Assembly: GCA_964252035.1 (NCBI GenBank)
Contig: OZ176200.1
DNA: 64,000 nucleotides
Reading direction: 5' to 3' (one strand)
Source of the DNA: Podarcis erhardii
Taxonomy: Eukaryota
Each line of letters opens with the position of its first letter. Position 1 is the first letter of the stretch. Both the position numbers and the translations under genes were made by a program. The notes under the pieces are model-generated. The model did no database searches and had not been told where the DNA came from. It saw only the letters and a program-made list of their open reading frames with translations. Shown piece by piece: positions 1 through 64,000 of this stretch.

Positions 1-7
1 TCTAGTA

Positions 8-238
8 CAGTGGTACCTCTGGTTACGTACTTAATTCGTTCTGGAGATCCGTTCTTAACCTGAAACTGTTCTTAACCTGAAGCACCACTTTAGCTAATGG
101 GGCCTCCTGCTGCTGCGCCACCGCCATGCGATTTCTATTCTCATCCTGAAGCAAAGTTCTTAACCTGAAGTACTATTTTTGGGTTAGTGGAGTCTGTAAC
201 CTGAAGCGTATGTAACCCGAGGTACCTGAGGTACACTG
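8..238. mobile_element. Tigger/pogo-like MITE family A, copy 1
   Basis: TA|CAGTGGTACCTC start and the shared family body. The right TIR is disturbed by a small duplication. Confidence 0.85.
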
Positions 239-244
239 TTCTCA

Positions 245-415
245 CAGTGGCTAACCAAACAACTATGGGAAGCCTGAAAGCAAGACTGGGCACAACAGCA
301 CTCTCTCCCACTTGTACTTTATCTTTCCCCTCGATCAGTTTAGTTGCCCTTTTCCAAACCATTTCCAGCTATACAGCATCCTTTTGCTGGTGAGGCAACC
401 AGAACTGTACGCTCT
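245..415 (-). mobile_element. Degenerate CR1 fragment
   Basis: GGGAAGCC...CACAACAGCACTCTC and TCCTTTT..GGTGAGGCAACCAGAACTGTAC resemble reverse-strand CR1 3' UTR/ORF2 sequence. Confidence 0.5.
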
Positions 416-503
416 GATTATCATTAACGTTTGAAACAAGCTTGCTTCAAACTGCTGTTACTAAAGCTGGTTCAGTCAAACTAAATAAAGTTAAGATTAC
501 CTA

Positions 504-1916
504 CCGTAAATTTCGCTCCATAACACGCAGATTTTTCCTCCTAGAAAGTAAGGGGAAATGTCTGTGCGTGTTATGGAGCGAATGCCTACAGATGGCGGGG
601 GAATCTGCTGCAGTTGTGAGCAGTCCGTGGCTTGCTTTGAAACAGCAAAGCAGGTGTAAGCGGCTCCTGTCAGCGAGCCGAGCCGGGAGGAGGGAGAGAA
701 GCAGAGCGGGCTTGGCTGCTTTAAAAAAACCCGTCCTCTATGTTCCTCTCTCCTCCCCACAGAGCTGCTAAGTAGCAGCGAAGCTTTTCAGCCAGCCTAG
801 CCGGGAGGAGGGAGAGAAGCAGAGCGGGGTTGGCTGCTTTTAAAAAAACCCGTACTCTCTGTCCCTGCCTGCAGTTTTTTGCTGTCCGATTTTGGATTAG
901 CCACTGTAGGGGCTGTGTGTGTGTGTGCTTGAGCTATAGTTCTCCTCCTCCTGCTTCCCCTTCGCTCTCCCTGCGCCCCTGCACTCTCCCTCCGACTTTA
1001 GAATTGACACTCTGTGTCTGTGTGTGTGTGTGAGAGAGAGGGCTCCTTCTCCTCCTCCTGCTTCCCTTCACTCTCCCTGCGCTGTCCCTCCGACTTTAGA
1101 ATTGACACTCTGTGTCTGTGTGTGTGTGAGAGAGGGCTCCTTCTCCTCCTCCTGCTTCCCGTCACTCTCCCTGCGCTGTCCCTCCGACTTTAGAATTGAC
1201 ACTCTGTGTGTCTCTGTGTGTGTGAGGGCTCCTTCTCCTTCTCTTGCTTCCCGTTCACTCCCCCAGCGCCCTGCGACTTTAGGGCCAGTTCCCTCTCTGC
1301 GTGTGTGTGTGTTTTGACCTCACTGCGCTTGTTGGGGGAGAGTGTTGGTCGCAATTTTTCTTGATTTGTCTCAGAGTGGTTACTATCATGGTTTCCTTGC
1401 CGGGGAGGAGGGAGAGACGCAGAGCCTGCTTGTTCTAAAGGAGCAAAGCTGGAGAGGAGCCTCTCCTGCATTATCAGCAGCATCCTTCTCCACACCCCCC
1501 ACGCGAGCTCCTTGTCCCTTGAGTTCTTTTCCTTCCCTCCCCACTTAAAACGTGGTTACAAAGCACGGATCCACATGGATCCTCAGGATTTTTGCACTAG
1601 GTCACCCCAAATTCACCATCAGATCACATAGCATATCCATGGCTACAGCCTGCACCAAAACACACACGCACCCACTGTTTCATGGGGTCGCAATGGCGCA
1701 AAAACGTGGTTACAAAGCATGGATCCACATGGATCCTCAGCATTTTTGCATTGGGCTACCCCAAACTCACCGTCAGATCACATGTCTGTGACCACAGCAT
1801 GAACCACAAAAATCATATATCCACTGTTTCATTTAGAATATTTTTTTCTTGTTTTCCTCCTCTAAAAACTATGTGCGTGTTATGGTCAGGTGCGTGTTAT
1901 AGAGCGAAAAATACGG
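504..1916. mobile_element. Non-autonomous pogo/Tigger-like (Tc1/mariner) DNA transposon with internal tandem repeats
   Basis: Terminal inverted repeats (TIRs) CCGTAAATTTCGCTCCATAACACGCA at 504 and TGCGTGTTATAGAGCGAAAAATACGG ending at 1916. TA flanks at 502-503 and 1917-1918. No transposase ORF. Confidence 0.85.
940..1312. repeat. Minisatellite, four units of about 92-107 bp containing (TG)n/(GA)n, inside the pogo-like element
   Basis: Unit TTCTCCTCCTCCTGCTTCCC...CGACTTTAGAATTGACACTCTGTG starts near 940, 1047, 1141 and 1233 (fourth unit more diverged). Confidence 0.85.
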
Positions 1917-3292
1917 TAACTACAGTTCCAAGTCTGGAGGACACAGAACATTGTAGTTAATAAAAAACAGAAATGAAAGCTTATGAATTCCTAATCTTAG
2001 CTGTCTGAGAAGAGTCAAGGACAATGTGCTCACCCAAGGCTCCCTGAAGCTCACATCTGTTTAGCTCACACTAAACTATGGTTTACTATGACTTGCTAAC
2101 ACAGCCACACTGCAATTCAATCAACGTAAAAAGGCAGTATTTCAAATGCATAGGAGATTACACAGGAGATACATGTATCCTGTAATATTACAAAGTTAGG
2201 TGCACCTAATTAAATTAGTTGCACACTTTCCATAGGACTGCAGGTTCCCCTCCCCCTTCTTGCCAACATCAGGAACAGGAAGCCTGTGGCCATCTAGGGA
2301 CTCCAGTTCAATTCCAGGCAACACAGTCAGCAACACCTTGGAGTGACATAAGCTCTCTGCATGTAATGAAAATGGATGTGCCCCTATTTAGTATTAATGT
2401 TTATGCTTCCAAAGCACTCTGTGACAAGAGTGCCTTGGTCTAAGGAGGAAATAATCTAACTGTGCAATATACAACATACTAGCAGTATGCCCCACTGAAC
2501 TTGATGGAGCTTACTTCCAAGTAAATGTGCATAGAATAAAAATATACATTGGCATAAGATATTAATGCAGCAGATAAATTCCAATGTTATCTTAAACACA
2601 TTCTCCCATGGCTACCATTGTGCTTCAGAAATGCTTGCCCATAATGGCAGGCCTACCTTTTTAACATAACTTTTCATAATGGGGTTTGTCTTGAGTGCAG
2701 GCTTTAGATTATCTGCAGGCCTTGTAGGTGACAAATCAGTCCTTTTCTTGTGTAGATATATATTTCCTTCTCTAGTGATACACATCTCTGGGGCTGCACT
2801 GCGAGGCAAGCTAAAGCAAGCAGAGATCTCCTTCCATTAATATTATAATGTCAACGATGAGAATGCTAAAAATACCACCCAACAGAAGTAAGAGTGAAAT
2901 TAGCATATTTAGAGATGTATTAGTCCCATGAGTAAAATAATGCTATCAGCTTGCTGCAAGATAAAGCTAATTTGGCTTCCAACAGTTTATCAACAATGCG
3001 CCATTCCTCCACATTAACTAATTTAGACAGCTCTATAGCCTGCAAATTCACATGGAATGCTGTGCTATGCTAAATTAACTGGGGAAGAAAGGTCACATCA
3101 CTAGAGTCACATCTGTATGCAGGCCACAGTGCTAGGAAACAAAGTAATTAAAATACTGTAATTGCAATTAGTTATTTCAATTACAATTTGATTAATGGAA
3201 AATACAAATGAATAATATTTAACATCTATCCTAAACTCTTAATTCTGTCGGAAGAGATTTAAAGCTGATTATATTGAAAATCTACAAAAAAA

Positions 3293-3415
3293 GAAGCTAC
3301 AAACATGAGTCTGACCAAACTGCAGGAGGCAGTGGAAGACAGAAGTGCCTGGCGTGCTCTGGTCCATGGGGTCACGAAGAGTCGGACATGACTAAACGAC
3401 TAAACAACAACAACA
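3293..3415 (+). mobile_element. RTE/BovB-type LINE 3' end fragment
   Basis: ATGAGTCTGACCAAACTG...GGGGTCACGAAGAGTCGGACATGACTAAACGACTAAACAACAACAACA. ATATTGAAAAT occurs at 3271 and 3415 and is a possible TSD. Confidence 0.75.
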
Positions 3416-3825
3416 TATTGAAAATAAGATGGCTTAGTCCAAATGACTGAATACGTGATTCATGCTTATATTTACATTCTTCATTTTCCTACTTTCTTAT
3501 TTACTAGGTAAGGGACAGGCACAGGAAACTTACCAGTGTTTGTATTTTCATCAATATGAACACAGGGGGAGTGTGAATAATCAGCTTCAGATTATTTACT
3601 GATCCGATCCAAAAATTACCTAAACATTGCCCAGTTGATGGGACTAAATAAGCTGGGCATTGTACCATGTGAGCATTATGAACAAGTTCCCCTTAATGAA
3701 TATGAAGTCAAAAGTTCTCTAACCAGTCAGGGAGCAGTCACTTCACAGTTCAACCTGATGCATGTTTACTCACAGGCAAGTCTTACTGTATTTAGTGGGG
3801 TCTTTTCCCTAGTAAATGTGCAGTA

Positions 3826-4047
3826 CAGTGCTACCTCGGGTTAAGAACTTAATTCATTCCGGTTGTCCGTTCTTAACCTGAAACTGTTCTTAACCTGAAG
3901 CACCACTTAAGCTAATGGAGCCTCCCTCTGCTGCCACGCCGCAATTTCTGTTCTCATCCTGAAGCAAAGTTCTTAATCCAAGGTACTATTTCTGGGTTAG
4001 CGGAGTATGTATGTAACCTGAAGTGTCTGTAACCTGAGGTGCCACTA
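3826..4047. mobile_element. MITE family A, copy 2 (nested in an older palindromic repeat)
   Basis: TA|CAGTGCTACCTCGGGTTA ... TAACCTGAGGTGCCACTA|TA. Confidence 0.85.
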
Positions 4048-4470
4048 TATTAGAACCTCAAAGAGATGAATATACTACTTGGAAGGTGTAAGATAGTACT
4101 GTATTTATCAATTATGAACACCGCTCATAAACTAGTAGGCTATTGGTGATACAACATAATGAGATGAACAGATTTCCCCATTCACTTAAAAGATAGTTTG
4201 GATATAAACCACTAGAAAAGAAAAATTATAAAAATAAGGAAATCGTAGGAGAACTTCTCATAAAATCACATTGGGATCTGAATGGGGAGGGGGGGTCACA
4301 ACTGCCATAACTACAAAAAAAAAGGAGAAATATTTAGTGAAGTCTGCATCTAATGCTGCAATTCTAGACAAACTTGTGGAAGGTTCTTATGCAGAGTTGG
4401 ATTCAATTGACTTAAGCATACTGAACTCATCATAGGATCAGACTGTTGCCAGTGTCTGAAGGCAGATGAT

Positions 4471-4531
4471 GCACCTATCTTGTTGAAGCTAAGCTAGGCT
4501 GGGTCGGGATGACAGACCACCTGGGAACCCT
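4471..4531 (+). repeat. Degenerate 5S rRNA-derived fragment (SINE3-like)
   Basis: GAAGCTAAGC..GGCTGGG...GGGATG..AGACCACCTGGGAA matches the internal part of 5S rRNA; not a full gene. Confidence 0.45.
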
Positions 4532-4582
4532 ACACACACCGTGTTGATTTCCATGGAAACAAAAGAGGATATAAACATAATA

Positions 4583-4811
4583 TATAAAGTAAAAATATGA
4601 GCATGATTCATTAACCTCAGGGGAACTTGCTTCCACATCAACATGCATGTGTGCAAGAAGGAGAACCTAAACAGAAATAAAACTAAGCAACCACATCTAT
4701 TTAAAAAGTAAAAATGTGAGTAAGTTTAATTGCCCACATGGGGACTTGCTTCCACATGCACATACATGTGAGCAGGAAGAAGGAAGAACTAAAACAGCAT
4801 TAAAAAAGCAA
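4583..4811. repeat. Degenerate tandem duplication, two units of about 120 bp
   Basis: AAAGTAAAAAT.TGAG...GG.ACTTGCTTCCACAT..ACAT.CATGTG.GCA.GAAG...AACAG...AAGCAA occurs twice. Confidence 0.7.
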
Positions 4812-4920
4812 GAAGTAAATTGAGTTATGCAGGCAACAGGCCAGTTCTTCAAGCATCATCAGCATCAACTTGAACTATTTTTTTGCACCTTCATGTGCAT
4901 GATCAAATTCAGCATCAGTA

Positions 4921-5137
4921 CAGTGGTACCTCGGGTTACGAACTTAATTCTTTCTGGATGTCCGTTCTTAACCCGAAACTGTTCTTAACCTAAGGCGCGC
5001 TTTCGCTAATGGAACCACACGATTTCTGTTCTCATCCTGGGGCAAAGTTTGCAACCCAAGGTACTACTTCCGGGTTAGCGGAGTTTGTAACCTGAAGTGC
5101 TTGCAACCCGAAGCTTTTGTAACCCGAGGTACCACTG
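4921..5137. mobile_element. MITE family A, variant subfamily copy
   Basis: TA|CAGTGGTACCTCGGGTTA ... TAACCCGAGGTACCACTG|TA. Perfect TIRs with a diverged core. Confidence 0.88.
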
Positions 5138-5394
5138 TATGCACTTAACTGCTGCAAGGCTAGCCGCTTTCTCTTTTGCCTTTACCAACAGATGACATCA
5201 TAATGAATTTATTTTTGCTGCAAATCCTTCCCCTTGCAACCAATATACATGGGTATGGATTGGGCTCAGTGAGGGTTTTCTCCAAGAATAAACTTCCTGC
5301 ACATACCCACAGACACTTTGAAACCCAAGAAATTATGCCTCTGACTACCAGCTGCTGGGAATCACAGGTGGGCAGAGTGCTGTTTTGCTCTTGT

Positions 5395-5503
5395 CCACCT
5401 TGCAGGCTTCTCACGGGCATCTAGCTGGCCACTGAGACACCAGGATATGGGACTAGATGGAACACTGGCCTGATCCAGCAGTCTTGTTTTATGTTCTTAT
5501 GAT
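5395..5503 (+). mobile_element. CR1 3' end fragment
   Basis: GGGCATCT.GCTGGCCACTG...CAGGAT..GGGACTAGATGG...CTGGCCTGATCCAGCAG..TTTTATGTTCTTATGA. Confidence 0.6.
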
Positions 5504-6848
5504 AAGATCTCCTAAAGCAAACATGGGCAAGGAAAATAACTGGGCAAGTGAGAACTAGTTTCACTAGAGTTGTCCTTTCTGGAAGCTTTGTGTTCAGTAT
5601 CCTCCTCTACTGTGCGCACATAGACCACAGGCCAAAGGTTACTCCTTAGTATGCTGCTCTCTGCTGCTAGGAGTATTCACTTAAAGCATTGTGGGAAACA
5701 TGCATTCAGAAAAGGGCAATTCTGGGGGAGGCAATGAGTTATTCTTATTCCTGCAGTTTTTATATTCCAGGCATCCCAGTTTACAATCAAATAGATAGCT
5801 ATGTGTCGTGGCAAAGAAATACCTTTGGTTTAGCCCATTTGAGCATTCCATTTGATTGCTGACTTGTAATGAAACTTCTCTAAACTTTGAAATATCAGAA
5901 TTAAGTTTGATGTGCATATTCAGGACACAATTATACATATTAAGGTTAGATACCAGCTCAGTTCTCCTATCTATATTCAAAGTAAGAGGCAAAATACAAA
6001 ATATAATGCAATACAGCTGAACACAAGAATTATCAGCATGAAATGCATATACTTCGGACATCATTCCACACTTTGGTTACGAACGCTCAAATCCAAACCA
6101 TTTTTCAAGGGGTGGAGGAGCACAGGAAAAATGTAAAATACAACACAATGCATTTCCTGGAAGGCTGTGACATTGGAATGGAGGTGGATATTCATGGCCA
6201 GTCAACATTCTGTTTTTTAAATGTGACGATCAGCTTGACAGTTGTACCAGTTTTCGAAGGAAGAATGCAAGATCTAAAGTAATATCTGAATCAAAGCCTC
6301 TCAAAGCACTGCTTTTCTTACACTTAGCTGATCAGCAAGTTAGTGAAGAGAAGAGTGGATTTATACTTTTGTTTGTGTATGTTTTGCTGTGGTGAACGCA
6401 AGATGAACACAGAATAAAGCCGGCCTTAGTGTACATTTTCTAAACTGCATGGAGAGTGTGTCCAGTAGGCAATTTTGCATATAGCCCAGTCAATGTGTAC
6501 AGTCTCCAACTAAGGCTGGGCAACCATTAATCGATTAGCAGGGCATTTCATACATTGCTCGGTTAATATGGGCAGGCTGAACATTCACCAGCCAATATGC
6601 ACAACGTCTACGTTGTTCAACACGACTTGGTCACCACCGGCTTCAACTCGGGGTTGTAGGCGCTGCAGTCGGGAAGGCTTATATTGTATTTAACGAAGCT
6701 GAAGCTGGTTCACCAAAGGGCATGTTAACCTGATGTCTGTCCCACGTAAATTGAGAAGCCAAGACATGAGAGCCTGTGCAGGTGAGATCCGATACTTCGG
6801 CGGGCGGGGATACCTGGACAGATATTGGCACAGAAAGGAGCAACCTAC

Positions 6849-6891
6849 CGGGCAGCGAAGAGACCACCAGAGCATCTGCTCTCGTTGCCAT
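6849..6891 (-). CDS. HSPBAP1: Probable HSPBAP1 coding exon 1 (JmjC-domain protein gene, head-to-head with SLC49A4)
   Basis: Minus-strand ATG in strong Kozak context (ACGATGG), MATRADALVVSSLP(G), then a phase-1 donor CCCG|GTAGGT, inside the CpG island. HSPBAP1 is the known divergent neighbour of DIRC2 in mammals and has a short phase-1 first exon. No exon 2 was found in 1-6848, so the identity rests on synteny only. Confidence 0.5.
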
Positions 6892-7003
6892 CGTTTCCCT
6901 CTCTCGCCTTTCCTATTCCAAAAGAGAAACCGCCCCGGTCCCCTCCTCTTTCTCCCTCAACGGCTCGACGTTTCGCCGTCACCACCACCAGCCCTCCCCG
7001 AGA

Positions 7004-7986
7004 TCACGTGGGAGATCAGGCGCAGAATCACGTGGCTTTTGTTTGTGTTTTGCCTTGCAAAGCGTGGGACGGCAGCTGCTGCCCTTGCTTTTCTTCGGGG
7101 GACGCGCGACTGCTTTCCACGTAACCACAAAGCTGCGTCCAACAGTCACGAGTTAGCCTGGGCAGAGCGCACTGGTGTTTACCGATATCCCCAAATAGGA
7201 AACTCTTCCCCTCCCGCTTGCGCAACGCTTGGTGGAATGCGTTCACGTATTCAGCTGCTGCTCATCAGGGATGTGGTAATCAAATCACGTGCAGACACGT
7301 GTGAACCAGCGCGGATCCTCTTCCCTAAAGAGCTGTGCAATCTAAGGGCGGGAGAGGTCAAGCTATGGGCACGTATAGGTGGACAAACCCTGAAGAATCT
7401 GGAGCTATACCTACTGGGGGGGGGGTGTTAATTTTTACTCCTCGCAACTACTACAAGGAGTAGGCAGCGAGGCGGGTTACTCTGCAAGGCTGTCTTGACG
7501 ACCAACGACATATTCCTTCTCAGAATATGAGGACGATGGACTGCATTAGCGTCAGCAATACAAATCTTTAAATGCTTTATTTTTAAAAAAAAACATTAAA
7601 CTCAGACCAATCACATTGCCTCCGCCTCAAAACAAGGCACGCGTTAGACCATAAACTCGTGTTTTCGCTACTAATCTTCTGCGTGCGTGTTGACATGCCG
7701 CTCACTCCCGGCGACACCCAAATCCTGCATTTCCCTCCCTTTCGTCTTCAATGGACAGCCGTCGCTTCTGCCCTTGAAAACGCCCGCAGCGTAGGGCTGT
7801 GTCCCAACGTTAGCCCTCCTCAGAGGAGACCCGCCGAATTCAATGTACGTTGCTTTAGGTTAAAGGCCAGCAATTTCAGTGGGTCTGCTCCGGGTATTAT
7901 AATAAGCACAGGACCGCCAGCGTCTTAACCTGACACACATCCTCACTCAGGTGCAAGCGCTTATGGTGGGCTTCATTCCCACGTGA
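7004..7986. promoter_or_regulatory. E-box (CACGTG) cluster, CLEAR-like
   Basis: CACGTG at 7005, 7029, 7286, 7296 and 7980. Four of the five read TCACGTG on one strand. Confidence 0.55.
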
Positions 7987-8264
7987 AACCGCGCCCGGGC
8001 TGGAAGCAGGAAGTTCCGTGTGCAAGACAAGCAACCATTCGCCGCTCTATTCTTTTCCGCTCTCTATGCGCTGCCTGGTGCCGAGAGGCGCTTCGGCGTC
8101 GGGTGAGGCCCGGCTGAATCGCGCATGCGGCTGCCCGGGCTGCTGCCTTCTGCCTGCGTTACTGCAAACGCCGCTGAAGTGGGGTTACGTTAGGACGCCG
8201 GCCGGCCGGCTAGGCAGGCAGGCGACAGGCAAGCGGGCGGCGGGCGGTCTCCTTCCCTGAGGCG

Positions 8265-8670
8265 ATGGGCTCGGACTGGAGCAGCCCCGAGGAGCGGGAG
8301 CCCCTCTTGCAGCCTCCGCCGGCGCCCGCGGCGCTGCCCCAGCACTACCCTGCGCATGGCCAGCCCCGGAGGACGGCGGCGGCCTCGCGGGCGGCTGCTC
8401 CCCGCAGCCCAGGGCTGGTCCCCGCGGCGCCTCCGCGCGTGCCGCCGCCTCCGCTGCCCGGCCGCGTGTACGGGCGGCGCTGGCTGGTGCTGCTGCTCTT
8501 CTCGCTGCTGGGCTTCGCGCAGGGCCTGGTGTGGAACACCTGGGGCCCCATCCAGAACTCGGCCCGCCAGGCCTTCCCCTTCTCCAAGCTGGACATCGCC
8601 CTGCTCGTCTTCTGGGGGCCCATCGGCTTCGTGCCCTGCTTCTTCTTCATGTGGCTCATGGACAAGAAGG
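8265..8670 (+). CDS. SLC49A4: SLC49A4/DIRC2 coding exon 1 (lysosomal MFS transporter)
   Basis: ATG in strong Kozak context (GCGATGG). Translates [15 protein letters not shown]...[38 protein letters not shown]...FMWLMDKKG, matching the DIRC2 N-terminus. Contains the [DE]xxxL[LI] lysosomal motif EREPLL. Donor AAGG|GTAAGG at 8670/8671, 406 nt, phase 1. Confidence 0.97.
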
Positions 8671-8992
8671 GTAAGGGAAAGAGGAGGGCGGGCTGGCTGG
8701 CTGGAGCGGGGCCTGCTGCTTTTAGTGCTCCCACCCCACCTAAATATCTGGGGAAATACCCAAAGGGATGGGCAGGGGGGCAGCGGTACAACAACCCTAC
8801 TAGGTAGAAACAACTGAGTCTTAAAAGGGGAACAATTTGTGGCAGAAGCTTTCATGGATTAGAGTCCGCTTTAGTTAGAGACAGGGGTAGTACCTAGAAG
8901 AAGGGCTGAAGTTCACGTTTTTGACCACGTCCCATGCTGTTATTTACTTAATTTATTGAGTTTCTCTGTCTTTCCTCACCAAAGAGCCCATA

Positions 8993-9223
8993 CGGTGGTA
9001 CCTCGGGTTACATACGCTCCAGGTTACAGACTCCACTCCGCTAACCCAGAAATAGTGCTTTGGATTAAGAACTTTGCTTCAGGATGAGAACAGAAATCAT
9101 GCTCCGGCGGCGCGGCAGCAGCAGGAGGCCCCATTAGCTAAAGTGGTGCTTCAGGTTAAGAGCAGTTTCAGGTTAAGAACGGACCTCCGGAACGAATTAA
9201 GTACCTAGCCCAAGGTACCACTG
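8993..9223. mobile_element. MITE family A copy
   Basis: TA|CGGTGGTACCTCGGGTTA ... AGGTACCACTG|TA. Confidence 0.88.
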
Positions 9224-11152
9224 TATTTCCCACAAGATAAAAAGTTTCTAGAGGGAAGCGATGTGTCTCAAGCTGCTCACTTTACTGAATATCTGCTTCT
9301 TAAAATACTGTACAGACCTGCTTCCCCATCTAATGTATTACTTGTTTAGCAGGTGTGCTGATATTCTATGTTCAAGGTGGATAGCAACATGGAATACCCC
9401 CCACATAATTTCAACGTAGCAAAAGGAGTCATAATAAATAAAACAAAAAATACGCAACCAAATCAAATAATTTCCACGGAAATCATAAGATCTAAAATAA
9501 ACAAACAAAAAAATAACACCACAGCAACAATCTAACCCCCCACCCCCCAAAAAACAATACCCTGGCCCCAGTGTCTGTTCAGCAGCCTCAGCTTTGCAGC
9601 CTCAGCTTTTGTAGCTGGAGTCAGTCAGGCCTGCACCCTTCCAGCCCAGGTAGAAAAGGGCCTGCAGGGCAGGGAGCAGGTCTTCTAGGACTCATAGCAA
9701 AGTTAAGAATTCCTTCTGAACTTTCACGGGCCTTTTGTTGTGCTTACAGTAGCTCTTTGGATCTGTGGTCATTGCTGCTTAACAATCATATTTTAATGCT
9801 GTGTCAGAGTAGATCACATTGGTTGAAACCAGATTCTATGAGCTACTTTGCTGGTTCAGTGACTTAAAGGTGTAGACTTGAGGAAACGGTTAGTGAAATA
9901 AGGATGCTGTTCGTCATTCTTGTTCCTTGCTCCTAGAATGGTGTTTGTATGTGCATTTGCAAGTGTGTATGTACGGACCACATTTTTTGTACAAAAGAAA
10001 AGGTGAGTAATGGTGAGTAACAGAAAACTTGGCAGGTTAACCTGCCTGTTTATGGAGCGCAGGATTTTACATTGCACAACAGAGTTACAATGGATGGGGT
10101 TGGGATATTTATGAGATATGGGAAGTGGATGAATCAGTGGGATGCAGAAAGTGTCCTGACTCTTCTCACTCAAAGCTGATGGCCTCACAGTCAGCCCTCT
10201 TTCACTCTCCCCAATTCAGGACAGAATACCCCAACCTCAAAACCTGTTTATTACTCATGTTCATTGTCATCCACACCATCTCCCTGCATTACATCGCTGT
10301 CTCCTGGTACCACTCCCCTCCATGTTGTATTGAGTGGTATATAGGCCAACATACACAGCCCAATTATGCAATCTAGAACCCTGATTGTGCAGTGTTCTAA
10401 GTCACACGGTAAAACCTCACATGTAGAGCAGGCTTCCCACTTTAGACTTTCAAGGTGTCTCTCTGTGTAAGGAGGAATAGGTTTGAGGTTTTTTTCCAGT
10501 GGGACTAAAGGAAGAGAGTTACATACAGAGCTGATTTTGGGGCCCAAAGCTCACAGCATTTTGGGGGATGCTAACTGTCTTTAGAAATCTAATATGGGAG
10601 CATGGATGAGGTTTGTTGGAGTGTTTAAATTGAACCCCCTACCTGTATATTTGTAAATAAAACACGTTTATTATAGCAACATATGTATTCTGCAACCTTT
10701 GTCCAAGGGAAGCATACCTTGGTTGAGTGCTGCTCTTTTGGAATATCTTGCTGCCTGTAGTTGTGGAAGGAGCACAATCATGCTATGCTCAGGTGTCTTC
10801 ATTCTGAGCCCAGTGTTCAAAATTTGCCAGGTGCATTTTGCGACTGGCACGTGGCCAACTGTGGCCATGTGGAGATCTCTGGATGCCAAGTTGGCTACTG
10901 ACATTTCCATTTGGCTGTCCCCTCCAGCTTTCTTAAGCAGGTGAGCAAAATATCTTATTTATTGCATATATGCCCCACATTTTTCTCCAAGGATTACATG
11001 TGTCTCCCCACTTGCGCACAGTCAGCACATGCGCTTCCACTGACATACATGCCATCTTTGGCACTGAAAGGGTCAGAGGAATTCCCATTCACGCGCCACC
11101 TAGTGACATGTGCAGCAGCTGGGAACAGAACCCCTGACACTCTTAACCAGTA

Positions 11153-11394
11153 CAGTGGTATCTCAGGTTACATACGGTTCAGGTTACATATGCTTCAGGT
11201 TACAGACTCCACTAACCCAGAAATAGTACCTCGGGTTAAGAACTTTGCTTCAGGATGAGAACAGAAATTGTGCTCCAGTGGTGCAGCGGCAGCAGGAGGC
11301 CCCATTAGCTAAAGTGGTGCTTCAGGTTAAGAACAGTTTCAGGTTAAGAACGAACCTCCAGAACGAACTAAGTACTTAACCCAAGGTACCACTG
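11153..11394. mobile_element. MITE family A copy
   Basis: TA|CAGTGGTATCTCAGGTTA ... AGGTACCACTG|TA, with one extra subterminal repeat of about 15 bp. Confidence 0.88.
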
Positions 11395-13891
11395 TACACC
11401 ACACTGGCTTCCTAGAGTACTTCTGCTATGGGGCAGCTCTATAAATTGTTGGTAAATAAATTTGGGAAAACAGAATGTCACTTAGAGAAGAATCTGAAAT
11501 AGTTCCCTTGAAGCTTGATTTTGTTTTATTCTGGATTGCTTCAATTGATGTTTTAATGTGGTGTTAACTGTTTTGAGATCTTTTCTTTAAAATATAAAGC
11601 TGTATAGAAATGAAATGTATACCAATAACGATAATAATAAATTTCAGTGCAAAAGACACCACAGCAACGTGCCTAGACATTCTGTTGTAGTGACCATAAC
11701 CTTGGTTTAAGGTGCCATTTGGTGACTAGCTTATATATCTAAGTTTCTAACTCTGGCTGAGCCTCTAGTTCTGCCTTTTGCATCAGAAATGCCCATTGTT
11801 ATGGAGAGTTTGAATATATTCTGTTGTAAATGAATGCTGAAAATATTCCTACTACAACTTGGGAAGAAAATCAGTTGTCCCCAGAATGCTTCATCAATAT
11901 GGCCGCAGTTATTTCACCTTTGGAGCAGGTAATTTAATCTGCTGGAACAGAAACTCATGACTACATCCATTCTTTTTGTGTCCTCTTTCCCTAGAAGGTT
12001 TTGTGTACCTTCTCAACTTTCTTTAGTTTCCCCTTAATGTTCTCCCTAATCACAATTCAGGAAAAAAAACCTGCTGTTTAAAGGGAACAAAAGTGAACCA
12101 TCTAGGACAAAATTGATGTCTATATGTCTAGTATATTGTCTAGCATTCATTGTAGTTTTCATAAAGAAGAAGATTCACAAGCAGACAGCTCTATGAATAA
12201 GTATATGTAAATATATTTTTAAAAGAAACTTGGATTAAGAACATAAAAGTGGTGTTGCTGGAACAAGTCAGTCACATACTGTTGGAGTGCTTGCAGACAG
12301 GACACTATGCTACAGCCATATCGTGCTGTTTACCCCTAGTGATCAGAGTTAAATTGCCTATAAGCATTGGGACTTCATTTCTTTTTTTTTATGTCAGCTG
12401 AATTTGTCTAATCCTCTATTTTAAAAAGCTTTCAAAGCTTATAACCATCACAAGGAATAGCAATTATTGGGTGAAGAAGAAATTCGTTTTGCCTGCCCTG
12501 AATTTATCTACTGTCCATTTCACTGCATGACCTCATCACTGAAAGGTTCTCATAGTTATCACTATACATTAAAGATCTTTTAAGTCTTTCAGGAGTCCTA
12601 AATCTTTCAGCATAAAAGCATCTCTCTTTCTGGTGGTTGACAAAAGTTGGCCAGACCAGTTATGTGAACCCAAAACATTCAACAGATTTGTCATTGTGCT
12701 TTAGTGTTCAAGTAGTTTCAGAAACAGTCAGTTGTGCATTGATAGATAAATGTGAGCACATGAAGTTAAACTTGCACTGATAGTGTTTAGATATTAGTTC
12801 ACATTGTATTGCTCATATAATAAGGGAGTATGAGGAATTTAGGGGAGGAGTTGGAGCTTAGAGCACAGAAATAATGCAACTAAAGTTGAGAAAATTAGAA
12901 AGTGGTTCAGTCTATGACAGTAAAATGCAACTTATAAATATTTATCAATATACACTCGGATAAACTTAGTAGTAATGGCCTACAGCTGCTCTTCAAGAAG
13001 GCAGCAGCAAAAAAACACACAAACAATAACCCTGGAAGGGGTTTAATAGGTTAGATCTAAAATATGTCAATAAAATTAAGGAAGTTTGTGCCCTGTCATG
13101 CCTAGCATAAGAAAAAACATGAACTTTGTTATGAAAAGGATGAATAAAATGCTAGCAGTTATGCTGAAAGTGCAGGGGTAGCAAAAATACTTTTTTGATT
13201 ACTGTTAATTAATCTTTATAACATTTGAATGTCTTGTCATTCCATATCCCGAAGGCTTTGAATGAATCGCAGCATTTTAAAATTAAATGTTAAATAAATA
13301 AAGTTAAATAACTCCACATGGACGTGGAAATGTTATGTAATGGATTACATCAAATTTTGTGGAAGACATTAATTTACTTAATTTAGCAAATCTTGAAGGA
13401 AATGAGATTGAGGGTTTCTTATGAAGTAATTAACGAAGCAGTTAAATGCTAAGTATTAGTGTCTCTTCTGTGCTGAAGGTAGCTTGACATCTTGGTTTTG
13501 CAATTTTATGTTGCATTTACAGGCTGTGGCATTAAAAAATACTTTTCTTTTTATGTTACTATGGGGAGATACTCAAATAGCTCCATGCTGATTGAGAGAG
13601 CACATTTTTGCAGATACAGGGTGCAGTCTACCTTTAATGAACACAGAGAACAATTAAAACTTCTAAAAACAGATTTAGACCGGGAAATATCTCAAAATGC
13701 TTCTGAAAGGGTTAGGCCTTCATTTGGCACTGAAAAGACCACAGAGATGGCACCTAGCTAGTACTTAATGAGAGGGAATTCTAAAGGGTACGAGCCACTA
13801 ACAGCCCAATTCCTATATAGTTTGGAACAGACCTTTCCTGCAGAGTACAGTGATTGATTGGATATACGAGGTGTGGGATAATCCTTTAGGT

Positions 13892-14024
13892 CAGTGTTTC
13901 CCAAACTTGGGTCTCCAGCTGTTTTTGGACTACAATTCCCATAATCCCTGAGTGCTGGTTCTGCTAGCTAGGGATGATGGGAGTTATCAAAAAACAGCTG
14001 GAGACCCAAATTTGGGAAACACTG
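13892..14024. mobile_element. Palindromic hAT-type MITE
   Basis: CAGTGTTTCCCAAACTTGGGTCTCCAGCTGTTTTT ... AAAAACAGCTGGAGACCCAAATTTGGGAAACACTG. Flanks CTTTAGGT and CTCCAGGT match 6/8, consistent with a decayed 8-bp TSD. Confidence 0.8.
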
Positions 14025-15809
14025 CTCCAGGTCTTGAGTATTTGGTAAGCTGAGAATATTCAATTTAGGTACAATCAATTAGCTCTAGGGCAATCATACT
14101 AATAAGGAAATTCAAGGGATTTTATTTTGCACAGGAGTATTAAACACATTTTAAAATCAATTTTTGAGGGGAAATGCAGTACCATGAAGCCCAACATACA
14201 AATTATCTATTGATGACAAGAATAGAAACTAATTGGAAGAAGGATAAATTGAGATATCTCCAATTCCCATCCTTTAGGATTTAATAATGGTACCATAAAT
14301 AGTAGCTCAATTTCTTGGATCTTTGCAGCATAATCAGCAGATTGACTTCTTGATTTTGAGAAGTAAATATGCTCAGTCGACAGTTTGTTCTTGAGAACCC
14401 TCTTGGTGGACCCAAAGCTTCTCACCATTCAGAAATAGTGAGGGATATTTTTGAGCTATACACTAGAGTAATTTGACCTTAAATTTAGTGAATGTGGCAT
14501 TTTATTCTAAAACACTTGATCATTACTAGAAATATTAAGACCTACATGAATTGAACATAATGTATGTGTTTAAAGATTAGTACTGAAAGTTACTATTTCA
14601 GAACCTGTTTAGATTTCCAGTCCAGCAGATCCCAAGCAGTTTCAATATCCGGGCTAAGGGAAATTTATGTAATTTAAAATATTCTATACTGTTTTTCTTA
14701 AAGAAAAAAACCAACATAGTGCACACAAGGACACAGTATCAGATAGATCACGCAAAATAAAAATAATCAGTAAATCCAACAGCAACAGAAATAATCAGTT
14801 AGCCATTACTGATCAACCAGTTGGATCTCATCTCGACCATGAACTCACTTGGTGGCATTAAGTGGGGAATTTGTGGCCCTCCAGATATTGCCAGACTGCA
14901 GCTCTGACCAACAGCTATGCTGCCTGGGACTGATGGAGTCCAACAACATATTGAGGGCCACAGATTTCTGACACTTGAATTATTGAGAGAATGTTACGTG
15001 AAGTGCTTTGATCACTCAAAAACTCCATGTGGGTATGAAGTATTCATTATCACTCACTTGGATATTTATATTCTGTTTGCAATGAAGGCAGTGTAGAAAA
15101 GAAAATCAGCTCAGGAACCACACCAGATTACACTGCACATAGACGTGTGCATTTGTCGGGGTGGGGGTGGGGGGAGAGATTGGTAATGTATGAAGTGCTG
15201 CTGGTATGTTATGAAGTAATCTCATGTGCTTTTCTTTTACAGTTGTAGCTTCCTTAACTGATATTTCAGCTTCCTCAAGACTGTTCTCAACCCCTAAAAC
15301 TGAGCACTATTCTGTTTTCTTCCTCCTCTCTTGCAATGTTTGAGCCTATATCTGATCAGCATCTAGGACAGAGTGTTTTGAAAGTAAAATATATGCTTTT
15401 AGGGAACAGCTCCTTTAATTTGTTGATAATTGCAAGCGTAGATATTATCTCCGTTCCTTTGACATCATACCCGTGGTTTGTTTATATACTCTTTCATTGG
15501 TGATTTCAGGTGAGTTGTCAAAAATAAAATAATAAATACATATAAGACAGACAGATAACATACAAACTGAAGAGTGTAAAGTACTGGAGATGGTCATAAT
15601 GTTTTAAGTGCCTGCATAAATGTTTTTGCCTGGTGTCTAAAAGACAGCAAAGTTGGTGTCAGGCATACCTCCCTGAGGGAGGGCATTATGTTTACATGCC
15701 TGTTACCCATAATTAATGCTAACAAAAGTTCTCTCTGTTAGAGTTTACAAACCTGCTTTAGATACAGCAGTTCATACTCCCTTTATTTGCCAGCCTTAAG
15801 GTCTTCTGA

Positions 15810-16090
15810 GTGTTGGAAGACTCAGGACAGACAAAAGAAATACTTCTTCACACAGTGTTAAATTAAACACTAGGATTCACTCTCCCCAAAAGTAGTGGTG
15901 GCAATGAGAATTGGGCATTCATGGAGGATAGTGGCTGTTAGTCATGATGGCAGTGTTCTGCCTCTGTGTACCATTTGTTAGGAATCGCAAGTGGGGAAAG
16001 CGCTGTTACACTTAGGACATTTTTGTGAGCATCCTGTAGTCATCCGGTTGGTTACTGCAAGAACTGGATGCTAAACTAGATGTACCAGCT
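15810..16090 (+). mobile_element. Degenerate CR1 3' fragment
   Basis: CAGGACAGACAAAAGAAATACTTCTTCACACAG...TTCATGGAGGATAG..GGCT.TTAG...GGATGCT.AACTAGATG. Boundaries approximate. Confidence 0.6.
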
Positions 16091-16771
16091 CTGCTTTTCA
16101 TCTAATGACCGTGCCAGCGAGCTTGAAGGAAAGATGTCTTGGACTGTGCTCAAGAGAGAGATTTGAAGAGTAGTTGCAAATTGAAACTATGAGTATTTTG
16201 AAGGAGGGGATTATTTATGTTTCAATAAACCTTCAAGGAGCATCTCCTTTCCAGCCCATAGTGACTCAGTCTGAGTTGTTTGCAGTGGCAAATTGTCACA
16301 TTATGAGAGAAAGAAACAAAAGCAGAAGTGAAGTAACTAGGTGTACCAGATGTACTAGATGTAACTAGCAGCAAATGTAAAAATAGGGTGTTTTGGTGTG
16401 GTTGCTTCACTTGTTTCCTCAATTCACCATGCCACCCAGTGTGCCATCTTGCTTTCTCCAAGGCACTGTCTGTTTCTTAAGGGAGATACCGCATTTTCAT
16501 TACTCAGTGGGCATGTTCATGGTACTGTCAGATTGAATAAGCTACTGAAAATTTATTGATGTTCTGTGCAGCTGAGAAGCAGGATATTAAAACTTAAAAT
16601 AGATAATAGATTTTATTGAAAATAATAAAAGTTGTTCTGAATTTAGCATTTTGGTCGTGCTGCTTAATTCTGTCTTCATTATCCATGCATATAAATTTGT
16701 AGTCTAGGAGCTAATCTTTCAACAGACTTACTGCGTGTTTTATAGGCTGCAGGTCTCCACTATGATTAGTA

Positions 16772-16997
16772 CAGTGGTACCTCAAGTTAAGTACTTAATT
16801 TGTTCCGGAGGTCCGTTCTTAACCTCAAACTGTTCTTAACCTGAAGCACCACTTTAGCTAATGGGGCCTCCTGCTGCTGCCGTGCCGCTGGACCCCGATT
16901 TCTGTTCTTATCCTGAAGCAAAGTTCTTAACCTGAAGCACTATTGCTGGGTTAGCGGAGTGTGTAATCTGAAGCGCATGTAACCTGAGGTACCACTG
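16772..16997. mobile_element. MITE family A copy
   Basis: TA|CAGTGGTACCTC ... GAGGTACCACTG|TA. Confidence 0.88.
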
Positions 16998-19939
16998 TAT
17001 ATCCAAAGGCTGCTGATGTTTGGTTGATGAACAAGACAAGTACCAGTGCCAGTAAATGTTTTTGCATTTGTATAGTTGTAGGTTCTCTTAACATATACAT
17101 GACAGCCCTTTAGATATTTGAAGATGGTTATCATCTTTCCCCTCAACACAGTGAGATGAACTGTTGATGCAACAAAACATGGTACACAAACATGCATATG
17201 GCTTTTGAGGAGCTAGCTATATGTTGTGCAAAATTGCATAGAAGCTTGATCCCACTATTTAAAGAAAGACACAGACTCTTTTTGTGGGAGGATTTGATGG
17301 AAGTAGTGTGGGAAGGGATGTTTAACCCTTCCCTACCTGCTCTTTTGACTTGGGTCTCCTAGCTGTTCCCACATGGAGTTAAAGATGTATTTACCTGCAT
17401 TTAGAATCCTGGATGGTGGGAAGCCACCCAAAGCTCCACCTCCATCGGTTTATTTTAATTTTTAAAAAATGACATGAGTGCCTCATCATACATATTTGTG
17501 TGTTATGTGTCTTTTACTCCAGAATTGGGCATGATCCAGTCCACTGTGGGTACATTGCCCATATTGAGCACAGTTGACAGTATCCAGAGGGAGAGCTAGA
17601 TGTGAATATGGAGAAAATGCAGAGATTTCCTATTTACTCTGAAGTTCCATAGTGCTGCATTTACACACTTTTTATGCATTTACAGGTAGATGGTGGGTGG
17701 GAAACAGGGCTCCATTGAGACTAAGTGAGTACTATGTGGGTGTTACACTCACAATGGACCAGATGAAGCTCCTAAAATTTAGGCCACCACATCAAATATT
17801 TTAAGTTCAAATTGTAAACTTGCTGTTGGAAAAAAGTAAAGTTATAATTTTACAAAGATAATCTTATTTTTGCATTTCTGTTTGGTCCGTTATTTGCTCT
17901 CAAGACCTTCTGCTGTAATGCAGCCACCCTTTATAGAGTGTAATATTAGTGCAGCATCTCCAGCCAGCCCTCTGTGACCTTTATGCTTTATCACCTTAAT
18001 CAAGCTACCTGCTTGACATTTTTAAAAGAAGATTTTTTCTCTTCTTGGCAGTTCTTGATGTGTATGGCATTATTCTTTAACTATAGATAATTTCCTAGGA
18101 ATACGTGCATATTAAGAAGATACAAAAGGTCGGAGAAATCGTGAGCACTATTCAAAGCCCTTCAGAATATTGCATTATAATTTGTAGCTCAAAAACCAAA
18201 TGGTTTGCGCTAAAGCGCTGCACCTGGAAAAATAGTTGAATCCATCATTTGACCCTGATCCATGAGTCTCTTATCTACGATCCATAAATTTTGTACAGGC
18301 TTGGTAGCCAGTTAAAATTTGTGCTAAAGATGGGGAGCAGGATCTTGATTGTGATGTCACACTGAGTGCTGCACTACAAGAACCAGCCTTTCCCTGGACA
18401 GCTTCAAGCTGTGGTTCTTTTTTTTTTTCTTCTGGTCTTCTGAGAGGCTCAGAAAGTAGCAAGAGATTTCACTTATTCAATGTGAAGTTTGCAATATCTC
18501 TTCTGTGCTTAGAGAAAGGAGAGGGGGAAGGTGCAAGGCATTGCACTGTCTCTAAAAGGATTGCAAAGCAGGGAGGCATATTGTCACTTTTCAGTCCTTC
18601 AATCCATGTGAAGTCTGAGCAGTGTGAAGTCTGGTAGGAGGTCTTGCAGGAAAAATATGTGCTTGTCAATGGTGAGCTGGCAAACAATTTTCACATTTTT
18701 ATCATGTGAACTCAACATTAAATATAATAAATAAGTTAATTGTGTACTGCATCTATAAAAATCAGTTCCCAGCATCATGGGACTCGGGACTCTCAAGGGA
18801 GCTTACATTCTTACCTCTTACAGTCCACACAGTCAGTTTCATGAAAGGCATTTTGCTAGTAATAAATTGGTAATGGAGACTATGTGTGAACTCAGCCTAA
18901 AACAGCCAACAGAATATTCAGAAGAAAGACATGTAGTATTAAACAAGTGATTCCTCTGAGGAAGAAGAAATCTCTTGATTATGACAATAGAACATTCTGC
19001 AAAACTCAAAACTGGCCGAAACATATAAATACTTTTTCTTGAGGGCTTAATATTGGGCTCCATTCCTAATACTTTGTTCCCTGTTGTCTGGGATCTGTAT
19101 CTGCTACAGTGTGTATGTATCCGCTCTCTGGATCAGCAACAGGAATTCTGTCATAAGGAATATATTAGTATATTTATTCATATGAAGTTATAGCAGTCTT
19201 AATAAAGATCTTTATCCGACCACATGTTATTCTTCAATAGCACACATGTAGAGAAGATATAAACATCTATTAAATGCCAATGTAGTATTTTAAAAACGCT
19301 GGATGCAGCAACTGGCAATTGGACCTGAACAATGCAGTCTTTGCTGCTTTTTTTGCAGTATCGCAAATAAGCAAATTCTTCCAATGTAGAAGCCATATTT
19401 ATTTCAGGATTAGATTTAAGACTCCACTTTGAAAAACAAACAGGAAGGGAAAACGTTAACTATTTCAGGAAAGGAAATGATATGCATCCACTTCTCCTTT
19501 TTATACATGAGACTAGATAAATCATTCAGATTTGGCACGTGAATTACCTGTCCAGTAATTCCTTGCAGCTGTGGCAGGTCTGATGTGCATACAGAGCTCT
19601 GACCCCTTACCACAGCTTCCCCTCCGCTTTCAGTAACATCTCTGTGTAGAAGACATGCCTATGTAGAGCTGCCCTCTCTTTCAAAATGATTGGAGAAGGC
19701 TGTTTATTTAGGTGCCTTGGGTGTTTAAGTCTGGATAGGAGTGTCAGCTGAAATTTTAGTTAAGCATGCAAACATTAGCACTGTTTTTAAAAGTTCTTAC
19801 TCTGTTAATATCTGTCTATGTTTGTTTTACATATCCTGTAAGATGCACTTCCTCAAAAGGAGGGTTACTTTTGTAATTGCTACTTTTTATGTCACATGTT
19901 TGGATACGCCTTGTAAAATTGCTATTCTTTCCCGTTTAG

Positions 19940-20033
19940 GCCTCAGGGTAACTATGTTGCTGACATCATCCCTCATGGTGGTAGGAGCTGGCCTGAGATG
20001 TGTTCCTGTATCAGACCAAGAAACAAGGAAATG
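19940..20033 (+). CDS. SLC49A4: SLC49A4 coding exon 2
   Basis: Acceptor TTTCCCGTTTAG|G, donor TG|GTGAGA. 94 nt, encodes (G)LRVTMLLTSSLMVVGAGLRCVPVSDQETRK(W). Phases 1 and 2 fit the neighbouring exons. Confidence 0.96.
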
Positions 20034-23000
20034 GTGAGAGGTTTATTATTTGTTCTTTAGTGGCTGGGGAGGGGGACCTTTCCAAATTATCTTGTATCAG
20101 TAGGATATAAGGGTTTTACTGTGAAGACTGTGGTGTAGCTAAAGCATATCTGGTGACGCATAACCATTGCGATAACCGGTAGCAGTTGGAAGATGTTGAA
20201 GTAACCTAGTTGAAGACATTCTGCAGTTTAAATCTATTTTTCTACCACGGAAAGCTACATGAGAAAAATCCCATAAAACCATTCTAATGGCATTTTTTCC
20301 CCTTAGGGCTGAATAAGATTATTTGTGAGATACAGTACTGTATGTAGCATCCAGCTACTAGACTGTGTTTCAGTCACACAGGAGGGGAGAGACACCCCCC
20401 TCCCACCCCATGTGCTACCTTCTAGATAAGGACCACCCCCTTTCCTGACCACCAGATATTCTGAGATTTGAAAGGGTTATGAAGACTGGCCTCTTAACCA
20501 CCTTCTGCCTCAGATGCTCTAATTTTGCAAGCTGTTAGGTCATGCCCACAATACTGTGGTTCACCAGCAATGGAAATAAAACTTGAAGGAATTTGTCATG
20601 GTTTAAACACAACAAAAGAATGAATATGTAGCTCTGCATGTGTGAGGACCATTAAAATATATTTTCTGACTCCCAAGTGTCTAGAGCAGGTAAAAAACAA
20701 CCAAAATCAGATTGTAATTGCCTTGTGGTCCCCAGATCATACCCCTGGTTATAGTAGAACTGATTCTACATTCATGAGACTCGCTTCCACCATTGTCACT
20801 GCCAATATGAAACTCACCCAGACTCAAAAACAGTAAATAACAACAACACCACCACAGCCAACAACAACAACAATGTAGTGTTTATCTGTGCAGGATAGTT
20901 TGAAAATGGGATATTTGAACATTCTGCAAAAAATAATAATTAATCTGATATAGTAAAATCAGCTTAAGTCCAAAGTGGAACGTAGAACTTTGCTCACAAG
21001 GAAAGGGGCACATCACATTAGAAAGGCCAGATGGTGTTTGCTCAAATATGAGATATGTATGTGCTTTTATTTGTAGAACAAAAAAAGTTTATTAAATAGT
21101 CCACCACAACTCCTCGCAATTTTCAAGTGGTTTGCGAGAGTCTGATGGGGAACTGCTCAAGGGCAGAGCTCTAGGTTTCGCAAGGCAACTCAAAAGAGAC
21201 ATAGCTATGGCTGTAGTTGTAGCCACAACACTAGTTGTGTCCTACATTCTAGGTTACTCCTCATGCGTCCTTTCTAAAATGTTAACATTTCCACTTCTTT
21301 TAAAAAGTAGCTTTCCAGGACTCTGTTTATTTAAAAAAAATGTCAGGTAACTTTTGTGCAAGGCATAGAAACCAAGTAGGATATTGGAAGGGCTTCCAGC
21401 GAGTAGGGACTTGACAGATGGTGCAATTTTCTGCCCTCTGTATACTCCCTCTGCCATTTTCTTTCCAGACCTTTTTGCAAAATGAATTAGCTTTGTTTAT
21501 AGTGCTGGATATGCAGCAAATCCACATGTGTGTTGCATCCAATAATATAAACAAAACTTATTTATTTTGGGGGAAAAATAATGTGTGTTTTCCAGAATTG
21601 CATTTTGTAGGGAATTACTTCTATCTCTGATTCTATAAGCATATTATATTGTCATTTATTTCCCTTCTGCCTTACTATCAGTACAATTATTCACTCCACT
21701 CTATATCTGCAGAGCTTCCCCTCCCTCTTTGTAGTGCATCTACAGAGCCAGAATGTGCATTCTGTGTGTCAATCATTCAACATTTCTCACCACTGTGGTT
21801 TGGTTTTGACCCTTTTGAAAATATATAAATTGTGATAGCTCTGTGAAACTAAAAATGTGAACATTAGTTGTTCCTTTGATGCTTACGGTAGGCTTTCAAA
21901 AGAAATGATGCTGTGTCTTATGTGTTATTGAGTATTATGAAGTTTATGCCATGTTTACAGTTACATTCCTTTCCCCCTCAAGTCTCCTTCAAAAATATTT
22001 GAACTTATAACTTGAGCTTTTCAGCTTGGTTAGGATCTGAATAAGTTTTGTGTGCTTAACAAGGTCATTTAGAAAGAACAGTGCACTTAGCTTGATTGTA
22101 TTTACCTACAAAAGGAACATAAAGTATTATCCGAGGGCAAGATCATCTTTTTTATGGATATTTGCCAAGCATTTGTCATCTTTCTGAGTGAAATAAGCAG
22201 CTTAGTATAAAACAATAATGTCTTAATGACCTATTGATTGTTTTAGGGTTGGGCTGCAGTGTGAGATTTAATTAATTTTGTTTTTAAAGCACTTTGAAGT
22301 TGGGACCAACATACCCACTGAAGTTCAAAGTATTAATAATTTTATTATTTGTGGGCAGCATGCAGTGCATTGGGTTACTTTCCCTCATATAAAAATCAAT
22401 AAAACAATTGGCAAAAAAACCCTGTTCACATGCCAAGTTCCTGTGAGGAAAGGAAACTGTTGGGCTGCCAGCATCTATATACTTAGCAATGAGTAATAAA
22501 CCTTCAAGGGAAGCTATTTTGTGATGGGATTTGTAGGGGGGGGGGCATTAGGCAAGAGTGCTTAGTAGTTGGACCAAATTTTAAACAGGCCATTTGATTG
22601 GGCTTGAGAAGTCCTAATGAATTGATTGTTCTTGCAGAAGTCATGCAATTTAAGATTTAGACCTGGTAATTTAGGATGTGCCCTTTGGATGGTGGGTTTC
22701 TGGCTCAGTCGCAGTTCTCCGTGACATAAAATTCTTGGAAAGAATGTGCCTTTGATTATGTTGTGAGTGTGAGAGTTCTCAATATTTTGGCCATTTTAAC
22801 TAGTCTTAGCACTCCAAAGAGTTAGACAAGAGTTGTCTATACACCCCCATTTGCTTTGCATCCAATGCCCTCCAACCACTGAGAAGTGGTGTACACACAA
22901 TGTTACTCACAGTCTGTATTTATCCTGTATTTGTCCTGTTGTTTCTTAGCAATACTGCTCTTCTGTATTCAGATTCTACCACACTTGAATCACTCTTCCA

Positions 23001-25613
23001 CAACTCTGATTTATTTTGCCAACTGCCCAGTGTATCTGCAAACTGTGGCACTATCTTCCACAGCACACTGACACAACAATCTCAGCAGATGCAATAACTG
23101 TTTCAAGCGCCTCCAATAAGGTCCTCAGCTACGTAGACATTACTATTATGAAACACAGCTATTTATTTCTTTTTATCAATTCAGATTGAATTTGGTTCGC
23201 TGAAAAATGCATCAAAATTTAGTAAGCTTGGAGAGGGAGGAGAGGAAGAACCAGATGGCTCAGCTGTAAAGTGCTCTTGTCTTCAGGCATGGATAGCCAT
23301 GTTATTGTTGGGGTTTCACTGGTCAATGGAAATCCGTTGTTTTTCCCCCAGCTCTTTTTCCATCCAATTTCAAACCGTAGTTTATGAAGGTGGCTTGCTT
23401 TTCCACTAACCATAGTTAATATTAACCAGAAGAAATTGCAGTTAACTTAAAATGAAGCGGAAGCTTCCAATCTTCTCCTTGCAGCTGTGTCAGGAGAGGG
23501 AAGTGTGGAAGCCTGGGTGGGAAGCTAGGCCTATTCTTATTATGTCTGAATGCAGCCATTTTATCTTTTAATGGCTACAATTGGATTCATTAGTCCGCTC
23601 GTGCCATCGATGAGAAATCATTCACTGCTAAATCTCTTTGCTGCATCTGGTTAGTATCAGAGTAAGAGCCCATACCAGCCTTCTGCAGCCTGGTGCTTTC
23701 CTGATCTTGTGAGACCCCATAAGCCCCAGCCAGCATGGCCAGCGGTCAGTAATGAGTTACACACCAAAACATTTTGGAGAGTACCAGGTTGGGGCAGGCT
23801 TGGCCTACAACCTCACTATGTCTATTTGTTTTGTGTGCTGCTTTTTTTAAAAGTGTGGCTTTATGGAAGAAAACCATCATGTTGAAACGGGTTGTTTTTG
23901 TTTTCTTCTTGTTGTTTTTTTAACATGTTCCCTGCAAGCTTCAATTCTGTTTGCTCCTCTATTTCAAACTTTGACCGACGAAACATTCTCAAGTGTCTGA
24001 CAGCTGTGATGGCTGTGCAATAACACGGCATTATGATGTGACGATCTGAGAGAATATGTCGCTGTACTGTCAGGGGTCTTGCTGCATCGTTATATTGTTG
24101 CCTTTAAACTGTCAGGATGTCTGACAGAGATGCCATTGTCTTGGCTTGGTATTGCAGTGTTCGTTTCATTGCAAATTTTTGACTCTTGCTTGGCAGGCTT
24201 TCAGTAAAAAAAAGTTTCACAATAATGAGATTCCCCCCCCCCCCCGGTCCATTTCATAAAAAATGGAAGTCCATTGTGCTTCAGAATCCTTATACTTTTC
24301 TTTAAAACAATAGCAGCAAGAAACAAACAGACCCCAAAGATAAGTGAGAGGATCTAGCCAAGTTCAGCGTCAAAACTACTCCAGACTTATGTTGGATGCT
24401 TTCATATTTGCTCTTTCTTTTCTAGCTAGGAGCAGTTCCTATATCAAGCCACAGTGTCTTAGTTAGAAGAGCCTATTAGCTTCACTTATTTCTCTGCTTT
24501 CTCCCTGAGATGTGTCTTATTTTATTTTTAGTAGTATTATTAAGCAAAATCATTCGCACGCTACCCATATTGTATTAGGTGATTACATAACATTGAAAAT
24601 GAAGCCAGATATACAAGCTAAATACAGATTTAGCAAGGGGAAAACCTTTACAGTACAAATATATCATTTAGCAATGATAACTTGGCAGCGCATTGTTTGC
24701 ATGGATTTGTATAGAACAAGACACTTCTACATAAATATCAGTGGGTGGAAATGCTAGTTCTGCAAAAACAAACAAACCCTTTATTTTTCAGCTACATGTG
24801 AATATATGGCCATCTCTGGACCGAGATAGCCTGACCCTTGTCCATGTGCTGGCAACCCCCAGATTGGATTACTATTGGATTAATATTATGTTTTTCAAAA
24901 GACGGGGTAGTTTTATGTTATCCATTTTCATATATATTATATTCGCCAATACTTTGAAAGGCTTGTTTGATTCTTTAGTGGGATTTAGTTTCAGTAGTCT
25001 TGTTTGCTAGTTTGTGCAGTAGCTAAATATGCTCATTGGGTCGTATCCATTGGGTCTATCTGCTGATGGAGAGAATCTGTTAGTGAAAGGAGGGGAAACA
25101 ATTGATAGCAATTTCTGCCCTCTCCAGCTGCAGCTCCTGCTCCTAAATCTCCTCCAAATGGTTGGGGAATCATCTAGAGGGGCATTGGTGAGTGATAATA
25201 TTTTATAACATACTGATTTTAAAGAGACCCCCCCCTTGGGGTGCTACACACTGTAATCTATATGTAATTATGTTTGGTTACAAATGTTTGGCCACAGAAG
25301 AGGAAGTTGCTAAAATACATGTGGTTGATTCATCTAAGGAGTGAACCCCTTTTTTTAAATGTTGCATTTGGACTATATACAGAATATAGGAATGCTTTCT
25401 TAACACTGGTATGTAGTATATATGACACATGGAATATGAAATAATTATTTTCATGTTTGTAAACTCACCATTGAGGATATTACCTTAACTTTGTCTTTTT
25501 GCAGTTGGATTGTGTTAAGGAGAGCAGAACTGTTTTCTGTTTTCATTTAAACACAAAACAAAATAAAAAATTCCTTCCAGTAGCACCTTAAAGACCAACT
25601 AAGTTAGTTTTTG

Positions 25614-25651
25614 GTATGAGCTTTCGTGTGCATGCACACTTCTTCAGATAC
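25614..25651 (-). ncRNA. Minimal type I hammerhead ribozyme motif (Penelope pLTR)
   Basis: Reverse complement reads GTAT-CTGAAGA-A-GTGTGC-AT-GCACAC-GAAA-GCTC-ATAC. Confidence 0.8.
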
Positions 25652-26277
25652 ACTGAAACAGAAGTCACCAGACCCTTCTATATAGTGAGAAGGTAGGGAG
25701 GGGTATTACTCAGAAGGGTGGTGGGAATGGGTGATTGGCAGATAGCTGTGATGAGCCTGTTGACGACTCTTAACGACTGCAATACATTGTGTATGCCATC
25801 AAATGCCAACAGTGTCCTTCAGCTCTCTATATTGGACAAACAGGCCAAACCTTACGCCAAAGAATAAACGAACATAAATCTGACATCAGGAATCACAAGA
25901 CAGAGAAACCAGTAGGAGAACACTTCAATCTTCCAGGACATTCTATACAAGATCTCAAAGTAGCTGTTCTATTACAAAGGAATTTCAGAAATAGACTGGA
26001 AAGAGAAGCTGCTGAATTGCAACTTATTACCAAACTTAAAACCATGGAGAGACCTGGTCTGAACAAAGACATTGGATTCTTATCTCATTATACATGACAA
26101 AGCCATTTTTCACCTTCTCACCCCTTGCTTTTTCCTGTAAGACCTATTGCAGTCGTTAAGAGTCGTCAACAGGCTCATCACAGCTATCTGCCAATCACCC
26201 ATTCCCACCACCCTTCTGAGTAATACCCCTCCCCACCTTCTCACTATATAGAAGGGTCTGGTGACTTCTGTTTCAGT

Positions 26278-26315
26278 GTATCTGAAGAAGTGTGCATGCA
26301 CACGAAAGCTCATAC
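26278..26315 (+). ncRNA. Minimal type I hammerhead ribozyme motif, sense in SLC49A4 intron 2
   Basis: Stem I GTAT/ATAC, core CUGANGA and GAAA, stem II GTGTGC/GCACAC, palindromic AGCT in place of stem III, predicted cleavage after CUC at 26311. Confidence 0.8.
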
Positions 26316-27810
26316 CAAGAACTAACTTAGTTGGTCTTTAAGGTGCTACTGGAAGGATTTTTTTTTATTTTGTTTTGACTATGGCAGACCAACACGGCTA
26401 CCTATCTGTAACTGCAATAGGTCTTACATGAAAAAGCAAGGGGTGAGAAGGTGAAAAATGGCTTTGTCATGTATAATGAGATAAGAATCCAATGTCTTTG
26501 TTCAGACCAGGTCTCTCCATGGTTTTAAGTTTGGTAATAAGTTGCAATTCAGCAGCTTCTCTTTCCAGTCTATTTCTGAAATTCCTTTGTAATAGAACAG
26601 CTACTTTGAGATCTTGTATAGAATGTCCTGGGAGATTGAAGTGTTCTCCTGCTGGTTTCTCTGTCTTGTGATTCCTGATGTCAGATTTATGTCCGTTTAT
26701 CCTTTGGCGTAAGGTTTGGCCTGTTTGTCCAATATAGAGAGCTGAAGGACACTTTTGAAGGTAAACTTGCTTGCCCAATTACTAGCTCAAAGGAAAGTTA
26801 ATGCAAATTAATTCTAACTTCAAGATTTTGATTTGGCCACAAAGCTTATTTTTTAAAAATCAAAAAATCAGGTGTTCTAGTTTGGCTTTCACAAACTTTA
26901 GTCTTGAGGCAAAGGATAAGTAATTGATTATTTCATAATCCCCTCTGTTGAAATGTTCTTCTTATTTTCTTTCATAGTTTTGGTTTCAGGCTTGTTATGA
27001 AAAGCTTCATACTCTTAGATTGAACTCTCAGAGTTCACTATGTTGCTTGGTACCTGAAAATAATTAGCTGAATATTGGAAAAGTAATGTATAAACCTGAG
27101 CACAGAGTATAGAAATCGATCAAAATACATCTCTTACCTTAGCCAGTCTTAAAAATGCTTTCCTATCGGTCCAAGTGCGGAACAAAATTGTCTTGCTCTT
27201 CTCATCTTTCATACAAAAGACATCTTGCATTACAGAATCAAACTTAAATTACAGTATTAGGCAGTGAGGGAAAATGCAGTTGCTCTTTGCTCCTTCTGGA
27301 TAACAGAAACAAGAAGAAAATGGGGAAATAACGGGAACAAATGTTTCTAATCTCAGAGCAATTTTTAGAACAGATGATGGTTTGTAAGAAAGAGTTCCGA
27401 TAGTCCTTTCAGGCTGAAATCTGCTGCAGTGATAACAAGACACCATAAAAAAAGCAAAATGCACTGATACTGTTGTGTTCATATTTTTCTGTCAGCTATA
27501 TTAGCTGCTACAAATTTGTCTTCTAGAATAGTAGTAGATTACTCCATACATTGAACCATATCATGGGTATCTCCTATCTGTCCGTCTCTAGAAGATAAGG
27601 TGGAGATACACAAAAAACCCCAATGAAAAGTGGCTTAATTCTGACAGAGTTCATAAATCAGTGAATTAATACAAGTATGTGGTAGAGAGATTTCAACAAG
27701 GCTTCTGGTTTTGTTATTTGGAATGTATAAAGGCAGTAAATGCTGGGAAATGGAAGAGGACAGATTGTCGGTGGTTGGGAGTGTTTACTTCAAACCTCTT
27801 CCAAAGTGAA

Positions 27811-27840
27811 TTAATAATAATAATAACAATAATAATAATT
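27811..27840. repeat. (AAT)n microsatellite, likely the tail of a reverse L2/SINE remnant
   Basis: TAATAATAATAATAACAATAATAATAAT followed by TTATTTGTATCCTGCCCT. Confidence 0.7.
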
Positions 27841-30800
27841 TATTTGTATCCTGCCCTCCCCGGCCGAGGTCGGGCTAAGAGCCGCAAACATCATAATTAG
27901 GTTACTGACTTATCACCTAGCTTATACATCCCTCCATGACATCCACTTTTATAGAGTGAAGGAAAATATAATAAGACAAACCTGCAAAACAAGTGAAAAA
28001 AAGATGCTTACTAGTGCTCCAGAACTGGTCTGTGACCCCAATAATAAAATTTATTTTATTTACTAGTGCTAAAAATTACTTTCCTTTTCAGAATGATCCT
28101 CCATGTCACACAACTTGAATAATGGATCTGCTAAATTACCCACTGGGAATTGTTACACACCCTGAGGTGAACAGCTAACTTGGGGGGCTGCTTCAGACAG
28201 AGTGTAGAAACTGGGAATCTAAGGCTGCAATCCCGTACCAATTTACCAAAAGTAAGGCCCACTGAACTTAGCAGGACTTACTTCTGAATAAGCTGCGTAG
28301 GATTGAGCTCCACGTATTTCAAGATGTCTGTTTGTTTGTTTGTTTGTTTTGAACACTTGTTCCTGCTCTTTAGCCAAAAGGGACAGGGAGGGGATAGAGA
28401 AAAAAGCAAATTTTGATACCAATTCTTAAATAGTAGTTCTTATAATAACCAGCTGGTATTGGAACAGCTCAGGGGTAGGAGGCGTGTGATGGAGCTGGTC
28501 TTTTGGCAGAGCAAGCTGATCTTTCAGGGTGGAATGAACCCTGTTTCCAATCTCCTCATCGTGCATGCCTGCAAAATATCTCTGCCAAAAGCATTATTTG
28601 GCAATCCAACAGATGGCAGCCCTATATATACTTGCTTGTTTACAAATTCAGTTTTTACCTTGCACCTTCAAGGTCCAATAATTACCAGGTCAACTAACAG
28701 ACAGTATAAGAGAATAAAAGGAAACAGCAGCAATATGTCATTAAAAAGCATTGTGGGGAAGGGAATTCTCATCTGGTACCAAGCAATCTTCCAAAGGCAT
28801 GAAAGCAGCACCAAAAAACGCCAGTCACCATCTGCTGCATGTCAGAAGGCAGGGTGTCTGGAGGAGAACCTTAGATGATGATCTTAGTGAGCAGGCAGAC
28901 TGGTATGAGAGAAAGCACTCCAATAAATACGGTATATTGGTACCAAACCCTGTATAGGGCTTTTAATAGGTTAATGCCGGCTCTTTTAATTGAGTTCAGA
29001 AACTAACTGAGAAACTAATGAAGATATTTCAGTACAGGTAATGGTGTCACAGTTTCCATCCTTGGGCCACTCTAGTTGTGAGGACAACAGGGTCATTGCA
29101 TTTTAAAGCCAGGGTTGTACAAGTCATTAAATGCCTTGGAATCATTTAATCAATCACAAAATCAGTAAAGGCTGTTAAAAGGGGCAACTAGTTTGGTTCA
29201 GTGAAGTGAACTAATGTATTTGTTGAGTAGAATTAAGTCTGAAAGTCCTGCATTTAAATACCATGTCTATTTCATGCTGTAGCCACAAGGGTAGATGAGA
29301 GAGGATTTAAGCAGGGAGAACGTTTGGTGTTCCACATTAGACAGCAAAACATATTTGGGAGGGAGAGAGGGAGACCTACTGCTTTTAGAGGCAGCAATAT
29401 GTTGATCATAGCATGGCTGAGAAGATGCATGGCCGGCAGGAGTGGGGGGGGGGCAGCAAGTTCTGTTTTGAGTTTCTGACAACAGTCCACTTGGTAGAAG
29501 CAGCAACTTTCTTTTATCACTTCCCTCTTACTTCCTCCCGCCCCCTTTCTAATCAGAGAGAGAGAGAGTGACTTGCTGCACAACTGTCATCTTCTCAAAG
29601 TGTCTGCCTTTTCTATTTGTTACTATGTTAAGCAGTCACGTACCTTATTACTTAACATTGTGGAAACAGTGACAATTGAGGCTCTTCGGCATGTCATTCT
29701 CATTGTCTTTGTTGATTATAATGTTTTGATGGAAGGCTTTGGAACTTTATAATCTGCTGTTTTCCCCATATGTAACCCTTTCTCTCTTTTGTTTATACAT
29801 AGTGTCAGTGAAAATTACGTTTGCAGCTTGCATAAACTGGATAATACAGCTTCATGCATCCATCATGTTGTGATTCCAGTTTGCACATACAACCCAATCT
29901 GAGTTCTCTTTTCACTGTCCCAATGTGTGCGGCAGTATTTGAGGTGGTTTCTTCGTAACAGATTTCCCTAGTACAAAATAACAGAGCAATTCCAGATTTC
30001 AGTCCGAAGTGATTTTGCTAATTTATGTTTTGTTTCTATAAATGATTACTGAAATGCATACATTTGTATGATGGAATGTATTTCAATCCACCTCAATATA
30101 GAGCAGATAATGAATTCTACTGTATGTTGTTAATCTTCTTGGGGAATTTACATTAGAGAGGAGATAATTGACTACATTGGAAGCAGACCAGTATGTCTGC
30201 CCCTGCAAAAGTATGACCATTGTTTAATTATTTGCTAAGTGTTTGGGAGTTTAGTTTTGCATATTGCCAAGAAGGAGCATATGGCTGCCTAACACTGCAT
30301 TGGCATATTATTTCAGTGACAACAAGGCTGGAGAGATTGTATGGCCTCTGGAATTGTATATCAAAGGCCTTAGATTGTATAATTGTGCAAAGTTATTAAT
30401 CTTAGTTTACAACAGAACTCTTAGCCTTCAGTATGTATGTCACAGCATAATGATAGATTCCCACTCTTTCTCCTCTGAGATCTCTTTTTAAGTTTTGTTG
30501 TGAAATCCTTGATTACCTTAATGTCCCCCCCAAATAATAAATAAAAAGGAATTGACATGTTCATCAAACTTAAAGAACACACACACACCTGACAGTGCCT
30601 TGTACTTAAACACTACATCATAAAACCTTAATGTTTGTCAGATTTTCTGTTCTCTAAATTCTAAACGGATTCAATGCTGCGAGAGATTTAATAGCAGCTA
30701 TGCAATCTTTTTTTGACAGATCAGTATTTTTACCAAAAAGTTGGCATGTGTCTCCCCCTCCTCCTCCTGCAATTATTGGAGTACGAATGACATATGCAGA

Positions 30801-31441
30801 AATAACAAAGTTGCCTAGACTTTCCATACCCCAAGGACAGCTGCCTCTTCTTAAAAAGTATTTTGACTTCTTTGTGTGAAGGCTACCGGGTTTATTTGAG
30901 AGAACCCAAATAATACAACAGCTTCTTACCAGCATATAGTTGTTTCCCCACTGAATGTCATTAGTTAAGATTGACAAATGTCATTGTATTTCAAGTTGCA
31001 TTTTAGAAAAAGGAGTATAGGAAAATCTAACTCTTCTCAGTTTGTATTACAGAATGTTTTTAGCCTGCTGAGAAATTACTTATGTATCAAGGAGACTGCA
31101 CCAAATCAAATAATCTAACCCAATTAACTTTAAAATATTGGTACCATAATCTGTTAGGTAAACAAATTTAATCTCTTAGATTTTTACCAATATTAGTAAC
31201 TAATTAGTCATAGTTGACATTGACCCCACTCCTTCACCTGACTCATCTGGCATGTGGAGAGGATTTGGGGCAAAGGAAGAGGCAGGTTCTGCTTTCATTC
31301 CATGTCTTGGAAATGCTCAGCAGCAGCGACAGTATCTCAAAATTGTCTCCAAGTGTGGTATGAAGGGAGAAACTTACCCCCACCCACCGTGGTAGCTTTG
31401 TGCCTGGCCAGTAAATGTCTTGTGTTGTGCTTTCTCCCTAG

Positions 31442-31704
31442 GATGATCCACGGAGGACAGCTGTTGAATGGATTGGCAGGCCCTACTGTCACTAGCGCTG
31501 CTCCATTCCTCTCCACTACATGGTTTTCACCAGATGAGCGTGCCACCGCCACAGCTGTTGCATCATTGATTGGTTACCTTGGTGGAGCATGCGCTTTTTT
31601 AGTAGGACCCTTTGTGGTTCCAGGACCGAATGGCACATCCACAGTTGCACCTGGAAGCAGCCCGGAGCATATCAAAGACCGCATTGAGGCTGTGTTGTAC
31701 GCAG
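31442..31704 (+). CDS. SLC49A4: SLC49A4 coding exon 3
   Basis: Acceptor TTTCTCCCTAG|G, donor GCAG|GTATCC. 263 nt, encodes [41 protein letters not shown]...GPNGTS...[12 protein letters not shown]. Includes the luminal N-glycosylation sequon NGT. Confidence 0.96.
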
Positions 31705-34700
31705 GTATCCAGAAGTAATTTCACACTTAATTTCATAATGTGCATCCATTAGGAGTTTGCTGGTGCCCTCTAGTGACTCCTCTGAAAATAAATCTCCATG
31801 ACTGTGAGCTCTAGAATGATTTGCCCTTAATTGTAAGAGCCAAACACTGGTTGTGGGGTGTGTAGCTGTTGATCTTACTGTTGACTTGAATATCGCCAGT
31901 CATTCCAGAGGTAATACCTCTTTCAGACTTCCCAAGCCAGACAGTTCCTCCAGCAAACATTTCATGAGATGGTTTAGTTCTGCTTTTCTCAATAACTGTT
32001 TTTCATAAGTCAGTAAAGTCCAGAATGAATTGCTTTCCTCTGTAAATCATTTTTAAGTTACCTTCAAAATATTTTTATTTTTATGTAGATTTTTGTCTAC
32101 ATAAAAATGGTAGGAAACTGCTTTATCACAGTAAATAGTTGTGTTAGGCCCCATCATTTATTTTAGCCCAAACACAAATGCCTTAAACTGATTTTCACAA
32201 AATTCAAAATGCTACCTCCGAATACATTGGTCATGCAACTTTTTCAGGAATGATATTGTGAGCAGCGTTTAGCAGAATTTTAGGATCCTGATCATGAGGT
32301 ATTCTCTAGAAAAGAAGAATTGCTTTGATCTTTGATTTAAGAAGAAATACAAAATAAAATCTTTAATAAACAAATGTGAATGGCCAATTCAGACTTAATT
32401 TGTTTTGGTGTCAGTGTTCACAGCTATCTTCCAGGGGTCAATAATTGAGCACAATTGGTTCCATTTTGGCTCCAATAGGCAGAAAAAGCTTTGCCTCTGA
32501 TGTATTTCTAAAGGCAGGCAGCCCCAGACCTCCAGGGCAGCCACTAAGAAGACATTTCCCTTATTTATGAATGTGATGCAAGGGTGGTAGCAAGTCTAGG
32601 CTGGGATTGAAAAGGAACACAAAGGAAAAGTAGTCTGCAGATTGTAGCTCCCCCCCCCCCCTTTACAAGTTTATATTAACAAGCAGATGCTAACTGGAGG
32701 TATGCTGGCTGTTTAGCTGTAAAAATAAATATTCAGTCAGTCAGTCATTCATTCATGTTGACTGGAGACGAAATGGCTGGAGTGTTGTGTTAATGCAGAA
32801 ACATTAAAATGTATCTGTTAGGCATGTGTTTGTATTAGTTGTTAGTTGGAAAGTTACAAGTAACCAAGGAATATAAAAGTAGTTGGTTTTTCAAGAGGAA
32901 AACTTTGACTTCCACTGGTTTCCATAGCTGGGAACTGCTTAAAATGTATTCTCACTTCTTGTGTACCTACTGGACCTTTTAATTTGTTGTTTGCCTTACA
33001 TATTGATCTGATTTGATCATTAAAGCCTTTGGCAATGAGGGCCAGGACACTAACTGCCCACAGCACCAATGTAGTATAGCTAAAAATGACAAACTAATTT
33101 TGCAGGCCGACCGGCAGATGTAAACTTTCAGCTGTTGTGAATACTTTGCATACCGGTATATTGTATTTTATTTAAATATTTATCAGTCCTTTTCTGAACC
33201 AAGCTCCCAAAAGATAGGGAACAAAATATAAGAATCAGAAAAACAAAATAAACCAACAATATATTAAGTGTATCTCAGCTGGTATAAAACAACAAAACAG
33301 CAGCATGGTGAATAAAACATATACATTAAAATCAATATGAAAACTTCTGAAATAGCAACTGGTGCCCGCCAATGTAGTCTCAGTTTATTTATTGATTGTA
33401 TTTTAAAAATTCCTAATCCGCCCTCTATCAGAACATGTTATCAGGGCAGGATATTATCACATAAACAGAAATTTAAAATACAACAAAAAATTCAGAGTAG
33501 ATAAACAATAAAACAGTGACTACAGACCCAGGCCATATTTGCCACTAGAGAGAGTGTATTATAATAATAATGCTGCTGCTGTATCCAGCACAGTAGTTAT
33601 GCTTGTGAAACGGGGTTCTGTTTCATCTCCTTCCCTGCACATCTCCAAAATCTGCTCTGTAGGGTCCCCCAACGCTCTGGAAATAATTTGGGTATTTGTG
33701 GGAGGCTGGATAGAACAGAAGAGGAAAAGGAAGTTTATTGTGTTGGTCTGTTGTGTGGGTAGAGCTGTAACACTGGATTTAGCCCATATAAAACTAGAAA
33801 TATTTACCCTTCACTTAGCAGACCTGTCAAACTCTTTGCATCATACTCATTTTTTTCTCTCGAAAAAAGGGGAACGAGTTTGGGGGTTTGGGGTGAGTGA
33901 TGATACTGACTTTTTCAGGACGTGTTGCCTTATCACAGAATGCTTTTTCTTTTAGCTTTTCGCATTGTGGTTATTGATTCTTTAGTGTAAAGAAGCCAAT
34001 ATTTATAGGGCATTGGGACAACCTTATATATTAGAATTGGGCAGGGAAGGCAGTTGGGCCAAATGTTGTATGTTCTTGTAAATGGCTGCTTGAGATTAAT
34101 TTGGCTGCCACTAGGCAGGTACAGCTGAATAAAGCTGAATGAATTTATGTAGACCTGCTTGCTGGTTTTACTGAAAACATTTGAGTTGAATCATTGTTTC
34201 TTCATTGATGTGACTTTGTATAAAACTCTGCATTGGAAAAGCTATGTGATTTGTACCATAGTTCTCTTGATCAGGTTGCTCCTACATTTTTGAACATGGG
34301 ATGCTAAAAGTAAACACCAGGAACTGGGAGGTGCTTCTGTGGTTTTCTGTTGCACATGCTTCCTTTTGAAGCATCAAGGACTTTTAATTTGTCAGATACA
34401 GGATACCGACTAGGGGCCACTTCTGTCTGGTCTTCTGTTTGGATTCAACTTTAGTGGATAATGCCATGACTATTGCCTTCGTTTTTCATATGTTCTGACC
34501 TCCTCTGCTTCATCCCTACATGGTTTGTCCCTTCTGCTGACACATGCTTTCAGACTCTATTCTTAGATTTAATTACTTCTGTGCTAGTATTGGAACCCTA
34601 TTTGAAGCTTAAATTTAAAGCCATGGATGGACTCCAAATAGCATATTAGGCTGCTATGAACCCCATACTCTTGTTGTTCCATCAGATGCTCACATAGCAT

Positions 34701-35225
34701 TTTGGACAGGATGCTTCCTTCCTGTTGTACTTTTCACCTGAAATGGTTTTCCTGCACTTTCCATTTCAGTCACTTCCCCTGCCCCTTGTTGCTTTCTAGT
34801 ACTACACAGTGCTTTTGCAATTAATCTTCTCCTCCTAAAATTCTACTGAGAATTTATGTAGGAGTTTAGATTGCTAAAAGCTCTTCCCCTACATTGTCCC
34901 AGTAAAGCTGCAGTTTATATATTTAACTTGGAGATTGCAATTTGCCACTTGTCTACATGGCCTGGGGTGAAATAGCAATTACTCAGTGAAGGAATAACAT
35001 TAGGTGGTGGTGGTGGGGTTGATGGTGTCCTAGTTGCCTGTCCTTTAAAGTTGAGGCATTCTACATCTCTTAGCCAAGGGAAAGATCAAAACTTTGCAGT
35101 GCCGGTTGTCCTTTAAAACCTGTCTCAGGTGCCTGGTCTTATAATACTGGGACTGGCCGGAACAACAGAGAGAGTGGACCCTGTGAGCAAAGAGTACTGT
35201 ATGTGTTTGTTCATTCCTTGTATTT

Positions 35226-35382
35226 NNNNNNNNNNNNNNNNNNNNNNNNNNNNNNNNNNNNNNNNNNNNNNNNNNNNNNNNNNNNNNNNNNNNNNNNNNN
35301 NNNNNNNNNNNNNNNNNNNNNNNNNNNNNNNNNNNNNNNNNNNNNNNNNNNNNNNNNNNNNNNNNNNNNNNNNNNNNNNNNN
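35226..35382. other. Assembly gap (N run)
   Basis: 157 consecutive N. Confidence 0.99.
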
Positions 35383-35666
35383 TCTGCTGTTTCTGTGCAC
35401 CAGGGTTCACTTTTTAATCAATGTGTGGATCAAATCGTATATTCTGTGAATATTCATATTCCATTCCTGTTGCACATCAGTAAGGTGGAGTCCCTATTGC
35501 CTCTTCTTGTTTGTTTTTTTGCACCTGTGGATAAAGATTTTCCAGAAGCGATTTGAGTTGAGATCTGTTATTCCAGTGTATCTGAACCAAATTTGAATTG
35601 CTTTGGTTTTGCACATGTATTTGCATTGCTGATATTGTTGAGTGCTTTGAGGTGTTTCATATGAAA

Positions 35667-35717
35667 TGATAATAGGATAATAATAGGATGATGATGATGA
35701 TAGCAGCAGCAGCAGCA
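35667..35717. repeat. Compound (GAT)n(GCA)n microsatellite just upstream of exon 4
   Basis: ATGATAATAGGATAATAATAGGATGATGATGATGATAGCAGCAGCAGCAGCA. Confidence 0.75.
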
Positions 35718-35757
35718 TCTACCATAACGGTTTGTTTTTCCCTTTGTATTCCCTTAG

Positions 35758-35887
35758 AATTTGGCTTTGTGGCCTTGATATTCTCTGCAGCCCTTGCCTA
35801 CTTCCCATCACGTCCTCCATTTCCACCCAGTGTAGCTGCAGCTAGCCAGAGGCTCAGCTACAGAAGAAGTTTTTGTAGGCTATTAAG
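35758..35887 (+). CDS. SLC49A4: SLC49A4 coding exon 4
   Basis: Acceptor TTCCCTTAG|AA, donor AG|GTATGT. 130 nt, encodes (E)[42 protein letters not shown](S). Confidence 0.96.
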
Positions 35888-38800
35888 GTATGTATACTTG
35901 GGCCAGCTTGGTACAGGAGGTCATGGCACTCCTGCCCTTTTTGTAATGTTTGTGGGTTTTAAAATAATATTGTAAGCTACAGTATTAAGCTACAGTATGT
36001 ATTGTAGTGTGTTGTATTGTAAGCTACAATACATACTGCTTTTCCAGGGTGCAGTCTTCCACAATTTTGAAATTACGTAGTCTCAATTACTATGGTACAA
36101 CAAATTGACTTTATAAGAGAAAGGCATTTTAAAAGCCAGTGAAACAGATTAGTTTGTTCATGTTGACTAAGAAGCTGAATCAGTTCTCTATTTTTAGTGA
36201 AGATTTTGTGTATCTTCATCGAAGCAAAATGAAGTCTCCTTACTAGTGTTGGACCTTACCAGTCAAGCCTAAATTGTGCAAGGAAAATGAACTATGCAGC
36301 ATTTTTTGTTTTTAAAAGTTTTTCTAAAACTGTAGGGAAATACATTCAGGAATCATTTCTATAGTTCTTTACTTCTAGAGAAGTTAATTTGAAGGTGGTC
36401 TGCTAAGCAAACTATGAGGAGTCAAGTTTTATTTTCTGAGTGTGAACTGAGTGGGTAGCAAAATGTATCTGTTACTTACTATTGATGACCGTTCTGCCAT
36501 CCTTATATAAGAAGATTGACAAGAGGAAACAGAGACTGAGTGGAGAGATAAAAACATCGGGGTGTGTGTGTGTGATCCTTTCTACTTTGGGTGGCGCACC
36601 AATGAACAGAGTGATTCCCCCATAAGACTTAATAATTCCTGTTTATTCTCTACTTAACCTAAACTTTCAAATATACCTTTGGAAATAATCACTAGAAGCT
36701 TACTCTTTCTTAAGGCAAAAACAGAGCTTCTCAGGGAACCTTCTTTTGCAGACAAACCTGTGTTCTATGCTTTTTCTGCATGCTCACAAAATTATACCAT
36801 ACGCCCTTGCTATACACTAATACATGATTCCTCATTTATATTCTCATCATTTCCTGACACGCCTTAGAAACTCAAGAGAAGATAATCTCTCAAATGATTT
36901 ATTCTTCTTCCCAGAGAACTTGAGTACTGCAAGGACAGAGAAGAAGAGACCCTAATTCCTCTGTTAATTGTGGCTTATATTTTTTGGGTCCCAAAATGGA
37001 ATTAGCCAGTCAGTAGAAACTGAGGAGTATGCGAGATACTGTTTTTTATATATAAAGTATCAATTTCCATTTAGGACACTTGGCACCATTTTTGCTGCTG
37101 TCACCTGAGAGCCAGCCTCCTTGTCTGCCTGCGGGCTGTGTTGTAAAAATGTTACTGTCAAATAAAAACCTGAATAACAGCTGGACCTGCAGGTGGAATA
37201 TAAAATGCCTATTGACAGGGCTCCATCTGGGAGCTATGTTAATAAAATGGATGCTTGTTCATAATATTCTAAACGCTAAATCTGAGATCCCTGTAAAGTT
37301 GAATGGAGAACTACAAAAGTTCAATTTTACCAGCTTTTTAAAGATAAAAGAAAAAAGAATACACTCCTATACTTACATACTGAATATATTTCTGTCTATG
37401 AGGCTGTAATTTGAAATGCTGGTCACGATTAATAATGTAAGAGCAGACTAATTCTTTGTTGGCTATTTCCCTTTTAAGAAGCCCTTGGAACTTACTCTTT
37501 CATTTACCTTGTACACTATATTTTCCTGACCTTCCAAATGCTTCTTCTTAATTTTTTGTCTCTTGAGTAGATGTGTATGTGTGTAACTAACCTGTCACTG
37601 GACGGATGTTTTAAATGGTTTTGGGAGAATTGTGAGGGTAAAATGGGGAGGAGAAGCATCTACACCACCTTGAGCTCCATATATAAATGAAATAAATAAA
37701 TACAGATAGTGCCTAGTATGCAAATTGTGTATGCTGTGCAAATATAATAATCTCAAAAGCTGTTGCCTTCAGAATTCTTCATGTGCTATCAGAGCGTATA
37801 CTGGTCAGGTTTAATCACGGCATTGTTATTTAGAATCTAGACAATGAATGAATAGTGCAGAAATTTTTCTCTTGAACTATTGTAGTTACTGGCCAGTAAG
37901 TGATTCGCATTGAGCTGCGTGTTGTGTTGTGTAAGCTCGTTTAGGAATATGCAGTGGTGTTGTTTTTTTGGATATCAGCAATACGCTGCTGCTGTTGCAT
38001 CCTTGCTTCAGTGCAAACTGGGGTGTTGGTGTTGGCGATTCATCCTCTGTGCATCCTATTCAGTGTCCTTTCTTTTCTATTTGTAATATTTGTGCTGAAG
38101 TGTGCATCAACATTGATGTCCGTGTTGTGTGATCAGTGTACAATTTCATTAGCTGTGTCAGCTCATGCTTGTTTGCCTACCGTATTTATCTGCCACTTTT
38201 CAGATAAATGTCACGGAGTAGTTTACATCAAGGCTGGGGAACCTGAAGGCCCACCAGATGTTCTTGGGCTAGCTACCATCATCTCTGGTTATTGACAGTC
38301 CTGGTTGGGCAATCATATCTGGTATATGGTTCCCTAGCCCTAACTTACATAAAATATTAATTCAGTAAGTACTACTAAAACTATGTAATAAAACAATAAA
38401 GACAAGCAGCAGAAGGAGAAACCCTATAGAGAGTCAAATTTCCTCTCAGAGAAGGATATTAAATAAATGGTATGTGTTTGGGTTTCCTTGTTTTCTGAGT
38501 GGAGTCTTGCGTTCACAATAACTGGTTCAAGGATTGTATTGGGTTCTTGTTATGTACCATAGGTGGTCCCCACTCCATTGTGTCCCCCCACCACTAGCAT
38601 CGCCTCTGATTCTTCTGCTGTGCTTGCGTTGGCCCACCATTGTAGTGTCTTCAAACACTTTGCTGAAGCATGACTTGTGATGCTGCACAGGTGGAGCTGC
38701 AGGCATTGCACTTGGTGCTGTTCACCCAGAATGGATGAGGCTGTTTATCATAGCTATTAATGGAAGGTGTTTAATCATTTTTGTCTAGAGTAAGTAGCTT

Positions 38801-40196
38801 ATTTTATAATTGGTTGTAGCAGAGTGAATTATTTCTTGCTTAAGAAGCAGGAAGCTAGAAGTATATGACTACTAAGCCTTAGTATTTATTTCTTTGTGCA
38901 GGATTGCATCCAGCTAAGTAACTGTGGACATGGAATGGTTATGTGAGCATTCCATGAGTGAAACTTTCCCTCCCTCTGCTCCCCTTGCATATACTCCAGA
39001 TCTGCTCTGGGGATTCTTCCAACCCTTTGGGGCAGATTAGTGGGTATGGGGAGAAGAGGGAGTTAGTTGTTACATTTCTTCAAATATTACTTCTAAATAT
39101 TACTTTTATTTTAATCACTTGAGAGAAAGATGACTGGCTGTAGCTTTCAGTAGGTTGGTACCATGTGTTTATGTTTGTGTGCATTTTAAACAAATAGATT
39201 ATAAATTATATTCTAAAGCTTTACATTGGAGAAGATTCAATTTGCTAATTTTTTTCCTTATTTAATAGTTATATCATGTGGCATCTCAATTCAGTCTTGG
39301 TATATAGCTACTACTAAATAGTGGCAGGATCATTGCCAACATCATTTACCGGTTATACAAATGACCAATTTTTTTCCAGCTCTGTGAACCATTTCTCCTA
39401 TGCCTAGAATGGATCTTCTACCTTTTCTGTACCTAAAATAGTTTTAAACCTAACTAAATGCAGCAGAGATTGATTGCATTGCAAAATACTGATGCTATAA
39501 ATTACAGCAGGTGCGGTTTAGTATATGAGGTGTGGGAAGAAAGAAGGAATCCTAATAGTTTAAATAATTCTGCCATCTCAACGGACATGTTAGTAATTTT
39601 GAAAAGGTTAAGCAGAGAATGGAAAGGCATGAGAACACGATAAGTCTTCCATTCCCTTATTAATAAGAAAACCAACATGAGCATTTGGTGAAGACTATAT
39701 TTATAATGCCTTTTATGTCAGAATAAATGGCTTGGAGCATGGTGCAGAATCAAAAGGTGTTTCCATCTCATTGCTACATGTGGGAAGAAATTTGAAAGCA
39801 GGGCTGTAAAGAGAACGCCATAGCTGCATTATGTGTAAATTGCATTGAAACAGTTCTTTAGAAGGAAATTAGCATATAGGTGATGATGGTGATGATAAAA
39901 TCTGGGGTTTGCAACAGCTGATCATGTCATTTCTGTGAAATTTTGCTTGGGTAGTTACTTTTGTTTAAGGATTTTTGAAAAATTAACTGTTGCTCTTGCA
40001 GTAGGGCTCTTTTTTTGTGGAAGCTGACTTGTTGGTATGGGAAGCAATTCTGTTCTGCTCAAATAAAGCACGTGTACAAAATGACGCTTCCCATACCAGC
40101 AAGTCAGCTTCCACAAAACGGAGCCCTACTGCAAGAGCAACAGTCCCCATCTGACCTGCTGACCCATGCTACTGTACTTAACAGGGAAAAGACAAA

Positions 40197-41220
40197 AGTT
40201 AGGGTTCCAGGTGGAGAAATCGAAATTGGAAACAGAACTGTTAGAACCTAAGACTAAGGTACTTTCAAGAATGTATAACTTGCTGTTAAAATGGAATACA
40301 CAAGATGAAATGGTTAAATCGGCTATGATAAAGTGGGCACAGGACATAGGGCATAATATCATGTTTGAGGACTGGGAAAGGTTGTGGACCAACGGGCTGA
40401 ACTTCACTGCATGTAATGCTTTGAAGGAAAATGTAATGAAAATGATATATAGATGGTACATGACCCCAGTTAAACTTGCCAAAATATACCATTTGTCTGA
40501 TAACAAATGTTGGAAATGTAAAGAAAATGATGGAACATTCTTTCACCTCTGGTGGACTTGCCCTAGAGTGAAGGCCTTCTGGGAAATGATATATAATGAG
40601 CTGAAAAGGGTATTTAAGTATACCTTCACTAAGAAACCAGAGGCATTCCTTTTGGGTATTGTCGACCAGAAGGTGTTAAAGAAGGATCGAACATTTTTTA
40701 TGTATGCAACAACGGCAGCAAGGATACTCATCGCTAAGTACTGGAAAACTCAAGATCTACCCACACTGGAAGAGTGGCAGATGCAACTGATAGACTATAT
40801 GGAACTAGCCGAGATGACCGGCAGAATCCGAGACCTGGGAGAAGAGAAGGTTGAAGAAGATTGGAAGAAATTTAAGATTTATTTAAAAAAGCATTGTAAT
40901 TTGGCTGAATGTTAAGATGGAGGCTAGATCATAAATAATTGACCACCACTAAATTAGATGCAATTAGGATGATAAGTGAGATTAAGGAAAAATCATAAAC
41001 CTTTGGGAGAGCTATTAGATTATATTCTAAAGGAATGGGATATAAGAATGTAAACAAGATGATAAATTGCGGGCAAGAATTGACAATGATGCAAGTGGGA
41101 GCGGAAGACGTGAGGGAGTCCAAAGAAATTAAGAAATTATGTTATGATATATGTTACATTGTTTATTATATTTGCATTTGTGTTTAAAAATCTTAATAAA
41201 AATTTATTTTTAAAAAAAAA
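40197..41220 (+). mobile_element. 5'-truncated L1-clade LINE (ORF2 C-terminus, 3' UTR, poly-A) in sense in intron 4
   Basis: Open frame to 40915 with a CCHC knuckle (CWKCKENDGTFFHLWWTC) and the L1-type FW...AARILIAKYWK region. AATAAA at 41195, A tail, TSD (AA)CAGGGAAAAGACAAA at about 40180-40196 and 41219-41235. Confidence 0.9.
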
Positions 41221-42629
41221 CAGGGAAAAGACAAATTCTTAATACAGAACATAATACTGATTTACTGGCCATGCCTTTAGTAAATCATGGACGGTGAAGC
41301 TGTATGATCCCTGCAGTTCTCAAATGGAAACAGTTGAGAAGCATATACTTCTTTCTAAACAGATAACAGCTTGTTGTTTCCTTCATTTACAGTAAAGTTG
41401 TTTCTTTGGGGCTTTTCTGTCAGCTCTTGCTTACTTGACAAGGTGATGATGATGATACAGCTTTCACAGCTTCACCTTTAGTGTGCAGTGAAGGTGAATT
41501 GTTTTTAAGAGGGGGAAAACGCTGAATCCCTTAGCCCAGCTTATTGGAGTTGTCTCTCTGTCTTAATGGAAATGGTAGTCACTGTTTCCAAATTCCTTTC
41601 TTCTTCCCTTCCCCCTTCCAAAGGCTTTCAAGTGAATAATTTCTATAGATTTATTTGAATACTGCCATTTTTTGAGATTTTTCTCCTTGTGCTGTTGACG
41701 CTTGTGCCGTAAATCACTATGTTGCTAGGCAAAATAGAGATTTGGAGAGGCACATTTGTACAGGATCTTGTTTGCCATTTCAGCATATCACATTAGTTAT
41801 CATCTGATGTAAGTGAAGCTGTGCTTCTTTCTTCCTCTCATGGTTTCAGTAGGGCACAGGCATGACATATTTGAAAAAGGTTGAAGAGTTTTTTGTATAG
41901 TGCACTCTACTGGGTAGTTGGCTGTTCAGCCAGGTACCCAGCTCAACAACTGTGTGTCTTCGAGCCAAGTTTGTTACATGTGTAGTAAACACACAAATGT
42001 TGTTCTTTGATGGATGAATGGCATGCACTTGGCAAAAAATCACTTCCTTTGTTTACTATTTGATAAACAAATAGCTAAAGAAAAAGAGCAATTAAGCCAT
42101 GTTCCCTGCTATTGATAGGAGTCTAATAGGGTGGAAATGCAAATGGAGCTGCAGGCAGAAGCCAGTTTCTGAGTTTGTTTGTTTTTCATGCTGGTGTGTA
42201 ATCGAGGAACTGAGGTGTGTCTGAATAGTAACAGCAACAAATAAAGTTGAAAAATATTATTTGTTACTAAAATATTTTGCTTTCGGCACTTAATGAACTG
42301 ATTCTTGTTGTCTAACAAACGTTAGCACTCAAGGCAGTTTAATAAAAATAATAACAATGTTGGAGGCAAGGAAAGTCTGAAGCAGAAGCATGTCCTACAG
42401 ATCACGCTGGAACAAAATTAATGCTTTTAAAATGTGGTGCCAGAAAGAAGAGCTTAGCAACAGCAGTGTGAAGTACAGTAGGAAAGCACCTTATTAGCAG
42501 CTGCTTCTTTGATTGTTCAGTCATATACTTGGAGGAGACTAAAAAGAGATCTTGCCTAAATTCCTGTCACAAAATTGTGCTATCTACTTGCTTAGCCTCC
42601 TGGCAAATCAGCTGAATGCAATTCATATA

Positions 42630-42855
42630 CAGTGGTACCTCGGGTTAAGTACTAAATTCGTTCCGGAGGTCCGTTCTTAACCTGAAACTGTTCCTAACCT
42701 GAAGCACCACTTTAGCTAATGGGGCCTCCCGCTGCTGCTGCGCTGCTGGAGCATGATTTCTGTTCTCATCCTGAAGCAAAGTTCTTAACCCGAGGTAATA
42801 TTTCTGGGTTAGCGGAGTCTGTAACCTGAAGCGTATGTAACCCGAGGTACCACTG
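42630..42855. mobile_element. MITE family A copy
   Basis: TA|CAGTGGTACCTCGGGTTA ... TAACCCGAGGTACCACTG|TA, perfect 18-bp TIRs. Confidence 0.9.
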
Positions 42856-43551
42856 TATTAGTGTTCTACAAAGTGAAAGCACATTAAAGTAAATGCAGGG
42901 CCCCAGTAGCACTGGGTGAATAAAAAATGCTGGGGGCACCACTGAGCAAGTGACCGTAAGTTTGTTCGTTCCCTCAGCCTAATAAGCACCTCTGTGAACC
43001 GTCCAATCACACACAGTTTTTTTTTTTTTTTTTGTTGTTTTTTTGGGAGAGAGAAGCCAAACAAACTCTGTCTCCATGAGACACTGAAGTGGAATACCTG
43101 GGTTACTTTGAAGATTATTTTGTGGGGATGAGGTGCCCTTGTAGTTTTTCCACCATACTGTTTCAGCTTGTAACCCCCCCCCCAATGAATCAGGCTTATA
43201 AGACAAGACAAAGCAATTCCTTTCAGCTCTTTAGTGTCCCTCAATATTTGTCCTGCTACAAATTTCCCTCTAAAATATGTGGTAACAACATCTGAACATG
43301 ACAGAATTCCATCCACAAGCTGTGACTTCTTGCAATAGTTATGTGACTGCAGAGGTACTTAACCTTTGATAAGCCTTTAGTGTTTATATATGGTGCTATT
43401 TAGATTTAGTTATTGATTTAATTCCATTTCCTAGTTTCCTAATAAAAGTTTTCTCTGGGTGACATGCACAGTGAAGTCAACAAAGTTAAAACAGAACAAC
43501 TTGATAATCTTATATTGGCAAAACTGTTCCTAATTATTATTTTCCTTTCAG

Positions 43552-43660
43552 CAACCCACGGTTTCTGATGATTGCTCTAGCCTATGCTATACCATTGGGT
43601 GTTTTCTCGGGATGGTCTGGTGTTCTAGACTTGATATTAACCCCAAAGGACATAAGCCAA
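43552..43660 (+). CDS. SLC49A4: SLC49A4 coding exon 5
   Basis: Acceptor TTTTCCTTTCAG|C, donor CAA|GTATGT. 109 nt, encodes [36 protein letters not shown]. Absent from the ORF track; read by hand. Confidence 0.96.
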
Positions 43661-43899
43661 GTATGTATATGTGTATATTGTTTAGCTTCGCTTATGCATC
43701 ATAGGCAAAATACTGGTTTTGTTACTGGTAACTGAACCAACCAAGCAAGATGCACTGGAGACTATGTCCTGCTTTTGTAGTAAAAGTGCCAATGGGTTTG
43801 AGTTGAAATAGATGCTGAAAACATTTGCAGATAACAGAGGCTAAGGAAAAAGGATAACACTGGCGTCTTTTGAAATGTGTGTATTAACATTTTTAAAAA

Positions 43900-44150
43900 C
43901 TAAATCCTGTAGAAATCTAGGAGGGAAATGTTATCAAGTGAAACTGATTGGCAATAGATTTGAGTTAGACAAAAGGAGATATTTAATCAAACATCACCAA
44001 ATTCACTTATACTATTTGCTGCCACAAGAAATGGCGACTGTCATTGTCTTAGATGACTTTGAAAAGGAGATTAGACAAATTAATGGAGAACAGGTCTATC
44101 AAAGGTGAAATAGAACTACAGAGTGCTGTACCTCTGAATTCTAGTGGGTA
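43900..44150 (+). mobile_element. Degenerate CR1 ORF2 3' end / 3' UTR
   Basis: KLIGNRFELDKRRY...LPQE...LDDFEK-like remnant followed by TTAGACAAATT..TGGAG...TCTATCAA. Boundaries approximate. Confidence 0.6.
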
Positions 44151-44226
44151 TTTGCTTATAGTAAATACTATCATGGTTACTGTGCTTGAAATAACACAGT
44201 GTTGTTCACTCTTAAATCTTTTCTAG

Positions 44227-44294
44227 GTGGATGCAGGTTGGATTGGATTTTGGTCTATTGTAGGAGGTTGTATAGTTGGCATAGCACTGGCAAG
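44227..44294 (+). CDS. SLC49A4: SLC49A4 coding exon 6
   Basis: Acceptor CTTTTCTAG|GTG, donor AAG|GTAAGT. 68 nt, encodes VDAGWIGFWSIVGGCIVGIALA(R). Confidence 0.96.
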
Positions 44295-44863
44295 GTAAGT
44301 ATCACAGTCTTTCTTCATTTTATTTTTCTTCATTGCAATTGTCTTTTAGTTATACTGAAACAATACCCCTCAGGATCATTTCCTGTCATCTATGACAATT
44401 GTAAAAGAAGAAATGCTTTTCTGTGGGGGGGAAATAGGTTCATCTTCTAGCATAGCAATTTGTGTGTTTCATGATCTTTTTAGGCAGTGATTGCTGGAAA
44501 TTCCATTTGCTCAGCCATCAAACTGAGCAGTTCATATTATTGTGTTTGACAAGTGCTCCCTATCCACTCCATCCAAAGGTGGAAAGAACCACTTAGGTAA
44601 AATAATCAAGGAACCATCAGTGGGGTTTTCCTACCTGTTTGCTTTCAGCTCCTCCATTACAGATGTGATGGATTCCTCAACAGAATAGTTAGAGAAATTT
44701 GATAGCTCTGATGTCATGTTGAGGTTTTTTGTTTTAGAGAAGAAAAGTACGGCTTACGAGGTGCAGTTAATTTACAAGTTCTCTGATTTATTAAGTGCTC
44801 AGAGATAACAAACCCAAATATTACACTGTGGTTTGATGCTGGTTTGGTATCATATTTTGTTAT

Positions 44864-45130
44864 GCCAGTGTGGTGTAGTGGTTAAGAGCGGTAGTCTCGT
44901 AATCTGGGGAACCGGGTTCACGTCTCCACTCCTTCACATGCAGCTGCTGGGTGACCTTGGGCCAGTCACACTTCTTTGAAGTCTCTCAGCCCCACTCACC
45001 TCACAGAGTGTTTGTTGTGGGGGAGGAAGGGAAAGGAGAATGTTAGCCGCTTTGAGACTCCTTAAAGGCAGTGAAAGGCGGGATATCAAATCCAAACTCT
45101 TCTTCTTCTTCTTCTTCTTCTTCTTCTTCT
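44864..45130 (+). mobile_element. tRNA-derived squamate SINE (Squam3-like) with (TTC)n tail
   Basis: Head GCCAGTGTGGTGTAGTGGTTAAGAGC with A/B-box-like motifs, MIR-core-like GTGACCTTGGGCCAGTCAC, tail (TTC)n at about 45098-45130. Confidence 0.75.
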
Positions 45131-45143
45131 ACGGGGGGGGGGG

Positions 45144-45297
45144 GGGATTGGTAGAGCATCTGGCTCAGTTAGTAGAGACTCTTAAAATCAGGGTCATGGT
45201 TTCGAGCCCCACACTGTGCAAAAGATTCCTGCATTGCTGGAGGTGGACTAGGTGACCCTCGTGGTCTGTTCCAGGTCTACAATCCTCTGATTCTATT
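45144..45297 (+). mobile_element. tRNA-Lys-derived SINE with CR1-like tail (degenerate)
   Basis: GCTCAGTTAGTAGAG...CTCTTAA..TCAGGGTC.TGGTTTCGAGCCCCAC head followed by a CR1 3' tail (GGACTAG.TGACC...TGATTCTA). Confidence 0.7.
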
Positions 45298-46115
45298 ATC
45301 CCCTTGCCTTTAGAGTCTGCTTATAAAGGTTAAGAATTGAGTCTCTTGAAGCCACTGGTGCTTAAATCCACAAGTTCTTTTGAGATGGGTCCCCCCCCCA
45401 TATTATCAGGTCCTGCACCCTGTATAAGGTTTTGTCCTCCCAGCCCTTGTGGAATTGGGCTCCACAAAAATACTTCTATTGCTGTGGAGTTCGAAAATGA
45501 TTTTGTAGCAGTTACAAAAGACATTAAAAGAGTATTCTGAGACTGAAAGCAAGTTTTATGTTTAAAAAATTAATCTACTACAAAAGGTCAAGATTTTACA
45601 TAATAGGTCTGAGTCAGCAGATATGCACTAGCATCATCTTATGACTAGAAGAGGATGGCCTTCCAAGCTCAGTTTAAGAGCACAATATAATTTATGAGTA
45701 GAAGAAGGAGCTTCCCAGTATTTAAAAGCGTCTATAGAAGCTTGGAAATAGTTTTTAACATGATATAGGAGATTACTGTTATTGAATGGATGTTGGCACA
45801 TTTTGGGTTGCTGTTCTGTGTCTTAAATCCCATGGCTGTCACGAGTTCTGCTCTCTCACCTCTGGAATCTTTTTTAGTATCTCCTCCTATTCAACAGCCA
45901 TTGCTTTTTTTTACATGTTTCTGGAAACTTAATTTAGAAATGAAGTTGAACAGATTTAATTAGAGAGTAAAATCTGTTGCCAAGATTAGATTGGCCATAT
46001 TTGAACATTAGAAAAATCCTTGGGGGTTTGTGACCAGAATGTATTGTGGTGAACCTCATGTTCTTGTATTCTCCCTCCTTCACTAAAAACAGATTTGAAG
46101 CTTCCCATACTGGTT

Positions 46116-46657
46116 TGTAACTGTCCTGCCTCAACAGGTGTGGACTGTGGGTGGGCCCAACCCCTAGAATCCAAGGAGGCCAAGGCCTCACACACGAGAT
46201 TGCCAGAGAAGACATGCAGAGACAACCAGGGTGATTCACAAGTATTCAGCCTAATTTGAAAACTTAATCCAGTGTCAGGAACAGAGGAGATCCAGTCTAG
46301 GCAAAAGAAGTCAAGGAGTCTGGCGTCGGGGAGCTTGAAGAGCTGTGTTTTTCTTCAGCAGCTGTGAAGCTGTGAAGGGGCTGATAAAGTCTGGCCTACC
46401 AGGCTGAGCCTAATCCCAGGCTGGTGTTTGAGGGCATTCTAAGAGCCCTTTATTTCAAGGAACACCTTTACTCCTTAAAGGGGTTTACTCTTGAGTTACT
46501 CTGTGACTGTGGGCTTTCGGGCACCTACTTAGTTGTGCACCTGTTGCCTGGACTTGAATATTAGGCACCTGTACTCAAGGTGAGGAGGGATATCTCAGCG
46601 TCTCCCTCAGACTCTACTAGGGGCTTATGGCACTCTGACCCTAAGGGCCCCTCAACA
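46116..46657. mobile_element. Possible solo LTR
   Basis: TGT...ACA ends, 542 bp, flanks GGTT and GGAT (3/4), composition distinct from the flanks. No other support. Confidence 0.3.
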
Positions 46658-46837
46658 GGATTCTGTAGAGGCTCCCTTTCAATTCTAAGGATCTTCAGTA
46701 CTGACGGAAGGAAATCTCATCTGCTTCTCCCAGTCTTCAGACAGCTGGAGGTCCAGTTTGTCCCCTGTGGATTCTGTTTTCTGGATTGGGGTTGGGCATA
46801 GCAATAACAAATTTCAGTTTCTTGCTTCATCTGAGCT

Positions 46838-47030
46838 ATTTATTTATTGGATTTATATACCGCCTGTCATCAAAGGATCTCAGAGGGTTTACAACATAAA
46901 ACACAACATAAAAATGCAGCATAAAAACACAAATAAGTAGCTTAAAGGCTGTGGAGTATTAATCAGCCAAAGGCCTGGTTGGGTTGAAGAGGAATGTTTT
47001 TACCTGGCTCCTAAAGATGAAGGTGCTCTT
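46838..47030 (-). mobile_element. L2-type LINE 3' end
   Basis: TTTATTTATTGGATTTATATACCGCC...GGTTTACA...AAAGGCCTGG...GAAGAGGAATGTTTTTACCTGGC.CCTAAA resembles reverse-strand lizard L2 termini. Confidence 0.5.
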
Positions 47031-48914
47031 AAATTGGCAAACCATTTTCTAGTCTTAAGATGACTAGTGCAGATATGCTGACTTCATGTAAATCCTGACC
47101 TTTTGTGATAGATTGATTTGTTAAATATGTAGCCTGGTTTCAGCCTCATAATATCCTTTTAATGCCTTCTGTAGCTGCTACGAAATTGATTGCAAATTCC
47201 ATAGCAATGTAAATATTCTGTGGACCCCAGTGCTGCCTCCTTCAGCCTAATCATTTCTACTTTTTCAGAAAAAGCTAACTGACTGTTGCCAGATATCTCT
47301 TTCTGATTAAGTAGCTTTATAGTTTCAAACATAGGGTTTTGGGCACACAAGGAGTGGTGGTTTGCCACTTTTGATGGATGACTGCCCCCTTTTAGGCCTA
47401 CTCAGCAGTTATCTATATACAGTTGAATCAATGTCTGTGCTGACTATAATTTGCTGAAAGTTGTAATTAGGAAAATTAGCTAATGATTCTTGTCAAGTGT
47501 GACAGGCTCATGTATTTCAAAGTCAGTCCTGTGACTTACCAGGCAGGCAGCCTGGTACCTATTGTAATAGCTCAGTGTGGGGGTGCTTTGTGTTCTACCA
47601 GCTGCTAATTTTCTTACATCAAGCGTTTCCTTTTAGGAACTATGGTGTAGCTTTGCTTCCTCCTAGTCTCTCAGTTCCTCCTTTCATCACACTTAAATCT
47701 CAATATAATTTCACTCTGCTTATGAACATTATTTACCTGCTATATGGAATAAGTAAAAGAAACTATATGCAAGTGTCCTTCCCATTTTCAATGATGCACA
47801 AGCTGTCATTTGGATGCCAAACTATCTCTGCATGCTGTAGAAATGTTTTTGCGGGTGTTAACAGAATCATGCCTGTCAAAGGAAGGCACAGTTGGAAAAT
47901 AAGTTCTCAAATTTCATTATTTTGTTACCCGTAGTGTACCGTGTCTTCCTTCACATGAGATTTATGCCCTTGATCTTGCCACTCCAAGCCCCAGACCAGG
48001 AGCGTGGCATGTTTATGATTGAAGAGCCTTCAGTATTTTAGGCAGCTGGCAGGTATTTGCACCCTTTCCTTAGCAGTGATAGACTAGACTGGTGGTGGGG
48101 AGGGGAGAAAAATCAACTTCAAACAGTGACAATCTCATGTTTTTGTTTTTGTTTTTTAAATCTGCAGAGCAATACAAATCAACCTCTTTTTCCCCCCGCT
48201 GACATTTTTCTTGTTGCATTCACTAATGATAAGAGATATTTTTCAGATTTTGTCCTTCACAGCTCAGAATTTCCTTCATCTTTTAAATAGCAGCAAAGTC
48301 GAAATGCAGCAACTTTGTAGCATGGTGTAATTTCAGTAGCAATGAGCAGCAGAGTTGACAGCAGCAAATTATTACTCGTAGCTATACGAGGCACATAATG
48401 TGAATTTTTTGGATAAAAAAATCTGGGCCAAGCAGATCTGGGGAGCAGTAGACTTTTTGTTGGGAGGGGACATATATTTGTGGCAGGAAGCATTTGTCTC
48501 CTGCTTTTCTATCTTTATCGCTCCTCTGTATTTAACATGGAACTAGGTGCTTTGTCACAATTATACCAACAAAACAATGGAGAGGGGTGGGAGAATGAGC
48601 AGCAGTGATGGGGAGCCCATTGTCGGTGGAGACTGGACTAGGAGTTGGCGGCAGTAGCTGTTAACAAGAACATCTGTATAGGCACTATATCGCTGAGTGC
48701 TATGTACAGAGGAGAAAAATATTGGAATTATTTTTCCTTCATGTCTGATTTATAAGCTTCCCAAAGGTATGTGACTGGCCACTGTTAACAACAGAATGGG
48801 GGATTGGTTTGACCAGCGAAGTAGTTCCTGGTGCCAAGCTAGGCCTGTGTGAAAATATAATAAGTAGAGTGGAAAGTATTTTGACACACAGGAATGGGAA
48901 GATTCTTCTCAGTA

Positions 48915-49242
48915 CAGTGGTGCCTCGCAAGACGAAATTAATCCGTTCCATGAGTCTCTTCGTCTAGCGGTTTTTTTGTCTTGCGAAGCAAGCCCATTGA
49001 CGGCTTAGCGGATTAGCGCTATTAGCGGCTTTTAGCGTCTTATTGGCTTAGCGGATAATCAGATAAGCGGCTTAGCAGCTTAGAAAAGGGGGGGGGGAAA
49101 CCCGCAGGAACTCGCAAGACATTTTCATCTTGCGAAGCAAGCCCATAGGAAATTTGTTTTGCGGAGCACTTCCAAAACGGAAAACTCTTTCGTCTAGCGG
49201 GTTTTCCGTCTTGCGAGGCATTCGTCTTGCGGGGCACCAATG
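48915..49242. mobile_element. Tigger/pogo-like MITE family B
   Basis: TA|CAGTGGTGCCTCGCAAGACGAA ... TTCGTCTTGCGGGGCACCAATG|TA. Internal GCGGCTTA-like and CGTCTTGCG repeats; CpG-rich. Confidence 0.85.
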
Positions 49243-49635
49243 TATATGAATGATCCTTTGGTTCATGGAAGACCTTTGGGTCCAATCCACTGATTTTTTT
49301 AGTGATAATATGTGGAAAATAGTAAGTTTCAAATAAGAGAAAAACTTACATGTATTGGTTTCCGATATTAAAAGAGCATAAAGTTGAGACAGGTTTGTGA
49401 TAATGTTTTGTCTTCAGTTTCATAATGTAGCTGTCTATTATGATCCAGTGTGTTTCAAATTGTAAAACTCTTCTTTTAGGGGCAAGTATAAAGACAAAAC
49501 CTCTTTTACAGATCAATTTTGAACAAGGTACTTATCTTAGAAACATACTGCTGCCACTTATTCATAAGAAGTATTTGCTTCTTTTGGTGTTTTACCTTCC
49601 TTAAACTTCAATATATCACATTAGAAATCACTATA

Positions 49636-49877
49636 CAGTGGTACCTCGGGTTACATACACTTCAAGTTACATACGCTTCAGGTTACACACTCCACTAAGC
49701 CAGAAATAGTGCTTCAGGTTAAGAACTTTGCTTCAGGATGAGAACAGAAATCGGGCTCCGGTGGCGTGGCGGCAGCAGGAGGCCCCATTAGCTAAAGTGG
49801 TGCTTCAGGTTAAGAACAGTTTCAGGTTAAGAACGGACCTCCGGAACGAATTAAGTACTTAACCCGAGGTACCACTG
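49636..49877. mobile_element. MITE family A copy, 82 nt upstream of exon 7
   Basis: TA|CAGTGGTACCTCGGGTTA ... TAACCCGAGGTACCACTG|TA, with an extra 15-bp subterminal unit. Confidence 0.9.
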
Positions 49878-49959
49878 TATTTCAAAGTGTTGTAGCAATT
49901 TGGCTAAAGTTTACAGAATTTGTGAAGGGTTTGTTAATTGTGATTTGTGTTCCTTTCAG

Positions 49960-50087
49960 GTTTGCCGATTTTATCCGAGGAATGCTGAAACTTATACTGC
50001 TTCTGTTATTGTCAGGAGCAACTTTGTCATCCATCTGGTTCACTTTGACGTGTTTAACAACTGTCAGTCATCTTCCTTTAACTACAG
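49960..50087 (+). CDS. SLC49A4: SLC49A4 coding exon 7
   Basis: Acceptor TTCCTTTCAG|G, donor ACAG|GTATGC. 128 nt, encodes [42 protein letters not shown]. The expected next exon (TLYASCILLG-like) was not found before 64000. Confidence 0.96.
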
Positions 50088-51159
50088 GTATGCTAATGCC
50101 CAGCCTCGTCAAATAAATGGTTTTGGTAGCGGTTCTTAGATATGTGAGATGTTGGAAAAAGAAGTTATATTGCAGATTAATTTTCAATAAACTGTTTTAA
50201 TTCTGTGGTGCTGCTGGGCAGGGGAGATTGGCATTCATTGTGGGATTTTTATTTTATTTTGGGGGGGGGGTCACTTCTGAACCCCCAGTGCTACAATGTA
50301 ACTCAAGCCACTTTGTAATGTATAATGAAGCAGAGGAGACAGCTGTCAGAATTGACAGTGTAAGACCAATTCACATATGCAAGACTGGACTCTTGAAATC
50401 TTCACGTCCATTGACTGAAGTCATTATGTCCATTGATTTCAGTGAGTCTACTCTGAGTGTGACTTACTCAGATACAACCCATACATTAAGCTGGAAGAAC
50501 TCCCTGTGTCGCCATAAACAAGTTAAAGTAAAAGAAAAGGCAATAAGAAACTAATTTTATTTAGTGATATAAAGCCAACAAGGGGAATTTTGAAGTTCAT
50601 TAAACTGACGTGTCTTTGACAAGGTTTTCAAGACTCCTGTTAGCTGGCTATAAACATTGGTTAAAACAAGTGATTAATTCTAACCCTTTAGCCCGACCTG
50701 CTTGGAATTCCATTGGATAATAGTGTGTTTTGTGGTTACTTATCTGGGAACACAAGTATGTAGGGAAATAATAAGCTTGTAATACGTCAAACTAATTAAC
50801 TTGCCATTTCCCCTTTACTTGTTTTGTTACACCCCCTTTGTATATTACAATAGGTATTATGTATGAAGTACAGGTTGTCTATAGTAATGTTAAGTCAGAC
50901 AAAAAGTATATGTGGTTATTTAGTTTTGAACTAGACTGGGCAAGCATTTCTGAAATTTCTTTGTTTTGATATCATAGGCTTCCCCTACCCTACCCTACCC
51001 ATCTCTTCATCCCACTTTTTTTTTGCAGGGGTTGGGTGGGTTCTCATACCTTCTTGTATCTATATCTTGGGGAGATGCTTGAACTGAAATCCTGGATAGA
51101 AATTCAGTATATCTGTATAGTAACTAAACTTCACACCACAAATATGTATCGTCTAATGA

Positions 51160-51405
51160 TATTAGACAAATTCTTGGAGTATAAGGCTGTCAGTGGCTAC
51201 TAACTGTGATGGCTGTATACTACATGCAAGATCAAAGACGGCATGCTTCTGAATATCATTTGTTGCGGAATAGCAGCAGGAGAGTGCTCCCAGGCTCATG
51301 ACTTCCTTGTGGGCTTCCTAAAGACACCTGATTGATCAGGTGGGAAAACAGGATACTGAACTAGGCATTCCTTTAATCTGATCCAGTCAGGCTCTCTTTT
51401 GTTCA
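51160..51405 (+). mobile_element. Degenerate CR1 3' UTR fragment
   Basis: TTAGACAAATTCTTGGAG...GGCTACTA...GTGGGCTTCC...AACAGGATACTGAACTAG...TCTGATCCAG. Confidence 0.6.
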
Positions 51406-53348
51406 TATTCATACAGTTGGTAAGGTTGCTGTACTTGGGGAGGAGGTGTTAGTGAAAGAAGCTGTGCCATGTTGTATTGCTGCATTTTCTGTTGTGCTCT
51501 CTTTTTCTTCCTCATCATTGTTTTTAAACTAGTCTTCCGCTTTTGTGGCTTAGTCGCTGCTCATTTCTCTTTGCTTGTTTTCCTTCACTGATTCTCAGTC
51601 CCTATCCCACTGGAGCTCACATTTGTTCCCATTCAATTTACTGAAACATGAAGTCGCTTTATTGGACTTAAGAGCTGATAATCCTTAAGATGGGTAGCCG
51701 GGAGTTTATGACTTGGTAGCCTCTGCCTGAAGCTTTGTGCAAATCCATTCATCCATTTAAAACATCAGCTTCTGTTCTCCTGTTTGGAAGCTTTTTCTTC
51801 TAAAAGAGAAGGCTTAGAAGATTTTAATTTAAACTGAGAGGTGCCACTACCTGAATGTGTTTTAGAAGTTGCACATATGCTTAAATCAGATCTGAGAGGA
51901 TTGGAGAGGCTTGAAACTATCTTAATAAACCTTGGAAGACAAGTCTTTGGTTTGATGCTGTACTCTCTGTTCTGGAGAGGAGCACTGTTGGTTTGAAGCT
52001 GATGTGCTACACCTGCTATAAGTTCTGTAGCCACAGAAATTGCCTTCTCCCAGCTCTGTCATTGAACTTAAATTAATGAACGGAGCTTTCATAGAGTACC
52101 CTCTCTATATAAATATAACTCTGTCTTATTCAAATTAACTTTGAGACTCCCAAATTGTCCTTGGTGCATAGCTATAAACCAGAAATGAGTACAGCATATT
52201 GAAATAGATGTCTGGTTGAGAGGAAATACCACCAGAATTACCAAAACTGTAAATTCCATTTGGTGTATCCTTTGATCTGTGTTTCATATTCTAAAATAAT
52301 CAGCTCTGAAATATTTTTTTAATAAGGCAAGAAAAGTATTTTTAATGGCTGAACAAATCACGTGTTGCAGAAGCTGCTGTCTTTGAGATGGCAAATCCTT
52401 GCACCGTTCTTCCCGATCAGGAGTGAAGAGATACATTGAGAGTTTTCCCCTTTGTGCTTGTCTGCACTGTTATCAAATGCAGGTAGTAAAATTAATTGTA
52501 ATGAAAAGTGAAACTGTCTGAATTGATGCAGCAGGAGCAAACTTATGCATTCACTTCAGTTCTTATTTACTGAGATAAAAGTGGACGGGCTTCAGCAGGT
52601 GAGAATCACCTCCATCTCCCTCTGTCTCTGTTTCATGCAAAACCCACTGATCCAAAACAGAGCTGGTAGATCAAGTTTATATTTTGCCAGTCTCAAATCG
52701 CTGTTTTCAGAGATTTCAGCACACACAAAACATGATTGCCTGAGAATAACAACCCCTATATTTTTTTCTTGGTTATTGTAGCATTAAGTTGCATTGCTTT
52801 TTTCCTAGAAGACTGCTGTGACTGTAGAGATGACAGATAATCTCTCAAATGGATTTGATAGCTTTTCATTATTAAAAGCTTTTTTGGCACCCTCCTTCAA
52901 GACTGAAGGGAGTTGGTGTCTTGGAAAAGAGAATATTGGACTGTGCTTTAGTAAACCAGGTCAGTGGCTTACTTGGTCAATTCCATTGTCTATGTAACTT
53001 GCTTAGTGATTTCTGGTCTAATAGGGATGAGCTTGGTTTCTGGAAGGTTTGTTCCTTCTGTCTGCATGATAGTGTCCATGTCCCCAGTTTATTGTCACAT
53101 CTTAACCAATTTGACATTCAGTCTACCATGAATGTATATGCATGTAAAATGGTAGGGGGTTTGAGGTACAGGGAAATTTGTGGAGTTGAAAGATAATTTT
53201 TATACGTTTTGTGAGGATATTTCTGTCAAATGGATTAATGAAATAAATGAATTTGGCTTGCTTCCTTTGGCTCAGGTGCAGGGTTTCTTTCCTGCAATCC
53301 AACAGCTTCACTTTGTGATTCTTTTGGATGTAATGTCTATACAAGTGT

Positions 53349-53497
53349 GGGATAGCTCAGTCAGTAGAGCTTGAAACTCTTAATCTCAGGGCTGTGGGTT
53401 CGAGCCCCACGTTGGGTGGAAGATTCCTGCATTGCAAGGGATTGGACTAGATGACCCACGTGGTCCTTTCCAACTCTACAGTTCTTTGATACTATGA
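53349..53497 (+). mobile_element. tRNA-Lys-derived SINE with CR1-like tail
   Basis: GGGATAGCTCAGTCAGTAGAGC..GA.ACTCTTAATCTCAGGG..GTGGGTTCGAGCCCCACGTTGGG, then GGACTAGATGACC...TTCCAACTCTAC...CTATGA. Confidence 0.75.
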
Positions 53498-54701
53498 AAA
53501 TGGACAGTAGACTGGATGTACTTAGGTCAAGGCCATATTTTAGGGAGAAGAGGATCTTCGAAACCTTCTCACAAAGTAAATTTAATTGCAGACCAAATCA
53601 GGCTGATGTGAGGGTCATGAAGTTTGCACAACCATAGTCTACAACAGTTTCCAAGACTCTGGGCTTGCAGTGTTTCTTTATTTTGCTAGGAGCCACCGGT
53701 GCAGTGCAGATACTGTAAACTGCAACTCCCATCATATCTTACCATTGACCATGGTGGCTGGAGCTGATGGGAGATGTAGTTCAAAACATTTAGAGGGCAA
53801 CATGTTTGCTTACATCCCGTGCAAATTATCTAATGCTTTGTGAGAATGATCCTATGCCCATGTGGTTGAACAGATCCTGCCCCCACTCTCAGTTGCATAT
53901 TTCTTTCTCATAGTGAACATATTGACTACCATTCTTTCCAGTCTTACGGAACTAAGGATGGAATTTGGTGTTGCACTATTAGAAATCAGCTTGCCAGAAG
54001 AAACAATCCCCCCTTCCCTGTGGACTGTTCTGGGGTTCTTGTGACCCCCAGAGCCAATTTCAAGGGGGCAGGGGGGAATTCCCACTGCACAAGCAGAAGC
54101 CCTTCCTGCTTCCTGTTCATTAGGTGAATTCTGCCAATGATCTTCCTTATTTTTTCATACTAGTTTGGGTATTTTATATTTGTGACCAAAAACTTGAGAT
54201 CGTATGCTAGAATGAAAGATTAATGTTTGGTATGACAAGTAATTTTATCCCCGTAGGCAAAAAAGTGTCTCATATCTGTGACTGACACAAGTTTGTTGGC
54301 CTGTCAGTTACAAGTTGATCCCATCCAAATTCATGTTCTGTCACATTCACTTAATTTTAGTTAATTGTAAGATTAATCTTTTCAGGCTAGGTATCAGTAT
54401 GCATAATAAGTTGTCTTCCCATAGAGCTGTGGGGAATGAAAACCAGAGAACCTTTCACAACAAGAAGATGATCTCTTCCTTTGACATAGCAAGCAGCCTT
54501 TGTTTCTCTTTCATTCCTCAGGATCCATGTCTAGAGATTATTGCTAATATCAATATAGTATGCCAACACAATAAATCTTCAGGTTTTAAAAGCCTCTTCT
54601 TATCTCATTCTTGTACACCAGTACATATTTTAGCACTTGGCATGATGTTTTCTAAAGCAGAATCCATTAGTTAGAGGTTAGATTCTTATTTTTAGGTTCA
54701 G

Positions 54702-54950
54702 TCATAGAATCGTAGAATCTTAGAGTTGGAAGGGACCCCCAGAGTCATCTAGTCCAACCCCCTGCAATGCAGGAATCTCAGCTAAAGCATTCCTGACAGG
54801 TGGCCATCCAACCTGTGCTAAAAAACCTCCAAGGAAGGAGAGTCCACCACCTCTCATGGGAGTCTGTTTCACTGCTGAACAGCTCTTACTGTCAGAAACT
54901 TTTTCCAAATGTTTAGTTGGAATCTCCTTTCTTGCAACTTGAAGCCATTG
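54702..54950 (-). mobile_element. CR1 LINE 3' fragment
   Basis: TCATAGAATC..AGAATC.TAGAGTTGGAAGGGACC...TCTAGTCCAACCCCCTGC is the reverse complement of the CR1 3' terminus and continues into an ORF2 remnant. Confidence 0.8.
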
Positions 54951-57822
54951 CAACATTGAAATGGAAACACCCAGCCTTTTCTTGCTGCATTTGCTAGAGA
55001 CAAAGTTTGCCTATTTCAAACTTAACCACATAGCATTTTAAATACACAAACATAACTTTTTATGTACATTGAACTAATATCCTTAAGATGAACTTCATGG
55101 TTTTTAGACTTTTTTATTGTGCAACTGAATATTATATGGATGCAATGCATTCTCTTGATTTAGATATTTGTATAGTTTTGTTCTGAAGCTCCTGTCTCAC
55201 ATCCACACTAAGTGATATAAGGATGAAAGCAAACCAGCTATTTAAGTGCTAATTTATAGGGCTTTGTGTGGTCTCTTTATTCCTGACCATAACTATGCAA
55301 TATAATGGCAACCTTTGTGCTCTGGAGTAATTGAGGGAAATGGCACGATTTAATTGATTTGGTTGAACTTATTCTTTTTTCTGTTAATTAAAAGTTCCAG
55401 GGTGTGTAGCATGTAGCTCAGATAAAGTATGGGAGTTCAAATGCAGGGCAGTGCTTGGTGACACTCAGGCTTTGGGGAAGGAATGTGAGATGGCTGGTTA
55501 AGAAGTCAGAGCTGGTTCAGCATTAATGCCAGAGCAGCTTTGCATTGACAGTGGAGGTTGCACAGGGCATTGGCAATCTTTTTTAAACGATGAAGAGGGA
55601 ATACACTGTGTATAACAAAAGCAGTTTATCCATGTGTCCAAAGTATCTAATTTAGCATTCCCAGTAATACTTCACATTTTCAGGGCAATTGTATGTACGC
55701 CAATTATTTGATAATGGTACTTGCTGTATGGGGAGAAAGCAAAGTCAGAAGCAGCCATATCCAAATTAGTTTCTAGGTTATACTTCCGAAGGGCTGCCTA
55801 TCCATCAGGTTTAGGTAAACGAGAACTTCCAATGGTAAGGCTTGTAAGTCACTGCAAACCTGCAGCATGGGACTTTTTGTCCCTTTCCTGTATCTCTGAG
55901 AAATTCCTTATTGTTCTTATAGTACATCCATCACTCTCACTGCTCAGAATATGCAAAAGTACTATTCTGCCAATGCTACATATTTTAGAAAGATATAACA
56001 TCAAACTAAATCTCTCACGTTATCAAGCTGGTTTCATAAGCTTTTGATTGGAAGCACCTGAAGGAGCCTTCTAGTAGAAAAGGTGAGTGGCTTGGAAAGT
56101 TCTTAAAATTAGATGTTAAGTTATACTCCTAGTCAAGCATACTAGTTAACCAAATAGATCAAGATAAACATTATTTGTAGGATTATGCTGAATGTTCTCT
56201 CATTTCACTTTTGAAGTAAAGCAATGCTTTCATGATGGGCAAAAGATACCTGCCCAGAGAAAAACAACCTTATGTATGTTCACATTATTTTGAACCTCTT
56301 AGCAGGAAATGGGAAGAAACAAATGGCAGCAGTTTGTGCCTTTTTTCCTTTGTAGAAGGATTTATTTAGGTCTTCTTTTTCCTTAATAGAGCCATTCATA
56401 TAATGAATGGATGACAATGCTATGTAACCAATGTGTTTTGCTATGTAGCTAATGTGTTACTATTTCTGATAATCCCAAATAGCAAATATTACTAAGCAAA
56501 AGCAAATCAAAGTCAATTCATAGTGCTGCTTCTTTGATTACTCAAATGGTGATTTTAGCTGAGGGATCACATCCTACAGAACAGAATTGCATCATGGTGC
56601 TGCTGTGAATCGAGTCATACCTAGCTACATGTTGATGTCTGTGAGGGAACACAAATCTCATCCAGAGTGAGAGGGTAGCAGTTCCTGAATAGCTGAGGAA
56701 TTCGGTCCACTTTTGAAGCAACCACTGAAACATTGCCTAATGTATGGAGAAAGCTTTTAATACTGGCAAAAATGTTTAAGAAAAAATATCCCTACTTAGT
56801 GCATAAAGGGGGATGAGAGAGAGAGACTCTGCTAAAAGCAACACTGCTGAATGAAGGCTACTATGGGTACAGTCCAGCCCAAGTAAAGTCTGTTTACATC
56901 TAATTGATTTTAATGAGGCAGACTTAAGTCTTTGATTACTTCTATTGAAATAAATTAGACTTAGAATTTGTCATATTTGTGCTTTTATTTGTGGCCTTGC
57001 AGTGTAGTTTGCATTACCTAGAGTCATCCTCTTAATTTTTTCAATGGTTTGGAATTCTAAAGGACATTCCATTGTCCTTGATCTACTACTGTTAAGCTCA
57101 TTGGTTCAGCTGTGATAGAGACAGATCTCCTCCTTCAGTTCGGCCATAGTCTTCCTTCTATTCGTCTGTGGGAGAAACAGTAACAAACTCTGCACCCCAA
57201 GGCAGCTTCAGTCAGCTAGCCATTGGCAGAGAGCTGACAGGCCCTGCAATTTCCAGCAGTAGCTGTGCCACCAGAGGCCATGTGAAGTGGCTCATAGTCA
57301 TGAATCATCCCTTCCCTACAGCAGTAACAGCCAAGCTAAAACTGTGCTAAATTCTACAGGTGAACTCTTTGGCTTAACTGCTGCCATTCTCTGCTGGACT
57401 GCTTGCCTCAGAAGTGTGGGAAAATGGCTGTTTGTACATAAGAGCATGGGCGAAAGTTTATTATTGCAGGGTGATTTCGTAGCAGGAGGCATCGCATGGA
57501 GCATGAACGGCACGTGAACAGCTCATGCTGTTCCAATGATTGGTTCACGTAGCATGGCCTGATCGACTACGTGGCCTGGTGTGATGGCATGATGCCCATG
57601 TATGGTGTTGTCTTTATCTGCCGGCTGAGGAAAAAGTTACCTTTTGGAATTTGTATGGTTCTATTGTGCACAATAAACGCTGAGCTGCAGCAGTCAGACT
57701 TTTTCAACCCATCTTGGTGTGAGACTGATTATTACTGATGGCGAGCAGGTTCTCGTCCCAGAAGGTCTGCTCCTCCTTTCAAACTTGTTAAGAGTTAGAT
57801 CATGCACAGAGAACCCTTATAA

Positions 57823-59710
57823 CACTGGTCAACAACAAATTTATTGTCTGCATTTTTTCAGTTGATTTAGGATGAATTTGATGCGCTGAATCTGAAAATC
57901 ACATTGGTTTTGCTCAATCAGGTCAAGTTTTTGAGCTACAGCCACGTGTCTTTTTTTACGTTTTTGTTCACATGTACGCTTGTGTGGAGCATTTTAGAAG
58001 AAGTTGGTGGGGGTAAAATGCCATGTCGAATAATTGTTTTGATTGGAAATGATTATTTTAATGACAATAAGTATTCAGGTCCGATAGTTCTGTGTGATTA
58101 TGTCGAAAAGGGATCAGTTTGAAGTCATAAAACCTCAAAATCTTCCATAAATTGGTGCGGATCCATAAATTGGTGGGATCAACAGAAAGAACCGGAGCAG
58201 CCTCAAGTATCCTGATCTTCAATCAGCACATCATCCTGTAGCTCATTGTGATGAAATTCCAGTGCCTATCTTTGGAGAACTTCCTGACAGTGACGAAGAT
58301 GCCTCCAGTGTTGAAGGACATGAAGAAGAAGAAGTGGTTCTTGAAGATGATGCTCCACATCCATTTTCCCAAAAGGAGTTGAATGATCTAGTTCGTGACC
58401 TCAGCTTATCAAAGGACTCTGCCGAACTGTTGGCATCCAGATTGAAGGAAAAAAACCTCCTCTCTGACAGTGCTCGCATCAGCTTCTTCCGCAACAGGCA
58501 TCAAGAGTACCTTCGTTTTTTCTCGGAAGAGAAGGACTTGGTGTACTGTGCAGATATTGTGCAGCTTCTGCTCAACCTTGGAGTGCTACAGTACGAACCC
58601 AAAGATTGGAGACTGTTCATTGACAGCAGCAAGCAATCACTGAAATGTGTTCTGCTACACAACGGCAACCAGTTTGCCTCTATACCCCTGGCTCACTCGA
58701 GTACACTGAAGGAGAACTATGAAGCGGTGAAGTATGTGCTGGAGAAAATTGGTTATGATCAGCATAAGTGGTTTATTTGTGTTGACCTGAAGATGGTGAA
58801 CTTTTTGTTGGGACAACAGTCTGGCTTCACCAAGTACCCATGTTTTCTGTGCATGTGGGATAGTAGGGACCGTGCTCAGCATTACACGAAGAAGGTCTGG
58901 CCTGTGCGGGAGGAATTGGTGCCTTGCAAAGAAAGGAACGTCATCAACAACCCTCTGGTGGACAGAGACAGAATACTCTTCCCACCCCTGCACATCAAGC
59001 TCGGCTTAATCAAGCAGTTCACCAAGGATGGACAAGGATGGTGACTGCTTCACTTACTTGTGCCAGGCTTTTCCAGGATTGACCATGGAGAAGTTGAAAG
59101 CTGGCATCTTTGACGGTTCTCAGATCCGTCAGCTCATCAGAGGTCCACAGTTCGGAAAGTCAATGAACGAAGTGGAACTGGAAGCTTGGAAGGCATTTGT
59201 TCTGGTAGTGAAGAACTTTCTTGGCAACAATAAGGCCAGAAACTATGCAGAACTTGTCAACAACATGCTGACTGCTTTCAGAAACCTGGGCTGCAACATG
59301 AGCGACAAGATGCACTACCTATTTTCACATATGGACCAGTTTCCTGAGAACCTGGGTTCAATGAGTGACGAGCAGGGGGGAGAGATTCCATCAGGACATG
59401 AAAGAGATGGAGACCAGGTATCAGGGTCGCTGGGACGCAGTCATGATGGCTGACTGCTGTTGGATTCTGAAGAGAGACCACCCTGCCGCTGAGCATTCCA
59501 GGAGTTCCAAGAAACGGAGTTTGAAAAATGGTGAAGCAACATGCAATTTACGTGTACTTACCTTTATCAATGCCCACCATTCAGTTTACAGTAAACCTGA
59601 CCTGATGGAGAGAAACGGATGCCATTTCCTGATTCAGCAGTGCAAAAATACCCTAAATCAGTTGTAGAAATCTAGACAACATTCAAAAAGTAAAAAATTG
59701 TTGCCCAGTG
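57823..59710 (+). mobile_element. Chapaev3 (CMC superfamily) DNA transposon, internally deleted
   Basis: TIRs CACTGGTCAACAA and TTGTTGCCCAGTG (12/13 match). 3-bp TAA TSD at 57820-57822 and 59711-59713. Imperfect subterminal inverted repeats. Encloses a transposase pseudogene. Confidence 0.85.
58175..59525 (+). pseudogene. Chapaev3 transposase remnant (two frameshifts, N-terminal zinc-finger region missing)
   Basis: Motifs FSQKELNDLVRDL, WRLFIDSS..SLKCVLLHNGN, PCFLCMWDSR, PPLHIKLGLIKQF, NFLGNNK, HYLFSH, SDEQGERFHQD, MMAD.CW. Frameshifts near 59026 and in the G run near 59375-59380. The C-terminal boundary is approximate. Confidence 0.85.
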
Positions 59711-59835
59711 TAATCACTTTTAGACTGTCCAAGTAGAGTACAGTAGTAAGACATGTGGCGGGAGACAGTGTGTTTCTGAATAGCAGTGATTTGAAGCCAC
59801 AGGAGGGGAGAGTGCTCTTGTAGCTCTTGAAAACC

Positions 59836-60301
59836 ATTTGTTTTCAAGCAGTGTGCTGTGGTATCCTGGGGTACCTTGAATACTGGTCAAGGGTGTCGCA
59901 GGCAACACTGGCCTCTGTCCCTCTTCCCTTCCCTTCCTCTTCTGATGCCCTCTTGCGTCTCTGCCTCCCAAAGGCTTGCACAGCTGTTTATTGCAGCAGC
60001 CCTGGCTATAAACTCCAGAAATAAATGGTGCCTCTGGGAGGTGCCTTTCTTTGGGATGGGGGGCAGCTCAGAGACCTGGAGCAGCAGCAGCAGCAGCAGC
60101 TGCCCAGAGGACTCCCAAGGAAGGAGGAGAGGAGGCTGAGAGAAGACTCCACAAGGGAGGGTGTTCGAAAAAGAGTGAGAGAGGCTGCCAGCTCTGCAGG
60201 CAAGGGGTAACATAACTGGGCTCCTGAGCCCCACAAGCGTGCCACAAAAAGAATGTAGTTGGTCAAGGGAGCTGTGGACTCAAGAAGGTTGAAAACCTCT
60301 G
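59836..60301. mobile_element. Possible degenerate non-autonomous hAT element containing (CAG)n
   Basis: The right end AAGGTTGAAAACCTCTG is hAT-like. The left end CATTTGTTTTCAAGC is a weak match and no TSD is visible. Confidence 0.3.
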
Positions 60302-60713
60302 CCTCAGTCAGTTGAACCTCCTAAGTAAATACCATCAAACCCACAATGAGAAAATGACCACACTGGCAGAGCCCTCACTCGATAAAATACTATGTTGTGG
60401 GTGTATTTATTTCTTTTCAGGGAACATATGAATATTTTATGGCAATATTAGCACATGTTCCATTCTTAAATTGCCTATAGGTTCATACATGTCAATAGAT
60501 TATCTTTAGCTCTGAGAAAGCCTTGCCTGGTTGTGGAATCATTTTCTAACATGCAGACTTAGGCACCTGCATACATTAAAAGTTGTATTCTTCTGTTAAG
60601 TTTGCTACCCAAATTATACAGTTGCATGTTCACCTGCAATCTGTGCCCTTGTAACTAGAAAAAAAGCAAATTCCTTCCAGTAGCACCTTAAAGACCAACT
60701 AAGTCAGTTCTTG

Positions 60714-60751
60714 GTATGAGCTTTCGTGTGCATGCACACTTCTTCAGATAC
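60714..60751 (-). ncRNA. Minimal type I hammerhead ribozyme motif (Penelope pLTR)
   Basis: Identical 38-nt motif on the minus strand. Confidence 0.8.
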
Positions 60752-61616
60752 ACTGAAACAGAAGTTTCCAGACCCTTCTATATAGTGAGAAGGTGGGGAG
60801 GGGTATTACTCAGAAGGGTGGTGGGAATGGGTGATTGGCAGATAGCTGTGATGAGCCTGTTGACGACTCTTAACGACTGCAATAGGTCTTACAGGAAAAA
60901 GCAAGGGGTGAAAAGGTGAAAAATGGCTTTGTCATGTATAATGAGATAAGAATCCAAGGTCTTTGTTCAGACCAGGTTTCTCCATGGTTTTAAGTTTGGT
61001 GATAAGTTGTAATTCAGCAGCTTCTCTTTCCAGTCTATTTCTGAAATTCCTTTGTAGTAAAACAGCTACTTTGAGATCTTGTATAGAATGTCCTGGGAGA
61101 TTGAAGTGTTCTCCTACTGGTTTCTCTGTCTTGTGATTCCTGATGTCCGATTTATGTCCGTTTATTCTTTGGCGTAAGGTCTGGCCTGTTTGTCCAATAT
61201 AGAGAGCTGAAGGACACTGTTGGCATTTTATGGCATACACAATGTTAGACGATGAGCAATTAAATAGTCCCGAGATGGTATGTGTGATGTTGTTGGGGCC
61301 AGTAATGGTGTTGTCCGGGTGTATGTGGCAGCAAAGTTGGCATCTGGGTTTATTGCAGGCTCTGGTGCCAGTGTCCGTGTTAGGTCTGGTTGTAGTATTA
61401 TTGTGGGTTAGGAGTTGTTTAAGACTGGGTGGCTGTCTGTAGGCAATGAAAGGTCTTCCTCCCAGAGCTTGAGAAAGAGAACTGTCATTGTCCAGGAGAG
61501 GTTACCTCCTTGCTTTTTCCTGTAAGACCTATTGCAGTCGTTAAGAGTCGTCAACAGGCTCATCACAGCTATCTGCCAATCACTATATAGAAGGGTCTGG
61601 AAACTTCTGTTTCAGT

Positions 61617-61654
61617 GTATCTGAAGAAGTGTGCATGCACACGAAAGCTCATAC
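61617..61654 (+). ncRNA. Minimal type I hammerhead ribozyme motif, sense in SLC49A4 intron 7
   Basis: Identical 38-nt motif; predicted cleavage after 61650. Confidence 0.8.
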
Positions 61655-62171
61655 TAAGAACTGACTTAGTTGGTCTTTAAGGTGCTACTGGAAGGAATTT
61701 GTTTTGTTTTGACTATGGCAGACCAACACGGCTACCTATCTGTAACTAGAAAAAAAGCATATGTGAGCTTGTAAGCTAATTTTCCATATGAAGAAGTAGC
61801 ACTTTGTGGTATTTCTCTTGCTTAGGAAAAGCATTATTTAACAATGCTGTCAATGTAGCTTGAAGCCCAGAATGACCGTAGCCCATGCTTCGATTCCTCT
61901 TGCTGTAGGCACTTTAAGATTGGAGAGTCTTGGGTATTTCTTTCTGGGGAAGTTGGAAGGAAAATGCCACAATATATGTCTAAACCAGCTTTGTTTCCCT
62001 TATTGCCTATACCAAAGTGAGCAGAGAGTTTTGTGTTTGTATCTTGGTTATAGTTTATCACAACCAAGCTAGTTTATCATTGCTATTCTACATTTCTGTT
62101 TAATAATAATTGATAATAGTAAATCAAAGCAGCTTACACTGACATTAAAATTATCAACATAAAAACAAATA

Positions 62172-62397
62172 CAGTAGTACCTCGGGTTACATACGCTTCA
62201 GGTTACAGACTCCGCTAACCCCAAAATAGTACCTCAGGTTAAGAACTTTGCTTCAGGATGAGAACAGAAATCGTGCTCCGACAGCGTGGCAGCAGCAGGA
62301 GGCCCCATTAGCTACAGTGGTGCTTCAGGTTAAGAACAGTTTCAGGTTAAGAATGGACCTCCAGAACGAATTAAGTACTTAACCTGAGGTACCACTG
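62172..62397. mobile_element. MITE family A copy
   Basis: TA|CAGTAGTACCTCGGGTTA ... TAACCTGAGGTACCACTG|TA. Confidence 0.88.
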
Positions 62398-64000
62398 TAT
62401 AAGAAGACATGCCCATTAAAACAGTACAGTGACAATAATAAAAGATCACTTTAAAGACATGGGGTTTGATCCAAGCGTACCCTTTTATTCATGGAATCAA
62501 GTGTCAGTAACGTCACATTCTGTGCTGTTCTGGAGGGTCCCTCAAATACATTTTCAGGGGTGCACTAGGTTGAAAGTGGAATTTGTGAAAATTGTGCCCC
62601 CTACACTACCATTTGTGGGTGCCTTTCCCCAAGTGGAATTCCACTCCAACCTTATGAAGCGAAGTTAGTTTAAAAATATAACCCAAAATAGCATGTATGT
62701 CTCTCTGCACTTCCTTAAAAAAAAGTACATTCCTTTTTTTAGTAAGTGTGATATCTCTTTGATTAGGTTACTTAGGAAACCAGTTCCCCTGAAGGAGATG
62801 GGACCTCTCATGCTGCTGTTAATGACTTTTGGTCATTTGCTGTGTTTTGTTTTGCTTTGAGGCAGAGTTCCAAAGAGTGTTTTGTTTGAAGTATAATTTC
62901 ACTATGATTTTTGTGGAGAATAGAAAGTAAACCAGATTTATTCTTTAACTGCAAGCCACGTACATGACTTTTTCCTGTGAATAAGAACTTGATCGATATG
63001 CACTGGAATAAGAATATTTCTAGTGAACTGCATTAAATTGATGAACATACCCTATGGGGAAATGCTTTTTTGTTTCTGTGTAATTCCATTACTTAATTAT
63101 GGGAAAGCCTGCTATGTTAAAATTACACCGCTCAGGTTTCATGAGAGACTGTTAACACTTGGCTACTTCCCTGCCAGCTTGCATAATAATTAGCTTCATG
63201 TAGAGTAAAATAGTGGGACTTCAAATGAAGTAAATATTGCTGGGCACGAGCAGGATCTGATATCACATTTTATAGGGTCAGTTAGAGGAAAACAGATTGC
63301 TAGTTCTGTTAGAAATCACCGTGATGAGTGCACAACAAATACTCTTATTCTTTATACTGTGCTCGACTTCCCTACATCCACTATTGTGCAGCAAACTGAA
63401 GAAATGTGATTTGTCTTGTCTTCAGTTCAGTATGGTTTTAAATACCATTACTCAGGAGCTACTTCATTCCCAAGTTTGCCTTGTGAAAATACATCTAATG
63501 GTGGAAATGAAGCTGAAGCACATACATCAAGTAATGTTTGAGAGATAAGACTGCTGATTAATGGATCTATGTGACCAGGAGTGACGGATGGATAAGTAAA
63601 TCTTCTCATGAATCACCACTAGGAGACTGTATGTTTGGAATGAAGGGGGGGTGGAGGAAAAAAAATATTTTTCTTTGCATGATGTGATATTAATAACCCT
63701 TCACCCCAGATAGAAATAAGACCGTTGCGTTTTTATTAGTCACAAGCAGGAATTCAAGAACTGTGTGGGATGGATTATAACAGGAGAGAGGATTGGTGAA
63801 CGGTGAGAAAGAGGAAAATTTTTATGACGCAGTTAAAAAATGGCGTCTCACCAAGACAGGCTTGCCGGAGAAAGAAGGACAGGGGGAGGAGAATCAGGAT
63901 CGTTCGAAAGAGAAGGAATGTTGGAACACAAGCTTGTCCTGACAGAGCCTCCTGATTCATTTGATTTATTTGGCAAGCCTGAGAAAAGTAAAGGACAGAC

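What the first reader, a model, noticed from the sequence alone, without database searches (positions are those of the whole stretch)
25614..61654. Four identical minimal hammerhead ribozymes from Penelope-like elements, two in sense inside the SLC49A4 pre-mRNA
Seen: the 38-mer GTATCTGAAGAAGTGTGCATGCACACGAAAGCTCATAC occurs with no mismatch at 25614-25651 (-), 26278-26315 (+), 60714-60751 (-) and 61617-61654 (+), although the surrounding copies differ at several positions. It folds as a type I hammerhead: 4-bp stem I, CUGAAGA plus one extra A, 6-bp stem II, GAAA, a palindromic AGCU in place of stem III, and a CUC cleavage triplet. Established: Penelope-like elements carry such minimal hammerheads in their pLTRs, and the stem-III-less form is described as cleaving efficiently as a dimer. 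Inference: every SLC49A4 transcript carries two sense copies 35 kb apart, which could cleave introns 2 and 7 if they dimerise in cis or with transposon RNA in trans.
Basis: partly seen in the sequence, partly recalled or inferred. Interest (0 to 1): 0.75.

Follow-up and report, generated by a model that had tools for sequence, protein, structure and literature searches.

The report
Penelope retrotransposon hammerhead motifs in introns
Four identical minimal hammerhead ribozyme motifs sit in young jumping-gene (Penelope-like) fragments inside introns of a lizard SLC49A4 gene, which is ordinary for this element class, and they most likely do not cut the host gene's RNA.

Summary
The 38-mer occurs four times without a mismatch at the stated places (0 expected by chance). 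It has every conserved hammerhead core base and the published Penelope-like "min-HHR" layout.

All four copies lie in terminal repeats (pLTRs) of 5'-truncated Penelope-like elements, next to GIY-YIG endonuclease remnants. There are only three insertions at two loci:
- a plus copy nested in a minus copy at 25.5-26.8 kb;
- one head-to-head inverted pair at 60.7-61.7 kb.

SLC49A4/DIRC2 is on the + strand, so two motifs are sense: one in intron 2, one in the intron after the 50-kb exon.

The identity shows recent descent, not constraint. The arms are 97-99% alike, and zero changes in 38 nt has P about 0.26.

The proposed cleavage of the host pre-mRNA is unlikely:
- each sense motif is predicted to pair base for base with its antisense twin, and forcing the ribozyme fold costs about 70 kcal/mol;
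- the dimer helix III is 4 bp, about -3.9 kcal/mol;
- published Penelope hammerheads cleave poorly, or only with element protein.

Cleavage itself could not be tested, because only contigs were on offer, not raw reads. This scan has already noted this family many times elsewhere in the same genome.

The parts
25614..25651 (-). min-hammerhead copy A, antisense to SLC49A4
   Evidence: Exact match; passes the descriptor.
26278..26315 (+). min-hammerhead copy B, sense, in intron 2; predicted cut after 26311
   Evidence: intron assignment.
60714..60751 (-). min-hammerhead copy C, antisense
61617..61654 (+). min-hammerhead copy D, sense; predicted cut after 61650
25552..25784 (-). pLTR part of an older minus Penelope copy, without tail; split from its other half by the nested plus copy
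   Evidence: Inverted repeat I2; alignment A1.
25785..26413 (+). Nested 5'-truncated plus Penelope copy: GIY-YIG remnant 25789-26097, TATA 26245-26251, hammerhead, 37-nt tail 26377-26413. Flanked by the 9-bp repeat ACTGCAATA (25776-25784 / 26411-26419).
26414..26757 (-). Remainder of the minus copy, with a GIY-YIG remnant (ORF 26467-26778)
   Evidence: Inverted repeat I1, 98%; Pfam PF01541.
60669..61503 (-). Minus arm of the head-to-head pair: tail-less pLTR and GIY-YIG remnant 60932-61240
   Evidence: Family contigs stop at 61503.
61508..61747 (+). Plus arm of the pair: pLTR with a 46-bp internal deletion, TATA 61584-61590, hammerhead, tail 61711-61747
   Evidence: Loose ends at 61508.
60650..60668 (.). 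Left copy of the 19-bp target duplication (right copy 61741-61759)
   Evidence: Read directly. A contig of organism B stops matching at 61741.
8265..8672 (+). SLC49A4/DIRC2 exon 1, coding part. Further exons lie at about 19924-20034, 31440-31703, 35757-35885, 43550-43663 and 49955-50089.
   Evidence: MFS_1 and FLVCR1 hits.
35226..35382 (.). Assembly gap in intron 3; touches no part of the finding

Best explanation
The four motifs are the standard minimal hammerhead module of a very abundant, recently active lizard Penelope-like retrotransposon family. They arrived in three 5'-truncated insertions. One is a plus copy nested in a minus copy in SLC49A4 intron 2. The other locus is one head-to-head inverted pair in the intron after the 50-kb exon.

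Their perfect identity is inherited from a young source element. It is not evidence of selection at these loci.

Whatever the motif does, it does for the element's own RNA: processing as a double hammerhead, probably helped by the element's protein. A TATA box 33 nt upstream probably starts transcripts right at the motif.

Within the host pre-mRNA, each sense motif is predicted to be locked in a long double-stranded hairpin with its antisense twin. It therefore stays inert, and the introns are spliced normally.

Shown here: sequence, anatomy, element context, host strand, youth, fold energies. Inferred: element-side function, inertness in the host.
For: - Exact copies and core anatomy.
- The layout matches the published min-HHR: short helix I, long helix II, extra base between 9 and 10.1, G10.1-C11.1, palindromic 15.1-16.1. 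The published account also notes dual motifs 100-700 bp apart on opposite strands and their presence in reptiles (PMC4209133).
- GIY-YIG remnants lie beside each motif.
- A 37-nt optional tail is present on the plus copies only, as described for these elements (PMC11167929).
- The arms are 96.9-99.4% alike, and P(0 changes in 38 nt) = 0.26.
- About 135,000 contigs of one run lie on the 1.5-kb stretch. Depth rises from the hammerhead onward, and no alternative letter reaches 10% anywhere in 61508-61654.
- Contigs of two related organisms run on for 378 and 409 letters unlike the element at 61741/61753. This suggests an empty site in those relatives.
- The minimum-energy fold pairs all 38 bases of each sense motif with the antisense twin. 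Enforcing the ribozyme fold costs 69-70 kcal/mol.
- The AGCU/AGCU helix is worth -3.9 kcal/mol, against -25.2 for the competing helix II palindrome duplex.
- Published Penelope hammerheads show low or protein-dependent activity, and no read ends were found at the site in Anolis RNA-seq.
- Slow hammerhead cleavage inside an intron does not prevent splicing (PMC2995048).
Against: - No activity measurement exists for this sequence.
- All sequencing runs on offer were contigs, so RNA ends at 26311/26312 and 61650/61651 could not be examined.
- Fold energies are thermodynamic. During transcription the local hairpin forms first, and helicases or proteins may open the long duplex.
- Lunse et al. 2017, the main biochemical paper on dimer cleavage, was not readable here.
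- The empty site in relatives is inferred from where contigs stop matching, not from their letters.
Confidence: 0.82

Rival explanations
1. One reading: the two sense motifs cleave SLC49A4 introns by forming a double hammerhead, either with each other or with transposon RNA supplied in trans.
For: Both sense copies have a complete catalytic core. The family is very abundant and its pLTR carries a TATA box, so partner RNA may exist. The Anolis Penelope hammerhead cleaves when the element protein is added.
Against: - The sense copies are about 35 kb apart. At typical polymerase II speeds that is about 10-18 minutes, by which time intron 2 should be spliced out (my inference from general knowledge).
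- Helix III offers only 4 bp, -3.9 kcal/mol.
- Each sense motif has a perfect antisense partner 0.6-0.9 kb upstream in the same RNA.
- In vitro activity is low even for dimers.
- No read ends were found at the site in Anolis.
- Slow intronic hammerheads leave splicing intact.
Confidence: 0.07
2. The real effect on the host is not ribozyme cleavage. Either the inverted arms form long intronic double-stranded RNA (a substrate for editing or small-RNA pathways), or the sense pLTR promoters fire inside the gene.
For: Inverted arms of 233 and 347 nt at 97-98%, and of 130 and 76 nt at 98-100%. Predicted folds are very stable, -503 and -553 kcal/mol. A TATA box lies 33 nt before each motif and an initiator-like TTCAGT lies at the expected distance (read).
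Against: No expression, editing or small-RNA data could be obtained. Such hairpins are common in introns and are usually neutral.
Confidence: 0.1
3. The motifs have been taken over by the host as regulated intronic ribozymes, like the CPEB3 ribozyme or the amniote HH9/HH10 hammerheads.
For: Sense orientation within introns; perfect identity of the motif.
Against: The insertion seems absent in two related organisms. The flanks are as uniform as the motif. The monomer fold is unstable, -6 to -6.8 kcal/mol. The same family sits in many other introns of this genome according to earlier scan notes.
Confidence: 0.01

Closest known systems
Minimal hammerhead ribozymes (min-HHR) of metazoan Penelope-like elements (Cervera & de la Pena 2014, PMC4209133; Lunse, Weinberg & Breaker 2017, cited but not readable here)
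   Same: Type I topology; 4-bp helix I; long helix II; unpaired base between A9 and G10.1; G10.1-C11.1 pair; no helix III, only a palindromic AGCU; location in the pLTR; frequent pairs on opposite strands a few hundred bases apart; presence in reptiles.
   Different: Nothing of substance. Helix II here is a perfect 14-nt palindrome. This family's motif lies about 180 nt after the endonuclease stop codon.
PAc, the Poseidon element of Anolis carolinensis (PMC11167929)
   Same: A squamate Penelope-like element with a pLTR hammerhead, an optional 30-40 bp tail that marks the reverse-transcription start, and a GIY-YIG endonuclease.
   Different: In PAc the ORF starts at helix II and the cut is 26 nt after the start codon. 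Here the only ATG is in loop II, 16 nt before the cut, and it meets a stop codon after 10 codons. So this is a different family. At both plus insertions here the tail end overlaps the target duplication by 3 and 7 nt, whereas PAc primes without homology in vitro.
Conserved intronic ribozymes (CPEB3 HDV-like ribozyme, PMC10919898; amniote HH9/HH10)
   Same: A self-cleaving motif in sense orientation inside an intron of a protein-coding gene.
   Different: Those fold as stable monomers, are conserved at orthologous sites and have measured activity. These are young, lineage-specific, need a partner, and are flanked by their own antisense copy.
Non-LTR retrozymes (PMC7229834; bioRxiv 10.64898/2026.07.22.740005)
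   Same: Type I hammerheads related to Penelope pLTRs, in the same host groups.
   Different: Retrozymes are tandem arrays that give circular RNAs. No tandem hammerhead repeat is present here.

Membership tests
Hammerhead ribozyme, minimal type I (Penelope min-HHR) | Conserved core C3 U4 G5 A6 N7 G8 A9, G12 A13 A14, A15.1/U16.1, H17 | tested here: met
   All present in the four copies. H17 = C.
Hammerhead ribozyme, minimal type I (Penelope min-HHR) | Helices I and II base-paired, with a G10.1-C11.1 closing pair and an open helix I | tested here: met
   4-bp helix I; 5-bp helix II plus CAUG loop.
Hammerhead ribozyme, minimal type I (Penelope min-HHR) | Extra unpaired base between 9 and 10.1, and palindromic 15.1-16.1 in place of helix III | tested here: met
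   Extra A; AGCU. These criteria come from PMC4209133.
Hammerhead ribozyme, minimal type I (Penelope min-HHR) | Match to a curated hammerhead covariance model | tested here: not met
   No Rfam hammerhead family reached the gathering score or E <= 10. This is expected, because those models include helix III. It does not weigh against the minimal class.
Hammerhead ribozyme, minimal type I (Penelope min-HHR) | Site-specific self-cleavage | not testable with these tools
   Only contigs were available, no raw reads. No bench assay.
Hammerhead ribozyme, minimal type I (Penelope min-HHR) | Motif conserved above its flanks, or covariation in the helices | tested here: inconclusive
   0 of 38 against 6 of 171 variable columns, P = 0.26. 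No 10% variant anywhere in 61508-61654. More copies could not be fetched.
Penelope-like element | C-terminal GIY-YIG endonuclease domain | tested here: met
   PF01541 above its cut-off in three remnants. Relatives are named GIY-YIG in a turtle and a lizard.
Penelope-like element | Telomerase-like reverse transcriptase domain | tested here: inconclusive
   All copies are 5'-truncated. The longest arm (60669-61503) shows only the endonuclease domain in the part scanned.
Penelope-like element | pLTR with optional 30-40 bp tail; inverted or tandem partial copies; target duplication | tested here: met
   37-nt tail on the plus copies only; a head-to-head pair; 9-bp and 19-bp flanking repeats.
Host-adopted intronic ribozyme (CPEB3 / HH9 / HH10 type) | Presence at the orthologous site in related species | tested here: not met
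   Contigs of organisms B and C leave the element at 61741/61753 and run on unlike it. This is indirect.

The most novel reading that the evidence does not exclude
When this still-active family expresses its RT-endonuclease protein, for example in the germ line, protein-assisted double-hammerhead formation with abundant pLTR RNA could cut sense intronic pLTR copies across the genome, SLC49A4 included. Alternatively, the sense pLTR promoter at 61584-61614 could launch hammerhead-headed transcripts into the last exons. Either would be a hidden cost of Penelope activity, and it should show as an orientation bias of intronic copies that lack an inverted partner.
Probability: 0.06. Interest if true: 0.55.

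Novelty: new member of a known kind. Interest (0 to 1): 0.13.

Why it matters
It matters little for the host gene. The finding is an ordinary example of a published class: minimal hammerheads in Penelope-like element repeats, already reported in reptiles. This scan has met the same family many times in this genome.

The useful general point is that these elements often insert as inverted pairs. A sense hammerhead in a host intron then usually comes with its own antisense copy, which is predicted to mask it. That should be weighed whenever an intronic Penelope hammerhead is proposed to cut a host RNA.

The in vivo role of these ribozymes for the element itself remains an open question. These loci cannot settle it.

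Tried and rejected
- Rfam at gathering score over the whole window, and at E <= 10 around locus 1, gave no hammerhead family.
- I hoped to see RNA 5' ends at the predicted cut. Every run offered was kept as contigs only, which cannot show ends, strand or level. The runs labelled 'RNA?' are guesses and may be capture DNA, so I drew no expression conclusion from their depth.
- I tried to collect more copies for a motif-versus-flank variation test:
  - the endonuclease remnant found only 9 short relatives;
  - a 22-mer from the pLTR flank had no match in metagenome contigs.
- The Lunse et al. 2017 paper was not held.
- The PDB search did not confirm the 50-kb exon. The word search did, through unnamed fragments.
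- Exon 6 was not located, so the intron number 7 is unverified.
- SLC49A4 was searched exon by exon by reference.
- Chance, tandem retrozyme and host-adopted ribozyme were each considered and rejected, for the reasons given in the report.
Full report
**Observation.** The 38-mer occurs exactly four times, at 25614-25651(-), 26278-26315(+), 60714-60751(-) and 61617-61654(+). There are no other copies within three mismatches, and none in 100 shuffles. A relaxed descriptor for a stem-III-less type I hammerhead finds only these four and none in 30 shuffles. That descriptor asks for helix I of at least 3 bp, CUGANGA, an optional bulge, helix II of at least 4 bp, GAAA, a palindromic 15.1-16.1 segment and H17.

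The fold is helix I GUAU/AUAC, core CUGAAGA, one unpaired A, helix II GUGUG/CACAC with a CAUG loop, then GAA, then AGCU, then C17. The predicted cuts after 26311 and 61650 are placed correctly. No Rfam hammerhead model matches, even at E <= 10. That is expected for a motif without helix III.

**Assembly gap.** The N run 35226-35382 lies in intron 3 of the host gene. Orthologue residues pass without loss from exon 3 (31440-31703) to exon 4 (35757-35885). Nothing in the finding crosses the gap. Only the quoted distance of about 35 kb depends on its estimated length. I did not try to fill it.

**What the copies belong to.** Each motif lies in an arm of an inverted repeat:
- 25552-25784 against 26145-26377, 97%;
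- 25807-26153 against 26411-26757, 98%;
- 60659-60788 against 61580-61709, 98%;
- 60831-60906 against 61508-61583, 100%.

Beside the arms are ORF remnants with a GIY-YIG domain above Pfam's cut-off: 25789-26097(+), 26467-26778(-) and 60932-61240(-). Their few relatives include GIY-YIG proteins of a turtle and an agamid lizard.

Reading the junctions gives two loci.
- Locus 1 is a plus copy (25785-26413) inserted into a minus copy (25552-25784 plus 26414-26757). It is flanked by the 9-bp repeat ACTGCAATA.
- Locus 2 is a single head-to-head pair: minus arm 60669-61503, plus arm 61508-61747. It lies between two copies of a 19-bp target sequence (60650-60668 and 61741-61759).

The plus copies end in a 37-nt extension that the minus arms lack. 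This matches the optional 30-40 bp 'tail' of Penelope-like elements, which marks the start of reverse transcription (PMC11167929). A TATA box lies 33 nt before each motif (26245-26251; 61584-61590), with an initiator-like TTCAGT in between. This fits earlier scan notes that transcripts of this family begin just before the ribozyme (s1-234773 and s1-234774). I checked that only by eye and through the depth step described below.

**Comparison with the literature.** Cervera & de la Pena 2014 describe this same architecture for metazoan Penelope-like elements. [quoted passage not shown] They report motifs in both flanking repeats, frequent pairs 100-700 bp apart on opposite strands, and occurrence in turtle and snakes. 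The class is therefore already known.

- That paper found low activity even for dimeric and trimeric constructs.
- A later review repeats this (PMC6765202).
- For the Anolis Poseidon element, the hammerhead cleaved only when the element protein was added. It was not needed for insertion in vitro, and public RNA-seq showed no reads starting or ending at the cut site (PMC11167929).
- The paper by Lunse and colleagues on dimer cleavage could not be read here.

**Host gene and orientation.**
- The stop-free stretch 8265-8804(+) matches proteins named solute carrier family 49 member 4 or DIRC2. The best matches are squamates: Varanus 77%, Gekko 68%.
- Partial orthologues align collinearly on the + strand at 8265-8672, 19924-20034, 31440-31703, 35757-35885 and 43550-43663. 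MFS_1 and FLVCR1 hits support this. So 26278 lies in intron 2, in sense.
- A further exon at 49955-50089 matches C-terminal fragments.
- The last 90 residues of one such fragment have no match in the window. The gene therefore continues beyond 64000, and 61617 lies in the intron after that exon.
- I did not find exon 6, so the number '7' is plausible but unverified.
- The exons were searched one by one by reference. I left out the step of joining them.

**Is the identity a sign of constraint?** It is not shown to be. Over 209 shared columns the arms are 96.9-99.4% identical. Six of 171 flank columns vary and none of the 38 motif columns does, which has probability 0.26 at the flank rate.

Laying contigs of four runs from four organisms on 60950-62500 showed several things.
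- About 135,000 contigs of the best run match, so the family is extremely abundant.
- Summed depth rises three- to seven-fold from the hammerhead to the tail.
- No alternative letter reaches 10% anywhere in 61508-61654. The whole pLTR is uniform, not just the motif.
- The T at 61655 is private to this copy, and 61663 is polymorphic.
- Contigs of organisms B and C match the right flank up to 61741 and 61753. They then run on for 378 and 409 letters that are unlike the element. This is what an empty site would give, so the insertion is probably specific to the window's lineage.

More copies for a proper test could not be fetched.

**Would the sense copies cut the pre-mRNA?** Four points argue against it.
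1. *Masking.* In RNA spanning each locus, the minimum-energy fold pairs all 38 bases of the sense motif with the antisense twin transcribed 0.6-0.9 kb earlier. Forcing the ribozyme fold costs 69-70 kcal/mol. The antisense copies are thus likely inhibitors, not bystanders.
2. *A weak dimer.* The active double hammerhead depends on a 4-bp AGCU/AGCU helix worth about -3.9 kcal/mol. The 14-nt palindrome of helix II offers a competing duplex of -25.2 kcal/mol. The monomer fold is only -6 to -6.8 kcal/mol.
3. *Timing.* The sense copies are about 35 kb apart, roughly 10-18 minutes at usual polymerase II speeds. Intron 2 should be removed before the second copy exists. This is my inference from general knowledge.
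4. *Tolerance.* Even if slow cleavage occurred, intron cleavage by a hammerhead did not reduce splicing in vivo. Only a fast ribozyme did (PMC2995048).

None of this is a measurement. All sequencing runs offered were contigs, which cannot show RNA ends, strand or level.

**Verdict.** The functional inference is unlikely. The finding is a new member of a known kind. This scan has noted the same family many times elsewhere in this lizard genome, with similar follow-up verdicts.

The one point worth carrying forward concerns inverted-pair insertions. They deliver each sense hammerhead together with its own antisense mask, and they place long double-stranded hairpins and TATA promoters in host introns.

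Noticed in passing
window 36334-36544 (+): U3 snoRNA-like sequence, Rfam RF00012 at 78 bits over the full model, inside SLC49A4 intron 4. It could be a gene or a retrocopy.
   Followed up: no
window 53353-53410 (+): tRNA-like match (37 bits, model positions 8-63). Probably the head of a tRNA-derived SINE.
   Followed up: no
window 62170-62399: A 230-bp element with terminal inverted repeats. Its word depth is 4-5 times that of the Penelope pLTR in three DNA runs. It is missing from a contig of organism H that spans the site. Many contigs join 62399 back to 62170, so tandem copies exist elsewhere.
   Followed up: partly
window 26407-26419 and 61741-61759: At both plus insertions, the last 3 nt (ACT) or 7 nt (TGTAACT) of the Penelope tail are also part of the target duplication. 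This suggests microhomology at the reverse-transcription start, unlike the homology-independent priming reported for the Anolis element in vitro.
   Followed up: partly
window 58169-59041 (+): A 291-codon stop-free stretch, acidic, with no Pfam match. It looks like a transposon-derived ORF in the same intron.
   Followed up: no
window 61574-61781: Summed contig depth over the hammerhead-to-tail module is 3-7 times that of the ORF part in DNA runs, and 20-60 times in a small run guessed to be RNA. This fits many short copies or transcripts that begin at the hammerhead, but contig depth is a poor measure.
   Followed up: partly
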